Shown in pieces: positions 1-47,296 of a DNA stretch of 47,296 nucleotides (positions within the stretch are counted from its first letter, which is position 1; every line of letters begins with the position of its first letter). The translations under genes were made by a program, and so were the position numbers. The notes beneath the pieces were generated by a model. That model made no database searches and had not been told where the DNA came from. It saw only the letters and a program-made list of their open reading frames with translations. Location: the IMG/VR virus record IMGVR_UViG_3300021411_000010, positions 1 to 47,296 of that record, one strand, 5' to 3'. Source of the stretch: a virus. Taxonomy: Duplodnaviria > Caudoviricetes.

Positions 1-138
1 CGCAGGGGCTAAGGTAGAAATTAAACGTCAATTAGATGCACAATTACAAGGTACAGGTACTGGTCAAGTAGGAACTATTACAACTGCTACTACATCAGGT
101 GGTGTTGATACTTATGTTATGGATGCTGAGTATGGAGC
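1..138. repeat. Terminal overlap (copy 1) showing a circular or circularly permuted complete genome
   Basis: 1-138 equals 47159-47296 except position 12 (A) vs 47170 (C). The capsid reading frame runs through the join. Confidence 0.95.
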
Positions 139-901
139 TAGATTAGTTCGATTTGATCAGGTAGTTCAAGTTTATGATACTACATTAGCTACATTTAGAG
201 GAAAAGGTGTTATTACACAATGGGACGTAGAAAATAAGCAGATTCAGGTAACTCCAGCTATTGCAGGTGCTACAAATACGGATGTATTAGTTGTTGATGG
301 ATTATCTAATCCTACAGCTTTACCTGGCTTGTATGGTGTTCAATATCATCATAGTAATGCTAGTACTGGTACTTGGTTAGGTTATGATAGAGCTAGCACT
401 CCTGAAATTCGGTCTAACCGAGTGAATGGTGGAAGTTCTGCATTAACTTTACCATTACCACGATTAGCTATCAATAAGATTGGTAATAGAGTTGGTATTG
501 ATAATAATTTTGATCCCGTTGCTTGGACACATCCTTGTCAGGCACAGGCATATGAGGAAATTGGACAATTAATTTCTATTATTCATAAAGCACCTAAGGA
601 TGAAGCATTAAATCTTTATTTTGGTGATAATATGCAGTTAGCTGGTGCTCCTATTAAACAACATTTTAATTGGTCTAAGAAACGTGTTGATTTTGTCGTA
701 TCTAGTATTTGGGGTAGAGCAGAAATTCTCCCTATTGGATTCTATACATCTGATGGGCGTAGAATTTTTGAATTAAGAGGAGCTAGTGGTGGTGTAGCCG
801 CAGCAGATATTTTCTATATGGTAGTTGGTTTCCAAACTTTCTTGCTAAATCCTGCTGCTACCGCTTATATTGACGCTCTTGCTATCCCAAGTGGATATTA
901 A
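2..901 (+). CDS. Major capsid protein, 3' part (continues from 46806 across the join; ~417 aa in total)
   Basis: The ORF-track ATG at 119 corresponds to 47277, in frame with the ATG at 46806. Size and position after portal and an acidic scaffold fit an HK97-fold capsid. Confidence 0.85.
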   Translation, partial: AGAKVEIKRQLDAQLQGTGTGQVGTITTATTSGGVDTYVMDAEYGARLVRFDQVVQVYDTTLATFRGKGVITQWDVENKQIQVTPAIAGATNTDVLVVDGLSNPTALPGLYGVQYHHSNASTGTWLGYDRASTPEIRSNRVNGGSSALTLPLPRLAINKIGNRVGIDNNFDPVAWTHPCQAQAYEEIGQLISIIHKAPKDEALNLYFGDNMQLAGAPIKQHFNWSKKRVDFVVSSIWGRAEILPIGFYTSDGRRIFELRGASGGVAAADIFYMVVGFQTFLLNPAATAYIDALAIPSGY

Positions 902-915
902 AGGAGATATGAACA

Positions 916-1254
916 ATGCCTGACCTACAATTCCAGCAGCTTAGTACAGTAAATGATGGTGCTCAGCCTACACCTCCTACAGTTACTGCGGCTGCTACAA
1001 TTAGTCCGAGTACATTTTTAACTATTTTAACAGGTAATACAGCAGTAGCTACTATTGTTCCTCCTGTAGCTGGTGCTCATATGTTAGCTATTGTTCCTGG
1101 AACAACCACTGGTTTTACGACTGGTGGTAATATTGTTGGTGGAACAGCTACAGTAGCTAACAAGTTGTATTTAATGATTTTTAATCCATTACCGGATGCC
1201 GCTTATGCAACTACAGGTGGACATTACTTAATTGTTAACGCAACAACGAGTTAA
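916..1254 (+). CDS. Putative capsid decoration/cement protein
   Basis: 112 aa, rich in Thr/Ala/Gly and beta-type residues, directly after the capsid gene with a strong AGGAG SD. Confidence 0.55.
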   Translation: MPDLQFQQLSTVNDGAQPTPPTVTAAATISPSTFLTILTGNTAVATIVPPVAGAHMLAIVPGTTTGFTTGGNIVGGTATVANKLYLMIFNPLPDAAYATTGGHYLIVNATTS

Positions 1255-1269
1255 ATAATAAAATGGGGG

Positions 1270-1300
1270 GCGCGTATCCATAAAAACGCGCAACTCTTTT
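1270..1300 (+). terminator. Possible intrinsic terminator after the capsid/decoration genes
   Basis: GCGCGT-10 nt-ACGCGC stem followed by CTCTTTT. Confidence 0.4.
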
Positions 1301-1318
1301 AAAAAAGGAAAAGCAAAA

Positions 1319-2047
1319 ATGAAAGTAATGATTGGGTTATCAACAGCAGAAGATTTAAGAAAAGCAGAATTTCTTCCGTATTTTATGAGTTTAAATAGAC
1401 CTGAAAACTCAATGCAATGTACTGTACATGGTCAATCTCCTGCTAAATCTAGAAATCTCATTGCTGAAAGAGCATTAGAAAATAATTGCACTCATATTTT
1501 ATTTTTAGATGATGATATGACTCCTCCAGGTGATACATTGATGAAATTATTGAAACATGATAAAGATGTAGTCTCTGCTCTTTATCTTCTTAGAAGCTAT
1601 CCTCATTATCCAGCCGCTTTTAATAAGAAATATTGGAATGGAAAAAATAAACACGCATTTCTCACATCTGACATGACTGGACTAGTTCCAATTACAAATT
1701 GTGGATTGGGATGTGTTCTTGTCAAAATTGAAGTTTTTAAAAAACTCGAAAAACCTTGGGTTCGTCTTGCTGAACTTGCAAAAGACGAATGGTGTGATGA
1801 CATTGGATTTTTTAATCGTGTTGGAGAAGCTGGATTTGAGATGTTTTGTGATTTAGATACTCCAGTAGGACACATAAACAATATAAGTATTTGGCCTGAA
1901 AAAAAGGAACATGGTTGGTTCACTACATATAAAAATATGAATGGTAATATTACATTTCCTCAATACATTCCAACTAGAGAAGAAATGGAAAAACAAGAAA
2001 TTGATAATGAAAAAGATAAACTAGTTGATTCTCTGACTCCAATTTAG
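1319..2047 (+). CDS. Glycosyltransferase family 2 (GT-A fold)
   Basis: SRNLIAERAL, THILFLDDDM (DxD), CGLGCVLVK, WCDDIGFF and DTPVGH motifs typical of phage GT2 proteins. Confidence 0.85.
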   Translation: MKVMIGLSTAEDLRKAEFLPYFMSLNRPENSMQCTVHGQSPAKSRNLIAERALENNCTHILFLDDDMTPPGDTLMKLLKHDKDVVSALYLLRSYPHYPAAFNKKYWNGKNKHAFLTSDMTGLVPITNCGLGCVLVKIEVFKKLEKPWVRLAELAKDEWCDDIGFFNRVGEAGFEMFCDLDTPVGHINNISIWPEKKEHGWFTTYKNMNGNITFPQYIPTREEMEKQEIDNEKDKLVDSLTPI

Positions 2048-2073
2048 GAGTTCGAGCATAGCTCGGGAGAAAA

Positions 2074-2781
2074 ATGGCTACTGCTGACCCAGGAGTAGGT
2101 TCATGGACGCCCATAAATATGTGGGCAATGCTACGTGCATTAATTAATGCTAACGTTCCTATTCTAACTAATGCTGGTGCTCCTGTAAATGGAACATCTG
2201 GAACATATGTTGGTAAAGCTGCGAAAGGTTCTTTATTAATTGATATTACAAATGGTCCATTATATCAAAATACTGGAACATTAGCTAGTCCTACATGGTC
2301 TTTAGCCGCTATCCCTCCTGGAGGTATTGCATCTGCTCAAATAGCTCCAGGTGTTATTCAGGTTGCTACTGGTCAAATTACAAAAGCTAATATTATTGGA
2401 ACTGCTGCTGGTCAATTAGGTCACGCAAATGGTGTTGTATTAGTTCCAGCCGCTCCAGCAGGTTGTATTAATGAATTAATTAGTTTAGTAGCCGCTATGG
2501 ACTTTGCAACTGCTGCATATACTGGAGCGGCTGGAAACGTAACAGCTAATATTAGTGGAGGTGGAGCGGCTTTAACAGGTATTGTTACAGGTACTATTCT
2601 TATTCAAGCCGCTGCTGATATTATTATTGAATTAGTTCCTTTGGCCGCTACAAAGAATACTTATACAGCCGCTAACGGCTTAGCACTTGTCTGTACTGCT
2701 GCTCCTACAGATCCAGGAACAGCGGCAGGAGTAATTAATTGGGTGTGTTCATATCGTCAAACTGGAGTTCTTGTAACCTAA
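2074..2781 (+). CDS. Putative virion structural protein (head fibre/decoration-like)
   Basis: Ala/Gly/Thr-rich. GAPVNGT...GSLLIDITNGPLYQNTGTLASPTW resembles short trimeric fibre modules. Confidence 0.55.
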   Translation: MATADPGVGSWTPINMWAMLRALINANVPILTNAGAPVNGTSGTYVGKAAKGSLLIDITNGPLYQNTGTLASPTWSLAAIPPGGIASAQIAPGVIQVATGQITKANIIGTAAGQLGHANGVVLVPAAPAGCINELISLVAAMDFATAAYTGAAGNVTANISGGGAALTGIVTGTILIQAAADIIIELVPLAATKNTYTAANGLALVCTAAPTDPGTAAGVINWVCSYRQTGVLVT

Positions 2782-2952
2782 ATGAAACTTGAAATTAATG
2801 ATTTCAATGAATTAGTAAAATTTATTGATCTATTTAGACATTTGGATGACGAAAGACTTAAATCTTTTACTACCGAACTTAATAAAGATAGTGATAAACT
2901 TATTCAAGCAGAACAAAAGGATGGAAAACATGTCAGCACAAGTTCTAGTTGA
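2782..2952 (+). CDS. Small hypothetical protein (56 aa; not in ORF track)
   Basis: ATG abuts the upstream stop (TAAATG); translates as MKLEINDFNELVKFIDLFRHLDDERLKSF... Confidence 0.5.
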   Translation: MKLEINDFNELVKFIDLFRHLDDERLKSFTTELNKDSDKLIQAEQKDGKHVSTSSS

Positions 2953-3160
2953 TCTCAGTGCCGCTACCACTAAGGCTAAGGGAGCTATGGAATCTGCTAC
3001 AGTTCTTATTAATGGTATTGGTGCTCGTGTTCAGGCAGCCGTTGATGCTGCTATTGCTAATGGCGCTACTGCTGAAGAATTAGCTCCAGTTACTCAGGTA
3101 GTTTCTGATTTGAATACTGATGCTGATGCTTTAGCGTCTGCTGTTGCTTCTAATCCATAA
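2930..3160 (+). CDS. Small Ala-rich helical protein (76 aa)
   Basis: Likely start is ATG 2930 (MSAQVLV), in frame with track ORF 2825..3160. Confidence 0.65.
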   Translation: MSAQVLVDLSAATTKAKGAMESATVLINGIGARVQAAVDAAIANGATAEELAPVTQVVSDLNTDADALASAVASNP

Positions 3161-3169
3161 AGATTGAGT

Positions 3170-3256
3170 TGGACTGTTTCTGATGTTCCCTGTCACACTT
3201 TGTATAATTTCACAATTCAGTGAAACAAAGTGGAGCTGAAGAAACAGTCCATTTTT
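3170..3256 (+). other. Long imperfect intergenic RNA hairpin followed by a U tract
   Basis: TGGACTGTTTC/GAAACAGTCCA outer stem, CACTTTG/CAAAGTG and TTTCAC/GTGAAA inner stems, then a T run. Confidence 0.7.
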
Positions 3257-3268
3257 TCCAGGAGTTTT

Positions 3269-3799
3269 ATGGATCTCAGAGAACCAATAGAACGTATAAA
3301 TGAACAATTAATAAATGAATATGGTACTGATATTGCTGATAACAGACCTAAATATAGATTAGTTTGGAGTGATGATCAATATGAGAATAGAATAACTACA
3401 CATGATGATCATGGAAATGAACTTATACGTCCAGAAGTTCGTTATTTGCCTAAATATAAACAATATATAAGACATAGATATATTTTAGAACGATTAACAG
3501 TTGTTTTAGGAGAAACCGATCTTACTGAAAAGGTAGTATACGAAGTTGTTTGGACATTTCAAGATAATCAAGGTAAGTATCTTCCTCCTTGGTTTGAGGC
3601 TTGCAGACATATCATTGAGAATATTCTCATGAATATGGGAGCAAAAAACTACTTTGCTAAATATAAAGATATTATGAGTAAAGAAGAATATATAGCTGGT
3701 ATTGATAGAATGGAAAAAGAGTTATTTGGAAATGAAACTCCTGTTGGAGATGCATTAGCTTATGGTTCTGGTGTAGTAGTTCCTGGAACTATTCATTAA
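3269..3799 (+). CDS. Hypothetical protein in the structural module
   Basis: Start moved to ATG 3269 behind an AGGAG SD; the track start lies inside the hairpin. Confidence 0.75.
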   Translation: MDLREPIERINEQLINEYGTDIADNRPKYRLVWSDDQYENRITTHDDHGNELIRPEVRYLPKYKQYIRHRYILERLTVVLGETDLTEKVVYEVVWTFQDNQGKYLPPWFEACRHIIENILMNMGAKNYFAKYKDIMSKEEYIAGIDRMEKELFGNETPVGDALAYGSGVVVPGTIH

Positions 3800-3808
3800 G
3801 GAGAAAAA

Positions 3809-4552
3809 ATGTCTGATGAAGTTGGAGCACCAATTCTAATAAGAGATGTAAAAACTGGAGCTACATCTCAAATGGAATTTACTAATATTTCTATGAATAA
3901 ACGTAGATTAATTAGAAGTTTCAAGAATCCAATGGACCGTTCTACAATAGTTAACATATTTCCTAAAGATATTTATGAAGAGAAACCAACGATTGAACCA
4001 GGTAAATTCAATATTCCTGCAGGAACATATGATAAACCAGCCGTTCTTACTATAGGTTCTAGTTCATGGTGGAAGGATATTGATGCAGATCAACCTATGT
4101 TAGAAATGCAACGTAGTAGTATTGAGGTAGCAAATGCAGTTGTTACAGATTATTGTAATAGTATGTTAGGTTCAAATATGGGAGACTCAATGCCTGGTCT
4201 CTTTTTTGTTCTTGGAGAACAGAGTTCTAATGATATTGTAGTTAAATTTAAGACAAAATTAGATGAAATGAAAGCGAAACAAATTAATTGGTATAAAGTT
4301 CTAGTTCGTATCGCAGATAGTCTTTGGGCACGTACACAGGGTAATAGTCTTGCTATTTGGGATGAGATGAGATTAGCCGCTCGGGAATTAAATTTTAATG
4401 ATAAACCTTGGCTTAAGGACTATCAAATTTCTGAGCTTGTTCGTTGTAAGGCTTGTGGAGGTATGAGAAATCCATTATTCCCAATTTGTCCATCTTGTAA
4501 GGTTATTGATCAGGATCATCCAGAAGCAAAGAATCTCAAGTTTGCTATTTAG
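3809..4552 (+). CDS. Hypothetical protein with C-terminal zinc ribbon
   Basis: CKACG...CPSC near the C-terminus; AAGGAG SD. Confidence 0.75.
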   Translation: MSDEVGAPILIRDVKTGATSQMEFTNISMNKRRLIRSFKNPMDRSTIVNIFPKDIYEEKPTIEPGKFNIPAGTYDKPAVLTIGSSSWWKDIDADQPMLEMQRSSIEVANAVVTDYCNSMLGSNMGDSMPGLFFVLGEQSSNDIVVKFKTKLDEMKAKQINWYKVLVRIADSLWARTQGNSLAIWDEMRLAARELNFNDKPWLKDYQISELVRCKACGGMRNPLFPICPSCKVIDQDHPEAKNLKFAI

Positions 4553-4560
4553 AGAAATAA

Positions 4561-4917
4561 ATGAGTGTTACAAGTAGTCGTACGATTCAGATAGAATTTT
4601 CTGGTGATGTAGATGCTGAAATAATACAATCCGCTTTAGATAATGCATTTTCTTTTGGTCAAATTGATACTATTAATTTAGCTTCTGGAGCTAATACAAT
4701 AACAGGTCCAGGAGTTAGTTTTCTAGTTACAGGATTAACAATTATTCCACCAGCCGGTAACACCTCATTAATAACTCTTAAAGGAGTTGCTGGAGACACA
4801 GGAGTTAATCTTCACAAAACAGATCCTACATCTATAGCATTGGATAATACACCCTTTGTAAGTTTAGTATTGAACGCTGCGGCTGCAATTGTTGGAGTTA
4901 GATTGATTTGGAGTTAA
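4561..4917 (+). CDS. Putative virion protein
   Basis: 118 aa, beta-rich, between the capsid and neck genes. Confidence 0.55.
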   Translation: MSVTSSRTIQIEFSGDVDAEIIQSALDNAFSFGQIDTINLASGANTITGPGVSFLVTGLTIIPPAGNTSLITLKGVAGDTGVNLHKTDPTSIALDNTPFVSLVLNAAAAIVGVRLIWS

Positions 4918-4918
4918 A

Positions 4919-5617
4919 TTGCCTAAACCAAGTGATATTATAACCACCGTAGCGGCAGCGATGATGAATGATGCCGCTCAGGCAGTATATACTAATGATG
5001 TTTGTTTGCCTCTTCTTAATTTAGCTTTAGATGAGTTACAAGAAATATATGAATTAAATGATATTCCGGCAACAAGTGATACCTCAACGGCTATTACGAT
5101 TCCAGCAGGAATTTCTAGTATAGGATTTGATACAACTCCTGCCCTGCCATCTAATTTTATTGAAATGAAGCAATTATGGGAATCTCAAAATGGATTAAAT
5201 CAATGGACTCCAGTTGCTAAGAAAGAAACACTTCCTCATTATTTGGAAAATAATTCAACTATTTCTATGTTCCTAATATGGGCTTGGGAACATGGAAGGA
5301 TAACTTTAATACCTGCTAATACTCCTATAGATCTCAAATTGGATTATATTGGTAATCTATTTAATACACCAATTCATATTAAAGATGTTAATGTAAATCT
5401 TCCATTCACTAATATTAAAACATATCTTGAGTATAAAACAGGTGCGCTCTGTGCTATGTTTATTGCTGAAAATCCAGAAAGAGCTGGTGCTTTAGATGGC
5501 TTAGCAGGAACAGCTCTTTCACGAGCTCTCGGAATACCTATTAAAGGTATGCAATCTATTACTACTAGACGCAGACCATTTAGAGCCTCATTTAAAAGAC
5601 GAGGAACCTCCTTTTAG
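4919..5617 (+). CDS. Putative head-tail adaptor (podovirus adaptor-like)
   Basis: Helical N-terminus (LLNLALDELQE), beta middle, helical C-terminus; sits just before the nozzle-like gene. Confidence 0.6.
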   Translation: MPKPSDIITTVAAAMMNDAAQAVYTNDVCLPLLNLALDELQEIYELNDIPATSDTSTAITIPAGISSIGFDTTPALPSNFIEMKQLWESQNGLNQWTPVAKKETLPHYLENNSTISMFLIWAWEHGRITLIPANTPIDLKLDYIGNLFNTPIHIKDVNVNLPFTNIKTYLEYKTGALCAMFIAENPERAGALDGLAGTALSRALGIPIKGMQSITTRRRPFRASFKRRGTSF

Positions 5618-5626
5618 GAGGAATAA

Positions 5627-7147
5627 ATGACTATTAGAGATCATCAAGGTATCTCATTTGAACAATTTAATGGTCTATGGGATCGTGGAGATATAGATTC
5701 AACACCTAAAGATCATTTCTCTGAATGTAATAATATAGACTATGCAGCACAAGGTTTCTTTACAAGAGCCGGAATAGGTATTTCTCAAGACGTTTTAGTT
5801 CCACTTACAAATGTACGCCGTATATATAATTATGCTACTCAAACTGCTAACACATTAATAGTTCTTACATATGACTACATTTCTGGATTTGGTAGTATTC
5901 ATCATGTAATTGATTCTAATACAGTATTTGGTCCTCTTTTAACTATTCGAGGTATGACAGATTTTGCTTTTATTCCTTTCGCTGGTAGAGGCTATATTTC
6001 TCCTTTTAGTGACTATATAAATGGTGATTTAACCTTTCAAAAAGGTTTACAGAATGAATTTGTATATGTATATGCTGGAAATGGAACTCCTGCTAGAAAA
6101 GCTGCTGGAGCTGGTTTATCTGGAGCTATGACTATTGCTTTTGGAACACCTGGTCATACAGATGTTGGACAGAAAATATTTGGCATAGTATCACAAACTA
6201 TATCTGGATACAATTCTCCTCCTACATTGCTTCAAACATTTATTACAAATGGTGCAAATTCTGTATCATTTGGTAACATTCCTACTAGTGGAGATCCAAA
6301 CGTAGTTAAACGTCTTCTTGTATCAACTATAACTATTCCAGCTGGAACCTTCAATGGAAATTTAGATGGATATCCATTATTTTTTGTTCCCGACGCCGTT
6401 ATCAACAATAACACAGATACATTCCTTAATAATATATCCTTCTATGATGCTGATCTCCTAGAAGACGCCTCACATCTATTAAATAATTATACGTCGATTC
6501 CGGCTGGTGCCGTTCTAGCATTATATCATAACAGATTATGTGTTGCAACAACATTCACAGACATTTCACTTGTTTTAGTAAGTGAACCAGGAGAACCTGA
6601 AGCTATTAGCCAACTTACAGGATTAATAGTCTTTCCTTTAGATGGTAATCCTATCACAAATGCTCAAGAAATGAGAGATGTTCTGTATCTATTTAAAAGA
6701 TCTAAAACTAAAGCATATGTTGATAATCAAGATGTTCCATCTTCTTGGCTTCCTATTACAATTGATGAAGCGCTTGGAACTTGTCCCCATGGTATTGCTA
6801 CTGTATTGGATTCTGGTGGTTCCACAGTAGATTTTCTTCTTATAGCTACATATCAAGGAATTAGCCAATTTAATGGAAAATTTGTAACTCCTGAATTAAG
6901 TTGGAAAATTGAAAATTATTGGAAACAATTAAATAGAAATCAATTTGGACTAATTCAATTTATAAATGCTCCAATTCAGAAAGAAATTTATGTTATATTA
7001 CCTACTCGTCAGATATTGATGGGAAATTATTCTAATGGTTTAGATTGGAAAAATATAAGATGGGCACCTTGGGCATTTAGAATGGGTATAAATACTATTG
7101 CAATTTATAATATTGATGAAATCATTCTCGGAGCCGATCTCCTATAA
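5627..7147 (+). CDS. Putative tail nozzle/packaged DNA stabilisation protein (P22 gp10/T7 gp12-like position)
   Basis: N-terminal FNGL motif and beta-propeller-like repeats (YHNRLCV, VSEPGEPE, RDVLYLFK, LGTCPHGI). Confidence 0.6.
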   Translation: MTIRDHQGISFEQFNGLWDRGDIDSTPKDHFSECNNIDYAAQGFFTRAGIGISQDVLVPLTNVRRIYNYATQTANTLIVLTYDYISGFGSIHHVIDSNTVFGPLLTIRGMTDFAFIPFAGRGYISPFSDYINGDLTFQKGLQNEFVYVYAGNGTPARKAAGAGLSGAMTIAFGTPGHTDVGQKIFGIVSQTISGYNSPPTLLQTFITNGANSVSFGNIPTSGDPNVVKRLLVSTITIPAGTFNGNLDGYPLFFVPDAVINNNTDTFLNNISFYDADLLEDASHLLNNYTSIPAGAVLALYHNRLCVATTFTDISLVLVSEPGEPEAISQLTGLIVFPLDGNPITNAQEMRDVLYLFKRSKTKAYVDNQDVPSSWLPITIDEALGTCPHGIATVLDSGGSTVDFLLIATYQGISQFNGKFVTPELSWKIENYWKQLNRNQFGLIQFINAPIQKEIYVILPTRQILMGNYSNGLDWKNIRWAPWAFRMGINTIAIYNIDEIILGADLL

Positions 7148-7150
7148 GCC

Positions 7151-8302
7151 ATGCCTATTGTAGGCTCATACGTTTGTAAATTTACTCTTTTTGGTGTTCC
7201 AACTGGTTCTCCATTGCATATTGGAGGGCCAGGATATGAATGGGGTCCATCTTTAGGTACTGGTTTAAGTGGAGTAGCAACTTATACAGCAATAGGAAAT
7301 TGTTTCTCCCTTAATGGTGGAGCTTTAATTTCATTCAATGGATTACCTTCTGGATTCACTCCTCTTTCAGTAAATTTTAGAAAGACTGGAGGAGGTGTTG
7401 TAGGATCATTATCTAATGGTAATCTCTTAGATAGTGCTCATGCTACTACTGCATTTGGAATATTCGGTCCTCAACAAACTAATTTAACGGCAGTAGGAAC
7501 TGCTAATATTTTCCCACCTTCTGTAATTGGAGCAAGTGCAATTGATTTAATTGCTTTATTTACAATTTCAATTAATTTAAGTTTTGGTTCCGGCGCCGAT
7601 GTTAGTCTATTAGCAATAGTCCTTGAAAACTTAGAAATTTTTGGAAATTATGATATTGTAGCTGTTCCATTTACTCCTCCTGTAACTCCTATTCCTACTT
7701 TACAAGGTACAACAAAACGAGTAGGTGAGAGAGTTAAAATTATTTCAACTTTGAAAGATTTAGATGATGTAGAAGAAATAAAACTCGATTTCGGTGTGCA
7801 TACTATAATCTTAAAAACTCATGAACCTATTATAAATGTAGATGGTGTTGATATTTATGGATATAATTTTATAGAATTTTTCTCTGAAGATGAAATTTGG
7901 TTTGATATTCCTTTATATTTTGACACATATGCTGGACCTTACATAGTTACAATTATATACTTTCCAGGAACACAATTTTCAGGTTCTGTTCTTTTAGGCA
8001 CTCTTAACATCTTATATGAAGATGCTTCTGGAATCTATAGATTTATTAAAAATAAAACAAATGATACATTATATTTCAGAGATGGATTTACTACAGATGT
8101 AAGTTTCCTGATGCTTCCTGAAGATGAAATAATTGAAGATGATTTCTTTAGTTTTCTCTCATATCCTTATAGAATTTTAGCTAAAACTGAAGATGATGAA
8201 GAAATTAATGATTTTACACAATTTGCTTCTCTTAGAGAAGTTGTAGTAACTGAAGATGTGAATATTCCTACTTCATTTATCAAAACAGCATTTCTACCAT
8301 AG
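7151..8302 (+). CDS. Putative tail-associated protein
   Basis: 383 aa, beta-rich, within the tail module. Confidence 0.55.
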   Translation: MPIVGSYVCKFTLFGVPTGSPLHIGGPGYEWGPSLGTGLSGVATYTAIGNCFSLNGGALISFNGLPSGFTPLSVNFRKTGGGVVGSLSNGNLLDSAHATTAFGIFGPQQTNLTAVGTANIFPPSVIGASAIDLIALFTISINLSFGSGADVSLLAIVLENLEIFGNYDIVAVPFTPPVTPIPTLQGTTKRVGERVKIISTLKDLDDVEEIKLDFGVHTIILKTHEPIINVDGVDIYGYNFIEFFSEDEIWFDIPLYFDTYAGPYIVTIIYFPGTQFSGSVLLGTLNILYEDASGIYRFIKNKTNDTLYFRDGFTTDVSFLMLPEDEIIEDDFFSFLSYPYRILAKTEDDEEINDFTQFASLREVVVTEDVNIPTSFIKTAFLP

Positions 8303-8307
8303 AGAAG

Positions 8308-9201
8308 ATGTCTGTAGATCCTTCACGTCTGTATTCAGCCTTAATGAATACAGGTCTGCAACAAAAGGATAATGCTCTCTATCAAGTTATTCATGATTTA
8401 ATTGGTGCTTTATCACTTGTAACTAAGCAAACAAATACAATTATTTCTGGAGGAGGAGGTTCTACTGGTCCTCAAGGTTTTCAGGGTATTCCGGGTATTC
8501 CAGGATCAGATGGATTAGATGGAGAAGATTCTCCTATAATACAAGGTTTACGAGGTTTACAAGGTTTACAAGGTCTTAGTTCTCAGGGAATACCTGGATT
8601 AGATGGAATTGATGGAGAAGATGCATTAGTTATACCTGGTCCTCAAGGTATTCAAGGAATTCCAGGTTCTAGTTCTGGATCTAGTTCTGGAACACCTGGA
8701 ATGCCAGGATTAGATGGAGAAGACGCTTTTGGTGATATTTGGTTTCCTCCAGATAGAATAAATGTATCTGGTCAAGAATATGGTTCTGCATTTCATAATA
8801 CAACACAATCAATTTTAGATTCTACATTTACAATATTAAATTTCAATTCAGAAGATTTTCAATTTAGTACATTACATAGCACTTCGGTAAATAATTCTCG
8901 TGTTACAGCACAACAAGTTGGAATTTATTTATTTGTAGCTCAAGTTAATTTTGCTAGTAATGTAATTGGTTATCGTATTATTGCTATTCAAAAAAGTGGA
9001 AATTTTATTACAATATCAAAATTTCCTCCTGTTGCATCTGCTGGTGGAGCAACTTCTCAACAATGTACATTTATTGTTCAATTAGCTGTTGGGGAATATA
9101 TTGAAGTATTAGCTTGGCAGAATACTACAGGTACTTTATCGGTTGGTGATCCAAGTTCACGATTTGCTCAAAATTCTCTTGCTTGGATGAGATTAGCTTA
9201 A
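8308..9201 (+). CDS. Tail fibre/needle with collagen-like G-X-Y repeats and a C1q/TNF-like C-terminal domain
   Basis: GPQGFQGIPGIPG and GLQGLQG triplets; three GxDGED units; C-terminal NSRVTA..VGIYLFVAQVNF...VQLAVGEYIEV. Confidence 0.75.
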   Translation: MSVDPSRLYSALMNTGLQQKDNALYQVIHDLIGALSLVTKQTNTIISGGGGSTGPQGFQGIPGIPGSDGLDGEDSPIIQGLRGLQGLQGLSSQGIPGLDGIDGEDALVIPGPQGIQGIPGSSSGSSSGTPGMPGLDGEDAFGDIWFPPDRINVSGQEYGSAFHNTTQSILDSTFTILNFNSEDFQFSTLHSTSVNNSRVTAQQVGIYLFVAQVNFASNVIGYRIIAIQKSGNFITISKFPPVASAGGATSQQCTFIVQLAVGEYIEVLAWQNTTGTLSVGDPSSRFAQNSLAWMRLA

Positions 9202-9582
9202 ATGAGTTTCTTCTCAGTTTTTCATCCAATTCGTACAACAGAAGTTGATTTACCTAGCTTATTATCTACTCTTAAATCTTTAGATGCTTCGGCTTCAATT
9301 AATTATGAAGTAGTGAATAAAACTTATACAATAGGCAAAGATACTATATGGACAACGCCACAGAATACAGCAGTTTTATCTGCTATTGAAAATGCTCCGA
9401 TTGCATCTTTCGAATTAACAGCACAGGATCATATAGATACATGGCCTGTTGAATTACGTGCTCTTGTTTTAGCACTAATTGATCAAATTAATGTTATACG
9501 AGGAGCATTAGTTCCTCCTAAGACTGCAATAACATCTGCACAAGCTATACAAGCTATAAGAGATAAAGCCGGAACACTATAA
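9202..9582 (+). CDS. Hypothetical protein (possible fibre chaperone)
   Basis: Directly follows the fibre gene; helical C-terminus. Confidence 0.5.
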   Translation: MSFFSVFHPIRTTEVDLPSLLSTLKSLDASASINYEVVNKTYTIGKDTIWTTPQNTAVLSAIENAPIASFELTAQDHIDTWPVELRALVLALIDQINVIRGALVPPKTAITSAQAIQAIRDKAGTL

Positions 9583-9595
9583 GGGAGATTTTTAA

Positions 9596-9970
9596 ATGCC
9601 AGCAAACAAAACGATTCGATTCGGTCCAGTTGCTCTTTCAAACACACTTACTACGAATATTATTAATCCTAATATTACATCATTAGCTGGACCTATAGGA
9701 TTTACTATGACACAAATTTATGTTCTCCTTAAACATATTCGTGTAGTTAATAAAACTGCTGGAGCCGTTACCTTCTCATTATGGATTGGTGCCACAGGAG
9801 GTAACGTTGCTGGAACAGAGTTTATTGGAACTGGTCTTTCAGTAGCCGCTAACAGTGCATTCGATTGGTATGGATTAGTTAGATTAGATGCCGCAGACTT
9901 TTTAGTTGGTGGAGCAAGTGCAGCTACTAGTTTAACAATAGAAGCAGAAGGTGAAGTAGGAGTTGCCTAA
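9596..9970 (+). CDS. Putative virion protein
   Basis: Jelly-roll-like beta pattern (HIRVVNKTAGAVTFSLWIG); strong SD. Confidence 0.6.
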   Translation: MPANKTIRFGPVALSNTLTTNIINPNITSLAGPIGFTMTQIYVLLKHIRVVNKTAGAVTFSLWIGATGGNVAGTEFIGTGLSVAANSAFDWYGLVRLDAADFLVGGASAATSLTIEAEGEVGVA

Positions 9971-10247
9971 ATCAGAAGAAGTAATAAATCATTATGGAGC
10001 TGTACGTTTACGTGTTACTGGTATTGCGAACTTGAAATTAAAATTATTTAGTCTTAATGAAATTAAACAATTCAATCTTCTTCCTTTAACAATACAATCT
10101 AGAACTAATATTGAGCCTAATAGATTATCAAATTTTACGCAACAAAGAGCTAAATTAGAGATTAGAACTACTGAATTAGATGAAGTCTTTAATATTTCTA
10201 AAGTTATTATTTTTGTAAGACCAGTCGCAAAATCCTATCCAGAATGA
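9963..10247 (+). CDS. Small beta-rich tail protein
   Basis: TTG start overlapping the upstream stop; alternating hydrophobic beta strands. Confidence 0.5.
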   Translation: MPKSEEVINHYGAVRLRVTGIANLKLKLFSLNEIKQFNLLPLTIQSRTNIEPNRLSNFTQQRAKLEIRTTELDEVFNISKVIIFVRPVAKSYPE

Positions 10248-10261
10248 AATGAGAGGAGAAT

Positions 10262-11284
10262 ATGGCTGCCGGTAATGTACTTTATGGTGGAGGAGTTGCT
10301 CCTACTAAGCCTCCTTTGCCAACTACTCAATTTGGTAATCCATCTACATTTACTGCTGCCGCTAACCAACAGGCTAGTGATTATGATAAAATCATGGCTG
10401 GATATGATAACTTAATTGCGTCTACACAAGCGAATCCAGTAACGGCAGGAACGGCATCGAGTGGTCAAGTATCTGCTCCAGAACGGATAAATCCGAGTCA
10501 AGTAAATTTTGGTTCAGTAACTCCTCAAACATCTAGATATCAACAATCAGGAGATGTAACTAGTTCATTAGCTGGATTATCTGATTTAGCAACTACGGGT
10601 GGATATACACCTCAAGGTATTGCAGATATTAGAGAAAGAGATATTTCTCCAATTCGTTCTATCTATGCTAATGCTAGACAAAATACTGAAAGAACTAAAG
10701 CATTAGGTGGTGGTTATAGTCCTAATTTTAATGCTACAACGGCTCAAATGGCTAGAGATGAAGCCGGTCAGATAGGTGGTATTACAACAGCCGCTAACGC
10801 TGGTATTGCTCAAAATGTAGCTTCAAATAGAATAGCTGCCGCTCCTGCTTATGCTTCAGCAAGTGCAAATGCTAATGCTGCACAAACAGAAGCTGATAAA
10901 CATAATGCTGATATTGTTAATCAAATTAATCAGTATAATTCACAAGGTAGAGCAGCTGTTGATGCTAATAATGCAGCAAATTCATTAGGTGCTCAACAAT
11001 TCAATAGTTCTGCACTAACTGGTGTTAATACTGGAAATGTTAATAGAGCTGTTGGAACTAGTCAATTTAACGTACAATCTGCTTTAGATGCCGCTAAGGC
11101 TAATCAAGGGACTATATCTAGTGCTCTTGCAGGTAAAACCAATCTTTATGGAACTACTCCAGCTTTAACGAATACATTTGGTAATCAAGTAACACAAGCT
11201 GCTCAATTAGGTCAAAATCAACAACAAATTAATACACAAAGATTGAATCAGGGATATAGTGCTATTAACGGTCTCATGCACTGA
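10262..11284 (+). CDS. Putative ejection (DNA pilot) protein 1
   Basis: Ala/Asn/Gln/Gly-rich, no Cys or Trp; first of three successive genes in the podovirus internal-protein position. Confidence 0.65.
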   Translation: MAAGNVLYGGGVAPTKPPLPTTQFGNPSTFTAAANQQASDYDKIMAGYDNLIASTQANPVTAGTASSGQVSAPERINPSQVNFGSVTPQTSRYQQSGDVTSSLAGLSDLATTGGYTPQGIADIRERDISPIRSIYANARQNTERTKALGGGYSPNFNATTAQMARDEAGQIGGITTAANAGIAQNVASNRIAAAPAYASASANANAAQTEADKHNADIVNQINQYNSQGRAAVDANNAANSLGAQQFNSSALTGVNTGNVNRAVGTSQFNVQSALDAAKANQGTISSALAGKTNLYGTTPALTNTFGNQVTQAAQLGQNQQQINTQRLNQGYSAINGLMH

Positions 11285-11293
11285 AGAAAAACA

Positions 11294-12190
11294 ATGGGAT
11301 TTGTAGATAACATCGCAGCAAACGCACCTGGTAGAAGTGGTATTTATGGACAACCTGGACAAGGCCAAGATTTAGATGTTTTAGGAATTGTTAACAAATT
11401 AAAAGATAGAGAATTACAAGATTTTAAAGATAAATCTAATTTTATGTCAGATTTATCAGTTAAACAACAAGGTAAACTTAGGACAATGTATGATCCTAAT
11501 AATCAACCTATTGATCAACAGACTGGATTACGTCATACACCTGATGGACAACAGATGGGAGTTCAATTAGGTTACGACTCTAAGATGATGCCTCAATCTG
11601 CACCTATGAATGATTATCAAAAAGGTGAATTAGGAATTAGACAACAAGGTGTTAATTTAGAAAGTCAGAAATTAGCTCAAACTGGGAAATTAGGTCAAGA
11701 AAGTATGGATATTAAAACTAGACAAGAAGCATTAAATAAGGAAAAGAGTGATCAAATAAATGCAACTAAACAGGCTGATATGCAACGTAAAATTACTGAA
11801 TCTGAAGCTAAAATTGAACAGGCTCAAGCCGTTCTGGAATCTAAAAATACTAATGCAGAAGCACAATTAGAAGCTCATAAAGCATTAGCTACTGCTGTAG
11901 AAGAGAGACATAAGTTAGAAATGACTCAGAAACAAGGACAATTTGATAAACTTAATGAACAACATCAAGAACTTATTAAACAATCAGAAAAGAAATTAAA
12001 ACAAGGTTCTAGATCCCAGACTACAGTTGAACAAGGTGGAGAGAAGAGAACTACAACTACTACAAGAGGTGATGCCGCTGACACCGTGAATGTAATGGGT
12101 AAAGATGGTAAACAGTATACAATTCCAAAAGATAAATTGAATGATATGGATGCAGATGGTACTCCTCACTGGAAACAACAGGAAGAATAA
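11294..12190 (+). CDS. Putative ejection protein 2 (coiled coil)
   Basis: Gln/Lys/Glu-rich heptads, no Cys; translationally coupled to the next gene. Confidence 0.6.
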   Translation: MGFVDNIAANAPGRSGIYGQPGQGQDLDVLGIVNKLKDRELQDFKDKSNFMSDLSVKQQGKLRTMYDPNNQPIDQQTGLRHTPDGQQMGVQLGYDSKMMPQSAPMNDYQKGELGIRQQGVNLESQKLAQTGKLGQESMDIKTRQEALNKEKSDQINATKQADMQRKITESEAKIEQAQAVLESKNTNAEAQLEAHKALATAVEERHKLEMTQKQGQFDKLNEQHQELIKQSEKKLKQGSRSQTTVEQGGEKRTTTTTRGDAADTVNVMGKDGKQYTIPKDKLNDMDADGTPHWKQQEE

Positions 12191-15100
12191 TGGCTTATCC
12201 CATTAGACAAGGTGATGGAGATCCTCCTGAATGGCAACCTCCTGATTACGCTAAACCTTTAGATGAGGAGGAAGATTGGACTCCTCCTAGTTATGCTAAA
12301 GCTGTAGAAGAACCAAAGATTAAGAAAAGTATATTTAGTAAAGTTAAGGAAGCTTTAACACCTAAGCCATTTAATCCTACTTCAACTCCTCCTCTTGCTA
12401 AATCTGATATAGGAGATCCTTCTTCAGAAGAACGTATTAAAAATGCTAATGAATTACAAGATCCTGGTCAAGGCGATTATTTTGCTAAACATCCAAGTAG
12501 TCTAGCAGAACCTAAACATGAAATAGGACAAGATATTAAATCATTTGCACAAAGTGTTATTCCTACTGTTAAAAGTGCAATTAATACAGCAACTACTGCG
12601 CCTAAATTTATAACTAATCCAGCAGATAGATTCGCTAATGAAGTTTTAGATCCTCCAAGAGAGAATTCAGATCCAAGAGCTGCGTTTGGTGCCGGTGTAG
12701 TACAAGCTGGTGCTAAAATGTTAACTCCTGTTAACGTAGCTTTATCCGCAATAGGAGCTGGTGAAACTGCTTTAATTAAATCAATAGGTGCTGGTGCTAA
12801 AGAATTAATACCAGCATTAATGAATGTACAAAAAGCTAGACAAGCAATTTCAATACCTATTGCAGTACATGGAGCATATGGTGTTGCTGCTCCCAATAAA
12901 ACATGGATGGAAAGATTAGAATCTATTCCAGAATTAGCAGGAGGATTATTAGGAACATTTGGTGGAAAATTTGCTCATATTGCTGATGAAGAGATGCCTA
13001 AAGGATTAGGGTCTGGGTCTAGTGAAATTCCTTATAGGATGAATGAACCTCCTCCTCCGAGTCCTATTAATCAAGAACCTCCTATTAAACAAGAAGTTAA
13101 ACCTAACTTTGTTAATCCTTTTGAAAAATCTGTAGCTCCTACTAAAGAGACTATCGATAAATTACAATCTGATAATCCTCCAATAATAGATGATCAAGGT
13201 GGTACAGATTTTATTCCAGAAGAAAATCAAAGAGGATATACAGGCGAATCTAGTCCAAAATTAGAAAAATTTCTTCAAGATGTCCGGCAACAAGTTTCAG
13301 AACCTACTCAAGAAGTTTCAGAATCTCCTCTTCCTATAAGAAGTCCTAATCTTGATCCTAATCGTTATCCAATACCAAATTCTGAAACTCCAGTATCAAA
13401 AGGAAAGAGTATTGAAGATTTACAATTTGAATTAGCTCAAAATAAATTCAATATGGGTAAATCTCTTCCTGGAGGTGTTAGACCTAAAGAATGGACTCCT
13501 CCAGAATATGCTAAGGAAACAGAAGAACCTAAAACTGAACTTGCTAAAGAAATAAAATTTAGTCACAATAATCCTGAATTAGGTGGAAGACAATATGATG
13601 TAGAAGGTGGTTCTACAATAAGTGAACAAGAAGCCTTAAAAAGAGGATATACACTTCCTGAATCTCCTACTGCTGAAGAAGCCGCTAACCAGCCTAGATT
13701 AAGCGGAAAAGATTTAAGGGAGAAAGCTCTTGCTGAAAGAGCTGGAAAAACATGGACTCCTCCTAACTATGCTAAGCCTATAGAAGAATCTAAATTTAAG
13801 CCTGTTAAGAGAACTATATCTGAAGAACAATTAACTAAAGGATTTGGCGGTTCAGGACATCCTGAAAATGCTGATTTTACATCTAAAGTTCTCAGTGCCG
13901 CAGGCAAGGGCACTCCAGGATTATCTGTAGAACCTGTCTCTGCTGTAGGAAAAAATACAGCTAATCTTAATGCTCAACACATTGTATTTAGAGATCCAGA
14001 AGGTAATCCAGTAGTTGTTGCTAAGATAGTACAAGATAGCAAAGGTAAGAATCTGGTTATGGACTTAGCAGCTGATAAGACTAAAGGACTATTAACTGGA
14101 CGTGGAACTACTGCTGTAGCTAAGAAACTCCTTGAATTAGGTGCTACTGAACCTGCTGGAACTATGAGTCCTGATGCAGAAAACTTCTTAAAGAGAATGA
14201 AGGGTTACGTAAAGAGTTCTAAATTTACAGATGAAGTAGCTCCAAAAGAATCCTCTGAGCCTTCCTTCTCCAGAACTGAAGGAGGAGGGACAAGAATGGA
14301 TATTGGTGATAAGAAAGATATGATTCGTGTATTTAGAAATACTTATAGTGGTTCTATCCCTCATGTTGCTACTAAAGAATTAATACAAAATGCTATTGAT
14401 GCTACTTCAGATATGGGAGCTGAAGGTAAAGTTGATGTAAAAACAAGTGCTAAAACTGGAGTTGTAGAAGTAACAGATAATGGACCTGGATTAACTAGAG
14501 ATATGATTGATACCGTTTATTCTAATCTTTCATCATCCGGTAAACGTGCTGAAGGTTCTAATAAAATTGGAGAAATGGGTGTTGGAAAGACTACCTACAT
14601 GGTAGCTGGAAAACACGTAGCCGTTGACACAGTAGCTAGAGAACCTTCCGATGGAAAATTATATAGGCATACATTTGAAGGAACGCCAGAAGAATTAATG
14701 GATGAATTCCATCCTAAACAAACTGAAGTTCCTGAAGGAACACCTACTGGAACTAAAGTTACTATGCAATCTCCTGAAGGTTCTAAATATGAAGGTTTAA
14801 AACAATATCTTACTAATTTTGGAAAATATTCAAAAAATCCTGTTCCTATCAGTATAGAACATGAAGGAGTATATTCTTTCGAAAAAGCTGAGAAGAAAGA
14901 TGTTCCTGTTAGAACTGAAATTAGTGGTCGTGATCTTGGAGGAGAGGAAGTACCAGGAACAAAATATAATCTCACTATTCCAGATGATGCTCAATGGATT
15001 GAATCTGATAGAATACCGCTTATTCTAAATAATAGAGGAATGTTTCAAGGAGTTGATCAACATTATATTGGTGATAAAGCAGAAGTTCCAGATAGGATAG

Positions 15101-17568
15101 TAGTGGAAATAGATCCAAATGTTATGGCTACAGATGATAAATACCCCTTAACGGCTCCGACTAGAGAAAGATTAAAAGATGATATTCGCTCTAAAATAGG
15201 AGCATATATAGATAAAAATTTAGTTAATGCTCAAAAAGAAAAAAGAACAAATGAAATTAAAAGGGTATATGATAAATTAGAAAATAGTAAGGATAAACAT
15301 ATAGTTTATGATGGTGGAGAGAGATACACTCCTGAAGAATTAACTAGGATAAAACGTAGTCCAGTTATGAATAAAATAGGCGATATTATTAAAAATGTAG
15401 TTGATGAATTATCAACAGTAATTAATATTGGTACTAAGAAAGTTACTAGAACTGGATTTATATTTGACAAATTAAGGGGTGTAAATTTAAAGTTACCAGG
15501 GAATGATGATGTTATATTAATGGTAAATCCATTTTCTGAGATGCAACCTGGTATGACTCCTAAACAAACTGCTCAAGGAATAGTACATATTATTATACAT
15601 GAATTTACTCACGTTAATGAAAGAAGTGAAGGTTCAAATTATACTGCTCATTTAGCTTCCGTTTATGAAAAATTCGATTTAGAGAGACAACTAAATGCCA
15701 GAAACAAAATCCTCAGCGCTCTCACAGAAGGAAAATATTTCAAAACAGAAGGAGCCGAGCTATCTCCAGAAATTCAGGACTTATTACAAGAGTATACTGA
15801 ATCAAGAAGGCGCTATGCAACTTCAAATGACCTTCTCCTTAGAGAGGCGGGCAGCAGTTTCGTTAAAGAAGAAGGACCAAGAGGAGTTTCTAAAGATGAT
15901 AAACCAGATGGAGAAGGAACTTCTGCCGCAGCCGTAGATAAATTATTCTCAGCAATGAATGATGCTAGAGAAGGGATGGAAGAGCAAGAAACTATAAATA
16001 AGCAGGAGAGAGCTAAGAGATTTTCTGATTTTGTTTCTGTAAAACAAGGTGGAGCAGCAGGAGCCGCTAAGAGCCTAGGAAAGTTAAGAGGAGAAATTGA
16101 AAAGGTTAATCCAGGTGAAAGATTAAATCTAACTCAAGCTGATACTGATTCATTATTCACAGCTATTAAGAAAGCTAAAATAACTCCAGGTGAACAAGCT
16201 AGAGGATATACAGCTATGTTTAAATTAATGAATGGGGAATCAACTCCTCAACGTAACGAGTTGAAAATTTTAGATGATGTATTTGGTGGTGGTTTTAGTG
16301 ATAAAATTATAGAAATGCATGGAGGATTAGGAGTAACTGGACTCAAAATAGCTAAATTAGCTAACACCATGAAATCTCTTGAGAATGCTATGTCCTTAGC
16401 GGCACCGTTGAGACATGGTATTGGTCTTGCTTATAGAAAAGAATTTTATCCTGCATTTAGAGATATGTTTAAATTCTTTGCAAATAAAGATTTCTATCAA
16501 GAAGGAATGAAAGCAATAGTTGAACGACCTAATTATCTTCTTAAAAGAGAAGCTGGATTATTCACAGCTAAACCTGGTAGTTTATTAGGAGCAGAAGAAG
16601 AATTTTTAAATAGTTATGCTGGGAACATTCCTATTGCTAGAAATATGGTTGGTTCCTCTCAGAGAGGATATGTTGGTTTCCTTAATAAATTAAGAGATGA
16701 TACATCTGAAAATATGCTTCGTAGAATGGAAGAGTTAGGATATAAGAAATCTACTATTGTAGGTCAGGGAGATAAAGCTATAGAAATTCCAACTAAAGAA
16801 ACGAAGGCTATTATGAGATTTGTTAATATATTTTCTGGAAGAGGAGAATTACCATTTGGATTAGAGAAGATGACTAATGAACTTAACGTTCTTCTTTGGT
16901 CTCCTAGAATGCTGGCTTCACGTATTCAGATGTTCACTAATCCTAAACTTTATATGGATTTGCCCAAAGGAATGAGATTGGAAGGACTAAAGAGTGCTTT
17001 AGCCGTTGCCGCTCTGGGGACTATAATTGATACTAGCCTAGCATATGCAGGAGCTAAGATTAGTTATAATATCTTATCAACAGATTTTGGTAAATCAAGA
17101 TTTGGTACTAGATTAATGGACCCTTGGGGTGGATTACAACAGTTTGTTGTAGGATTTGCTAGATTCTTAGCAGGTAAAACAGATAATTCTCAACCTACTT
17201 CACGTTTAGAAATAGCAGGACGTTTCTTAGCTAATAAAGAGTCTCCTGCTGCTAGTTTAGCTCATACTCTCTTAACGGCTAAGAAATTTACTGGAAAAAG
17301 TGATGACCCATTAACGGCTGGAAACTTTACCGATCAATACGGTAATAAGACTAATATTCAAAGTGAAATTGGAAAACGATTTCTTCCTATATTTGTACAA
17401 GATGTTAAAGATTTATCAGATAGTGATAAAGAATGGTCTGAGGATATTGGTTTAAATGCTATTATGGGTTTAGGAAGTTTAACTGGCATGGCACAAAATT
17501 ATCCTGAGAAAAAAGGTGGATTACAAATGAGGAAAATGAAAACTAATGTATTAAAACCTGTTCAATAA
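12190..17568 (+). CDS. Large polyvalent ejection-type protein with GNAT-like, GHKL ATPase and HExxH zincin-like domains
   Basis: KELIQNAIDA / VTDNGPGL / IGEMGVGK / GTKVT are the GHKL boxes; IIHEFTH; four W-x-PP-x-YAK repeats; helical C-terminal third. Confidence 0.8.
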   Translation: MAYPIRQGDGDPPEWQPPDYAKPLDEEEDWTPPSYAKAVEEPKIKKSIFSKVKEALTPKPFNPTSTPPLAKSDIGDPSSEERIKNANELQDPGQGDYFAKHPSSLAEPKHEIGQDIKSFAQSVIPTVKSAINTATTAPKFITNPADRFANEVLDPPRENSDPRAAFGAGVVQAGAKMLTPVNVALSAIGAGETALIKSIGAGAKELIPALMNVQKARQAISIPIAVHGAYGVAAPNKTWMERLESIPELAGGLLGTFGGKFAHIADEEMPKGLGSGSSEIPYRMNEPPPPSPINQEPPIKQEVKPNFVNPFEKSVAPTKETIDKLQSDNPPIIDDQGGTDFIPEENQRGYTGESSPKLEKFLQDVRQQVSEPTQEVSESPLPIRSPNLDPNRYPIPNSETPVSKGKSIEDLQFELAQNKFNMGKSLPGGVRPKEWTPPEYAKETEEPKTELAKEIKFSHNNPELGGRQYDVEGGSTISEQEALKRGYTLPESPTAEEAANQPRLSGKDLREKALAERAGKTWTPPNYAKPIEESKFKPVKRTISEEQLTKGFGGSGHPENADFTSKVLSAAGKGTPGLSVEPVSAVGKNTANLNAQHIVFRDPEGNPVVVAKIVQDSKGKNLVMDLAADKTKGLLTGRGTTAVAKKLLELGATEPAGTMSPDAENFLKRMKGYVKSSKFTDEVAPKESSEPSFSRTEGGGTRMDIGDKKDMIRVFRNTYSGSIPHVATKELIQNAIDATSDMGAEGKVDVKTSAKTGVVEVTDNGPGLTRDMIDTVYSNLSSSGKRAEGSNKIGEMGVGKTTYMVAGKHVAVDTVAREPSDGKLYRHTFEGTPEELMDEFHPKQTEVPEGTPTGTKVTMQSPEGSKYEGLKQYLTNFGKYSKNPVPISIEHEGVYSFEKAEKKDVPVRTEISGRDLGGEEVPGTKYNLTIPDDAQWIESDRIPLILNNRGMFQGVDQHYIGDKAEVPDRIVVEIDPNVMATDDKYPLTAPTRERLKDDIRSKIGAYIDKNLVNAQKEKRTNEIKRVYDKLENSKDKHIVYDGGERYTPEELTRIKRSPVMNKIGDIIKNVVDELSTVINIGTKKVTRTGFIFDKLRGVNLKLPGNDDVILMVNPFSEMQPGMTPKQTAQGIVHIIIHEFTHVNERSEGSNYTAHLASVYEKFDLERQLNARNKILSALTEGKYFKTEGAELSPEIQDLLQEYTESRRRYATSNDLLLREAGSSFVKEEGPRGVSKDDKPDGEGTSAAAVDKLFSAMNDAREGMEEQETINKQERAKRFSDFVSVKQGGAAGAAKSLGKLRGEIEKVNPGERLNLTQADTDSLFTAIKKAKITPGEQARGYTAMFKLMNGESTPQRNELKILDDVFGGGFSDKIIEMHGGLGVTGLKIAKLANTMKSLENAMSLAAPLRHGIGLAYRKEFYPAFRDMFKFFANKDFYQEGMKAIVERPNYLLKREAGLFTAKPGSLLGAEEEFLNSYAGNIPIARNMVGSSQRGYVGFLNKLRDDTSENMLRRMEELGYKKSTIVGQGDKAIEIPTKETKAIMRFVNIFSGRGELPFGLEKMTNELNVLLWSPRMLASRIQMFTNPKLYMDLPKGMRLEGLKSALAVAALGTIIDTSLAYAGAKISYNILSTDFGKSRFGTRLMDPWGGLQQFVVGFARFLAGKTDNSQPTSRLEIAGRFLANKESPAASLAHTLLTAKKFTGKSDDPLTAGNFTDQYGNKTNIQSEIGKRFLPIFVQDVKDLSDSDKEWSEDIGLNAIMGLGSLTGMAQNYPEKKGGLQMRKMKTNVLKPVQ

Positions 17569-17642
17569 TTATTCCCTAGGAGTTACGTATTGATCATGTC
17601 TATAATAATAATACCAACGATATAGATAACGAAAGAATTTAA

Positions 17643-17975
17643 TCATCTTTTTCCTCCTCCTTGAATAAATCCATCTGGATATCTTTCTTCTAATTTAGAA
17701 ATATTACGTTCCATAACAACTTCTAGGGGAATATTTAATTCCGTACAAATAGCAGCCACGTACCATAGAACATCTCCTAATTCCTTAATTATTCTAGGAA
17801 TATCTAATCCAGTATCATGAAAAATAGCTTTTTTAATATCATCACAAACTTCTCCAGCTTCTCCAGACATTCCCATAGCATTCCAAATTATCATAATTTC
17901 AACAGAAGAATATTCTCTAGGAGGTTTATTTAATAAAGTTCTTGCAGCAGATTCTTGATATTGCTTAGGAGTCAT
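17643..17975 (-). CDS. mazG: MazG-like nucleotide pyrophosphohydrolase
   Basis: GMSGEAGEVCDDIKK...KELGDVLWYVA...NISKLEERYPDGF. Confidence 0.88.
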   Translation of the reverse strand: MTPKQYQESAARTLLNKPPREYSSVEIMIIWNAMGMSGEAGEVCDDIKKAIFHDTGLDIPRIIKELGDVLWYVAAICTELNIPLEVVMERNISKLEERYPDGFIQGGGKR

Positions 17976-18295
17976 CTCATTCTCCTATCTCTGCGAGAAG
18001 CCATCCATAAAACTGTTATTGTACAAATATCTATTTCTGTATCTTCTACAGATTCATTCAAAGCTTCTTTACCCAAGCCGTTCTCTAGGTTAGCAAGACG
18101 ATACCATTTCTCAGCAATTCTTCCTACGAATCCGGCATCGTCTGGATTATCGAATAATTTCGACATTGTTCCAGCGAATTTATAGTTAGCAAAAGGATCT
18201 TCATCACTAGAATAATCATGTGATTTTTTACTATGAATTTCACTCATTTTTTCTAACAAATTATAGAAAATTGGACTTCCATGTTTTTGTGTCAT
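17972..18295 (-). CDS. DUF1599/Nmad1-like all-helical nucleotide-associated protein
   Basis: KKSHDY...DPFANY, KWYRLANL and ESVEDTEID motif set; adjacent to MazG. Confidence 0.6.
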   Translation of the reverse strand: MTQKHGSPIFYNLLEKMSEIHSKKSHDYSSDEDPFANYKFAGTMSKLFDNPDDAGFVGRIAEKWYRLANLENGLGKEALNESVEDTEIDICTITVLWMASRRDRRMR

Positions 18296-19536
18296 TTAAC
18301 TCCTTGTGCTCTGAATCTCACTAGTTTATCTTTTGTCTCTCCAGACAACATGATGAGCCAATCGCTATTCTTTCCAATTCCAATCTTCTGCCTTTTTACC
18401 CATCCCATTTCCATAAGAGTGTCAATGATTCTATCAAGAGCCATAGGATCATAATCTCCAAATCCACGAATAAGAAGTTCTTTTCTTGTAAGATTATTTT
18501 CATTCGCTGCCATTAAAGTATCTACAACTCTTTTAGTCTGAGCCGCTAAGGGGTCTAATCCTCCACCAGCAGCAGCTTTTTCACTAGCGTAAATTAATCC
18601 AGTTACTTTAATAATACCTTCTGTTATATCAGATTCAGATAATACTCCTTCACTTTCATATCTAGCCAAACAAAGACACATAGCTACTTTAAGAACATGA
18701 TCTGGAACTCGATTAACAAATCCTGTTCTATCATTATACTGTGATTGAGTAGAACGCCATTCCTTTCTCCAAGTATTAAATACTACTCTTGCTTTCTCAT
18801 CTGGAACTAATCTAGCCTTGTTCTCAGCAATTTTCTTTAGATGAGGAACATATTTAGGAATTATATAATTTGTAAATCTATCTTCATCAACAGATTCTTC
18901 TTCTGAGTCAAGGAGATCAACATCTTTTGATCTTTTTTCCTCGTAGATAACGAGATTACGTCCAATATAACCGCCCTCGATATTCGGTTGCGGAATTGAA
19001 TCGTAGAAGTGGGCAGGTGAACTACCAAACAAACAGGTAATGTAAGGTTCTTTAAGTTTCTCGGCACCGTCACCCTTCAAAAGATTTGTCCAGTTGGGAT
19101 TATAATTACGATCATAAAGATCTGTAAGAATCGTAAGACTATCTGGATCTTGAATAATAGCTGTAGAAAGTTCACCATTAACAATAAAACCACGAGAATC
19201 AATAATAATTGCTTTACCTTGCACGCTACGTGTGGTAGCTAATTCTTTAATTATAGCTTGAATACTTGATCTTCCCGCTATTACCCTTGTATTGTCTGCT
19301 GCGATAACTAATCTTTTTGCAAGGTTTACAGGAAATCCTTTTCCTAAACCCGACTCTCCCATCAATATAACATATATATTCGGATAGTATAATAAATTTC
19401 CCTTCAACGTCCGTAAAGTATAAGCATTTGCTGCTACACTGCTGATGCAACACATTAATGACCAGAATAGCCATGACTCTGGGGTCTCAACGGCTTGATG
19501 CTCTTGAATTAAATCGTCTATCCAACTTTGAGACAA
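18292..19536 (-). CDS. DUF3987-like P-loop ATPase/helicase with a winged-helix-like C-terminus
   Basis: PNIYVILMGESGLGKG Walker A; LTDLYD; GGYIGRNL; HVLKVAMCL. Confidence 0.7.
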   Translation of the reverse strand: MSQSWIDDLIQEHQAVETPESWLFWSLMCCISSVAANAYTLRTLKGNLLYYPNIYVILMGESGLGKGFPVNLAKRLVIAADNTRVIAGRSSIQAIIKELATTRSVQGKAIIIDSRGFIVNGELSTAIIQDPDSLTILTDLYDRNYNPNWTNLLKGDGAEKLKEPYITCLFGSSPAHFYDSIPQPNIEGGYIGRNLVIYEEKRSKDVDLLDSEEESVDEDRFTNYIIPKYVPHLKKIAENKARLVPDEKARVVFNTWRKEWRSTQSQYNDRTGFVNRVPDHVLKVAMCLCLARYESEGVLSESDITEGIIKVTGLIYASEKAAAGGGLDPLAAQTKRVVDTLMAANENNLTRKELLIRGFGDYDPMALDRIIDTLMEMGWVKRQKIGIGKNSDWLIMLSGETKDKLVRFRAQGVK

Positions 19537-19538
19537 AT

Positions 19539-19697
19539 TTATTTGAACTCATTTAATCTAAATAAAAGTTTGTGATAAAGTTTAAATTGTATAACCTCTG
19601 TATTAACAGTCGGTGCCGCACTACCCGTAGCCTTAACTAACACTTCTAATTCTTCTTTTGTAAATTCAATTGTGACAGTTTTATCATCTTCTGTCAA
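19539..19697 (-). CDS. Small hypothetical protein (52 aa; not in ORF track)
   Basis: TTG start after AAGGGG; MTEDDKTVTIEFTKEELEVLVK...; fills the gap between flanking genes. Confidence 0.5.
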   Translation of the reverse strand: MTEDDKTVTIEFTKEELEVLVKATGSAAPTVNTEVIQFKLYHKLLFRLNEFK

Positions 19698-19914
19698 CTT
19701 TTCCCCTTTCGAGAGCTAACTGATATATTTTCTCAAAGATACTAGATGGAAAATTAAATCCAGCATTTCCTACTACAATAACATGAAAATTACTTCGAAA
19801 TAAAAGATCATTCGCATCTTTAGGAAAAAACCATTGATCACGTTCTAAATTTTGTACACGCGCAAATCTGTAGGCTTCTTCGGCATTACCAGCGATTAAA
19901 CAAATTTTAGTCAT
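19684..19914 (-). CDS. Hypothetical protein
   Basis: Coupled ORF in the - strand operon. Confidence 0.65.
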   Translation of the reverse strand: MTKICLIAGNAEEAYRFARVQNLERDQWFFPKDANDLLFRSNFHVIVVGNAGFNFPSSIFEKIYQLALERGKVDRR

Positions 19915-20105
19915 TCTTGTTTATAGCCCTCAATAGGCTCATTCCAAGTATAACATATATCTTGATCAAAGAATTTATGAGCTTCTTTTAGAAATATTAG
20001 TTCTGCTTCTTTTCTATCATTAGCTTCAATATATACTGTCATACTTCTAATTGATCCTTTTTCCCAAGGAATGCAATCAACTTTCCATGAGAAGATTTTA
20101 GTCAT
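19911..20105 (-). CDS. Hypothetical protein
   Basis: Coupled ORF in the operon. Confidence 0.6.
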   Translation of the reverse strand: MTKIFSWKVDCIPWEKGSIRSMTVYIEANDRKEAELIFLKEAHKFFDQDICYTWNEPIEGYKQE

Positions 20106-20108
20106 TCT

Positions 20109-20330
20109 TTAATCTAAACTTCCTGATACTGTTCTTGGTTCAATAAGTTTTCCATCATCATCTAGATAATATCCTTGATCTGCTAATGCTAGTCTACAGT
20201 ATTTACACCCACATTGAATATATTCTTCAAGCTCAGGAGGATAACTTGGACTATCCAAATCTAGAATACAATTTTCTCTCAAATTTTTTCCAATCTTTTT
20301 AAAACGTCCAATGATGTGTGTCCATCCCAT
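20109..20330 (-). CDS. Hypothetical protein with a CxCxxC motif (start uncertain)
   Basis: QCGCKYC; overlaps the upstream gene by ~50 nt. Confidence 0.45.
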   Translation of the reverse strand: MGWTHIIGRFKKIGKNLRENCILDLDSPSYPPELEEYIQCGCKYCRLALADQGYYLDDDGKLIEPRTVSGSLD

Positions 20331-20665
20331 TGTGGAGCACGTTCAACTTCAGGGATATTAAATTTATCCCAATGTTTAAGTTTGTAATGGTAACTAATTT
20401 GACCAAAATCAGTTAGTAGCATTACAATAAAATATCCACCTTCAAACATAGTTCCATCATAATGAAATTTGCTTTTCAATACCTTCCAATATTTTGCAGT
20501 ATGAATACAATTAAACAATGCAATAGTTAGAGCCATCCTCTGTTGATAAAGTTCATGCATTGTATGAAACTCATCTCCAATTTCTTCTGCTTCAATTTCA
20601 ATATATTTAATTGTTTTTTTGCCACTATTAATAAGAGTTGGAGCATAGATTCTAAATTTTCTCAT
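20279..20665 (-). CDS. WDGH-motif phage protein
   Basis: HTMHELYQQR, KSKFHYDG, GQISYH and APQWDGHT motifs. Confidence 0.75.
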   Translation of the reverse strand: MRKFRIYAPTLINSGKKTIKYIEIEAEEIGDEFHTMHELYQQRMALTIALFNCIHTAKYWKVLKSKFHYDGTMFEGGYFIVMLLTDFGQISYHYKLKHWDKFNIPEVERAPQWDGHTSLDVLKRLEKI

Positions 20666-20677
20666 AACTTCACCTTC

Positions 20678-20989
20678 TCACTTAATTACCAATTGAATTT
20701 TAACAATTTCCAAATCTTCCTTCTTTCTACCATCTTCCTTAATATCTATATAATCTTCATATTCTCCAAATGAAGTTTGAACACCTCTCCTTCTACCATT
20801 TTGACAAGCAAACCATTCAACAATACATCTCTTAGCTTTTTTTTGAGTCTCAAACAATCGAGGAACAAACTTAAATATTTTAACTGGCATATTAGGATTA
20901 TCTGGATTCCAATGTGAATATCCACCTCTAGTTTTAACTTCTGGGAATAATTGGCCAGTTCTAATGTGACGAATTACGTAGAATGTCAC
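20678..20989 (-). CDS. Hypothetical protein
   Basis: Coupled ORF; YVIRHIRTG...PRLF. Confidence 0.65.
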   Translation of the reverse strand: MTFYVIRHIRTGQLFPEVKTRGGYSHWNPDNPNMPVKIFKFVPRLFETQKKAKRCIVEWFACQNGRRRGVQTSFGEYEDYIDIKEDGRKKEDLEIVKIQLVIK

Positions 20990-21195
20990 AATTTCACCAT
21001 AATAGATTTTGGACGTGGGATATTATCAATCGCTACTGCTATATTTGTGAATATATCTGTTGCCATTAAACATTTTCCACCAACGATAAGTAATGGTGAT
21101 ATTCCATTACTCTCCTTAATAAAATTATCTCTCCATGAACGAACAAGTTGTGCTGCTAACATTTGATTATCTATAACTAAATTTTTCTTTTTCAC
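20986..21195 (-). CDS. Hypothetical protein
   Basis: GTG start overlapping the polymerase stop. Confidence 0.5.
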   Translation of the reverse strand: MKKKNLVIDNQMLAAQLVRSWRDNFIKESNGISPLLIVGGKCLMATDIFTNIAVAIDNIPRPKSIMVKL

Positions 21196-23669
21196 AATTT
21201 CACCTTCTCGAAAGCTGCATAATGTGTATGACTAATCTCAACATCGCAAGGAATAACTAAATCATAATCTCTCTTAAGAGTACAATATGTTCTAAAATCA
21301 ATCGGTTTTTCCATATGTTTCTTCATAAGTTTTGCGTATGGTTCCCAATTGTTTTCTGGAGCTTGCAGATAGAGAGCATCATGTTTTTCTTGACTCCAAA
21401 GGAAACCTTTGTCATCCTTTAATTCTTCATCAATAGCTAAGGCTGCTTTTTGAATGAGATGAGCTTCAGTACGTTGTGGAATATTCGCATAACCCTCCCC
21501 ATATAAAGAATCGTCCATACGACCGTTAAAAATTCTAACACCCCCAAAAGGATCAATAAGAACGCGAGACGAATCCAATGCATCTTTGATATCTCTCCAA
21601 TAAATCTGTTCTAATTTAGGACTAGCAGCATGAAATATTTCAAGCATCTGTTTAGCTCTCCATTCTGATATATCCATAGGAATTTCATATTTCTGTGCAT
21701 TCGTATTGAATGTAACCATGAATGTATGTTTCTTCATATCGAAATTACCAGCGTGTCTAGTTGTCTTACCTGTATATCTTTCAGGCCCATCTTTCGGAAG
21801 GAAATCAACTATAGGGTGTTTAAAGTTTGGAGAAAGCTCAAGTTTAGACGTATAACCAAAAATCAATCCAGCCGTTCGCCTATGTATATCAACCTTATCG
21901 AATGCTTGTAGAAGTTCCCAATCTTCACTGAGAACGGCTACTATTCTTGCCTGACATTGACTGGCATCAGCCGCTAAGATAACCATTCCATCATCTGCTA
22001 TAAACATGCTTTTAATATCTTTACCTAATCTTCCATGAGCAGATATTGTATGATCCGCAAGACCAATTTTCTTTGGCCTAAGTGGTTTCTTGAGAATTCC
22101 TGTTGATGAACGACATGTTTCAGTCGCTGAAATATTGTAAGCTGATTTGCATCTGCCGTCATAATCAGGACTGAAAGAGATTTGGCGACTTTTCTGATCT
22201 CTGATTCTTCTTTCTTCAAGGACATCATTCAAAATAACCTTTTGTTCTTTTTTCTTTGTTTGTCCAAGAAGAGCAACAATTGAATCTTCACTAGTTGGAT
22301 CTCTTTTTCTTAACTTAAATTTCATAATCTTGTATAGAAGCTCAAACATCTGAGGATAACTCTTAACATTAACTTCCTGACCAATTGCTTCAGTTAATCT
22401 ATCATGCACAACCTTAGCCATCTCTGTATATTTTTTCATTAATTCTTTTTGTCTAGTATGATTAATTCTCTTACCAGTCATTTGTAATTTCAAATATAAT
22501 TTATGTTTCTTCATCATATAATCATAATAATAAGATTTAAGAGGAACATTAAATTTATCAGCAAGTGCTAACAAATCTTCTTCTTGAGCTTCATCTACTT
22601 CATATTCGACAGCGCAGTCTCTAGCATTGTATTCAAGAAACTTATCAAATTTAATTTTGCCCAACTTGAACTCTTTTCCGTCATCTTTATAATATGGTTC
22701 TCTTGTCCATATGCTACTGACAACACATAACCTTTTATCGGGTAATTCGGGAAAGATAACTCTAGTTTTAATAAGGGTGTCTGAATAGACAAATGGAGTC
22801 TCAAATCCGATGAGGCCCAATTTGTATTCGTCGTACATAAAATTATGTCCAATAATTCTGCATCTTCTGAGCTGAGCATCAATCATCCTCCAAACTTCAT
22901 CAAGCTCGTTATCACCCATATCAGTAAGATTGCTATTACCGATAGATCGAAGAAGGGGAATAGAGATTGCGTGATGCTTATTAAAAGCAAATCCAACACA
23001 AACAGGAACACAATTAATGCTCTCAATATCCACAGCAGCTTTATCAAAATTTTCGTATTCGCGAAAAAATCTGTGAACATCGAGACTGTTCCTTGCTATT
23101 GAAAGTGTTCGGGATGGAAGATTTAATTCTTTAGTGAGTGACTCCTCAGCGGCTCGAATAATATCTGCTTCTATTAGTTTTAAATAGACCCAAGATAATC
23201 CTCCGCGAGAGTCTTCAGAATCTGTTGCTCCATGTGAGAACAGAGCGGCTGGATGTATTGTTGCTACAACCTTTGTGTGACCATCATTAGCAGTGAGAAT
23301 AGAACCGCGATAATTAAGAATACCACTAACACCGGCAACGGCTTGTAAAGCAAGATCCCCAATAGCAAGAATACAATTAGGATGAAGTTTATTAATTTCA
23401 TTTTCCCAAAGCTCCTTAACCGAATCATCTATACTAACGTTAATTAAATGTAATTTTTTAAGATCATTTAGAGGAGGACGATACTTAATAACATTAGTTA
23501 TGTATGTGTCTGAACGACGTATTCCAGCTTTGAATAAACAATCATCTAAAATTCTGCCTGTTGGACCAACAAATGGAATTCCTTGTTCATCCTCATAACG
23601 TCCTGGAGCTTCACCTACAATTAATAGTTGAGGAGTGACTGAACCAATTCCAGGGATGTAATTAGGCAT
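21192..23669 (-). CDS. polA: DNA polymerase family A with an N-terminal family-4 UDG-like domain and a 3'-5' exonuclease (SPO1-type architecture)
   Basis: UDG: GEAPG, PFVGPTG, TNVIKYRPP, HPAA. Exonuclease: DIE, GHNFMYD, YNARD. Polymerase: DASQCQAR, KTTRHAGNF, HDA. Confidence 0.92.
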   Translation of the reverse strand: MPNYIPGIGSVTPQLLIVGEAPGRYEDEQGIPFVGPTGRILDDCLFKAGIRRSDTYITNVIKYRPPLNDLKKLHLINVSIDDSVKELWENEINKLHPNCILAIGDLALQAVAGVSGILNYRGSILTANDGHTKVVATIHPAALFSHGATDSEDSRGGLSWVYLKLIEADIIRAAEESLTKELNLPSRTLSIARNSLDVHRFFREYENFDKAAVDIESINCVPVCVGFAFNKHHAISIPLLRSIGNSNLTDMGDNELDEVWRMIDAQLRRCRIIGHNFMYDEYKLGLIGFETPFVYSDTLIKTRVIFPELPDKRLCVVSSIWTREPYYKDDGKEFKLGKIKFDKFLEYNARDCAVEYEVDEAQEEDLLALADKFNVPLKSYYYDYMMKKHKLYLKLQMTGKRINHTRQKELMKKYTEMAKVVHDRLTEAIGQEVNVKSYPQMFELLYKIMKFKLRKRDPTSEDSIVALLGQTKKKEQKVILNDVLEERRIRDQKSRQISFSPDYDGRCKSAYNISATETCRSSTGILKKPLRPKKIGLADHTISAHGRLGKDIKSMFIADDGMVILAADASQCQARIVAVLSEDWELLQAFDKVDIHRRTAGLIFGYTSKLELSPNFKHPIVDFLPKDGPERYTGKTTRHAGNFDMKKHTFMVTFNTNAQKYEIPMDISEWRAKQMLEIFHAASPKLEQIYWRDIKDALDSSRVLIDPFGGVRIFNGRMDDSLYGEGYANIPQRTEAHLIQKAALAIDEELKDDKGFLWSQEKHDALYLQAPENNWEPYAKLMKKHMEKPIDFRTYCTLKRDYDLVIPCDVEISHTHYAAFEKVKL

Positions 23670-23857
23670 TATTCAATAAATCTCTTCTTAATCCATTCAG
23701 CATCTTTTCCAACTGGCGTACTAATATGAGTTATCTTTTTACCATATAAAACTGTAACTCCATCTTCACTTAACCATCCATCACACTTATTGCATACTAA
23801 AAAATTATAAGCATATGATTTTGTTACCCATTCATGTTCACATTTATTTTTTTCCAT
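23669..23857 (-). CDS. Small zinc-binding-like protein
   Basis: CEHEW...CNKC. Confidence 0.6.
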   Translation of the reverse strand: MEKNKCEHEWVTKSYAYNFLVCNKCDGWLSEDGVTVLYGKKITHISTPVGKDAEWIKKRFIE

Positions 23858-23882
23858 TATGCAACCAGCTCTGATGAAGACA

Positions 23883-24119
23883 TCAGTCTATAATAATTTC
23901 ATAGTAATATTTAAAAATATTTTCATAATCTAAACAATGTGGAAGTGCTTCTATATGATCTTCTTTAATCCATTCAATATATTCTTCTCTAGTTGCTTCT
24001 TTTATGATTAATACATTTCCATAATACTCACCAAGTTCTCTACTGTGTAATCCTGCAAAACCTTCATCACCAATCTTTAGTATTCCTAATGGAATAGGCT
24101 TATGGGAACGAAAAATCAT
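23883..24119 (-). CDS. Hypothetical protein
   Basis: Likely start MIFRSH overlapping the upstream stop; IIKEATREEY...YYYEIIID. Confidence 0.55.
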   Translation of the reverse strand: MIFRSHKPIPLGILKIGDEGFAGLHSRELGEYYGNVLIIKEATREEYIEWIKEDHIEALPHCLDYENIFKYYYEIIID

Positions 24120-24370
24120 GCTATATCTTCTCTTTCTTGTTCCTTCTGTTTCTCTCTTATCCATTCTAAAGCTTGATAACCGTATTTAAATTTTTCTAAC
24201 TGAACCTCATGCGTGCGGCTCCAACGAGCTATTAGAAGATCTTCTGAAATTGAGCCTAAACTACGTCTCAACGATTTAGAAGTTTGAACTGTTGTCCATT
24301 TAGGATTAACTAACAATTTTTCTCTATGAAATCTATATGTTTCTTTCGCTCGCTCAATCCATTTTCGCAT
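24116..24370 (-). CDS. Helix-turn-helix protein (ParB-HTH-like)
   Basis: WTTVQTSKSLRRSLGSISEDLLIA has the HTH spacing seen in phage ParB-type proteins. Confidence 0.55.
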   Translation of the reverse strand: MRKWIERAKETYRFHREKLLVNPKWTTVQTSKSLRRSLGSISEDLLIARWSRTHEVQLEKFKYGYQALEWIREKQKEQEREDIA

Positions 24371-24377
24371 TTGTTCT

Positions 24378-24446
24378 CCAAGAGAAAAACACAGAAAAAT
24401 CTCATCTCCGATCTGAGTTTCTTATTCATTTGTTTTTTCCTCTTGG
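24378..24446 (-). other. Long imperfect intergenic hairpin overlapping the SD of the HTH gene
   Basis: Stacked stems CCAAGAG/CTCTTGG, AAAAACA/TGTTTTT, AGAAA/TTTCT and CTCA/TGAG. Confidence 0.6.
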
Positions 24447-24472
24447 TCGTAGCAGGAAGTTAGCCGCTGTGC

Positions 24473-24814
24473 CTATTTAGTAATTAAATAACAAACCAAG
24501 CTTGTACTTAATCCACCAGATGGACTTTTTAATTCAAATATTTTTTTACCATCACATTCATACCAACCAACATTAGATGGGAGCCGAATATCATTTAAGG
24601 CTAGACCTAAATATTTTTTATCCCTAGACCAAACTTCAAAGCCGTATTTCATCGGCCTTAATTGTGATGTGTCAAAAAACATATTCTGTTCTGCAATTAT
24701 GGCTTGAAAAATATTAGCAATGTGTGGAGCAATAATAGCTAATTCTAATGCTGTTACTTTAACTCCACGTCCTAAATCTCCACCATCAGGATCGAATCTT
24801 AATAGAATGCTCAT
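24473..24814 (-). CDS. Hypothetical protein
   Basis: Strong GAGGAGG SD. Confidence 0.7.
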   Translation of the reverse strand: MSILLRFDPDGGDLGRGVKVTALELAIIAPHIANIFQAIIAEQNMFFDTSQLRPMKYGFEVWSRDKKYLGLALNDIRLPSNVGWYECDGKKIFELKSPSGGLSTSLVCYLITK

Positions 24815-24828
24815 TCATCCTCCTCATC

Positions 24829-24937
24829 TAACATAATGGGGTCCGTTTGCCTGATCCCATATTATCATTTGGCATGTTGAGCATGACGGACCAAGCGGCC
24901 ACACTTAAACCAAATGCCGGCGAATCAGACTACGTTA
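24829..24937 (-). ncRNA. Candidate pseudoknotted structured RNA
   Basis: Five nested helices plus a 7-bp crossing helix (GGUCCGU/ACGGACC) fill almost the whole intergenic gap. Every mismatch within the stems is G-U on the - strand. Confidence 0.6.
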
Positions 24938-24942
24938 TTAAA

Positions 24943-25323
24943 CTAGCTCATAGGCTTGAAATCTGCTACGTCATTATAATCATTCCCTTTATTTGATTTT
25001 CCACGTTTCACATAAATCATTAACTTATGTCCAACAGTCTGTTCAAATAACTGAGAAGAAAGTTCATAGCCCTTAACGGTATCATATGGGAAATTAAGAG
25101 TTTTCCATAGAGACTTACCAAATCCTAGAGCTTTCTCATTAAATAACTTTTGGCAAATAACACCCTTACCGGCTCCATCAATAATTTTAAAGTAAAATAA
25201 ACAATTAGTTGAGTGATCTGTGTCTGCTTCCTTTTCTTTATATTCTACTATTTCCGCAGGATGCCAAGTTGTCTCTACAAGATCTCCTCGTTTGAGATCA
25301 TCGGGTGTAAGGATTGCTCTCAT
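24943..25323 (-). CDS. DUF669-like single-stranded DNA-binding protein
   Basis: WHPAEIVEY...FYFKIIDG...VGHKLMIYVK...YNDVADF OB-fold pattern near the Sak4-like ATPase; start after an AAAGGA SD. Confidence 0.65.
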   Translation of the reverse strand: MRAILTPDDLKRGDLVETTWHPAEIVEYKEKEADTDHSTNCLFYFKIIDGAGKGVICQKLFNEKALGFGKSLWKTLNFPYDTVKGYELSSQLFEQTVGHKLMIYVKRGKSNKGNDYNDVADFKPMS

Positions 25324-25360
25324 TGTTGTTTTTCCTTTTGTTGTTGGTTTGTTGGATTGT

Positions 25361-25594
25361 TTACTCGTTACAAGCAATAGCCTTATTTACCATAGTAACT
25401 ACTTTTTCTAAGTCAGTTAATGCTATAGAAAGCTCCCTTGATTTAGGTGCATTCTCACAACATAAAATAGCAAATGCTTTAGCTGCATCTCTAATAAGGA
25501 CATATCTTTCAGGTTGGTCTTCTTTAGGAGCATGATATGTATAACTATTATCAAGTGCTTTCTGAGTTGCTAAATCAATTTTATATTTAGCCAT
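25361..25594 (-). CDS. Acb2/Tad1-like helical hairpin protein (putative immune-signal sponge)
   Basis: YTYHAPKEDQPERY...SRELSIALTDLEKVVTMVNKAIA resembles the Tad1 SRENACALTHVEEALMW helix. Confidence 0.7.
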   Translation of the reverse strand: MAKYKIDLATQKALDNSYTYHAPKEDQPERYVLIRDAAKAFAILCCENAPKSRELSIALTDLEKVVTMVNKAIACNE

Positions 25595-25794
25595 TAGATA
25601 TGTAACTTTCTCATTTTATCAAGAATATCTTCTACTCCAGGAGCATTATCTAATGCAAGTAATAATTCTTTACGGGCTTTAATTTCTTTCTCTAATTCTG
25701 TAATTTGTTGTGTAACTAACATTCTAACAGGAGGATTACGAAGTTTATTAATAGCTTGATTAGCAAGTGTCTGATCGTATTCGTTTTCCGACAT
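25594..25794 (-). CDS. Small coiled-coil protein
   Basis: Coupled ORF. Confidence 0.6.
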   Translation of the reverse strand: MSENEYDQTLANQAINKLRNPPVRMLVTQQITELEKEIKARKELLLALDNAPGVEDILDKMRKLHI

Positions 25795-26685
25795 TTACAC
25801 CTTCCATCCTGTTCTCTGTTCAAATGGATTAGTTAAGTCTCTAGTTGGAATATTTTCATCTAAATCTATAGGTTTCTTAGGTTCAATTCCTCTACTCTTA
25901 TCAATAAGTTCCTTCCATACAGTATAAAATAATTTATCAGTAATATCAAATTCCTTTACATAATCACCTAGAAGAGGAGATTTAGCATATTCATCTCCCA
26001 TAGCTTCAGTATTAACTATGTATCTTTTCCTACTTGAACCTGAAGAGAAATCGGATAGTTGTGAAAAATGATAAATCTCTGTGAACGAACCTGGAACCAT
26101 ACTAGCTACTTTAGAACCATAAGATACTATAGGATTAGTTCTAATAACTTTCATAGTAACACCACTGCCGCTAAGACTCACTCCAGCTAGAGGATGTGCA
26201 GTCCAGATTACATGACAGGGAAGTTTTTTAGATATATCTATACATTGACTTACTATACTAGTTTCAACTTTGTATTCATCCCAATCTGGAAGAACATCTT
26301 TAATCTTTTTCTTGAGTTTTGGGTCTTTACCGAAATTCATAGACCAGTTAACGGCACCGGCAGTCATAAATGTAATAGAATCATTAATGATAGCAAAGTA
26401 ACGACAATCATTAGTAAAATCAATAAGTTTATTAAGATATGCATTGGCATTGTCCGAGCCGTAAACATCATATTCAATATTGTCCAGAATTTTCTTAGCA
26501 AGAGAACCAAACCTTTTCTCTGTGAAATACGTAGTTAGTTCAACAGGTTTACTTTTATCCCAATAAGCTAAATAGACTGGACCTTCTACTGCGAAAGATG
26601 CTGCGGCTAATGTTTTACCAAATCCAGGACTAGATTTGAATAAGAAAGATATGTTGTTGTCAGGAGTTATTTGTGAAGCTTTCAA
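25795..26685 (-). CDS. Sak4/AAA_24-like ATPase (ssDNA annealing recombinase)
   Basis: SSPGFGKT Walker A, IINDSIT Walker B, HVIWTAH; clustered with SSB and exonuclease genes. Confidence 0.75.
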   Translation of the reverse strand: MKASQITPDNNISFLFKSSPGFGKTLAAASFAVEGPVYLAYWDKSKPVELTTYFTEKRFGSLAKKILDNIEYDVYGSDNANAYLNKLIDFTNDCRYFAIINDSITFMTAGAVNWSMNFGKDPKLKKKIKDVLPDWDEYKVETSIVSQCIDISKKLPCHVIWTAHPLAGVSLSGSGVTMKVIRTNPIVSYGSKVASMVPGSFTEIYHFSQLSDFSSGSSRKRYIVNTEAMGDEYAKSPLLGDYVKEFDITDKLFYTVWKELIDKSRGIEPKKPIDLDENIPTRDLTNPFEQRTGWKV

Positions 26686-26909
26686 GCTCTTTTCCTTTTC
26701 TTTATTAATTTCAGGTTTTTTGTCTCAAACGGTTTGATAACATCTATATTATAGAATGCACCAGCTACAGTAACCCATATCCATGATTCACTACAGTTCC
26801 AACGAATTGCATCTCTACGAACGGCTTCCTTGATTTGTGTGATTGCACGTAGTGTTGTTTGATATTTTTTCTGTTTTGTTCGTGGTTGATATTTCATTTT
26901 ATATCTCAT
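26682..26909 (-). CDS. Small basic DNA-binding-like protein (RHH-like)
   Basis: IKEAVRRDAIRWNCSESW pattern; very basic. Confidence 0.5.
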   Translation of the reverse strand: MRYKMKYQPRTKQKKYQTTLRAITQIKEAVRRDAIRWNCSESWIWVTVAGAFYNIDVIKPFETKNLKLIKKRKRA

Positions 26910-27192
26910 CCTCTTCTGGTTGTGTAATTTGTTGGAGTCTATCCGATAAATTTATTGTAGGGGGAACTATTTCATTTTTAGGCTTATGACAATTATTGCA
27001 ATGAGGCTTAGCAAGACGTAGAGAATACTCATTCATAATGAATGGTTCACCACATCTCCAACAAATAGAACGTTTGCCTAATGCTAAAGATTGATTAATT
27101 TTAGCTGAACAATCTGGAAGAGTACAAAAGAAAATCTCATTCCCAGATTTGTAACGAAGTCTTCGAAACTTGTGAACGTGCTTCTCAGTCAT
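26899..27192 (-). CDS. Zinc-finger protein
   Basis: HxH, CxxxxC, CWRCG, CNNC. True start is MTEKHVHK; the track extension runs into the tRNA. Confidence 0.7.
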   Translation of the reverse strand: MTEKHVHKFRRLRYKSGNEIFFCTLPDCSAKINQSLALGKRSICWRCGEPFIMNEYSLRLAKPHCNNCHKPKNEIVPPTINLSDRLQQITQPEEDEI

Positions 27193-27210
27193 TTCTTTCT
27201 CTCTGCTTAG

Positions 27211-27294
27211 TGCCGGATTCCAGATTCGAACTGGAAAATCATCTCTGATGTTGGATTTTAAGTCCAATGCGTTTGCCTATTTCGCCAATCCGGC
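27211..27294 (-). tRNA. trnL: tRNA-Leu (anticodon UAA), 84 nt, CCA not encoded
   Basis: GCCGGAT/ATCCGGC acceptor stem with A73; D loop with GG; TTGGA-CTTAAAA-TCCAA anticodon arm; long variable arm CATC-AGA-GATG; TCCAG-TTCGAAT-CTGGA T arm. Confidence 0.95.
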
Positions 27295-27298
27295 ATGA

Positions 27299-27364
27299 AC
27301 TTCTACACTATCCTTGAGAACTACTTCTACACTATCCTACTTCTACACTATCCTACTTCTACAC
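27299..27364 (-). repeat. Tandem 16-nt repeat ACTTCTACACTATCCT (3 full copies plus 1 partial) directly 5' of the tRNA
   Basis: Copies at 27299, 27323 and 27339; partial copy at 27355. Confidence 0.9.
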
Positions 27365-27372
27365 AATGTGTC

Positions 27373-27500
27373 GGGGAAACCGTTGTAGAAGGTCATCATT
27401 TAGTGACGCATACTAATCAACGATTTCCCCTATCATTTTCTCGAGCACTACTGTTGACTCGTACCACTTTCATACGTACACAACGGCAACGAGAAAATGA
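27373..27500 (-). ncRNA. Two adjacent long hairpins upstream of the repeats and tRNA (candidate structured RNA)
   Basis: UCAUUUUCUCG/CGAGAAAAUGA (11 bp, inner stems ending in a GAAA loop) and GGGGAAAUCGUUG/CAACGGUUUCCCC (13 bp, one G-U). Confidence 0.6.
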
Positions 27501-27503
27501 GTT

Positions 27504-27737
27504 TCAATGTTGTTTTTCATCTTGTATTTTTATTGTAAGTTTAAGCATAAGATATTGTTTGTTTAATTCTTTAAGAAAGAATGGATCTAATATAGCTAGT
27601 GTAGTACAAAAACCTAAAAGACTTATACAAAATTCATAATCTGTTCTCATTCTTGTTGCTATAATTTTTATATTTTCATCAAGAACGCATTCAATAATTT
27701 TATCCAAAGATTGATTTAAAATTTCTTGATTTGTCAT
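27504..27737 (-). CDS. Hypothetical protein
   Basis: Start MTNQEI coupled to the exonuclease stop. Confidence 0.55.
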   Translation of the reverse strand: MTNQEILNQSLDKIIECVLDENIKIIATRMRTDYEFCISLLGFCTTLAILDPFFLKELNKQYLMLKLTIKIQDEKQH

Positions 27738-28651
27738 TAACTTGTTCCATCTGAAAGATTCTTTGTAACATCCCAAGGTTCAGCAATAATATATTCATTT
27801 TCTAATTTATTATCTTTAGCCTCCTGTCCAGAAGAATCACAGATTGAGTAATATTCACAAAGACGATTGAACTTATTACAACTCGTAGGCTTCTCAACCC
27901 ATACTCCTGTAGCTACTGCTGTGAGATATTCATTCAATATCATCTTAGTTAAGTTGTCTTTCCAATCGTTGATATAGATTGGGTCGTATGAAAGAGGAAG
28001 GCGTTTGAACTTATCTTCTGCCTTTAGAGTCTTTTGTAAACCTATTCTATTAATAACTATATAATTAGATTCCACAGCATTACAATAGTTGATGAATTGA
28101 TTACTTTTTCTCAAGAGCATTGAATCACGAGAAAATGTCTTATGATCCATAGGAAGCCGTTCGTATGATGCGTTACGACCTATTCCTGTGAAATCTACAA
28201 GAAGATCTATCTTACCTGAAATAATAATTCTTATTGAATCATCCTCATATAATACGTATGCAAAAGGATTCTCTACAGCAAGGATTTTTAAGGAATTCTC
28301 ATCTTCAGCTCTCCAATAATCACAACTTTGTTCAATAGCAGAGAGAAGAACAGAAACTTCATCTGGGTCACTGTTACTTTCTTCAGGGTTACAAGAAAGT
28401 TCTCTAATTTTCATAAGGCAGGCTTGCATACGGTCATTATAATGTGTTCCAGAAGCTAATTCTTTGTAATATACTTCTAATCCTCCGTGAGCTAAACTTC
28501 CTAAATCCAACGCTTTAGCTTTGTGTATGATTGGTAATGTTCTATTATGATTATGTCTGAAGTTATATCTGGCAGGACATGTCTCGAAAAGGTCTATCTT
28601 ACTCGCATCTAATATAATCGTAGCCTTTGAAGACGGAATAATGTCAGTCAT
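27737..28651 (-). CDS. PD-(D/E)xK exonuclease, Cas4/AddB-like
   Basis: FETCPARY, GSLAH, AVE, GKIDLL, MDHKT, and C-terminal C-x6-C-x5-C cysteines. Confidence 0.85.
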   Translation of the reverse strand: MTDIIPSSKATIILDASKIDLFETCPARYNFRHNHNRTLPIIHKAKALDLGSLAHGGLEVYYKELASGTHYNDRMQACLMKIRELSCNPEESNSDPDEVSVLLSAIEQSCDYWRAEDENSLKILAVENPFAYVLYEDDSIRIIISGKIDLLVDFTGIGRNASYERLPMDHKTFSRDSMLLRKSNQFINYCNAVESNYIVINRIGLQKTLKAEDKFKRLPLSYDPIYINDWKDNLTKMILNEYLTAVATGVWVEKPTSCNKFNRLCEYYSICDSSGQEAKDNKLENEYIIAEPWDVTKNLSDGTS

Positions 28652-28952
28652 TGATTAATTCCTTCGTAGAATTTGGATAACTCCTAAATCTCTTAATACC
28701 ATTCTGAAATGTTCTTCTTTCCCACTCCATTCTAAATATTGTTAACCATGCTATCTTAACAGTTTCCATTGCTCTACATTTTGTATAACCCATACCCATC
28801 AGAAATAATGCACTATTTCGAATATGTTTATCTTCCATATCTTTAACGTAGATTAATTCTCTCTCTTTAGTTCTCCATTGAATGGTAGATAATATATCTT
28901 TTGTGATAGTAACATAAACTATTTCTGCATCAACAAAATCTTCGTCAATCAT
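28644..28952 (-). CDS. Hypothetical protein
   Basis: WRTKE...VKDMEDKHIRN; start MIDEDF follows a GAGG SD. Confidence 0.65.
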   Translation of the reverse strand: MIDEDFVDAEIVYVTITKDILSTIQWRTKERELIYVKDMEDKHIRNSALFLMGMGYTKCRAMETVKIAWLTIFRMEWERRTFQNGIKRFRSYPNSTKELIND

Positions 28953-29136
28953 TGTTGTATTTTTCCTCTCGTGTCTTTTTATAAAACCAATCTTTACAGT
29001 TTGCACTCTTATTAAATACCCAAATATTTTTACATTTCTGACATTTAAATGCCCACATTAATACACCTTCTCTAACTGTATCTAATGCTTTATAGTCACA
29101 GTTAGGACATTCTTTATTAGTCGTTAACTCTTTCAT
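28945..29136 (-). CDS. Zinc-ribbon protein
   Basis: CPNC...CQKC; ATG overlaps the upstream stop. Confidence 0.6.
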   Translation of the reverse strand: MKELTTNKECPNCDYKALDTVREGVLMWAFKCQKCKNIWVFNKSANCKDWFYKKTREEKYNND

Positions 29137-29285
29137 CGCGATGGCGCTTTCTGAATCATCGCAACGGCGACAAGAGCTTCCGGCCGTGTAGACTTTCCGC
29201 AATACTGACAATCGAAGAATACTTCGATATCACCATGCTTCTCTTTCATGGCATGTAGGAGTTCAATCGCTCGTTGAATAGTCAA
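29133..29285 (-). CDS. Small CxxC protein (50 aa; not in ORF track)
   Basis: TTG start after GAGG; MTIQRAIELL...FDCQYCGK; coupled at both ends. Confidence 0.55.
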   Translation of the reverse strand: MTIQRAIELLHAMKEKHGDIEVFFDCQYCGKSTRPEALVAVAMIQKAPSR

Positions 29286-29458
29286 TTTTCGCTTTCCTCT
29301 ATTATACTGATGCTAATGTGATGATTTGGATGTTGTACCATGTGAGTATAAGCATCGCTAAATGAATCAAATTCATATTCTAACAACTCAAATCCTGGCA
29401 TACCTAATCTATCTTTATTAATATGTTGACAATCATGACAAACTAAACGAACAATCAT
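29282..29458 (-). CDS. Small CxxC/His protein (58 aa; not in ORF track)
   Basis: MIVRLVCHDC...HMVQHPNHH; ATGA coupling with the upstream gene. Confidence 0.55.
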   Translation of the reverse strand: MIVRLVCHDCQHINKDRLGMPGFELLEYEFDSFSDAYTHMVQHPNHHISISIIEESEN

Positions 29459-29694
29459 TTTGTCCTCTTAAATGAAAATTTGTTAATTTCATCTTTCTTA
29501 TCTATTTCGTAATTTTCACCTTGTTGTTGCTTCTTCCATTCTGCTCTTTCTTGTTTAGAACGTCCTTGACTATCTCTTGTACCTCTGCATTGAGGATAAG
29601 AACGACATCCCCAGAATGTTCCATACTGACCTGTACGAGACATCATCTGTCCGCCACAATCAGGACAGAGAGTTTCTTCGTATTTAAAGCTCAT
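29455..29694 (-). CDS. Stand-alone topoisomerase-type C4 zinc ribbon protein
   Basis: CPDCGGQMMSRTGQYGTFWGCRSYPQCRGT. Confidence 0.85.
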   Translation of the reverse strand: MSFKYEETLCPDCGGQMMSRTGQYGTFWGCRSYPQCRGTRDSQGRSKQERAEWKKQQQGENYEIDKKDEINKFSFKRTK

Positions 29695-29810
29695 TTGTTC
29701 ACCTTATTCAAAATGAGTTGAGCTAAATCTAATACATCTTCAAATGAAAGATTTGGGAATCTTTTCTTTAAAATCTTAGCTATTTCAGTAAGTTTTTGAC
29801 TCTCAGTCAT
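29691..29810 (-). CDS. Small hypothetical protein (39 aa; not in ORF track)
   Basis: MTESQKLTEIAKILKKRFPNL...; overlaps both neighbours. Confidence 0.5.
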   Translation of the reverse strand: MTESQKLTEIAKILKKRFPNLSFEDVLDLAQLILNKVNK

Positions 29811-30414
29811 ATTTTACATTTTCATAAAAATTATTAATTTTATATAATATGTCTTCTAACTCTTTCTTATCCTTATAATATATGTATCCTAGAGAAGTTT
29901 TTGTATTATCTTCTTCATTTTCATAATAACTATATTTATTAATATTAATTCTACTAGTAAGTTTAGTTAATTCAATTTCTTCTCTAATAAGCTTTGGAAT
30001 AGGATGAGGAAAGACTTTCCATACAGCCTCAACCCTCTGCATTAATCTAGCTGAAGATTTGATATCTAATGGAGTCTTTGAGTGGTTGTCACAGATGAAT
30101 ATCTCTTTGTTTGTGACCTCAACTGCAACTACATGATGAGGAACGAAGACTACATATAGTCCAGCTTGACTACGAAGTCTATACAAGACTCCATAGAGAC
30201 TTGAACCTGAATGATTTGTTACTTCTACATCAAACTTTAGTCTCTTAAATGCTTCTCGAAGATGTCCTCTATCAACGGCTTTAATCTCTTTCTCGCCACT
30301 TATAGCACTGATAACGGCTGCACATCTATCTGTAGATTCTCCTGTTAAAATACTAAGAACAGCTGGACCACAATATTGATTCAATCCAAAGTTAACTTCT
30401 TTAAGATTTGTCAT
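29803..30414 (-). CDS. Papain-like cysteine peptidase (C39-like)
   Basis: QYCGPAVL (Cys), HHVVAV (His), ICDN (Asp). Confidence 0.6.
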   Translation of the reverse strand: MTNLKEVNFGLNQYCGPAVLSILTGESTDRCAAVISAISGEKEIKAVDRGHLREAFKRLKFDVEVTNHSGSSLYGVLYRLRSQAGLYVVFVPHHVVAVEVTNKEIFICDNHSKTPLDIKSSARLMQRVEAVWKVFPHPIPKLIREEIELTKLTSRININKYSYYENEEDNTKTSLGYIYYKDKKELEDILYKINNFYENVKYD

Positions 30415-30437
30415 TATTATTTCTTCCTATAAAATCT

Positions 30438-30608
30438 TTAGAAGTTTTCCACTTCTTCACCTGTTGTTTCAATCTTCTTAATTCCATAGTGATGATTATC
30501 TGGAGTTGATAATGAGTCTCCTACAGCTTCGATGAACTCTTCTAAAGTTGGAACATTACTGTTGGTTTCATCTACTTCAATAAACGTTATGAGTTTGTAA
30601 GTTTTCAT
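30438..30608 (-). CDS. Small acidic protein (56 aa; not in ORF track)
   Basis: MKTYKLITFIEVDE...; ATGA coupling with the upstream gene. Confidence 0.55.
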   Translation of the reverse strand: MKTYKLITFIEVDETNSNVPTLEEFIEAVGDSLSTPDNHHYGIKKIETTGEEVENF

Positions 30609-31231
30609 CTTATTTTTCCTTTGAGCTGCTCCGCTTGAGTCATCTTTTTATTTATTTTTAAATCTTTAAATTCAATTATATTACAATCATATTCTTTTGC
30701 TAAATTTTCAATTATTTGATTAATATGATTTGCAAATTCTATAGTTTTGGAATCTGTAAACCATTCAGAATCTCTATCTAATATAACTAGATGAGTTGGA
30801 ATGACGAATTCTGAACGATAACCCTCATTATATGAGAAAATTCTACCCCATAATTTAATTTTAAGTTCTATAGTATAAAAATTATTATAACCATAAGAAT
30901 AATTCTTATAATTATAAGAATAATAATAACTATTATAATAATTTTTATAATTATAATAATTATAAGAATAATTCTTATGATAATTATAATTATTATGGTT
31001 ATAATAATTTTTATATGAGTAAATACCTTTTGAATTTTCTTTTGTAGGATTTGCTCTTATTATTTCTTTTTTATTCCAAATAAAATCTTGATTAATTGAT
31101 TTAAGAAATTTTTCATTATTATTGAATACATTAGTGATATAATTTGATCTATATCCAATTAATGCTTCTGATTCAGTAAGATCTAATTCACTTATGATTT
31201 TTGATGAATTACCAAATTGACACATTTTCAT
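30605..31231 (-). CDS. Phage protein (IGYR...GIYS...LWG...GYRSE type) with an internal Asn/Tyr low-complexity tract
   Basis: Conserved-looking motifs on both sides of a ~45-aa N/Y tract; AAGGAG SD. Confidence 0.7.
   Translation of the reverse strand: MKMCQFGNSSKIISELDLTESEALIGYRSNYITNVFNNNEKFLKSINQDFIWNKKEIIRANPTKENSKGIYSYKNYYNHNNYNYHKNYSYNYYNYKNYYNSYYYSYNYKNYSYGYNNFYTIELKIKLWGRIFSYNEGYRSEFVIPTHLVILDRDSEWFTDSKTIEFANHINQIIENLAKEYDCNIIEFKDLKINKKMTQAEQLKGKIR
30874..31015. repeat. Quasi-palindromic AT-rich element bounded by a perfect 23-bp inverted repeat
   Basis: TATAAAAATTATTATAACCATAA (30874-30896) is the exact reverse complement of 30993-31015; a 20-bp palindrome lies at 30902-30921. Confidence 0.9.
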
Positions 31232-31346
31232 TCTCCTTAATTAACTACGATTGAATCTCTTTCATTACAAACTTCTTAGCAGATGCAACGATTGTGTGGT
31301 TTAATTTCACGTTTACATTTAGGACAATATTTTAATTCTTCAGTCA

Positions 31347-32936
31347 TTACAAACTCCAAGCTTTCTTTCCTCTTGTTACAAGAATTTCAGCCAATTCCTT
31401 CATAAGACTCTGCTGGTCCCAAGCAATTTCTTTGTTGTCTAATGTGCTTGCTACAATTGAACGTTTAACTTCTACTAATTCTGTGAAATATTCATCTATC
31501 GTTCCGCTAGCTAACATATATGTGATAGATACATTATTCAACTGACCGAATCTGTGAAATCTTGCTTCTGCTTGTTCTTCGTTTGCAGGATTCCACTGCC
31601 TCTCTAGGATAACGGCATCGGAACAGAATTGAAGATTTATTCCTTCTCCAGCCGCTAACGTAGATGCTATCATTACTCTTCGACTAGGGTCATCTTTGAA
31701 ATCTTTTACTAGCTGACTCCTAGCGTTCCCATCTAATCCAGCGTGTAGAGTACAAACCTTACCAAATCCACCGGCAGCTAACCATGAATCTAATTGAACT
31801 CTTAGTATCTCCATCACATCTTGATGATGTGTGAATACTACCATCTTTCTTTCTGTACTTAGAAGAAATTCAATTACAAAATCAACACACTCAGTGACTT
31901 TGCTTATGCCTGTAATATGTCTTAGCTTCTGCATTATTGCTATCTTAGCGGCTCCGCCTGAGAATGAATTACCTTCATCACTATAAAGTAAATCATCTAA
32001 TTCCTGTAGAGCAGATTCGTATGCTTTATTGAGTTTACGGTCAAGTTCTACGTGATGAAATTTCCTATCTATACTTGGCAAATCTTTTAAAACTTCATTC
32101 TTTGTTCGTCTAATGATTATGTCTTTAGTATCTTCGTGAAATCTATCAGCATCCTTTAACCCTCCAATTTTCTGTCCCCAACCGTTAGAATAGGCATCAC
32201 AGTAGTTATCTATAAATTTCTGATAGTGAGGGAAGACAGTTGGTTTGACTAGATTAAGAACGGTGAAATATTCACCAGCGTTATTCTTAATTGGTGTTCC
32301 ACTCATAGGAAGAATATGCTTTGTAACCCTACCTAACCTCTGAACGGCTTTCGCTCTATCACTTAGATGATTTTTAATTCTCTGACATTCATCTATGATT
32401 AAAGTTTTGATATGTCCTTCTGGAAGGAAAGAGAACATATCTGTATTCTTTAACATATCATATGTGACTACATAAATCTTAAAGCCAGGCATTGCTCTTT
32501 CTTTACCTGACTGAATAACCTGTGTAAGGAATTCTTTACCGTTGCCGCAAATACGGTGAATCTCAAACATCCATTGCAATTTAACTGTTGAGGGACAAAC
32601 AACTACGGCGGGTAAAAGCTTCTCTTGATGTAGACGTAGGAGACTAAGAACTTCTATTGTCTTACCTAAACCCTGTTCATCAGCTATTATACAACGTGCA
32701 TCAGCTTCTTCAGCGAATTTAACAGCATCTATCTGGTAGGGGCGAGGACGGCAACCATCTGAGAATACTATTGTTTCGTAGCTCGTTTCACTCGCTACAC
32801 CTAGAATCTCAGAATGAAGAATGTGACCACAAGCTAATTTGATGATTAATGTTTTACCAATCTTCATCCTAGACTGCTCAACGGCTATCTTCTTACACGT
32901 AGGACACTCTTGACGTATGATTTGTGTAAGGGACAT
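31347..32936 (-). CDS. SNF2-family helicase (HARP/SMARCAL1-like) with an N-terminal zinc finger
   Basis: ADEQGLGKT, DECQ, SGTP, GEGINL, WNP and QAEARFHRFGQ motifs. Confidence 0.92.
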   Translation of the reverse strand: MSLTQIIRQECPTCKKIAVEQSRMKIGKTLIIKLACGHILHSEILGVASETSYETIVFSDGCRPRPYQIDAVKFAEEADARCIIADEQGLGKTIEVLSLLRLHQEKLLPAVVVCPSTVKLQWMFEIHRICGNGKEFLTQVIQSGKERAMPGFKIYVVTYDMLKNTDMFSFLPEGHIKTLIIDECQRIKNHLSDRAKAVQRLGRVTKHILPMSGTPIKNNAGEYFTVLNLVKPTVFPHYQKFIDNYCDAYSNGWGQKIGGLKDADRFHEDTKDIIIRRTKNEVLKDLPSIDRKFHHVELDRKLNKAYESALQELDDLLYSDEGNSFSGGAAKIAIMQKLRHITGISKVTECVDFVIEFLLSTERKMVVFTHHQDVMEILRVQLDSWLAAGGFGKVCTLHAGLDGNARSQLVKDFKDDPSRRVMIASTLAAGEGINLQFCSDAVILERQWNPANEEQAEARFHRFGQLNNVSITYMLASGTIDEYFTELVEVKRSIVASTLDNKEIAWDQQSLMKELAEILVTRGKKAWSL

Positions 32937-33631
32937 TATTTCTTCTCAAATGGATTGAATACTGGTTTACTAATTTCTATTTGCTTAGTGGTAGGAGGAA
33001 GATTCTTCTTTTCTTTCTTATCTTCCTGAACTGTAAGGATGGCAGCGGCACCGGTCTTTTGGTCTGCTTCCTTCTCTGCCTCTAGTTGAGTCATTCCAGA
33101 TGTCATAAATAACTTAACTAAAGTTTGTCTAATCTTTTCTTTACCTGTTAGTCTCTTTTGTCTTTCCTTAATCGTATTGATAGCATCTGTAGTTGCTTCA
33201 TCTGTGTTTAGGCTACGTTCAAATCCTTTTGTTTTTTCATTCTTCTTAGAACGTTTATCTTCCTCGTCCGTAGCAGCTGTGTGTCTAGCTCTAGCTTCAA
33301 ATGATATTCTTCCTAATTCTTCTCTATGTGCTCGAAGCTCAAGAATATTCATATCTCTTACTAGTAACTTCTCATGATAGAATAGTTTTGAGAAGAGCTT
33401 CTCTTGTGCTGTTAGACTGTTATTAGAATCAATCTTATTCTCAAACTCTTTCTGACTCATCTCATCTTCTTTTGTCATTGTTTCTCCAATATGTCTAACA
33501 AATACGTCTCTAACGTAATACTTATCTGGATTGTATATTGTTTCATTAAAATTAATCTTACAATATACACAGTATCCATTTAATTCTCCTAATTCTTCCT
33601 GACATTTTGGACAAAGCCATGTTAAACTCAT
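32936..33631 (-). CDS. Hypothetical protein with N-terminal zinc ribbon and coiled coil
   Basis: CPKC...CVYC; charged helices; ends in PVFNPFEKK. Confidence 0.7.
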   Translation of the reverse strand: MSLTWLCPKCQEELGELNGYCVYCKINFNETIYNPDKYYVRDVFVRHIGETMTKEDEMSQKEFENKIDSNNSLTAQEKLFSKLFYHEKLLVRDMNILELRAHREELGRISFEARARHTAATDEEDKRSKKNEKTKGFERSLNTDEATTDAINTIKERQKRLTGKEKIRQTLVKLFMTSGMTQLEAEKEADQKTGAAAILTVQEDKKEKKNLPPTTKQIEISKPVFNPFEKK

Positions 33632-33655
33632 GTGTTTGTGATGTTAAACTCATGT
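33619..33655. repeat. 15-bp direct repeat ATGTTAAACTCATGT x2, 22-bp period, over a start codon
   Basis: Copies at 33619-33633 and 33641-33655. Confidence 0.8.
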
Positions 33656-33708
33656 CTCTGCTAATCACTGTGACTGTGACCCTGAATCTAACACGGCTTT
33701 TACCTACT

Positions 33709-34017
33709 CTATTCTCTTTCTACTTGTGGTAGGTTAGCGGCTTCGGCAACTGATACGAATTTAATCGTCCGTGTTGCTTTTAGAAGAGTAGCAAGTTTGA
33801 ATACGAGACTTGCTGGAATTTCTACTTCATCAAATTCCAGCTCACCCTCGCTGCCTTGAACAGGAGTGGCTTGTCCTGTAATCAGCACTCTTCCATTCTC
33901 TTGAATCTTAGCGTGGATGCCGTAGTGTTCTACACTTAGCGGCTGATGCACATACCTCTTTACCATTCCTTCCTTGTTCTCATTCTGCATAGTGGGATTG
34001 TTTCTAAACTGTGTCAT
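33709..34017 (-). CDS. Hypothetical protein
   Basis: ORF with a GGGAG SD. Confidence 0.7.
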   Translation of the reverse strand: MTQFRNNPTMQNENKEGMVKRYVHQPLSVEHYGIHAKIQENGRVLITGQATPVQGSEGELEFDEVEIPASLVFKLATLLKATRTIKFVSVAEAANLPQVERE

Positions 34018-34204
34018 TTTTGTCTCCCTCTGGAAATGTGATATTGTTAATTACGCTTACATAGTCCAAATCACCTACATTATCTGATAATAATTGCTCT
34101 GTAAGAATATATTTAATATGTTCTTTAAAATTCTCCTCTGTACATCCTGCAATCTCCTTGTAGTCTGTAATAACTTCTAATTCTAATTCTACTTTAACTC
34201 GCAT
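34004..34204 (-). CDS. Small acidic protein
   Basis: GGAG SD. Confidence 0.6.
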   Translation of the reverse strand: MRVKVELELEVITDYKEIAGCTEENFKEHIKYILTEQLLSDNVGDLDYVSVINNITFPEGDKNDTV

Positions 34205-34225
34205 ATTTACTCCAAAGAATCATAC

Positions 34226-34576
34226 TCATCTCCTGTAACATCTTACTGATGGCTTCGATGGACTTGAAGAATCAAAACAAATGAAGTAGTTAAACTCGTT
34301 CACTGCATACTTAATCCTATAATACCAAGCTGGATAGCTTATGACTCTGTGACAGAGACAGCAACGAATTTGGAATGGATTGAGAACACTCAAATGTTCC
34401 GGCTGTCCGAGTAGTAAGCTAGCTTTTCGAATCACGGAGGATTGTAGCCGAGCGGCACCCGAAGAAAAACTAAGAACGTCTCTTATGTTTGTATTTATCT
34501 TAATTTCTTTCTCTTCTGCACAACCGAATCTTTCTATTGAAGAAAGTATTTGGTTCTTCAATTGTTCGTCTATCAT
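34226..34576 (-). CDS. Cys-containing hypothetical protein, first gene of the - arm
   Basis: CCLC...ICF...CY; AGGA SD. Confidence 0.65.
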   Translation of the reverse strand: MIDEQLKNQILSSIERFGCAEEKEIKINTNIRDVLSFSSGAARLQSSVIRKASLLLGQPEHLSVLNPFQIRCCLCHRVISYPAWYYRIKYAVNEFNYFICFDSSSPSKPSVRCYRR

Positions 34577-34599
34577 GATGGGTTCCTGGTGGGTGCGGG

Positions 34600-34985
34600 G
34601 GGCGGTTGTGGCTGGTTGCGGTGCGTTGCGGTGCGTTGACCGGACGGCGTAAGCCCTTTGGTGTCAACAGTTAGCACGGGTTTCGGGCATGCGTCAGCGT
34701 GCATGCCTCAGTGTAGCAGACTAGCCCCGTCGCTGTCAAGGGCCGGGGGTGGGCTCTTTATATATTATATTATATATATATAATAATATATAAAAATATA
34801 TATAAAAAAGACCCAGCGGGGGAGGGGAAAGGTGTGGGGGGGGTCTGGACACCCTGACAGAGAAAACGGCCTGAATCGAACCTAACTACCTGTGTTGTCA
34901 ACAGGTTAGCTGTCGGTCTGAGCGAGCTGTAACGTCTGCGCAACGTGCCTCAACGTGCGACAACGTGCGACAGCAACCGTCAAAA
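34600..34985. other. Symmetric control region (candidate replication origin or genome-end region)
   Basis: 53-nt pure A/T core (34757-34809) flanked by G tracts; inverted 10-bp-period CAACG arrays; duplicated TGTCAACAG(G)TTAGC. Confidence 0.6.
34710..34739 (-). promoter_or_regulatory. Sigma70-type promoter for the - (early/replication) arm
   Basis: TTGACA-18 nt-TACACT with TGc extended -10. Confidence 0.65.
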
Positions 34986-35023
34986 TTTTTTGCTCCTTGC
35001 GTAAGAATCTTCTGAAATTAACC

Positions 35024-35053
35024 TTGACAACCAATCCTGTTTTGTGAGATTAT
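35024..35053 (+). promoter_or_regulatory. Probable sigma70-type promoter for 35093..35569
   Basis: Perfect TTGACA; the -10 is only partial (TGa-GATTAT). Confidence 0.45.
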
Positions 35054-35092
35054 TCCCCTGTCGGTATTTCCCGACCTTGAAGGAGACATATC

Positions 35093-35569
35093 ATGACAAC
35101 CAAGGCAGAAGAGACGAAAACGGCGAAGGAAGCAACCAAGGAAGCACTTAAGGCCCGTGAAAAGGACATGGCCGAGAGAGAAAAGGTTTTGAATGAGGGG
35201 AAGACTGGCAAGGGAACGAGAGTATTTCTCGGTCTTTCCAGGGGTCGCAATCCACAGGAAATTCAATTCGAGAATTGGGATGAATCGTTGCCGGAAACGC
35301 TCCCTGTGTCTCTCTCTGAGTTTATGGATTTGACAAAGGTGTCGGAAGAGAAGGACATTGTTCGTCGGCTCATTCTCGGTGACAACGAGATTAGGTATTC
35401 GGAAGCATCAGACCCGATTGCTGAATTTGTCGATGCCACTTGGCCGGATGATGTTCAGAAACAGTTCCGGCTTGTTGTGCGTAACTACTCCAACGCGACA
35501 AACGTTTCCATCGAGGATGCCGTAGCGCTCATCAAGCCGGGTATCGTAGCAGCTCAGACAAAGAAATAA
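35093..35569 (+). CDS. Hypothetical protein, monocistronic, GC-rich codon usage
   Basis: AAGGAG SD; about 50% GC with many G/C-ending codons; own promoter and downstream hairpin. Confidence 0.85.
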   Translation: MTTKAEETKTAKEATKEALKAREKDMAEREKVLNEGKTGKGTRVFLGLSRGRNPQEIQFENWDESLPETLPVSLSEFMDLTKVSEEKDIVRRLILGDNEIRYSEASDPIAEFVDATWPDDVQKQFRLVVRNYSNATNVSIEDAVALIKPGIVAAQTKK

Positions 35570-35579
35570 CACTGCCAGT

Positions 35580-35629
35580 GGGAATGGCTGCCAGTCTTAA
35601 TTGATTGGCAACCATTCTCTTCCTCTCTT
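35580..35629 (+). terminator. Hairpin/terminator after 35093..35569
   Basis: GGGAATGG-C-TGCCAGTC-loop-GATTGGCA-A-CCATTCTC followed by a pyrimidine run. Confidence 0.65.
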
Positions 35630-35837
35630 AGAAACTAACCCTAACCATACACCCATAGGGCACCATAGATTAGGGACTCTATTGACGTTACAGTCCGGAC
35701 TATTAACCCCGCTCTAATAATACCTCGTAATAATACCCCACTCTAATATTACTAACTTTATAAATAAAAATAAAAATAAAATAAAAATAAAACATCTGAA
35801 ACTTTCAGTATCAACAAAAACACCAATAAAAAAGACC

Positions 35838-35866
35838 TTGACAGAGCCGCTAAGCTGTGCTATGAT
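35838..35866 (+). promoter_or_regulatory. Near-consensus sigma70 promoter for the packaging/structural arm
   Basis: TTGACA-17 nt-TATGAT with TGc extension; upstream A tracts (35761-35833) resemble UP elements. Confidence 0.8.
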
Positions 35867-35887
35867 GCAAGCTGAGGCGTAGTGTAA

Positions 35888-36406
35888 ATGATTGTGAATG
35901 AAAAGGATGCCGCTAAGCGGTTAAACAGTCCTATGAATCTAATTAATAGATTAAAAAATTCAACAAGTTCTCGTAACAATGCTATGTCATTATTTGGTAT
36001 AGGAGTGTCGAAGCAGGACAGTGTAGAAGCAGGACAGTGTAGAAGTAGTGTAGAAGTAGAATTAGAATCACCTAAACCTAGTTTTAATCCATTCATTCCT
36101 CCTCCTCCAGAAACCAAACTAGAAGACATCTTAGATAATCATGACAGTCAAATCAAACTTGGTTTGGCTCACGATACAGCTTTAGAACTACTCAATGCTT
36201 CAGTAAAAATGTTATCTGGTAAACTTGATGATGTTAGAGCTGATAAGTTACCAGCAGTCATCTCAGCGGCATCGAAGACAGTTGAATCAATTAGAAAAGA
36301 ACGAGCTGAGTCTGCTAAGAATGGTAAGGATAGAGAAGTACATTATCATTTCTACACTCCTGAACAGAAGAAGGTTAGTGAATACAAGATTATCGACGTA
36401 ACATGA
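35888..36406 (+). CDS. Hypothetical helical protein, first gene of the late arm (possible small terminase)
   Basis: Helical oligomerisation-like C-half ending in a short beta strand; not adjacent to TerL, so the function is uncertain. Confidence 0.55.
   Translation: MIVNEKDAAKRLNSPMNLINRLKNSTSSRNNAMSLFGIGVSKQDSVEAGQCRSSVEVELESPKPSFNPFIPPPPETKLEDILDNHDSQIKLGLAHDTALELLNASVKMLSGKLDDVRADKLPAVISAASKTVESIRKERAESAKNGKDREVHYHFYTPEQKKVSEYKIIDVT
36004..36057 (+). repeat. Tandem AGTGTAGAAG(C/T)AGGAC repeat inside a CDS
   Basis: Units at 36004 (one mismatch) and 36020; truncated units at 36036 and 36047. Confidence 0.85.
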
Positions 36407-36416
36407 AAGGGAAAAA

Positions 36417-36776
36417 ATGCTAGCAGCAATGTCTGGAGTGGTAACTCCATTACAAGCAGCCGCAACCACCGGTGCCGGAACCGTATTAGCCATTCCCTCC
36501 TCTTTTAGAAACCATAGTTTCACAATTACAGGAACTGGAACAGTATCAGCTGGTGCCGTTACCATAGAAGCATCTATGGATAACGTAACGTGGGCACCAT
36601 TAATTCCAGTTGCTGGAACAACGGCTAACCCAAATCCGGCAACAGTAGTTAGCGGAGTAGACGTACTAATAAATTATGTTGGTATACTAAATTTTGTAAG
36701 AGGTAGAATATCTACAACAGTTACAGGAGCTGGTGGGTCTGTAAGTGTTAATTATTATGGTGGAAAGAATTATTAA
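36417..36776 (+). CDS. Putative virion beta-sandwich protein
   Basis: Thr/Gly/Val-rich; VTIEASMDNVTW...FVRGRIS. Confidence 0.6.
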   Translation: MLAAMSGVVTPLQAAATTGAGTVLAIPSSFRNHSFTITGTGTVSAGAVTIEASMDNVTWAPLIPVAGTTANPNPATVVSGVDVLINYVGILNFVRGRISTTVTGAGGSVSVNYYGGKNY

Positions 36777-36780
36777 CTAA

Positions 36781-37074
36781 ATGTTTCCTAATTATTCAGC
36801 AACAGAATTCTCATTGGTCTTAGGTGCCTTTGGAATCATTTGTGTTAACATAATCAATGCATGGAAACAGAACACTAAGTTAGATAATATAGGACAAAAA
36901 GCTGCTACTATTGAAGGTCATGTAAATAGTAAAGAAACTAAATATATAGAACAGATAACTGCATTAACTAGAGAGAATGAAATTCTTCGTTCGGTAATTA
37001 TAGATAAAGATAAGACAGCGGCTCTACTTGCTCAATCTGTTCTAATTGCAAGAAAGGCAGAGATGAAGCAATGA
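36781..37074 (+). CDS. Holin-like membrane protein (1 TM plus coiled coil)
   Basis: FSLVLGAFGIICVNIINAW transmembrane stretch followed by heptads. Confidence 0.5.
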   Translation: MFPNYSATEFSLVLGAFGIICVNIINAWKQNTKLDNIGQKAATIEGHVNSKETKYIEQITALTRENEILRSVIIDKDKTAALLAQSVLIARKAEMKQ

Positions 37075-37211
37075 ATATTCTCCTAGTCTTCGCATTCGTT
37101 CTCTTTGTTCTAGCAGCCTTTCCATATCCAGAACCTTACGAACCATATAGATTCAAATTGCTTTCAGCAGGACTAGCTTTCTGGGTTGGTTCGATGTTAT
37201 TTAAATTCTAA
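37071..37211 (+). CDS. Small two-TM membrane protein (46 aa; not in ORF track)
   Basis: MNILLVFAFVLFVLAAFPYPEPYEPYRFKLLSAGLAFWVGSMLFKF; ATGA coupling. Confidence 0.7.
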   Translation: MNILLVFAFVLFVLAAFPYPEPYEPYRFKLLSAGLAFWVGSMLFKF

Positions 37212-37212
37212 T

Positions 37213-38490
37213 ATGTCTGCTAAAGCAGTAGTTGTATACAACTCAGCAGGCCAACCAGTAAGAGAAGCTGAAGTCTTATTGGAAGATATGATTCTAGGCT
37301 TAACCAATTCTGATGGATATATTATATCTCCTAAACCTGGAGTTGTTGGACAAACATATGTAAGAGTTCTCTGTTCAGGATACCTTCCTGCTGTATATGC
37401 TATAACATTAGATAATGAAAATCAAGAGATTCATTTAGGTGGTCCGAATTCTAATACGGCAACTAATACAATCTATCTTCCTCCTCTTGGAGGCAGTAGT
37501 AATACTTTCCCTAATTATCCCACAAGAGAACAAGTGTGTAATGTCTTTTGTGGGTTTCAGGGTATTTCAATTCGCACACAACAATTTGGATGGATTAAAG
37601 CATTCGGTCCTGAAGCCGGTGCGTTAGATGATGAAGATACTATTAGTTATTGTCGTCAGATGAAACAACTCGGATTTACTCACGTTGAATTTGATATTTC
37701 ATGGCGTTACTCAGAACCAGATTTTAATTATCCAGTTCCTGGATTAGATTTAGCTTACAATCTCAATGAAGTTTGTCGTCGTATAGAACTAATCATTAAA
37801 CAGGGTATGTTTATTAAATTTTCATTAGCCGGTGATGGGATGTCTATTAATAGTACTCCACAACAAGGTGAATATAACGATCCTCAAGGATGGACATATG
37901 GGTTTCAATGGTTATTAAACAATTTAGAAAGAATTATTTTAGCATTACAAAATTATAATAATCATGATTTAACTAAATTTATTTGTTTCGTTCCAGGATA
38001 TGATGGAGTATTTTATGGATGGTCTGTTCCAAATGAAGTTCCAGATCTACAGCCAGCTAGAGTTATCAACTTTGGAAACTTCTTTCGCATCGTTTTACCA
38101 GATGGGAATCTAGGATTAGAACATTCAACAGGTAAGATTCCCGTAGGTGAAGACGGCATCGATTGGACAACAAATGGTCCACTTGATGCATATGATACAT
38201 TATTTAGTGAATTTAATCCATTCAACTTACATGAAGATTCAACGTGGCAAATTCTTGCACGATGTACTAGACCATATAATCGTCCTAATGATCAACCAGT
38301 AGATGATGATAATAATCCACCTTTTATTATCGAGCCTTGTTCAAGAGGACCAAGATTCTATATCATGTATGAATTACTAACTTATCTCTGGGTAAGAAAT
38401 CAGATTTCTATTGAAGATTGTAACAATGCTTATGATTATTTTAAATTCATGGCTCCAGCCGCAACACTTTGTATGATTCATCAAGAATGA
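37213..38490 (+). CDS. Ig-like/CarboxypepD-like N-domain plus putative glycoside-hydrolase-like barrel
   Basis: N-terminal GQPVREAEV...TNSDG...GYLP; MKQLGFTHVEFDISW resembles a clan GH-A strand; start at ATG 37213. Confidence 0.5.
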   Translation: MSAKAVVVYNSAGQPVREAEVLLEDMILGLTNSDGYIISPKPGVVGQTYVRVLCSGYLPAVYAITLDNENQEIHLGGPNSNTATNTIYLPPLGGSSNTFPNYPTREQVCNVFCGFQGISIRTQQFGWIKAFGPEAGALDDEDTISYCRQMKQLGFTHVEFDISWRYSEPDFNYPVPGLDLAYNLNEVCRRIELIIKQGMFIKFSLAGDGMSINSTPQQGEYNDPQGWTYGFQWLLNNLERIILALQNYNNHDLTKFICFVPGYDGVFYGWSVPNEVPDLQPARVINFGNFFRIVLPDGNLGLEHSTGKIPVGEDGIDWTTNGPLDAYDTLFSEFNPFNLHEDSTWQILARCTRPYNRPNDQPVDDDNNPPFIIEPCSRGPRFYIMYELLTYLWVRNQISIEDCNNAYDYFKFMAPAATLCMIHQE

Positions 38491-39728
38491 ATAATACCGA
38501 AATTCGTTCACAATTAGCGTTAGCGACCGATATTATTAACAGAGTAAGAGATTCATTTGAATCAGTTATAACTACAGAAGCCGAATTCGATACTGCTCTA
38601 GCCAGTTCTGCAGTAACAATTAATGTTAGCCCTGAATTCACATACTCTAAGCCATTAGTAATCAATAGATTAGTTAACATTAATAACGCTTCGTTGTTAT
38701 CATCATCAATAGCACGCGCAAATTTTACAGATAAACAACCAGTGTTTTCTGGTGGAATGATTGTACAAGCACAAGTCACAGGATATGGACTTGAAATACA
38801 TGGCACGGCGGATTCAGTTTTGAATATTAACGGCGCCGTTGGACCCCGATTCACTCAGTGTAAGATACTAGGTGATACAAATAAGCGAGGTATTAGAGCC
38901 AATGGTGGTAATATGGCTTTCATTGGCTGTTATATAGCTGGATTTAAAAGAATAGGGCAAGATACTCAAGCTATATTCACGTCTGATATGACTGCCCCTG
39001 GCTTACTAGTTGATAATTGTTATATCGAAGCCGCTGGCGAGAATTTCATGGCTGGTGGAGAAGATCCTAGTCAAGAAAGTCACATACCAAGTTTAATCAC
39101 ATTTAGAAATTGTGATTTCTCAAAAGATCCAAATTGGTATGCATTAGGGATACAATTAAAGAATACATTTGAATTAAAAAATGCTAAAGGAGTTCAAGTT
39201 CTAAATTGTAGGATGAAATACTCAGGTGGAATTTCAGAAGGTCAAGCTTCTGCATTCTTTGTATTCACACCTCGTAATCAGAGTACGACTGCTCCATACT
39301 CTACGATTGAGGATGTATTAGTTAAAGATTGTATTTGTGATATTGGTGGAGCTTGTATTGTAATGCAAGGTTCTGATAATAATGTTGGACATCCAAGTAG
39401 AACAATGAAAAATGTTATGTTTGATAATATTCATTTTACTAATATTGATCCATTGGGAATTACAAAAGGAACAGGACGAGCATTTACATTTTTACGTGCT
39501 CCTGAGAATATTACATTACAGAATATTACTGTAGGAGGTAAATTGAAAGCTGCAGGATATTTAATTGCACCAGCTCCAGTTAAGTTGACATTAAAGAATA
39601 TTAAGGTTCCTACTAGCACATATGATTGGAAGATTGATGCAGGTCTGTCTGGAATACCAGCATGGAAAACATTAATGCCGGATTCAACTATAGAAGTCAC
39701 ATTGGCAGACACAGGCTCAACGATTTGA
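38487..39728 (+). CDS. Right-handed parallel beta-helix (pectate-lyase-like) protein, possible depolymerase
   Basis: Repeats such as LLVDNCYIEAAGENFMAGG, ITFRNCDF, KNTFELKNAKGV, FTPRNQ and DVLVKDC. Confidence 0.75.
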   Translation: MNNTEIRSQLALATDIINRVRDSFESVITTEAEFDTALASSAVTINVSPEFTYSKPLVINRLVNINNASLLSSSIARANFTDKQPVFSGGMIVQAQVTGYGLEIHGTADSVLNINGAVGPRFTQCKILGDTNKRGIRANGGNMAFIGCYIAGFKRIGQDTQAIFTSDMTAPGLLVDNCYIEAAGENFMAGGEDPSQESHIPSLITFRNCDFSKDPNWYALGIQLKNTFELKNAKGVQVLNCRMKYSGGISEGQASAFFVFTPRNQSTTAPYSTIEDVLVKDCICDIGGACIVMQGSDNNVGHPSRTMKNVMFDNIHFTNIDPLGITKGTGRAFTFLRAPENITLQNITVGGKLKAAGYLIAPAPVKLTLKNIKVPTSTYDWKIDAGLSGIPAWKTLMPDSTIEVTLADTGSTI

Positions 39729-39735
39729 GGAAACA

Positions 39736-40074
39736 ATGAAAAGATTTTTTCTCAGTCTCTTATTTCTTCTAGTAGCTTCAGTAAGTTATGCTCAAGGTGC
39801 AACAGCTATATGGAATCAAGGAGAGACTGTAGCTGTAGCACAGACATTCACTTACACTTTGAAAATTGATGCTTTAGCTCCAGTACCATTAGTTACAACT
39901 TGTTCATTAGTAAATAATTTAACGAGTTGTCAGGCTACGTTTACATTACTCAATCCGTCAGCGTCACACACCTACGTGCTAACGGCATCGAATAATTTTG
40001 GATCTTTTTCTACTACATTAGGTCCAGGTTCTATTCCAATCACAACATTATTTAAAATTGTTATCATCGGTTAA
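39736..40074 (+). CDS. Secreted small Ig/Fn3-like protein
   Basis: Sec signal MKRFFLSLLFLLVASVSYA-Q; two Cys; HTYVLTASNNFG. Confidence 0.7.
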   Translation: MKRFFLSLLFLLVASVSYAQGATAIWNQGETVAVAQTFTYTLKIDALAPVPLVTTCSLVNNLTSCQATFTLLNPSASHTYVLTASNNFGSFSTTLGPGSIPITTLFKIVIIG

Positions 40075-41771
40075 TGCCTATTTCTATATCAAATGGTATT
40101 GTATCTTCAGATCCAGGAAATGGTTTATATGAGGACTTTCTTAGAGATAAAAATATTAAACCTCATACAGTTCAGGAAGAATTATTAACACTTCCAGATG
40201 AAGTCTTTGAAGCCCTTTATGGTGGTGCTGCCTATGGTGGAAAATCTTGGATTCTCACATTACTTCCTTTATTTCGTGGGTTCTATAAGTTTAGAGGATA
40301 TAAAGGTATCATTTTACGTAACAAATTCCCAGATCTTGAACGAGAAATCATACGATTAAGTAAGGAATATTATCCTAAAACTGGAGCTAAATATAATGAA
40401 CAGAAACATAGTTGGGAGTGGCCAGAAACAAATGCATATCAAGATTTTGGTCATGTACAGCATGCTGGTGATATTACTATGTACGATTCTAGTCAGTATA
40501 ACTATTGCGCCTTCGATGAACTTACCCATTTTTCAGCGTATCCATATCATTATATGGTTGGTAGCCGCGTTCGTCCTAGCAGTTCGTTCAATATTGCTAT
40601 TGTTAGGAACGGCTCCAATCCAGGTGGAATTGGACAAACATTCGTCTACAATAGATTTGTTAAACCATGTGAAGATGGACATCAAATAATAAGAGATGTT
40701 AGTACAGGATTATTAAGAATATTTATTCCAGCAAAAGCAGAGGATAATCCTTATGGAATGGAATATGATCCAACGTATGTTAAAAAACTTGAAATTCTTA
40801 AAGTCGTTTCTGAAGCGGAATATAAAGCAAAAAGATATGGTGACTGGCATGCTTATAAAGGATCAGTATTTACAACCTTCAGACCAATGCATTTTAGCGG
40901 TGAACCAGATAATGCATTGCATGTTATTAAACGATTCCAAATACCTGAATGGTGGCCGAGAATATTGTCTATTGACTGGGGTAAAAGAGCGATGTGTTAT
41001 GCAATGTGGGGAGCTATCGCACCAAATCATAGAGTGTACATTTATAGAGAACGGTCTTGGTATGGTAGAGACATCCCATATTGGGCTTCGGAAATAAGAG
41101 AAGTTAATGCTGAAAGTAATGAAATACCAATACATACTGTTCTATGTGGTAGTGCATGGCAAAATAGAGGCGGTGAACTCATCGCTAACGAATTTCAGAA
41201 GTATTCTGATTTGGTTCCAACATCATCAGAAAATACTCCTGGTAGCCGCGTAGCCGGATTGCAGCTTGTTCATGATATGTTAAGATGGGAAAAGAAAACA
41301 AATTTAAGAGCTAAAGGTGAATTCTTTGATATTGCACTTTCTCAAGAAATTTATAGAAATTTTGGACCAATAGCTTTAGAGAATTATAAGAAACAATTCT
41401 ATGACGAACCTGAGGAAGATAATCTTCCCATATTACAAATCTTCGAAGATTGTAAAATTTTAATAGAAACTATTCCAATGTGCATTTATGATGATAAGAA
41501 GATTGAAGATATCGCAGAATTTGAAGGAGATGATCCAATTGATGATCTTCGATATTTCTGCAAAGCTGCAAATAAGTTTCTTCTCGGTGAAATTGCAGGC
41601 TTAGATATAGCTGCTAAGAAACAACAAGTAATTGATTCATTAGCAACTAATGGTGATATGACAGCCTTTTATAGAAGAATGGAAGCTATTGAGAAACAAG
41701 ATATTGCTACAATGCAAGATTGTATTCCTATCAGTCGAAGAAGTAGATTTGCACGAAGGAGAACTCATTGA
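40074..41771 (+). CDS. terL: Terminase large subunit
   Basis: YGGAAYGGKS Walker A, AFDELTHF Walker B, SNPGG coupling motif, SIDWG and DDPIDDLRY nuclease motifs. Confidence 0.95.
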   Translation: MPISISNGIVSSDPGNGLYEDFLRDKNIKPHTVQEELLTLPDEVFEALYGGAAYGGKSWILTLLPLFRGFYKFRGYKGIILRNKFPDLEREIIRLSKEYYPKTGAKYNEQKHSWEWPETNAYQDFGHVQHAGDITMYDSSQYNYCAFDELTHFSAYPYHYMVGSRVRPSSSFNIAIVRNGSNPGGIGQTFVYNRFVKPCEDGHQIIRDVSTGLLRIFIPAKAEDNPYGMEYDPTYVKKLEILKVVSEAEYKAKRYGDWHAYKGSVFTTFRPMHFSGEPDNALHVIKRFQIPEWWPRILSIDWGKRAMCYAMWGAIAPNHRVYIYRERSWYGRDIPYWASEIREVNAESNEIPIHTVLCGSAWQNRGGELIANEFQKYSDLVPTSSENTPGSRVAGLQLVHDMLRWEKKTNLRAKGEFFDIALSQEIYRNFGPIALENYKKQFYDEPEEDNLPILQIFEDCKILIETIPMCIYDDKKIEDIAEFEGDDPIDDLRYFCKAANKFLLGEIAGLDIAAKKQQVIDSLATNGDMTAFYRRMEAIEKQDIATMQDCIPISRRSRFARRRTH

Positions 41772-42133
41772 TTCGATTCATTATGTTTCTTCTTGGTAAA
41801 CCTTATGAAACCTGTAAAAGTTGTGAAACTCTAAGAGCTCAATTAGCTTATGTAAATGATGAGAAGAGACAACTTACAGAAACACTTCTAAATATTGTTC
41901 AACCTAAGGTTGTAGAGTCTGCCCCAATAGAAATCAATCCAGTTATTTCAACATCTGGATTATTTAGTCGTAAGAGGGCAGCATTAGAAGCTAGGGATAG
42001 AGAAGAATCTAGAATACTTAGAGAATCTAAAAATTTAGGTAAACCTGATATTCTCATTTCTAAAAAAGATGAAAGTATTAAGAACTTAGAGAATGAATTA
42101 GGAATTGAAGAAGAGAAGGAGAAAGCAAACTAA
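41768..42133 (+). CDS. Hypothetical coiled-coil protein with CxxC
   Basis: CKSCETLRAQL; TTG start overlapping the terL stop. Confidence 0.65.
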   Translation: MIRFIMFLLGKPYETCKSCETLRAQLAYVNDEKRQLTETLLNIVQPKVVESAPIEINPVISTSGLFSRKRAALEARDREESRILRESKNLGKPDILISKKDESIKNLENELGIEEEKEKAN

Positions 42134-42363
42134 TGGCAAATGCGGCACCGGCTACTGTAACTGTTACTGGTTCTACAGGACCAGGACAAGCTGTTACTAC
42201 ACAGAAATTTACTGATGTTGTAGATATTGAATATGATTTTAATCGTAATGTGGTTAAACTTACACGATCCGGTGCCGGTGGCATCGTATATTATGATTAT
42301 TCAGCATTAACTACTATTACACAGGTTATTACTGCTGGTGTGACTACTATTGTGATGTCATAA
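42133..42363 (+). CDS. Small beta-rich protein (paralog A)
   Basis: Similar length, start, core and end to the next ORF. Confidence 0.7.
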   Translation: MANAAPATVTVTGSTGPGQAVTTQKFTDVVDIEYDFNRNVVKLTRSGAGGIVYYDYSALTTITQVITAGVTTIVMS

Positions 42364-42364
42364 G

Positions 42365-42601
42365 ATGGCAAATGTTCCTCTTACCAATGCTACTGTTAGA
42401 GTAACAGCTAAAGATATTAATAATAATAGTGTTGCCAAATTCTTTTCACAAGTAAAAAATATCAACTTCGATTACGCAGATGGTATGGTTAATGTCGTAG
42501 ATGTTACAGGTTCATTTTGGTTTCCACTAACTCCTATGACAACTCTAACCTATGTTATTGTTGCTAATCCTGGTGGGCAACATACTGTTGTAATGAGTTA
42601 A
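42365..42601 (+). CDS. Small beta-rich protein (paralog B)
   Basis: MAN...ATVxVT...KFxxVxxIxxD...TT.T.VI...T.VMS shared with paralog A. Confidence 0.7.
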   Translation: MANVPLTNATVRVTAKDINNNSVAKFFSQVKNINFDYADGMVNVVDVTGSFWFPLTPMTTLTYVIVANPGGQHTVVMS

Positions 42602-42604
42602 GTT

Positions 42605-42919
42605 ATGAGTAGTTGGAATAAATCTTCTTTAGCTTTTTCCGATGGGATGAGTCGTAATAATAGTATTCTAAAACCAAGAATATCTAAACAGAATTTTATG
42701 GAACATAAAATGTTTGGTTCTAAAAGAAAAGGAATATTAATTGGTAAGAATTTTAAAAAGGTTGGCAAAGGCATTATGAAAAGTTCCACATCAGGTGGAA
42801 AAATGCCAAAGTCATCTGGAATTAGTCCAGATATTGGTGAATTTGATAAGATGATGAGTTCAATTACTGGAGTAAAGAGTAATAAAAAATCTATGTTTAA
42901 TAGAAAGCAATTTGGTTAA
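42605..42919 (+). CDS. Small Lys/Ser/Gly-rich basic protein (start uncertain)
   Basis: Low-complexity basic ORF just before the portal gene. Confidence 0.5.
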   Translation: MSSWNKSSLAFSDGMSRNNSILKPRISKQNFMEHKMFGSKRKGILIGKNFKKVGKGIMKSSTSGGKMPKSSGISPDIGEFDKMMSSITGVKSNKKSMFNRKQFG

Positions 42920-42959
42920 ATTTCATAGTGATTAAGTTTCACAGTGACTGAAATACACA

Positions 42960-45512
42960 ATGCTTGAACCACACAAAGACAGTGATTTTGACGAAATTTG
43001 TGATCTATTAAAGACGGTTGCTGACCACTTTGATAAAGAAGATCATATGACGCGAGAGCGTCAGATTCGTCATTGGAGGAGACAAAAATTATATTGGAAC
43101 AACTTCTCCCAAATTTATTGGAGTGAATCAACAGGAGATTACAAAATATATAATAGAGAAATTAATTCTTCAGATACGGATCAAGATTATTATGATAAAC
43201 CTATTAACGTATATAAAGCGTTTTTAGAGACAATCATAGCCGCTCTGAGTATACAGATTCCTGCTATTAACTGTGTCCCAGATGATGCTGAGAATCCTCT
43301 TGACATAAGCACAGCTAAAGCAGGGGATAAAATTTCTGAATTAATTTATAAGCATAATGACGTAATGTTTTTGTGGCTTCATGCCCTTTACATTTATTGT
43401 ACCGAAGGATTAATTGGTTGTTATAATTATTCGAAAGAGGATAAGTCTTATGGCACATATGAGAAACCTAAATATAAAGATGAAGAAGTAGATTCTTATG
43501 TATGTCCACAATGTGGAGCTAGAATTCCAGATGAAATGTTTGATTCTCATGAAGAAGATGGAAAAGATCAATCAACAGGATTATGTTCTGAATGTTCTAT
43601 GTTTTTACCGGATCAAAATAAATGCACAATTCATGGATCTGAAGATCAAATAGTACCAGAGGGAACCTGTAACTTCTTTGAAGAAGGCACTCCAGGAAGT
43701 AATGGAGATACACCAAGAGGAGAAGTAACAGTACAACAATCAAATTATCAACCAAATGCACAAGGTAACATTTGCATAGAATGTGGTGCTTCAGTAAATT
43801 CTGATTTACAAAAAACTAAACTTAAAATTCCTCGTTTAGTTGGAACAACTAAAGAACCGAAGAGTCGTGTTTGCTTAGAAATTTATGGTGGATTATATAT
43901 TAAAGTAGCTAATTACGCTAAAAAACAAGCAGACACTCCTTATCTACATTTTAGTTATGAAACTCACTATGCCAACGCGATGGAATGTTATCCATATCTA
44001 AGAGAGAAAATTCCTCACGGTGGCTCTGGTTTTAGTGCAGGGGGAGTTAATGATCCTTATGAACAATATGGACGACTTAATACACAATATAGAGGTGAGT
44101 TCCCAGATGAAAATGTAACAGTTAAAAATTGTTGGCAAAGAGTTGCATCATTTAATATTTTAGAAGATGCTGATTATAAGAAACTAAAGAAAAAGTTTCC
44201 TAATGGTGTTAAATTTGTAACGGTAAATGATATTCCAGTTTATTACGAAGATGAATCTTTAGATGACCATTGGACTCTATCTCATAATCCAATGTCTGAT
44301 TATCTAAATCATGATCCTCTTGGAGAGTTAGTAACAAATGTTCAAGATATTATAAATGATTTAATTAGTTTAACTCTTCAAACTATTGAGCATGGAATAG
44401 AACAGACATGGGCTGATCCTGCTGTTGTTAACTTTAATGCACAACGTCAAATAGAAGCCATGCCTGGTACGATAACTCCTACTAAACCTGTTGCAGGCTC
44501 CCGTAATATTGCAGAAGCATTTTATACATCGAAAACGGCTGCATTAGCTCCTGAAGTAGTTAATTTCTATAGAATTATTCAAGAATTAGGTCAATTCGTT
44601 TCAGGTGCTCTTCCATCAATTTTTGGTGGAAATCAAGGAGCTGGTAGCTCACGAACGGCATCGGAATATGCAATGTCCAAAGGAATGGCATTGCAAAGGT
44701 TACAGACACCTTGGAAGATGTTAATTATTTGGTGGAAAACTATATTTGGTAAAGCTATTCCAATGTATATGAAAAATATGGTTGAAGATGAAAGAATTGT
44801 TGAGAAAAATGATATGGGTAAATTTGTAAATGTATTTATTAGAAGAGCTGAAATGGATGGACGTATTGGTTCTATAGAGTTAGAACCTGATGAGAAACTT
44901 CCAATAAGTGATGAGCAACAAGCAGATATTATTTTACAATTAATGAATTTGAATAATCAAGAAGTAACAGCCGCTCTGATGGACCCTGAAAATCTACCGT
45001 ATGTTAGTAAAATTATTAAAATTCCGGGATTCAAACTCCCTGGTGAAGAAGATAGACAAAAAATACATGAAGACATTGATGAACTTGTTAATAGCACTCC
45101 AATTCCTGTTGATCCTAAATCTGTTGAATTATATCAACAAGCAAAAGCGACTGGAAGTGCAGACGTACAAGAACCGCAAGAGCAGCCATCTATAGAAATT
45201 GATGCAGATGTAGTTAATCCTCAAATTGCGGCTACTATCTGTAAATCTTGGTTAATAGGCTCTGCAGGACGATTAGCTAAGAAAGAGAATCCTGATGGAT
45301 ATAAAAACGTTTTATTGTATATGAAAGGATATTTAAATATAATTCAACAACAGATACAAACTCAACAACTACATGATGATCAATTATCATTAGCTGGAGT
45401 AAAGGATAAACAAAAAACTTCAGATGTTCCTGCTGGAGCACCGCCTCCACCTAAGCCGAAACAATCTGGAAAAGTGAGTGGAGGCGGTAATGCACAGACT
45501 CCTATTGAATGA
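42960..45512 (+). CDS. Portal protein with a Cys-rich insertion
   Basis: 850 aa between terL and scaffold; PIN...ETIIAAL, QDIIND, SRTASEY...ALQRL helical portal pattern. Confidence 0.85.
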   Translation: MLEPHKDSDFDEICDLLKTVADHFDKEDHMTRERQIRHWRRQKLYWNNFSQIYWSESTGDYKIYNREINSSDTDQDYYDKPINVYKAFLETIIAALSIQIPAINCVPDDAENPLDISTAKAGDKISELIYKHNDVMFLWLHALYIYCTEGLIGCYNYSKEDKSYGTYEKPKYKDEEVDSYVCPQCGARIPDEMFDSHEEDGKDQSTGLCSECSMFLPDQNKCTIHGSEDQIVPEGTCNFFEEGTPGSNGDTPRGEVTVQQSNYQPNAQGNICIECGASVNSDLQKTKLKIPRLVGTTKEPKSRVCLEIYGGLYIKVANYAKKQADTPYLHFSYETHYANAMECYPYLREKIPHGGSGFSAGGVNDPYEQYGRLNTQYRGEFPDENVTVKNCWQRVASFNILEDADYKKLKKKFPNGVKFVTVNDIPVYYEDESLDDHWTLSHNPMSDYLNHDPLGELVTNVQDIINDLISLTLQTIEHGIEQTWADPAVVNFNAQRQIEAMPGTITPTKPVAGSRNIAEAFYTSKTAALAPEVVNFYRIIQELGQFVSGALPSIFGGNQGAGSSRTASEYAMSKGMALQRLQTPWKMLIIWWKTIFGKAIPMYMKNMVEDERIVEKNDMGKFVNVFIRRAEMDGRIGSIELEPDEKLPISDEQQADIILQLMNLNNQEVTAALMDPENLPYVSKIIKIPGFKLPGEEDRQKIHEDIDELVNSTPIPVDPKSVELYQQAKATGSADVQEPQEQPSIEIDADVVNPQIAATICKSWLIGSAGRLAKKENPDGYKNVLLYMKGYLNIIQQQIQTQQLHDDQLSLAGVKDKQKTSDVPAGAPPPPKPKQSGKVSGGGNAQTPIE

Positions 45513-46794
45513 ACCAATATTGTTGTATGCTCCACCAGAAGTTTTATCTCCTGAAGGATCTACAAAAATTCCGTCTCCGAAGACGGCTGATGATATTAAT
45601 GATTTGTTTAAAACTATTGATGATGAAAAAGTTGTTCCAGATAAGATTAAAGAGAAAGTTATATCAGAGGAAGATAAAGAAGATAAGGAAGTAAGAGAGA
45701 AGGAAGAAGATGATGAATTAGAACTTATTGAGCCTGAAGAAGATGATGAAGAAATTGAAAAATTAAATATTGAGGAACGAAATGAAGAAATAGAAACTCC
45801 TCCGCGTAAAAGAGAAATTCTAAAGAAATATCCTGACGTATTTAAAGATTTTCCTTTTTTAGAAAAAATGATGTATCGTGATAAACAAATTACTGAAATG
45901 TTTGGTTCCTTTGATGATGCTAAGGAAGTAGCTGAGAAATCTGAAACATTTAATAGTTTTGAATCCCAATTACTTAGTGGAAATACAGAAGAAATATTAA
46001 GATCAGTTAAGGAGACAGATGAGAAAGCTTTTAATATTATTATTGATGATTATCTTCCTACATTAGCTAAGGTTGATAAGGAAGCATATTTCCATGTAAT
46101 TGGAAATTTAAATAAAAGACTCATTATGGAAATGGTAGCAGAAGCTAACGATTTAGAAAATACTGATCCTGATAGAGCTGCTGATTTAAAACAAGCCGCT
46201 CTGATGGTTAACCAATATGTGTTTGGAAACACAAAATTTACTCCACCTACTACTCGTGTTCCGAAAAAAAGTCCTGATGAACAAAGTGAATCTGAGAAAG
46301 AAAGACTCTCTTGGGTTCAGGAAAGATTTGAATCTTCTCGTGATGATTTACAGACACGAGTTGATAATACATTAAAAGCTACTATATCTGACTATATTGA
46401 TCCAAAGAATGTTATGTCAGGTTATGTAAAAAAGAATGCTGTAGCAGACGCTATGAAGATTCTTACATCTGCTATAGCTTCTGATCCAAGTGTGAGTAAA
46501 AATCTTAATAGATTATGGAAATCTGCATTTGAATCTAAATTCTCACGAGATTCTTTGGGAAGGATACAATCATTTTATCTTTCCAAAGCAAAAGGGAATC
46601 TCAAAAATGCTATTCTCAAAGCTAGAGCAGAAGCTCTAAAAGATTTAGCTCCCAAAATAAGGGAAAAAGAAGTTGACGACGAAGAAACTCCTCGCAGACA
46701 GAGGAATATAACACCTGGCAGACCTTCCCAGCCACAAAATAAAAATGGGATGAAAAAGGGAGAATCTGTAACTGACTTTTTCATGCGTGACTAA
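45478..46794 (+). CDS. Putative capsid scaffolding protein
   Basis: Highly acidic N-terminus, helical body, directly upstream of the capsid gene. Confidence 0.7.
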   Translation: MEAVMHRLLLNEPILLYAPPEVLSPEGSTKIPSPKTADDINDLFKTIDDEKVVPDKIKEKVISEEDKEDKEVREKEEDDELELIEPEEDDEEIEKLNIEERNEEIETPPRKREILKKYPDVFKDFPFLEKMMYRDKQITEMFGSFDDAKEVAEKSETFNSFESQLLSGNTEEILRSVKETDEKAFNIIIDDYLPTLAKVDKEAYFHVIGNLNKRLIMEMVAEANDLENTDPDRAADLKQAALMVNQYVFGNTKFTPPTTRVPKKSPDEQSESEKERLSWVQERFESSRDDLQTRVDNTLKATISDYIDPKNVMSGYVKKNAVADAMKILTSAIASDPSVSKNLNRLWKSAFESKFSRDSLGRIQSFYLSKAKGNLKNAILKARAEALKDLAPKIREKEVDDEETPRRQRNITPGRPSQPQNKNGMKKGESVTDFFMRD

Positions 46795-46805
46795 GGAGAT
46801 AGCTT

Positions 46806-47296
46806 ATGCCAGGACCTGTAGTTGAATCAGTAGTAGCCGGTACAGAACTAGAAAAAGTTCTACCGAAAGTTACTACTGTATTCGAATCTGATGACACATT
46901 TTTAGGTAATATTAAAAAACGTGATGTAGAAGTAGTTAGCTATCGCGAAATGCGAGCACCTATGGAATTAAGACCAGGTGGTAGGTTTCAATATTTTAAT
47001 CCAGATGGTGGAGATATGGGACGAGGCGGCGGTCCTACTTGGGACAAAGCCGTTGTTAGACCTGTATTTCTATCAGAGAATATTGAATATACTAAATTAA
47101 CTCAATGGTCTACTGACGACCGTCGTAAATCAGTAATTAATGCCGTTAGGAGATTAACCGCAGGGGCTACGGTAGAAATTAAACGTCAATTAGATGCACA
47201 ATTACAAGGTACAGGTACTGGTCAAGTAGGAACTATTACAACTGCTACTACATCAGGTGGTGTTGATACTTATGTTATGGATGCTGAGTATGGAGC
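46806..47296 (+). CDS. Major capsid protein, 5' part (continues across the join to 901)
   Basis: AAGGAG SD, then MPGPVVESVVAGTELEKVLPKV..., open to the window end. Confidence 0.85.
   Translation, partial: MPGPVVESVVAGTELEKVLPKVTTVFESDDTFLGNIKKRDVEVVSYREMRAPMELRPGGRFQYFNPDGGDMGRGGGPTWDKAVVRPVFLSENIEYTKLTQWSTDDRRKSVINAVRRLTAGATVEIKRQLDAQLQGTGTGQVGTITTATTSGGVDTYVMDAEYG
47159..47296. repeat. Terminal overlap (copy 2)
   Basis: Matches 1-138 with one mismatch. Confidence 0.95.

Follow-up and report, generated by a model that had tools for sequence, protein, structure and literature searches.

Short over-represented words dispersed inside coding DNA are known from chromosomes, where they include the DNA uptake sequences and HIP1, a palindrome. 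The word described here, in a 47,296-nucleotide stretch of podovirus DNA (the window), is placed in the same manner, whereas its occurrence is limited to a phage clade. Microbial primases start at a template triplet with a pyrimidine in the middle and a cryptic third base (PMC2532735), and they make primers of about 10 nt (PMC6163395) or 9-13 nt (PMC2532735). Triplets that initiate with G are CCC, GCC and CGC in Aquifex (PMC2532735) and 5'-GC(G/C)-3' in M. tuberculosis, the latter as quoted in PMC12839067. T7 primase uses the site 5'-(G/T)2GTC-3' with an A/T-rich template 3' flank. Primases composed of PolA and SSB also exist (PMC7581432, PMC10061031), and DUF3987 helicases often come with a primase (PMC4889955).

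An initial annotation of the window had reported about 85-90 copies of GCCG(C/T)T (GCCGYT) on the two strands, roughly one per 550 bp. The exact count is 90 (GCCGCT 31, GCCGTT 15, AGCGGC 15 and AACGGC 29), with 46 on the plus and 44 on the minus strand, or about one per 525 bp, and the example coordinates given in that annotation were all correct. Its expectation of 12-15 copies agrees with the 14.7 predicted from base composition and the 11.6 predicted by a Markov-2 model, and the preceding base is mostly A or T, as it had said (A 55, T 27, C 5 and G 3). Seven sites lie outside the called ORFs: two (47049 and 47142) in the capsid gene that spans the contig join, and five in intergenic DNA, which had also been noticed, including the site at 35846 inside the 17-bp spacer that separates TTGACA from TATGAT. 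Spacing of the sites in the window has a CV of 1.06, compared with 0.99-1.43 under the null of permissive positions, and is thus not more even than the null; a search for a hairpin context of sites found none.

Codon-preserving shuffling, which had been named as the test that might abolish the enrichment, left it in place. In 500 synonymous shuffles within each of the 64 called ORFs, the 53 sense copies compared with 12.0 (shuffle maximum 23) and the 30 antisense copies with 6.1 (shuffle maximum 15), that is, 83 copies within ORFs vs about 18. Because shuffles that preserve dicodons would hold the in-frame hexamer constant, alanine codon context served as the further control: GCC accounts for 48% of the alanine codons ahead of GCT and 62% of those ahead of GTT, vs 5-8% ahead of A, C or T. 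Across 1,082 non-redundant ORFs of the clade AGCCGYT occurs 705 times vs 135 expected, with a 3.5-6.4-fold excess in each of the six frames, and 47 kb of non-coding DNA holds 80 copies vs 19.6. Since synonymous shuffles, alanine codon context, all six frames and non-coding DNA show the excess, an amino-acid or codon-usage artefact is rejected, and the earlier proposal of a DNA-level recognition site beyond the protein sequence is supported.

All 23 polymerase-linked relatives and 46 of the 52 terminase-linked ones show the enrichment, and the clade, a large uncultured one from soil, counts 119 other polymerases with at least 65% identity. In none of 61 distant phages that share the helicase did the word exceed 1.5x, and outgroup phages had no tail (see below); AG/CT-containing words in the outgroups stood at 1.1-1.3x, an uncontrolled figure. 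Codon-corrected enrichment in 14 records was 4.5x for early sense, 3.9x for early antisense, 4.25x for late sense and 4.2x for late antisense sites, and these four classes showed no difference between leading and lagging strands on the two sides of the GC-skew switch. The strand symmetry claimed initially thus describes the window and the clade pool (3.9-4.5x on both strands) and fails in two skewed records, G006 (8:38) and G011 (9:26). A separate suspicion of stop-codon recoding in G006 was rejected; its breaks are frameshifts. Conservation of site positions, suggested as a check, did not exceed that of control wobble bases (odds ratio 2.1-2.9 vs 2.1). Site positions turn over while density persists, at about 2 copies per kb of the 13-letter signal on both strands across the phage and its relatives. 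The contigs confirmed the sequence and yielded no usable polymorphism. Literature searches, which did not use the literal motif, found the element neither in print nor in earlier findings.

Analysis of the flanks demonstrated that the hexamer named initially is the core of a longer, directional element of 13 nt with a one-sided 3' tail and the consensus (A>T/G)GCCG(Y)(T>A)-V-N-S-V-s-S. The element is not palindromic: the mirror word AACCGCT reaches only 0.45x in the clade ORFs, unlike what a HIP1-like palindrome, one option of the initial annotation, would give. G/C odds ratios at positions +6 to +11 are 1.64, 1.03, 3.95, 1.45, 1.35 and 2.26, and the tail ends sharply, with 1.02 at +12. The tail is uneven, +8 being far stronger than +7, lies on the 3' side only in both gene orientations, gives G and C equal weight and is missing from near-miss controls. 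With increasing G/C in the tail the site probability climbs from 13 through 31, 46 and 57 to 64%, whereas the 5' side is flat (34-43%), with a mild A/T preference at positions -4 to -7 (odds ratio 0.71-0.83). Flank letters, including the -1 base, differ by lineage, and sister taxa have the -1 state in common.

Features of the window. Positions are those of the 47,296-nucleotide stretch.
Feature	Position	Strand	Remark
GCCGYT core of the polar 13-nt element, 90 dispersed copies	1197..47153	46 +, 44 -	counts and flank analysis
Ala-rich structural gene with the densest cluster (10 sites)	2304..2727	both orientations	counts
Stand-alone DUF3987 (MCM-like, SF6) helicase, 414 aa, without attached primase domain	18292..19536	-	
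76-aa alpha/beta protein, encoded directly upstream of the helicase gene	19684..19914	-	
UDG-PolA	21192..23669	-	
Stand-alone ParB-type HTH	24116..24370	-	
DUF669 protein, likely SSB	24943..25323	-	SSB role presumed
Sak4-like annealing protein	25795..26685	-	
Double zinc-finger protein	26899..27192	-	15/15 records
PD-(D/E)XK exonuclease	27737..28651	-	
SNF2 helicase/translocase	31347..32936	-	
Intergenic site within the spacer of a sigma70-type promoter (TTGACA-17-TATGAT)	35845..35857	+	read from sequence

The genes of the replication and recombination module are listed in the table. In line with the initial remark that no primase is encoded, no primase family was detected among the 64 ORFs or in any of five complete genomes, and no separate primase gene was found in four annotated outgroups and L088. 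The PHROG family of the DUF3987 helicase bears the label 'DNA primase'. Fold comparison did not match the double zinc-finger protein with a primase zinc-binding domain and found no match for the 76-aa protein, and a 231-aa protein gave no lead in the Atlas. The 76-aa protein, which is clade-restricted, was rejected as a required factor because it is absent from G013 and G006, which both bear the motif. The GHKL module of a 1792-aa protein was rejected as reader; it is shared with L005 only. The full-length PolA, which carries UDG and exonuclease domains, stands together with the helicase and the DUF669 protein. The latter, which we take to be an SSB, is a candidate partner for a PolA-SSB primase.

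We propose, at a probability of roughly 45%, that the 13-nt element is a putative primer-start site, read by host DnaG or by a phage PolA-SSB primase; the host enzyme seems somewhat more likely than the phage complex. Priming had been one of several options in the initial annotation and fits best of them because the tail is one-sided; no primase was detected, and the lagging-strand bias that a fixed origin would bring did not appear. The primase would recognise the template triplet 5'-GC(T/C/A)-3' on the complementary single strand and make a primer of about 12 nt starting pppG-C-C-G-Y-U, whose G/C-rich 3' half would keep it on AT-rich DNA until extension by the phage polymerase. Forks would arise from recombination (exonuclease, Sak4, SSB) or through strand displacement instead of at a single origin, and both strands would therefore need sites everywhere. 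Chance alone would supply about fivefold too few such sites in a genome of 35% GC, so that codon pairs capable of carrying one (Ala-Ala, Ala-Val, x-Ala-Ala, x-Thr-Ala) would tend to do so.

The element resembles the DnaG-type sites of Aquifex, M. tuberculosis and T7 in being polar, with a template triplet (5'-GC(T>C,A)-3') whose middle base is a pyrimidine and whose third base, opposite position -1, is unfixed and varies by lineage. As in those sites, sequence effects reach over roughly the length of a primer towards which synthesis proceeds (to +11, with a flat upstream side), and the slight leaning to A/T between -4 and -7 parallels the template 3' flank of T7 primase. It differs from them in its four invariant bases and graded tail, in the missing primase gene and in its strength, 4-5x vs 1.35x and 1.1x for the proven T7 priming pentamers by the same method. 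Replichore polarity is also missing: the lagging-strand template bias of a fixed origin was not seen, which fits only forks running both ways. Further points count against priming: the strict C2-G3 exceeds the triplet rule, the uneven tail is unlike pure hybrid stability, the sites lack even spacing, and outgroups sharing the helicase have no word or tail and, in the four annotated ones and L088, no separate primase gene either. Among polymerase-based systems, CCPol-MP of SCCmec is alike in that a single operon, which has neither an AEP nor a DnaG gene, encodes an A-family polymerase, a small SSB-like protein and a helicase. The full-length phage PolA with its additional domains is unlike it, and CCPol-MP prefers a start at one origin where the phage has 90 dispersed sites. 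That the full-length UDG-PolA, aided by SSB, itself primes at a 13-nt sequence written into genes about every 500 bp is a reading that we regard as rather improbable.

Polarity is also a property of Chi, which is read in single-stranded DNA and whose activity relies on a one-sided flank (PMC5041463). A host helicase-nuclease of the AddAB/RecBCD type, or the phage exonuclease, might read single-stranded 5'-ARCGGCW-3' and pass from degradation to recombination, and the phage would profit from many sites in both orientations; we consider this unlikely. B. subtilis Chi, 5'-AGCGG (PMC4824097), equals the opening five bases that one variant shows when read on the reverse strand, but AGCGG alone is unenriched here, and ARCGG with A, G or T next to it stands at 0.36-0.74x. 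Phages LLS and P1 amass Chi at about one per 1.9 kb, beyond codon use, and gain and loss of such sites is to be expected (PMC12315714); the clade shares with them a short polar word in codons, a maintained density and shifting positions, and the genome-wide strand skew of G006 and G011 would suit such a site. However, 20 of 23 sites in LLS have one orientation whereas the clade pool is symmetric, and Chi-rich lambdoids are mostly without a recombination module whereas the clade has its own exonuclease, Sak4 and DUF669 SSB. The 3' flank preference of E. coli Chi is A or G, not G/C, and the word is not enriched in two MAGs that contain clade contigs and are probably not hosts (151 vs 156; 814 vs 1010).

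It is quite unlikely that a phage protein acting in DNA organisation or helicase loading binds the element as double-stranded DNA; the ParB-type HTH would be the likeliest such reader and the winged helix of the helicase another candidate. The HTH is present in 14 of 15 records, the exception (G016) being incomplete; as a separate protein it arose in the clade, where it is what remains of the ParB-N/HTH/N6-N4-methylase fusion that outgroup phages encode. In the lineage with G at -1 it is unusually diverged (41% identity, vs 79% for PolA). AGCCGCT is the 7-bp core of the KorB operator OB, TTTAGCGGCTAAA (PMC11790492), yet the TTT/AAA flanks of the KorB/ParB palindrome are absent, with 0 full operators in the window and 1 in 700 kb, and AGCCGTT is enriched equally. 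T-variant sites of the window have G at -3 in 28 of 36 and C at -4 in 17 of 36, roughly mirroring the tail, but the tail of the self-symmetric AGCCGCT is one-sided (+8 185/67; mirror position -4 78/69) and therefore unlike the product of a symmetric dimer. The PDB yielded no relative of the HTH, and site pairs have no preferred spacing.

Very unlikely is passive build-up with no benefit to the phage, in which a methylase-, repair- or footprint-linked process would lower G/C-to-A/T mutation over a word-anchored 13-bp patch, as has been proposed for HIP1 and Vsr patches: the window is CpG-poor (o/e 0.60), site positions are free to turn over and the tail weighs G and C alike, but DNA methylases (PF01555 and PF00145) were found in 0 of 5 complete genomes, wobble C runs about tenfold over the non-CpG baseline, so that simple protection from CpG decay is insufficient, and six-frame enrichment excludes a single-position bias such as a mutational hotspot. 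Equilibrium counts look alike under selection and under such a bias. For the methylase target suggested initially, the five genomes offer no phage enzyme, and the reader would have to be a methylase of the host.

Homospermidine-synthase relatives pointed only to Elusimicrobia (57%) and Acidobacteriota (52%); the host search gave no more. The flank analysis is applicable to any phage clade. For a primer-start site, this genome predicts the template 5'-ARCGGCT-3' and a primer of about 12 nt, pppGCCGYU, dependent on the G/C tail. A Chi-like site would instead supply the Chi sequence of an unstudied host group. With host DnaG as the reader, the word would foretell the specificity of the host primase and could aid in finding the host of this soil clade. 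If phage PolA is the reader, it would be a new self-priming polymerase, a tailed-phage primase outside the DnaG and AEP families whose preferred primer is legible from synonymous codons.

In the window, GCCG(C/T)T is present in 90 copies, 46 on the plus and 44 on the minus strand, compared with 14.7 expected from base composition and 11.6 under a Markov-2 model. The initial annotation had estimated 85-90, and its example positions are correct. The 64 ORFs contain 53 sense and 30 antisense copies, where 500 synonymous shuffles gave 12.0 and 6.1 (at most 23 and 15), indicating that neither amino acid sequence nor codon use causes the enrichment. Codon-corrected ranking placed all four hexamer forms among the top words. 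GCC makes up 48% of alanine codons when GCT follows, 62% when GTT follows and just 5-8% when the next base is A, C or T; in the context GC-N-G-Y-T, N is C 90 times, T 55, G 45 and A 39.

The word exceeds Markov-2 expectation at least 2.2 fold in 23 of 23 polymerase-linked loci, some of them near-duplicates, and at least 2 fold in 46 of 52 terminase-linked loci. Among the six exceptions, L044 and L045 prefer AGCCGG, and L077, L078 and L081 lack the signal. In all 15 whole records, AGCCGYT is commoner than its reversed control (23-72 versus 1-10). Of 77 distant loci, 16 shorter than 13 kb were set aside, and in none of the other 61 did the word exceed 1.5 fold; nor was it enriched in two MAGs holding clade contigs, which are probably not the hosts. 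Relatives across the clade share the density; site positions are conserved no more than control wobble bases (odds ratios 2.85 and 2.09 versus 2.06-2.15). Some distant DUF3987 phages have moderately enriched words of their own (CCTTA, AAGCT, CAACTG, CAGGCA, CGCGCG and CCGGCG; loci L104, L133, L114, L124, L089 and L150), and AG/CT-containing words are 1.1-1.3 fold enriched in outgroups overall, a value without a control.

In a pool of 1,082 non-redundant ORFs (700 kb; L026-L029, L077, L078 and L081 omitted as signal-less), AGCCGYT occurs 705 times versus 135 expected. The excess is 3.5-6.4 fold in each of six frames, so that different motif positions occupy the wobble base and every one responds. 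Single changes within GCCG give 0.36-1.06 fold, except AGCGGYT, which contains the reverse complement of the motif itself. The mirror word AACCGCT reaches 0.45 fold; the site is therefore polar and not a HIP1-like palindrome. Non-coding DNA has 80 copies of AGCCGYT versus 19.6 expected. Counting the G of GCCG as 0, the flanking letters are soft and differ by lineage: A at -1 (G in one group, T in the window), Y at +4 (G in one group) and T at +5 (A in one group). Two pairs of sister taxa on a poorly resolved tree, L034 with L061 and L048 with L050, have flank variants in common. The proposed strand symmetry is borne out in the window and by codon-corrected enrichment of 3.9-4.5 fold on both strands of both arms in 14 records (record G006 left out because of frameshifts); it fails in G006 and G011, where motifs are skewed toward the early-gene strand (8:38 and 9:26). 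The frameshifts run throughout G006 (L163-L165) and are probably assembly errors.

The motif extends on one side only. The wobble base is G/C at +8 in 632 of 1,114 sites (270 expected) and at +11 in 447 of 1,090 (263 expected), in sense and antisense orientation alike; in the window alone, +8 gives 52 versus 12. Upstream of GCCG the G/C excess is small, and near-miss controls show none at tail positions. A logistic model of 4,093 permissive contexts gave G/C odds ratios of 1.64, 1.03, 3.95, 1.45, 1.35 and 2.26 from +6 to +11, 1.02 at +12, 1.3 at -2 and -3, and 0.71-0.83 at -4 to -7. A greater count of G/C within +6 to +11 goes with a higher probability of a site, from 13% up to 64%, whereas the same count over the six bases upstream leaves it flat. 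In an unbiased scan for one-sided tails, a GCCG word took one of the top two ranks in 6 of the 8 clade loci tested; the outgroups gave no comparable GCCG signal.

A fixed start, few invariant bases and a one-way G/C extension ending after 12-13 nt suggest a primer, and we give a primer-start site a probability of roughly 0.45. A primase would read the template triplet 5'-GC(T/C/A)-3' and make pppGCCGYU-N-N-S-N-N-S; alternatively, synthesis may begin at the preceding A. Candidate enzymes are the host DnaG and a phage PolA-SSB primase resembling CCPol-MP (PMC7581432; PMC10061031). Microbial primases recognise three template bases, of which the third is not copied and the middle one, a pyrimidine, is where synthesis begins; the Aquifex triplets are CCC, GCC and CGC, with some products of 9-13 nt (PMC2532735). 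The M. tuberculosis DnaG site is 5'-GC(G/C)-3', as cited in PMC12839067, DnaG primers measure about 10 nt (PMC6163395), and T7 primase favours an A/T-rich template 3' flank (PMC12839067). Against a primer start, outgroups apparently lack a primase as well yet have no such word, replichore polarity is absent, the tail is uneven, and real T7 priming pentamers show only a weak excess by the same method (162 versus 120 and 189 versus 172, compared with 705 versus 135).

The window is a complete virus record whose ends overlap by ~127 bp; its sequence is present in soil metagenome runs, one of them possibly the run it came from, and its structural genes are podovirus-type. The replication arm encodes an SNF2 helicase, a PD-(D/E)XK exonuclease, a Sak4-like protein, a DUF669 protein, a UDG-fused family A polymerase and a DUF3987 protein. 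The last (414 aa) is a helicase alone, despite its PHROG label 'DNA primase'; DUF3987 proteins are MCM-like and frequently accompanied by an AEP or DnaG primase (PMC4889955). No primase was detectable: PF09250 and PF08275 are absent from five of five complete genomes and PF01807 from the one genome searched, though a highly diverged primase may be encoded. DNA methylase families PF01555 and PF00145 are likewise absent from all five. A self-priming phage polymerase is an improbable reader. UDG-PolAs and SNF2-linked, strand-displacing PolAs are the subject of PMC13697223, PMC10201439 and PMC9069017, whose consulted passages describe no such motif.

Features of the window and compared loci
Feature	Location	Strand	Remark
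Major capsid gene	46807-47296 + 1-901		spans contig join
Ejection-type protein	12190-17568	+	1792 aa; GHKL ATPase at residues 725-818; HEFTH zincin-like motif; insert common to L005 only, among loci tested
PolA	21192-23669	-	motif B apparently with His at what we take, by hand count, to be E. coli position 762
ParB-type HTH alone	24116-24370	-	ParB-N/HTH/N6-N4-methylase fusion trimmed stepwise: distant phages have all of it, L088 and L089 the HTH and methylase, the clade only the HTH
Fusion-related genes compared with window HTH	L088:4675-5742, L100:4618-5997		
Early gene, 113 aa	24473-24814	-	similar to part of major capsid protein; 35% to L024 capsid region over residues 44-111; clusters with capsid
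Acb2/Tad1-type anti-defence protein	25361-25594	-	
tRNA-Leu(TAA)	27210-27360	-	16-nt unit repeated in tandem ~3.5 times ahead of it, possibly an origin or promoter element
Non-coding, between divergent arms	34600-35050		at GC-skew switch; AT-only stretch flanked by GC-rich runs; short CAACGTGC repeats; candidate origin or genome end
Deoxyhypusine/homospermidine synthase	L012:19933-20928	-	absent from window; numerous close relatives, on contigs of 43-49 kb

Of the options first listed, we prefer priming to a Chi-like site or a DNA-binding protein. We consider a Chi-like site unlikely: phages are known to accumulate Chi (PMC12315714), a one-sided context is also a trait of Chi (PMC5041463) and AGCGG is the B. 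subtilis Chi (PMC4824097), but AGCGG by itself shows no enrichment and the clade carries recombination genes of its own. Binding by the ParB-type HTH protein is less probable still; this 84-aa protein is a remnant of the outgroup fusion and the KorB operator core, AGCCGCT, is a motif variant (PMC11790492), but the operator flanks are missing and the tail is one-sided even for the symmetric variant. A passive mutation or repair bias across the 13-bp patch, compatible with the equilibrium counts, and other readers such as packaging or ejection machinery have little probability.

Dispersed over-represented words are an already known kind of feature. Literature searches by subject found no phage word, shared across a clade, whose one-sided G/C tail is as long as a primer. 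The apparently new element here is this tail, one-sided and of primer length, on a word carried clade-wide by phages, for which we favour a primer start.

Follow-up and report, generated by a model that had tools for sequence, protein, structure and literature searches.

Comparison of three sequences leads us to conclude that the window (the whole stretch of DNA analysed, which is an entire virus record of 47,296 bases) encodes a real, rare and uncatalogued structured RNA on the transcribed strand, whose stems are supported by the alignment and whose pseudoknot is likely. The RNA lies on the minus strand in the replication/recombination operon, directly behind a DUF669 SSB-like gene, at a site where related phages hold unrelated cargo. 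The reading of its function that we prefer, with a probability of roughly 40%, is that of a small RNA cargo derived from the SSB transcript, with a conserved structure that acts by binding a partner.

Results

Genomic position of the RNA and evidence from the window sequence

On the minus strand, the operon runs from a Sak4-like AAA gene through a 66-aa gene, an Acb2/Tad1-family gene and the DUF669 SSB-like gene to the RNA element, 3′ of which lie a 113-aa orphan gene, an 84-aa gene and, at a greater distance, a uracil-glycosylase/polymerase A gene (Table 1). The DUF669 match of the SSB-like protein is marginal (22.3 bits versus a cut-off of 21 for Pfam PF05037), and no confident Pfam or PHROG family was obtained for the 84-aa gene. 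In a Pseudomonas phage, ssDNA binding and the repair of CRISPR cuts have been shown for a DUF669 protein with an AAA partner (PMC13687109). The stop codon of the SSB gene ends 12 nt before P2 in the window. The element has one match in the genome; contigs of a run from the same sample cover it without differences, and three other runs gave no coverage. Most of the DNA is contained in runs from a soil sample, its possible source.

Table 1. Coordinates of the RNA, its helices and the neighbouring genes in the window. Counts of paired cells and of double-sided changes refer to the alignment of three sequences.
Feature	Position	Strand	Basis or remark
Conserved RNA core, about 95 nt	24838..24932	-	From the invariant UAG preceding P2 to the invariant CC that follows the crossing helix
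Extent in the first-pass annotation, including outer stem P1 (24931-24937 with 24829-24835)	24829..24937	-	P1 register not conserved
P2, 5′ strand, 9 bp	24922..24930	-	27/27 cells paired, 3 double-sided changes
P2, 3′ strand	24849..24857	-	Pairs with 24922..24930
P3, 5′ strand, 7 bp	24910..24916	-	21/21 cells paired, 2 double-sided changes
P3, 3′ strand	24866..24872	-	Pairs with 24910..24916
Px (tentative), 5′ strand, short helix of 3-5 bp	24898..24903	-	RNAalifold; 15/15 cells paired; weak, three sequences only
Px (tentative), 3′ strand, inside the loop of the second small hairpin	24878..24882	-	RNAalifold
Invariant 4-nt linker directly 5′ of the crossing strand	24893..24896	-	Three-sequence alignment
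Crossing (pseudoknot) helix, 5′ strand, 7 Watson-Crick pairs	24886..24892	-	7/7 pairs invariant
Crossing helix, 3′ strand, 2 nt after P2	24840..24846	-	Invariant
Second small hairpin, 3-4 bp with a loop of 5-7 nt, flanked by the crossing strand and the P3 3′ strand	24873..24885	-	11/12 cells paired
Upstream DUF669 SSB-like gene, 126 aa	24943..25323	-	Pfam PF05037, E 1.5e-4
Acb2/Tad1-family gene, upstream of the SSB gene	25361..25594	-	Pfam PF24729, E 1.4e-14
Sak4-like AAA ssDNA-annealing gene	25795..26685	-	phrog_124, E 7.5e-8
Downstream 113-aa gene, no family	24473..24814	-	No Pfam/PHROG match
84-aa gene, far end of the variable interval	24116..24370	-	Relative ≤1.5 kb downstream of SSB in 66/89 slots

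The element had been described in a first-pass annotation as a compact pseudoknotted fold of six helices, and all six pair as drawn in the window sequence at 24829-24937. The four non-Watson-Crick pairs are indeed all G-U in the transcribed orientation, the fold ends just before the purine-rich ribosome-binding site (which starts at 24825), and the reported elevation in GC is borne out, with 52% in the RNA core versus 36% in the flanks. The folding z-score of the window sequence was -0.75, and its minimum-energy fold differs from the drawn fold. The combined pattern of P2, P3 and crossing helix was recovered from 3 of 3000 dinucleotide shuffles of the 109-mer, and the same pattern occurred in 23 of 6292 sliding windows of the genome, at about nine separate places. 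A single window sequence is weak evidence for a fold of this kind; it is the homologs that decide.

Two homologs follow the same SSB-like gene

Relatives of the SSB gene were gathered from viral, metagenome and genome collections (the metagenome SSB scan took in 80 of 105 loci), and 143 loci were profile-searched for the RNA. Besides the RNA of the window itself (L216), the search returned two homologs, L288 (E 7.5e-16) and L228 (E 5.8e-11), each directly 3′ of the stop codon of the same DUF669 SSB-like gene. Pairwise identity among the three RNAs is 74-80%; for the window and L288, the RNA is 80% identical and the SSB gene 64%. The closest SSB relatives of the window (87-94% identical) are without the RNA, and L288 (62%) has it.

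Further searches added no member, so the family stands at three. Five DNA patterns, four of them run against viral contigs and one against genome contigs, gave only chance matches, a first loose descriptor gave mostly chance matches, and blastn against INPHARED phages gave no homolog (best E 0.1). Model R1 found the three known members only in 127 sources, and model R3 found no further member in 98 sources, in 20 loci searched with filters off, or in 50 of 64 whole records (0/50, in a scan run without a positive control). Repeating the SSB scan with an alignment of greater diversity yielded no further RNA homolog.

The first-pass annotation had assigned the element to no recognised class, and a check against Rfam 15 agrees: there was no match at the gathering score, and the sole match in the window was a tRNA. 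At E values up to 10, the Rfam covariance models gave three sub-threshold chance matches for the element, and Rfam gave no match for L228 or L288. Full-text literature searches yielded no description of this RNA. Three supplementary files of PMC10690425 contain no match for four motifs of the RNA or for DUF669, although the RNA may still occur among the 8,495 DNA-virus candidates of that study.

P2 and P3 are maintained by double-sided changes

P2 and P3 together carry five double-sided changes in 16 pairs, all of which are paired in all three sequences. The structured RNA of the first-pass annotation is upheld by the alignment in P2, P3 and the second small hairpin; the 7-bp P1 and the first small hairpin did not hold, and the crossing helix is conserved but invariant. 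Only 63% of the P1 cells are paired across the three sequences, each of which can form some short basal stem in a register of its own. In the first small hairpin 80% of cells are paired, and two of its five pairs break, the central pair in both homologs.

RNAalifold instead pairs a strand of the first small hairpin with the loop of the second, in a helix (Px) that includes one G-C to C-G swap. We tentatively let Px replace the first small hairpin, a substitution for which three sequences give weak grounds. The revised model of P2, P3, Px and crossing helix has 84 of 84 cells paired and six double-sided changes, a score reached by 0 of 500 shuffles; because the shuffles take no account of relatedness, and the three sequences tested are also those from which the model was derived, Px is only a lead. 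A variant model with three Px pairs plus the small hairpin has 86 of 87 cells paired and would form a nested double pseudoknot, and on steric grounds the small hairpin may coexist with the inner three Px pairs only.

Seven of the 84 cells in the revised model are G-U on the minus strand, and none is A-C. A G-U pair is an A-C mismatch on the other strand, so these counts identify the minus strand as the RNA strand. In the alignment of the three sequences 64 of 95 columns are invariant, including 24 of the 39 unpaired columns; none of the five columns of the P2-P3 5′ loop is invariant. The core, with its fully invariant crossing pairs, is constrained beyond what its stems need, as might be expected if it binds a partner or is catalytic, and the invariant linker is a candidate for tertiary contacts. 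In a nested energy model, pair probabilities for P2 and P3 are 0.94-1.0 in the homologs and about 0.1 in the window, the sequence of which prefers the crossing helix as a nested stem.

The crossing helix is invariant and probably closes a pseudoknot

All seven pairs of the crossing helix are invariant in the three sequences (21/21 cells paired). Covariation had been proposed as a check on the fold; P2 and P3 covary, and the crossing helix, although it pairs in 3 of 3 sequences, shows no covariation. Because all seven of its pairs are invariant, it has neither passed nor failed this test. Invariant pairs make up 7 of 7 in the crossing helix versus 9 of 16 in P2 and P3 (probability 0.018), and a 7-pair match between the two invariant blocks arose in 2164 of 100000 shuffles of one block. 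Both the invariance of the crossing pairs and the block match favour pairing.

P2/P3 and the crossing pairs are each accessible, so a pseudoknot is the simplest way to hold both together, and we consider it likely that it forms within one molecule. A crossing helix in one molecule would need a U-turn between P2 and P3, and the fixed lengths of these stems fit such a turn. It is unlikely, in our estimate, that the stems are real and the crossing helix is not intramolecular, the two strands instead taking part in an alternative fold or a two-molecule contact, or being kept for sequence-specific binding and complementary by chance. Seven pairs without covariation, the shuffles that also produce a 7-pair match, and the sharp P2-P3 bend that the pseudoknot requires, at which the loop of L228 is small, all speak for that explanation; yet the pairing is perfectly Watson-Crick in 3 of 3 sequences, and P2 and P3 are fixed at 9 and 7 bp, which would fit a closed out-and-back geometry.

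The site after the SSB gene holds unrelated cargo

The comparison of sites was based on 94 distinct sequences that follow the SSB stop codon, of which the 89 that are at least 100 nt long are counted here as slots. The RNA family of the window, L228 and L288 fills three of these. In all three the RNA starts 13-18 nt past the first base of the SSB stop codon, and two directly adjoining tRNA-Leu genes are placed alike. The interval between the SSB gene and the 84-aa gene varies freely among slots. An Acb2/Tad1 gene lies ≤160 nt from the SSB stop in at least 12 of the 89 slots (a lower bound from a single-query search) and a tRNA motif ≤200 nt from it in 6 of the 89; plain hairpins, some with U tails, are among the other occupants. 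Five further RNA folds, grouped by motif and by eye, occur in about 31 of the 89 slots: family B in 16 (three nearly identical), C in four, D in seven, E in two and F in two. An Rfam search over 40 slot loci detected tRNAs only and no known ribozyme class. In many relatives a gene starts within a few bases of the SSB stop, and these have no structure there. The interval from the SSB gene to the 84-aa gene is a cargo site, with unrelated cargo in related phages.

On a tree of 88 SSB proteins, the slot labels need 18 changes, versus a shuffled mean of 18.7, and the families are scattered. The tree was quickly made, with 46 of 82 branches unresolved, and a single origin of the window/L228/L288 RNA family followed by losses is also compatible with the scatter.

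Family B (L156, L164, L166, L168, L169, L188, L193, L205, L206, L207, L214, L231, L246, L266, L267 and L273) occupies the first 150 nt after the SSB stop. A stem closes its three-way junction, one arm of which contains a conserved A-rich internal loop, and a U tail is usual. No other RNA is as common at the site; the family is spread over the SSB tree, has no Rfam match in the loci scanned, and has enough members for a real covariation analysis. Family C (L184, L185, L244 and L289) is a multi-stem RNA of 130-170 nt, closed by a stem and ending in a U tail, in which the junction motifs are conserved. In family D (L161, L203, L213, L219, L237, L247 and L258) a variable hairpin is followed by a conserved stretch that, judged by eye, is able to form a simple pseudoknot. 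The two members of family E (L158 and L290) differ by paired changes in what may be a pseudoknot, and those of family F (L160 and L181) have a four-way junction with a shared internal loop. One-off structured stretches that were left ungrouped follow the SSB gene in L157, L159, L183, L189, L204, L232, L239, L269, L272, L280, L357 and L386.

The motif UAGU lies ≤27 nt past the stop codon in 17 of the 34 slots that bear an RNA; the corresponding counts are 14 of 55 for the remaining slots and 52 of 616 for other gene ends, all from sequences that are not independent. Its position before many unrelated RNAs could reflect a processing or promoter signal, or shared spacer ancestry.

The RNA is independent of the downstream gene

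The RNA is always directly after the SSB gene (3/3), and the gene that comes next differs: it is the 113-aa orphan in the window and the 84-aa gene in L228, and the sequence of L288 ends before one. The 113-aa gene is present in 2 of 89 slots, and its other carrier, L183, is without the RNA; no relative was returned by a search with the 113-aa gene itself. The 84-aa gene is present in 66 slots, nearly all of them without an RNA of the window type.

The riboswitch-like leader offered by the first-pass annotation is disfavoured by these observations, since the RNA follows the SSB gene while the downstream gene changes; its two other suggestions, a ribozyme and a nuclease-resistant RNA, may still apply. 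Control of the downstream gene by a 5′ leader, riboswitch-like or otherwise, would agree with the position of the ribosome-binding site, which in the window and in L228 comes only a few bases after the RNA, with the competing fold of the window sequence, and with the pairing of a loop with the strand after P2, which recalls some aptamer folds. It is nevertheless very improbable: the two carriers in which a downstream gene is visible have two different ones, each of these genes has relatives that are not accompanied by the RNA, the homologs do not favour the competing fold, and there is no Rfam riboswitch match. In the THF and c-di-GMP-II aptamers, the segment that links P2 and P1 base-pairs with a distal loop, and the general crossing-helix topology of the window RNA is alike. 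It differs from these aptamers in having no covariance-model match at E up to 10, no conserved P1 and no fixed class of downstream gene. Membership of a riboswitch class was rejected on the ground that the RNA is not consistently upstream of one gene class.

Comparison with known RNAs

HDV-like and theta ribozymes are of similar size to the RNA, and both are known from phage transcripts (PMC13635239, PMC10879173). If P3, the crossing helix and the small hairpin of the RNA are equated with P1, P2 and P3 of an HDV-like ribozyme, 3 of 3 sequences show the nested order, in which P2 joins P3 and P3 joins P1 directly, a likeness of topology only. Described HDV-like features include G1, a U20-G25 pair, P1.1 and a P4 hairpin (PMC13635239, PMC10879173). 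The 7-bp helix of the RNA, by comparison, starts with C in 3 of 3 sequences, and position 1 of its loop is G in 3 of 3, with A, C and A at position 6. Its hairpin loop pairs with an upstream strand, so there is no P1.1 with the bases after the helix, and those bases lead into an extra 9-bp stem with the 5′ leader and no P4 hairpin. As for the catalytic C at the first position of J4/2, the RNA has an invariant C before AA and the last strand, but this C can pair with the invariant G of the first P2 pair. Membership of the HDV-like class was rejected, G1, U20-G25, a canonical P1.1 and the P4 hairpin all being absent.

Phage pseudo-ToxI RNA blocks host defence by mimicry of a type III antitoxin (PMC3475682). 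Like the window RNA it is a phage-encoded non-coding RNA, and we propose it as a functional precedent for an RNA that counters defence. Pseudo-ToxI is a short repeat array like the host antitoxin (PMC3475682), whereas the window RNA is one copy of about 95 nt and is not known to have a host counterpart. A ToxI mimic was rejected, given one genome match, no tandem repeats and no Rfam antitoxin match.

The operator of T4 gene 32 is also a pseudoknot RNA adjoining a phage SSB gene; both this operator and the GP32-upstream candidates lie 5′ of the gene and control translation (PMC10690425). An operator of this type was rejected, as the window RNA comes after the stop codon, on its 3′ side, in all three carriers and is absent from most relatives. 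The STAXI motif (RF01728) is a pseudoknot found in mobile elements, close to SSB genes and to other genes for DNA handling; it is repeated two or three times, often with UUCG loops (PMC2864571), whereas the window RNA is single and larger. STAXI was rejected, there being no match to the Rfam model.

Discussion

In the reading of the RNA as trans-acting cargo, the RNA would be transcribed together with the SSB message and then either be excised or persist as a stable product of decay, which must also be the case for the tRNAs at this site. Once released, it would fold into a compact pseudoknot through the crossing helix, with a U-turn between P2 and P3, and would act in trans by binding a partner molecule through its invariant core. 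The partner may most plausibly be a component of host defence, a guess made by analogy with pseudo-ToxI. We favour trans-acting cargo because unrelated complex folds, tRNAs and an anti-defence gene alternate at the site and because a plain hairpin would suffice for a role in cis. Against it, the family consists of three sequences, the tight positioning behind the SSB stop would suit a cis role just as well, and the RNA is present once and does not resemble ToxI. Neither a sigma-70-like promoter nor a terminator was called at the element. Only in L228 (1/3) does the element have a U-rich tail behind it, and with no terminator called in the window an intrinsic terminator was also rejected. Stop-codon readthrough was dropped, as there is an in-frame stop after five codons.

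The RNA could also act in cis, marking or protecting the SSB message at its 3′ end, with the pseudoknot blocking 3′-to-5′ decay or setting a processing point that leaves SSB in excess over the downstream genes. Its fixed place just past the stop codon in 3 of 3 carriers is consistent with this, as are the U-tailed hairpins and the tRNAs that occupy the site elsewhere, both of which likewise end or cut transcripts, and the enrichment of UAGU near the stop in RNA-bearing slots. We regard a cis role as possible but doubtful, since a plain hairpin would do, the invariant unpaired core and the several unrelated complex folds are left unexplained, and many relatives have a gene starting almost at the stop and no structure. 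An undescribed self-cleaving ribozyme is quite improbable. Such a ribozyme would cut the operon transcript at the foot of P2, close to the invariant UAG, and part the SSB message from the rest. The size of the RNA, its one or two pseudoknots and its invariant junction bases fit small ribozymes, and the succession of a 7-bp helix, a crossing strand, a 3-bp hairpin with a 7-nt loop and a return strand echoes the HDV core, as does an invariant C then AA before the last strand. Unrelated ribozyme classes in one gene neighbourhood are a known pattern (PMC10085705), and theta ribozymes process phage tRNAs (PMC10879173); the HDV hallmarks are nonetheless absent from the RNA, and the slots scanned with Rfam contained no known ribozyme class.

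That the element is no functional RNA at all, and reflects chance pairing or a single-stranded DNA structure, we consider extremely unlikely. The folding z-score and the other genome places with the same helix pattern would agree with it, and SSB-linked motifs such as STAXI have been considered as possible DNA structures (PMC2864571). It is opposed by two homologs found with strong E values in the same site and with double-sided changes, and by a transcribed strand with G-U and no A-C cells.

The fold is new to Rfam and to the literature found, and at about 95 nt it is readily transcribed. More broadly, a single position in one phage group accommodates no fewer than six uncatalogued RNA folds, interchangeable with tRNAs and with a known anti-defence gene family, and pairs of DUF669 and AAA proteins are themselves a counter-CRISPR module (PMC13687109). 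A more far-reaching proposal, which we put forward tentatively and hold to be doubtful, is that the site serves a soil-phage group as an exchange site for undescribed RNA folds that act as counter-defence decoys or ligand sponges beside Acb2/Tad1 and tRNAs, and that the double-pseudoknot RNA is one of them, or else the first of a new class of self-cleaving ribozymes. If the RNAs after the SSB gene do counter host defences, the short list of RNA-based counter-defences widens; if any of them self-cleaves, it represents a new ribozyme class; and if they only protect the end of the message, they are a modest set of new motifs.

Other features of the window and its relatives

The family A DNA polymerase encoded at 21192-23669 on the minus strand has an N-terminal uracil-DNA-glycosylase-like domain. 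A long irregular hairpin lies between the 113-aa and 84-aa genes (24376-24447, minus strand) and ends at the next ribosome-binding site. The single SSB relative in the genome collection (L322) is on a 4-kb contig from an archaeal bin; it is probably a mis-binned phage piece, and the bin is not taken as evidence for the host. At 30870-31020, an AT-rich, low-complexity stretch inside a 208-aa gene passes the helix-pattern scan on both strands, which is probably a repeat effect. A tRNA-Leu with a UAA anticodon is encoded at 27211-27294 on the minus strand, and tRNA-Leu genes also sit after the SSB gene in several relatives.
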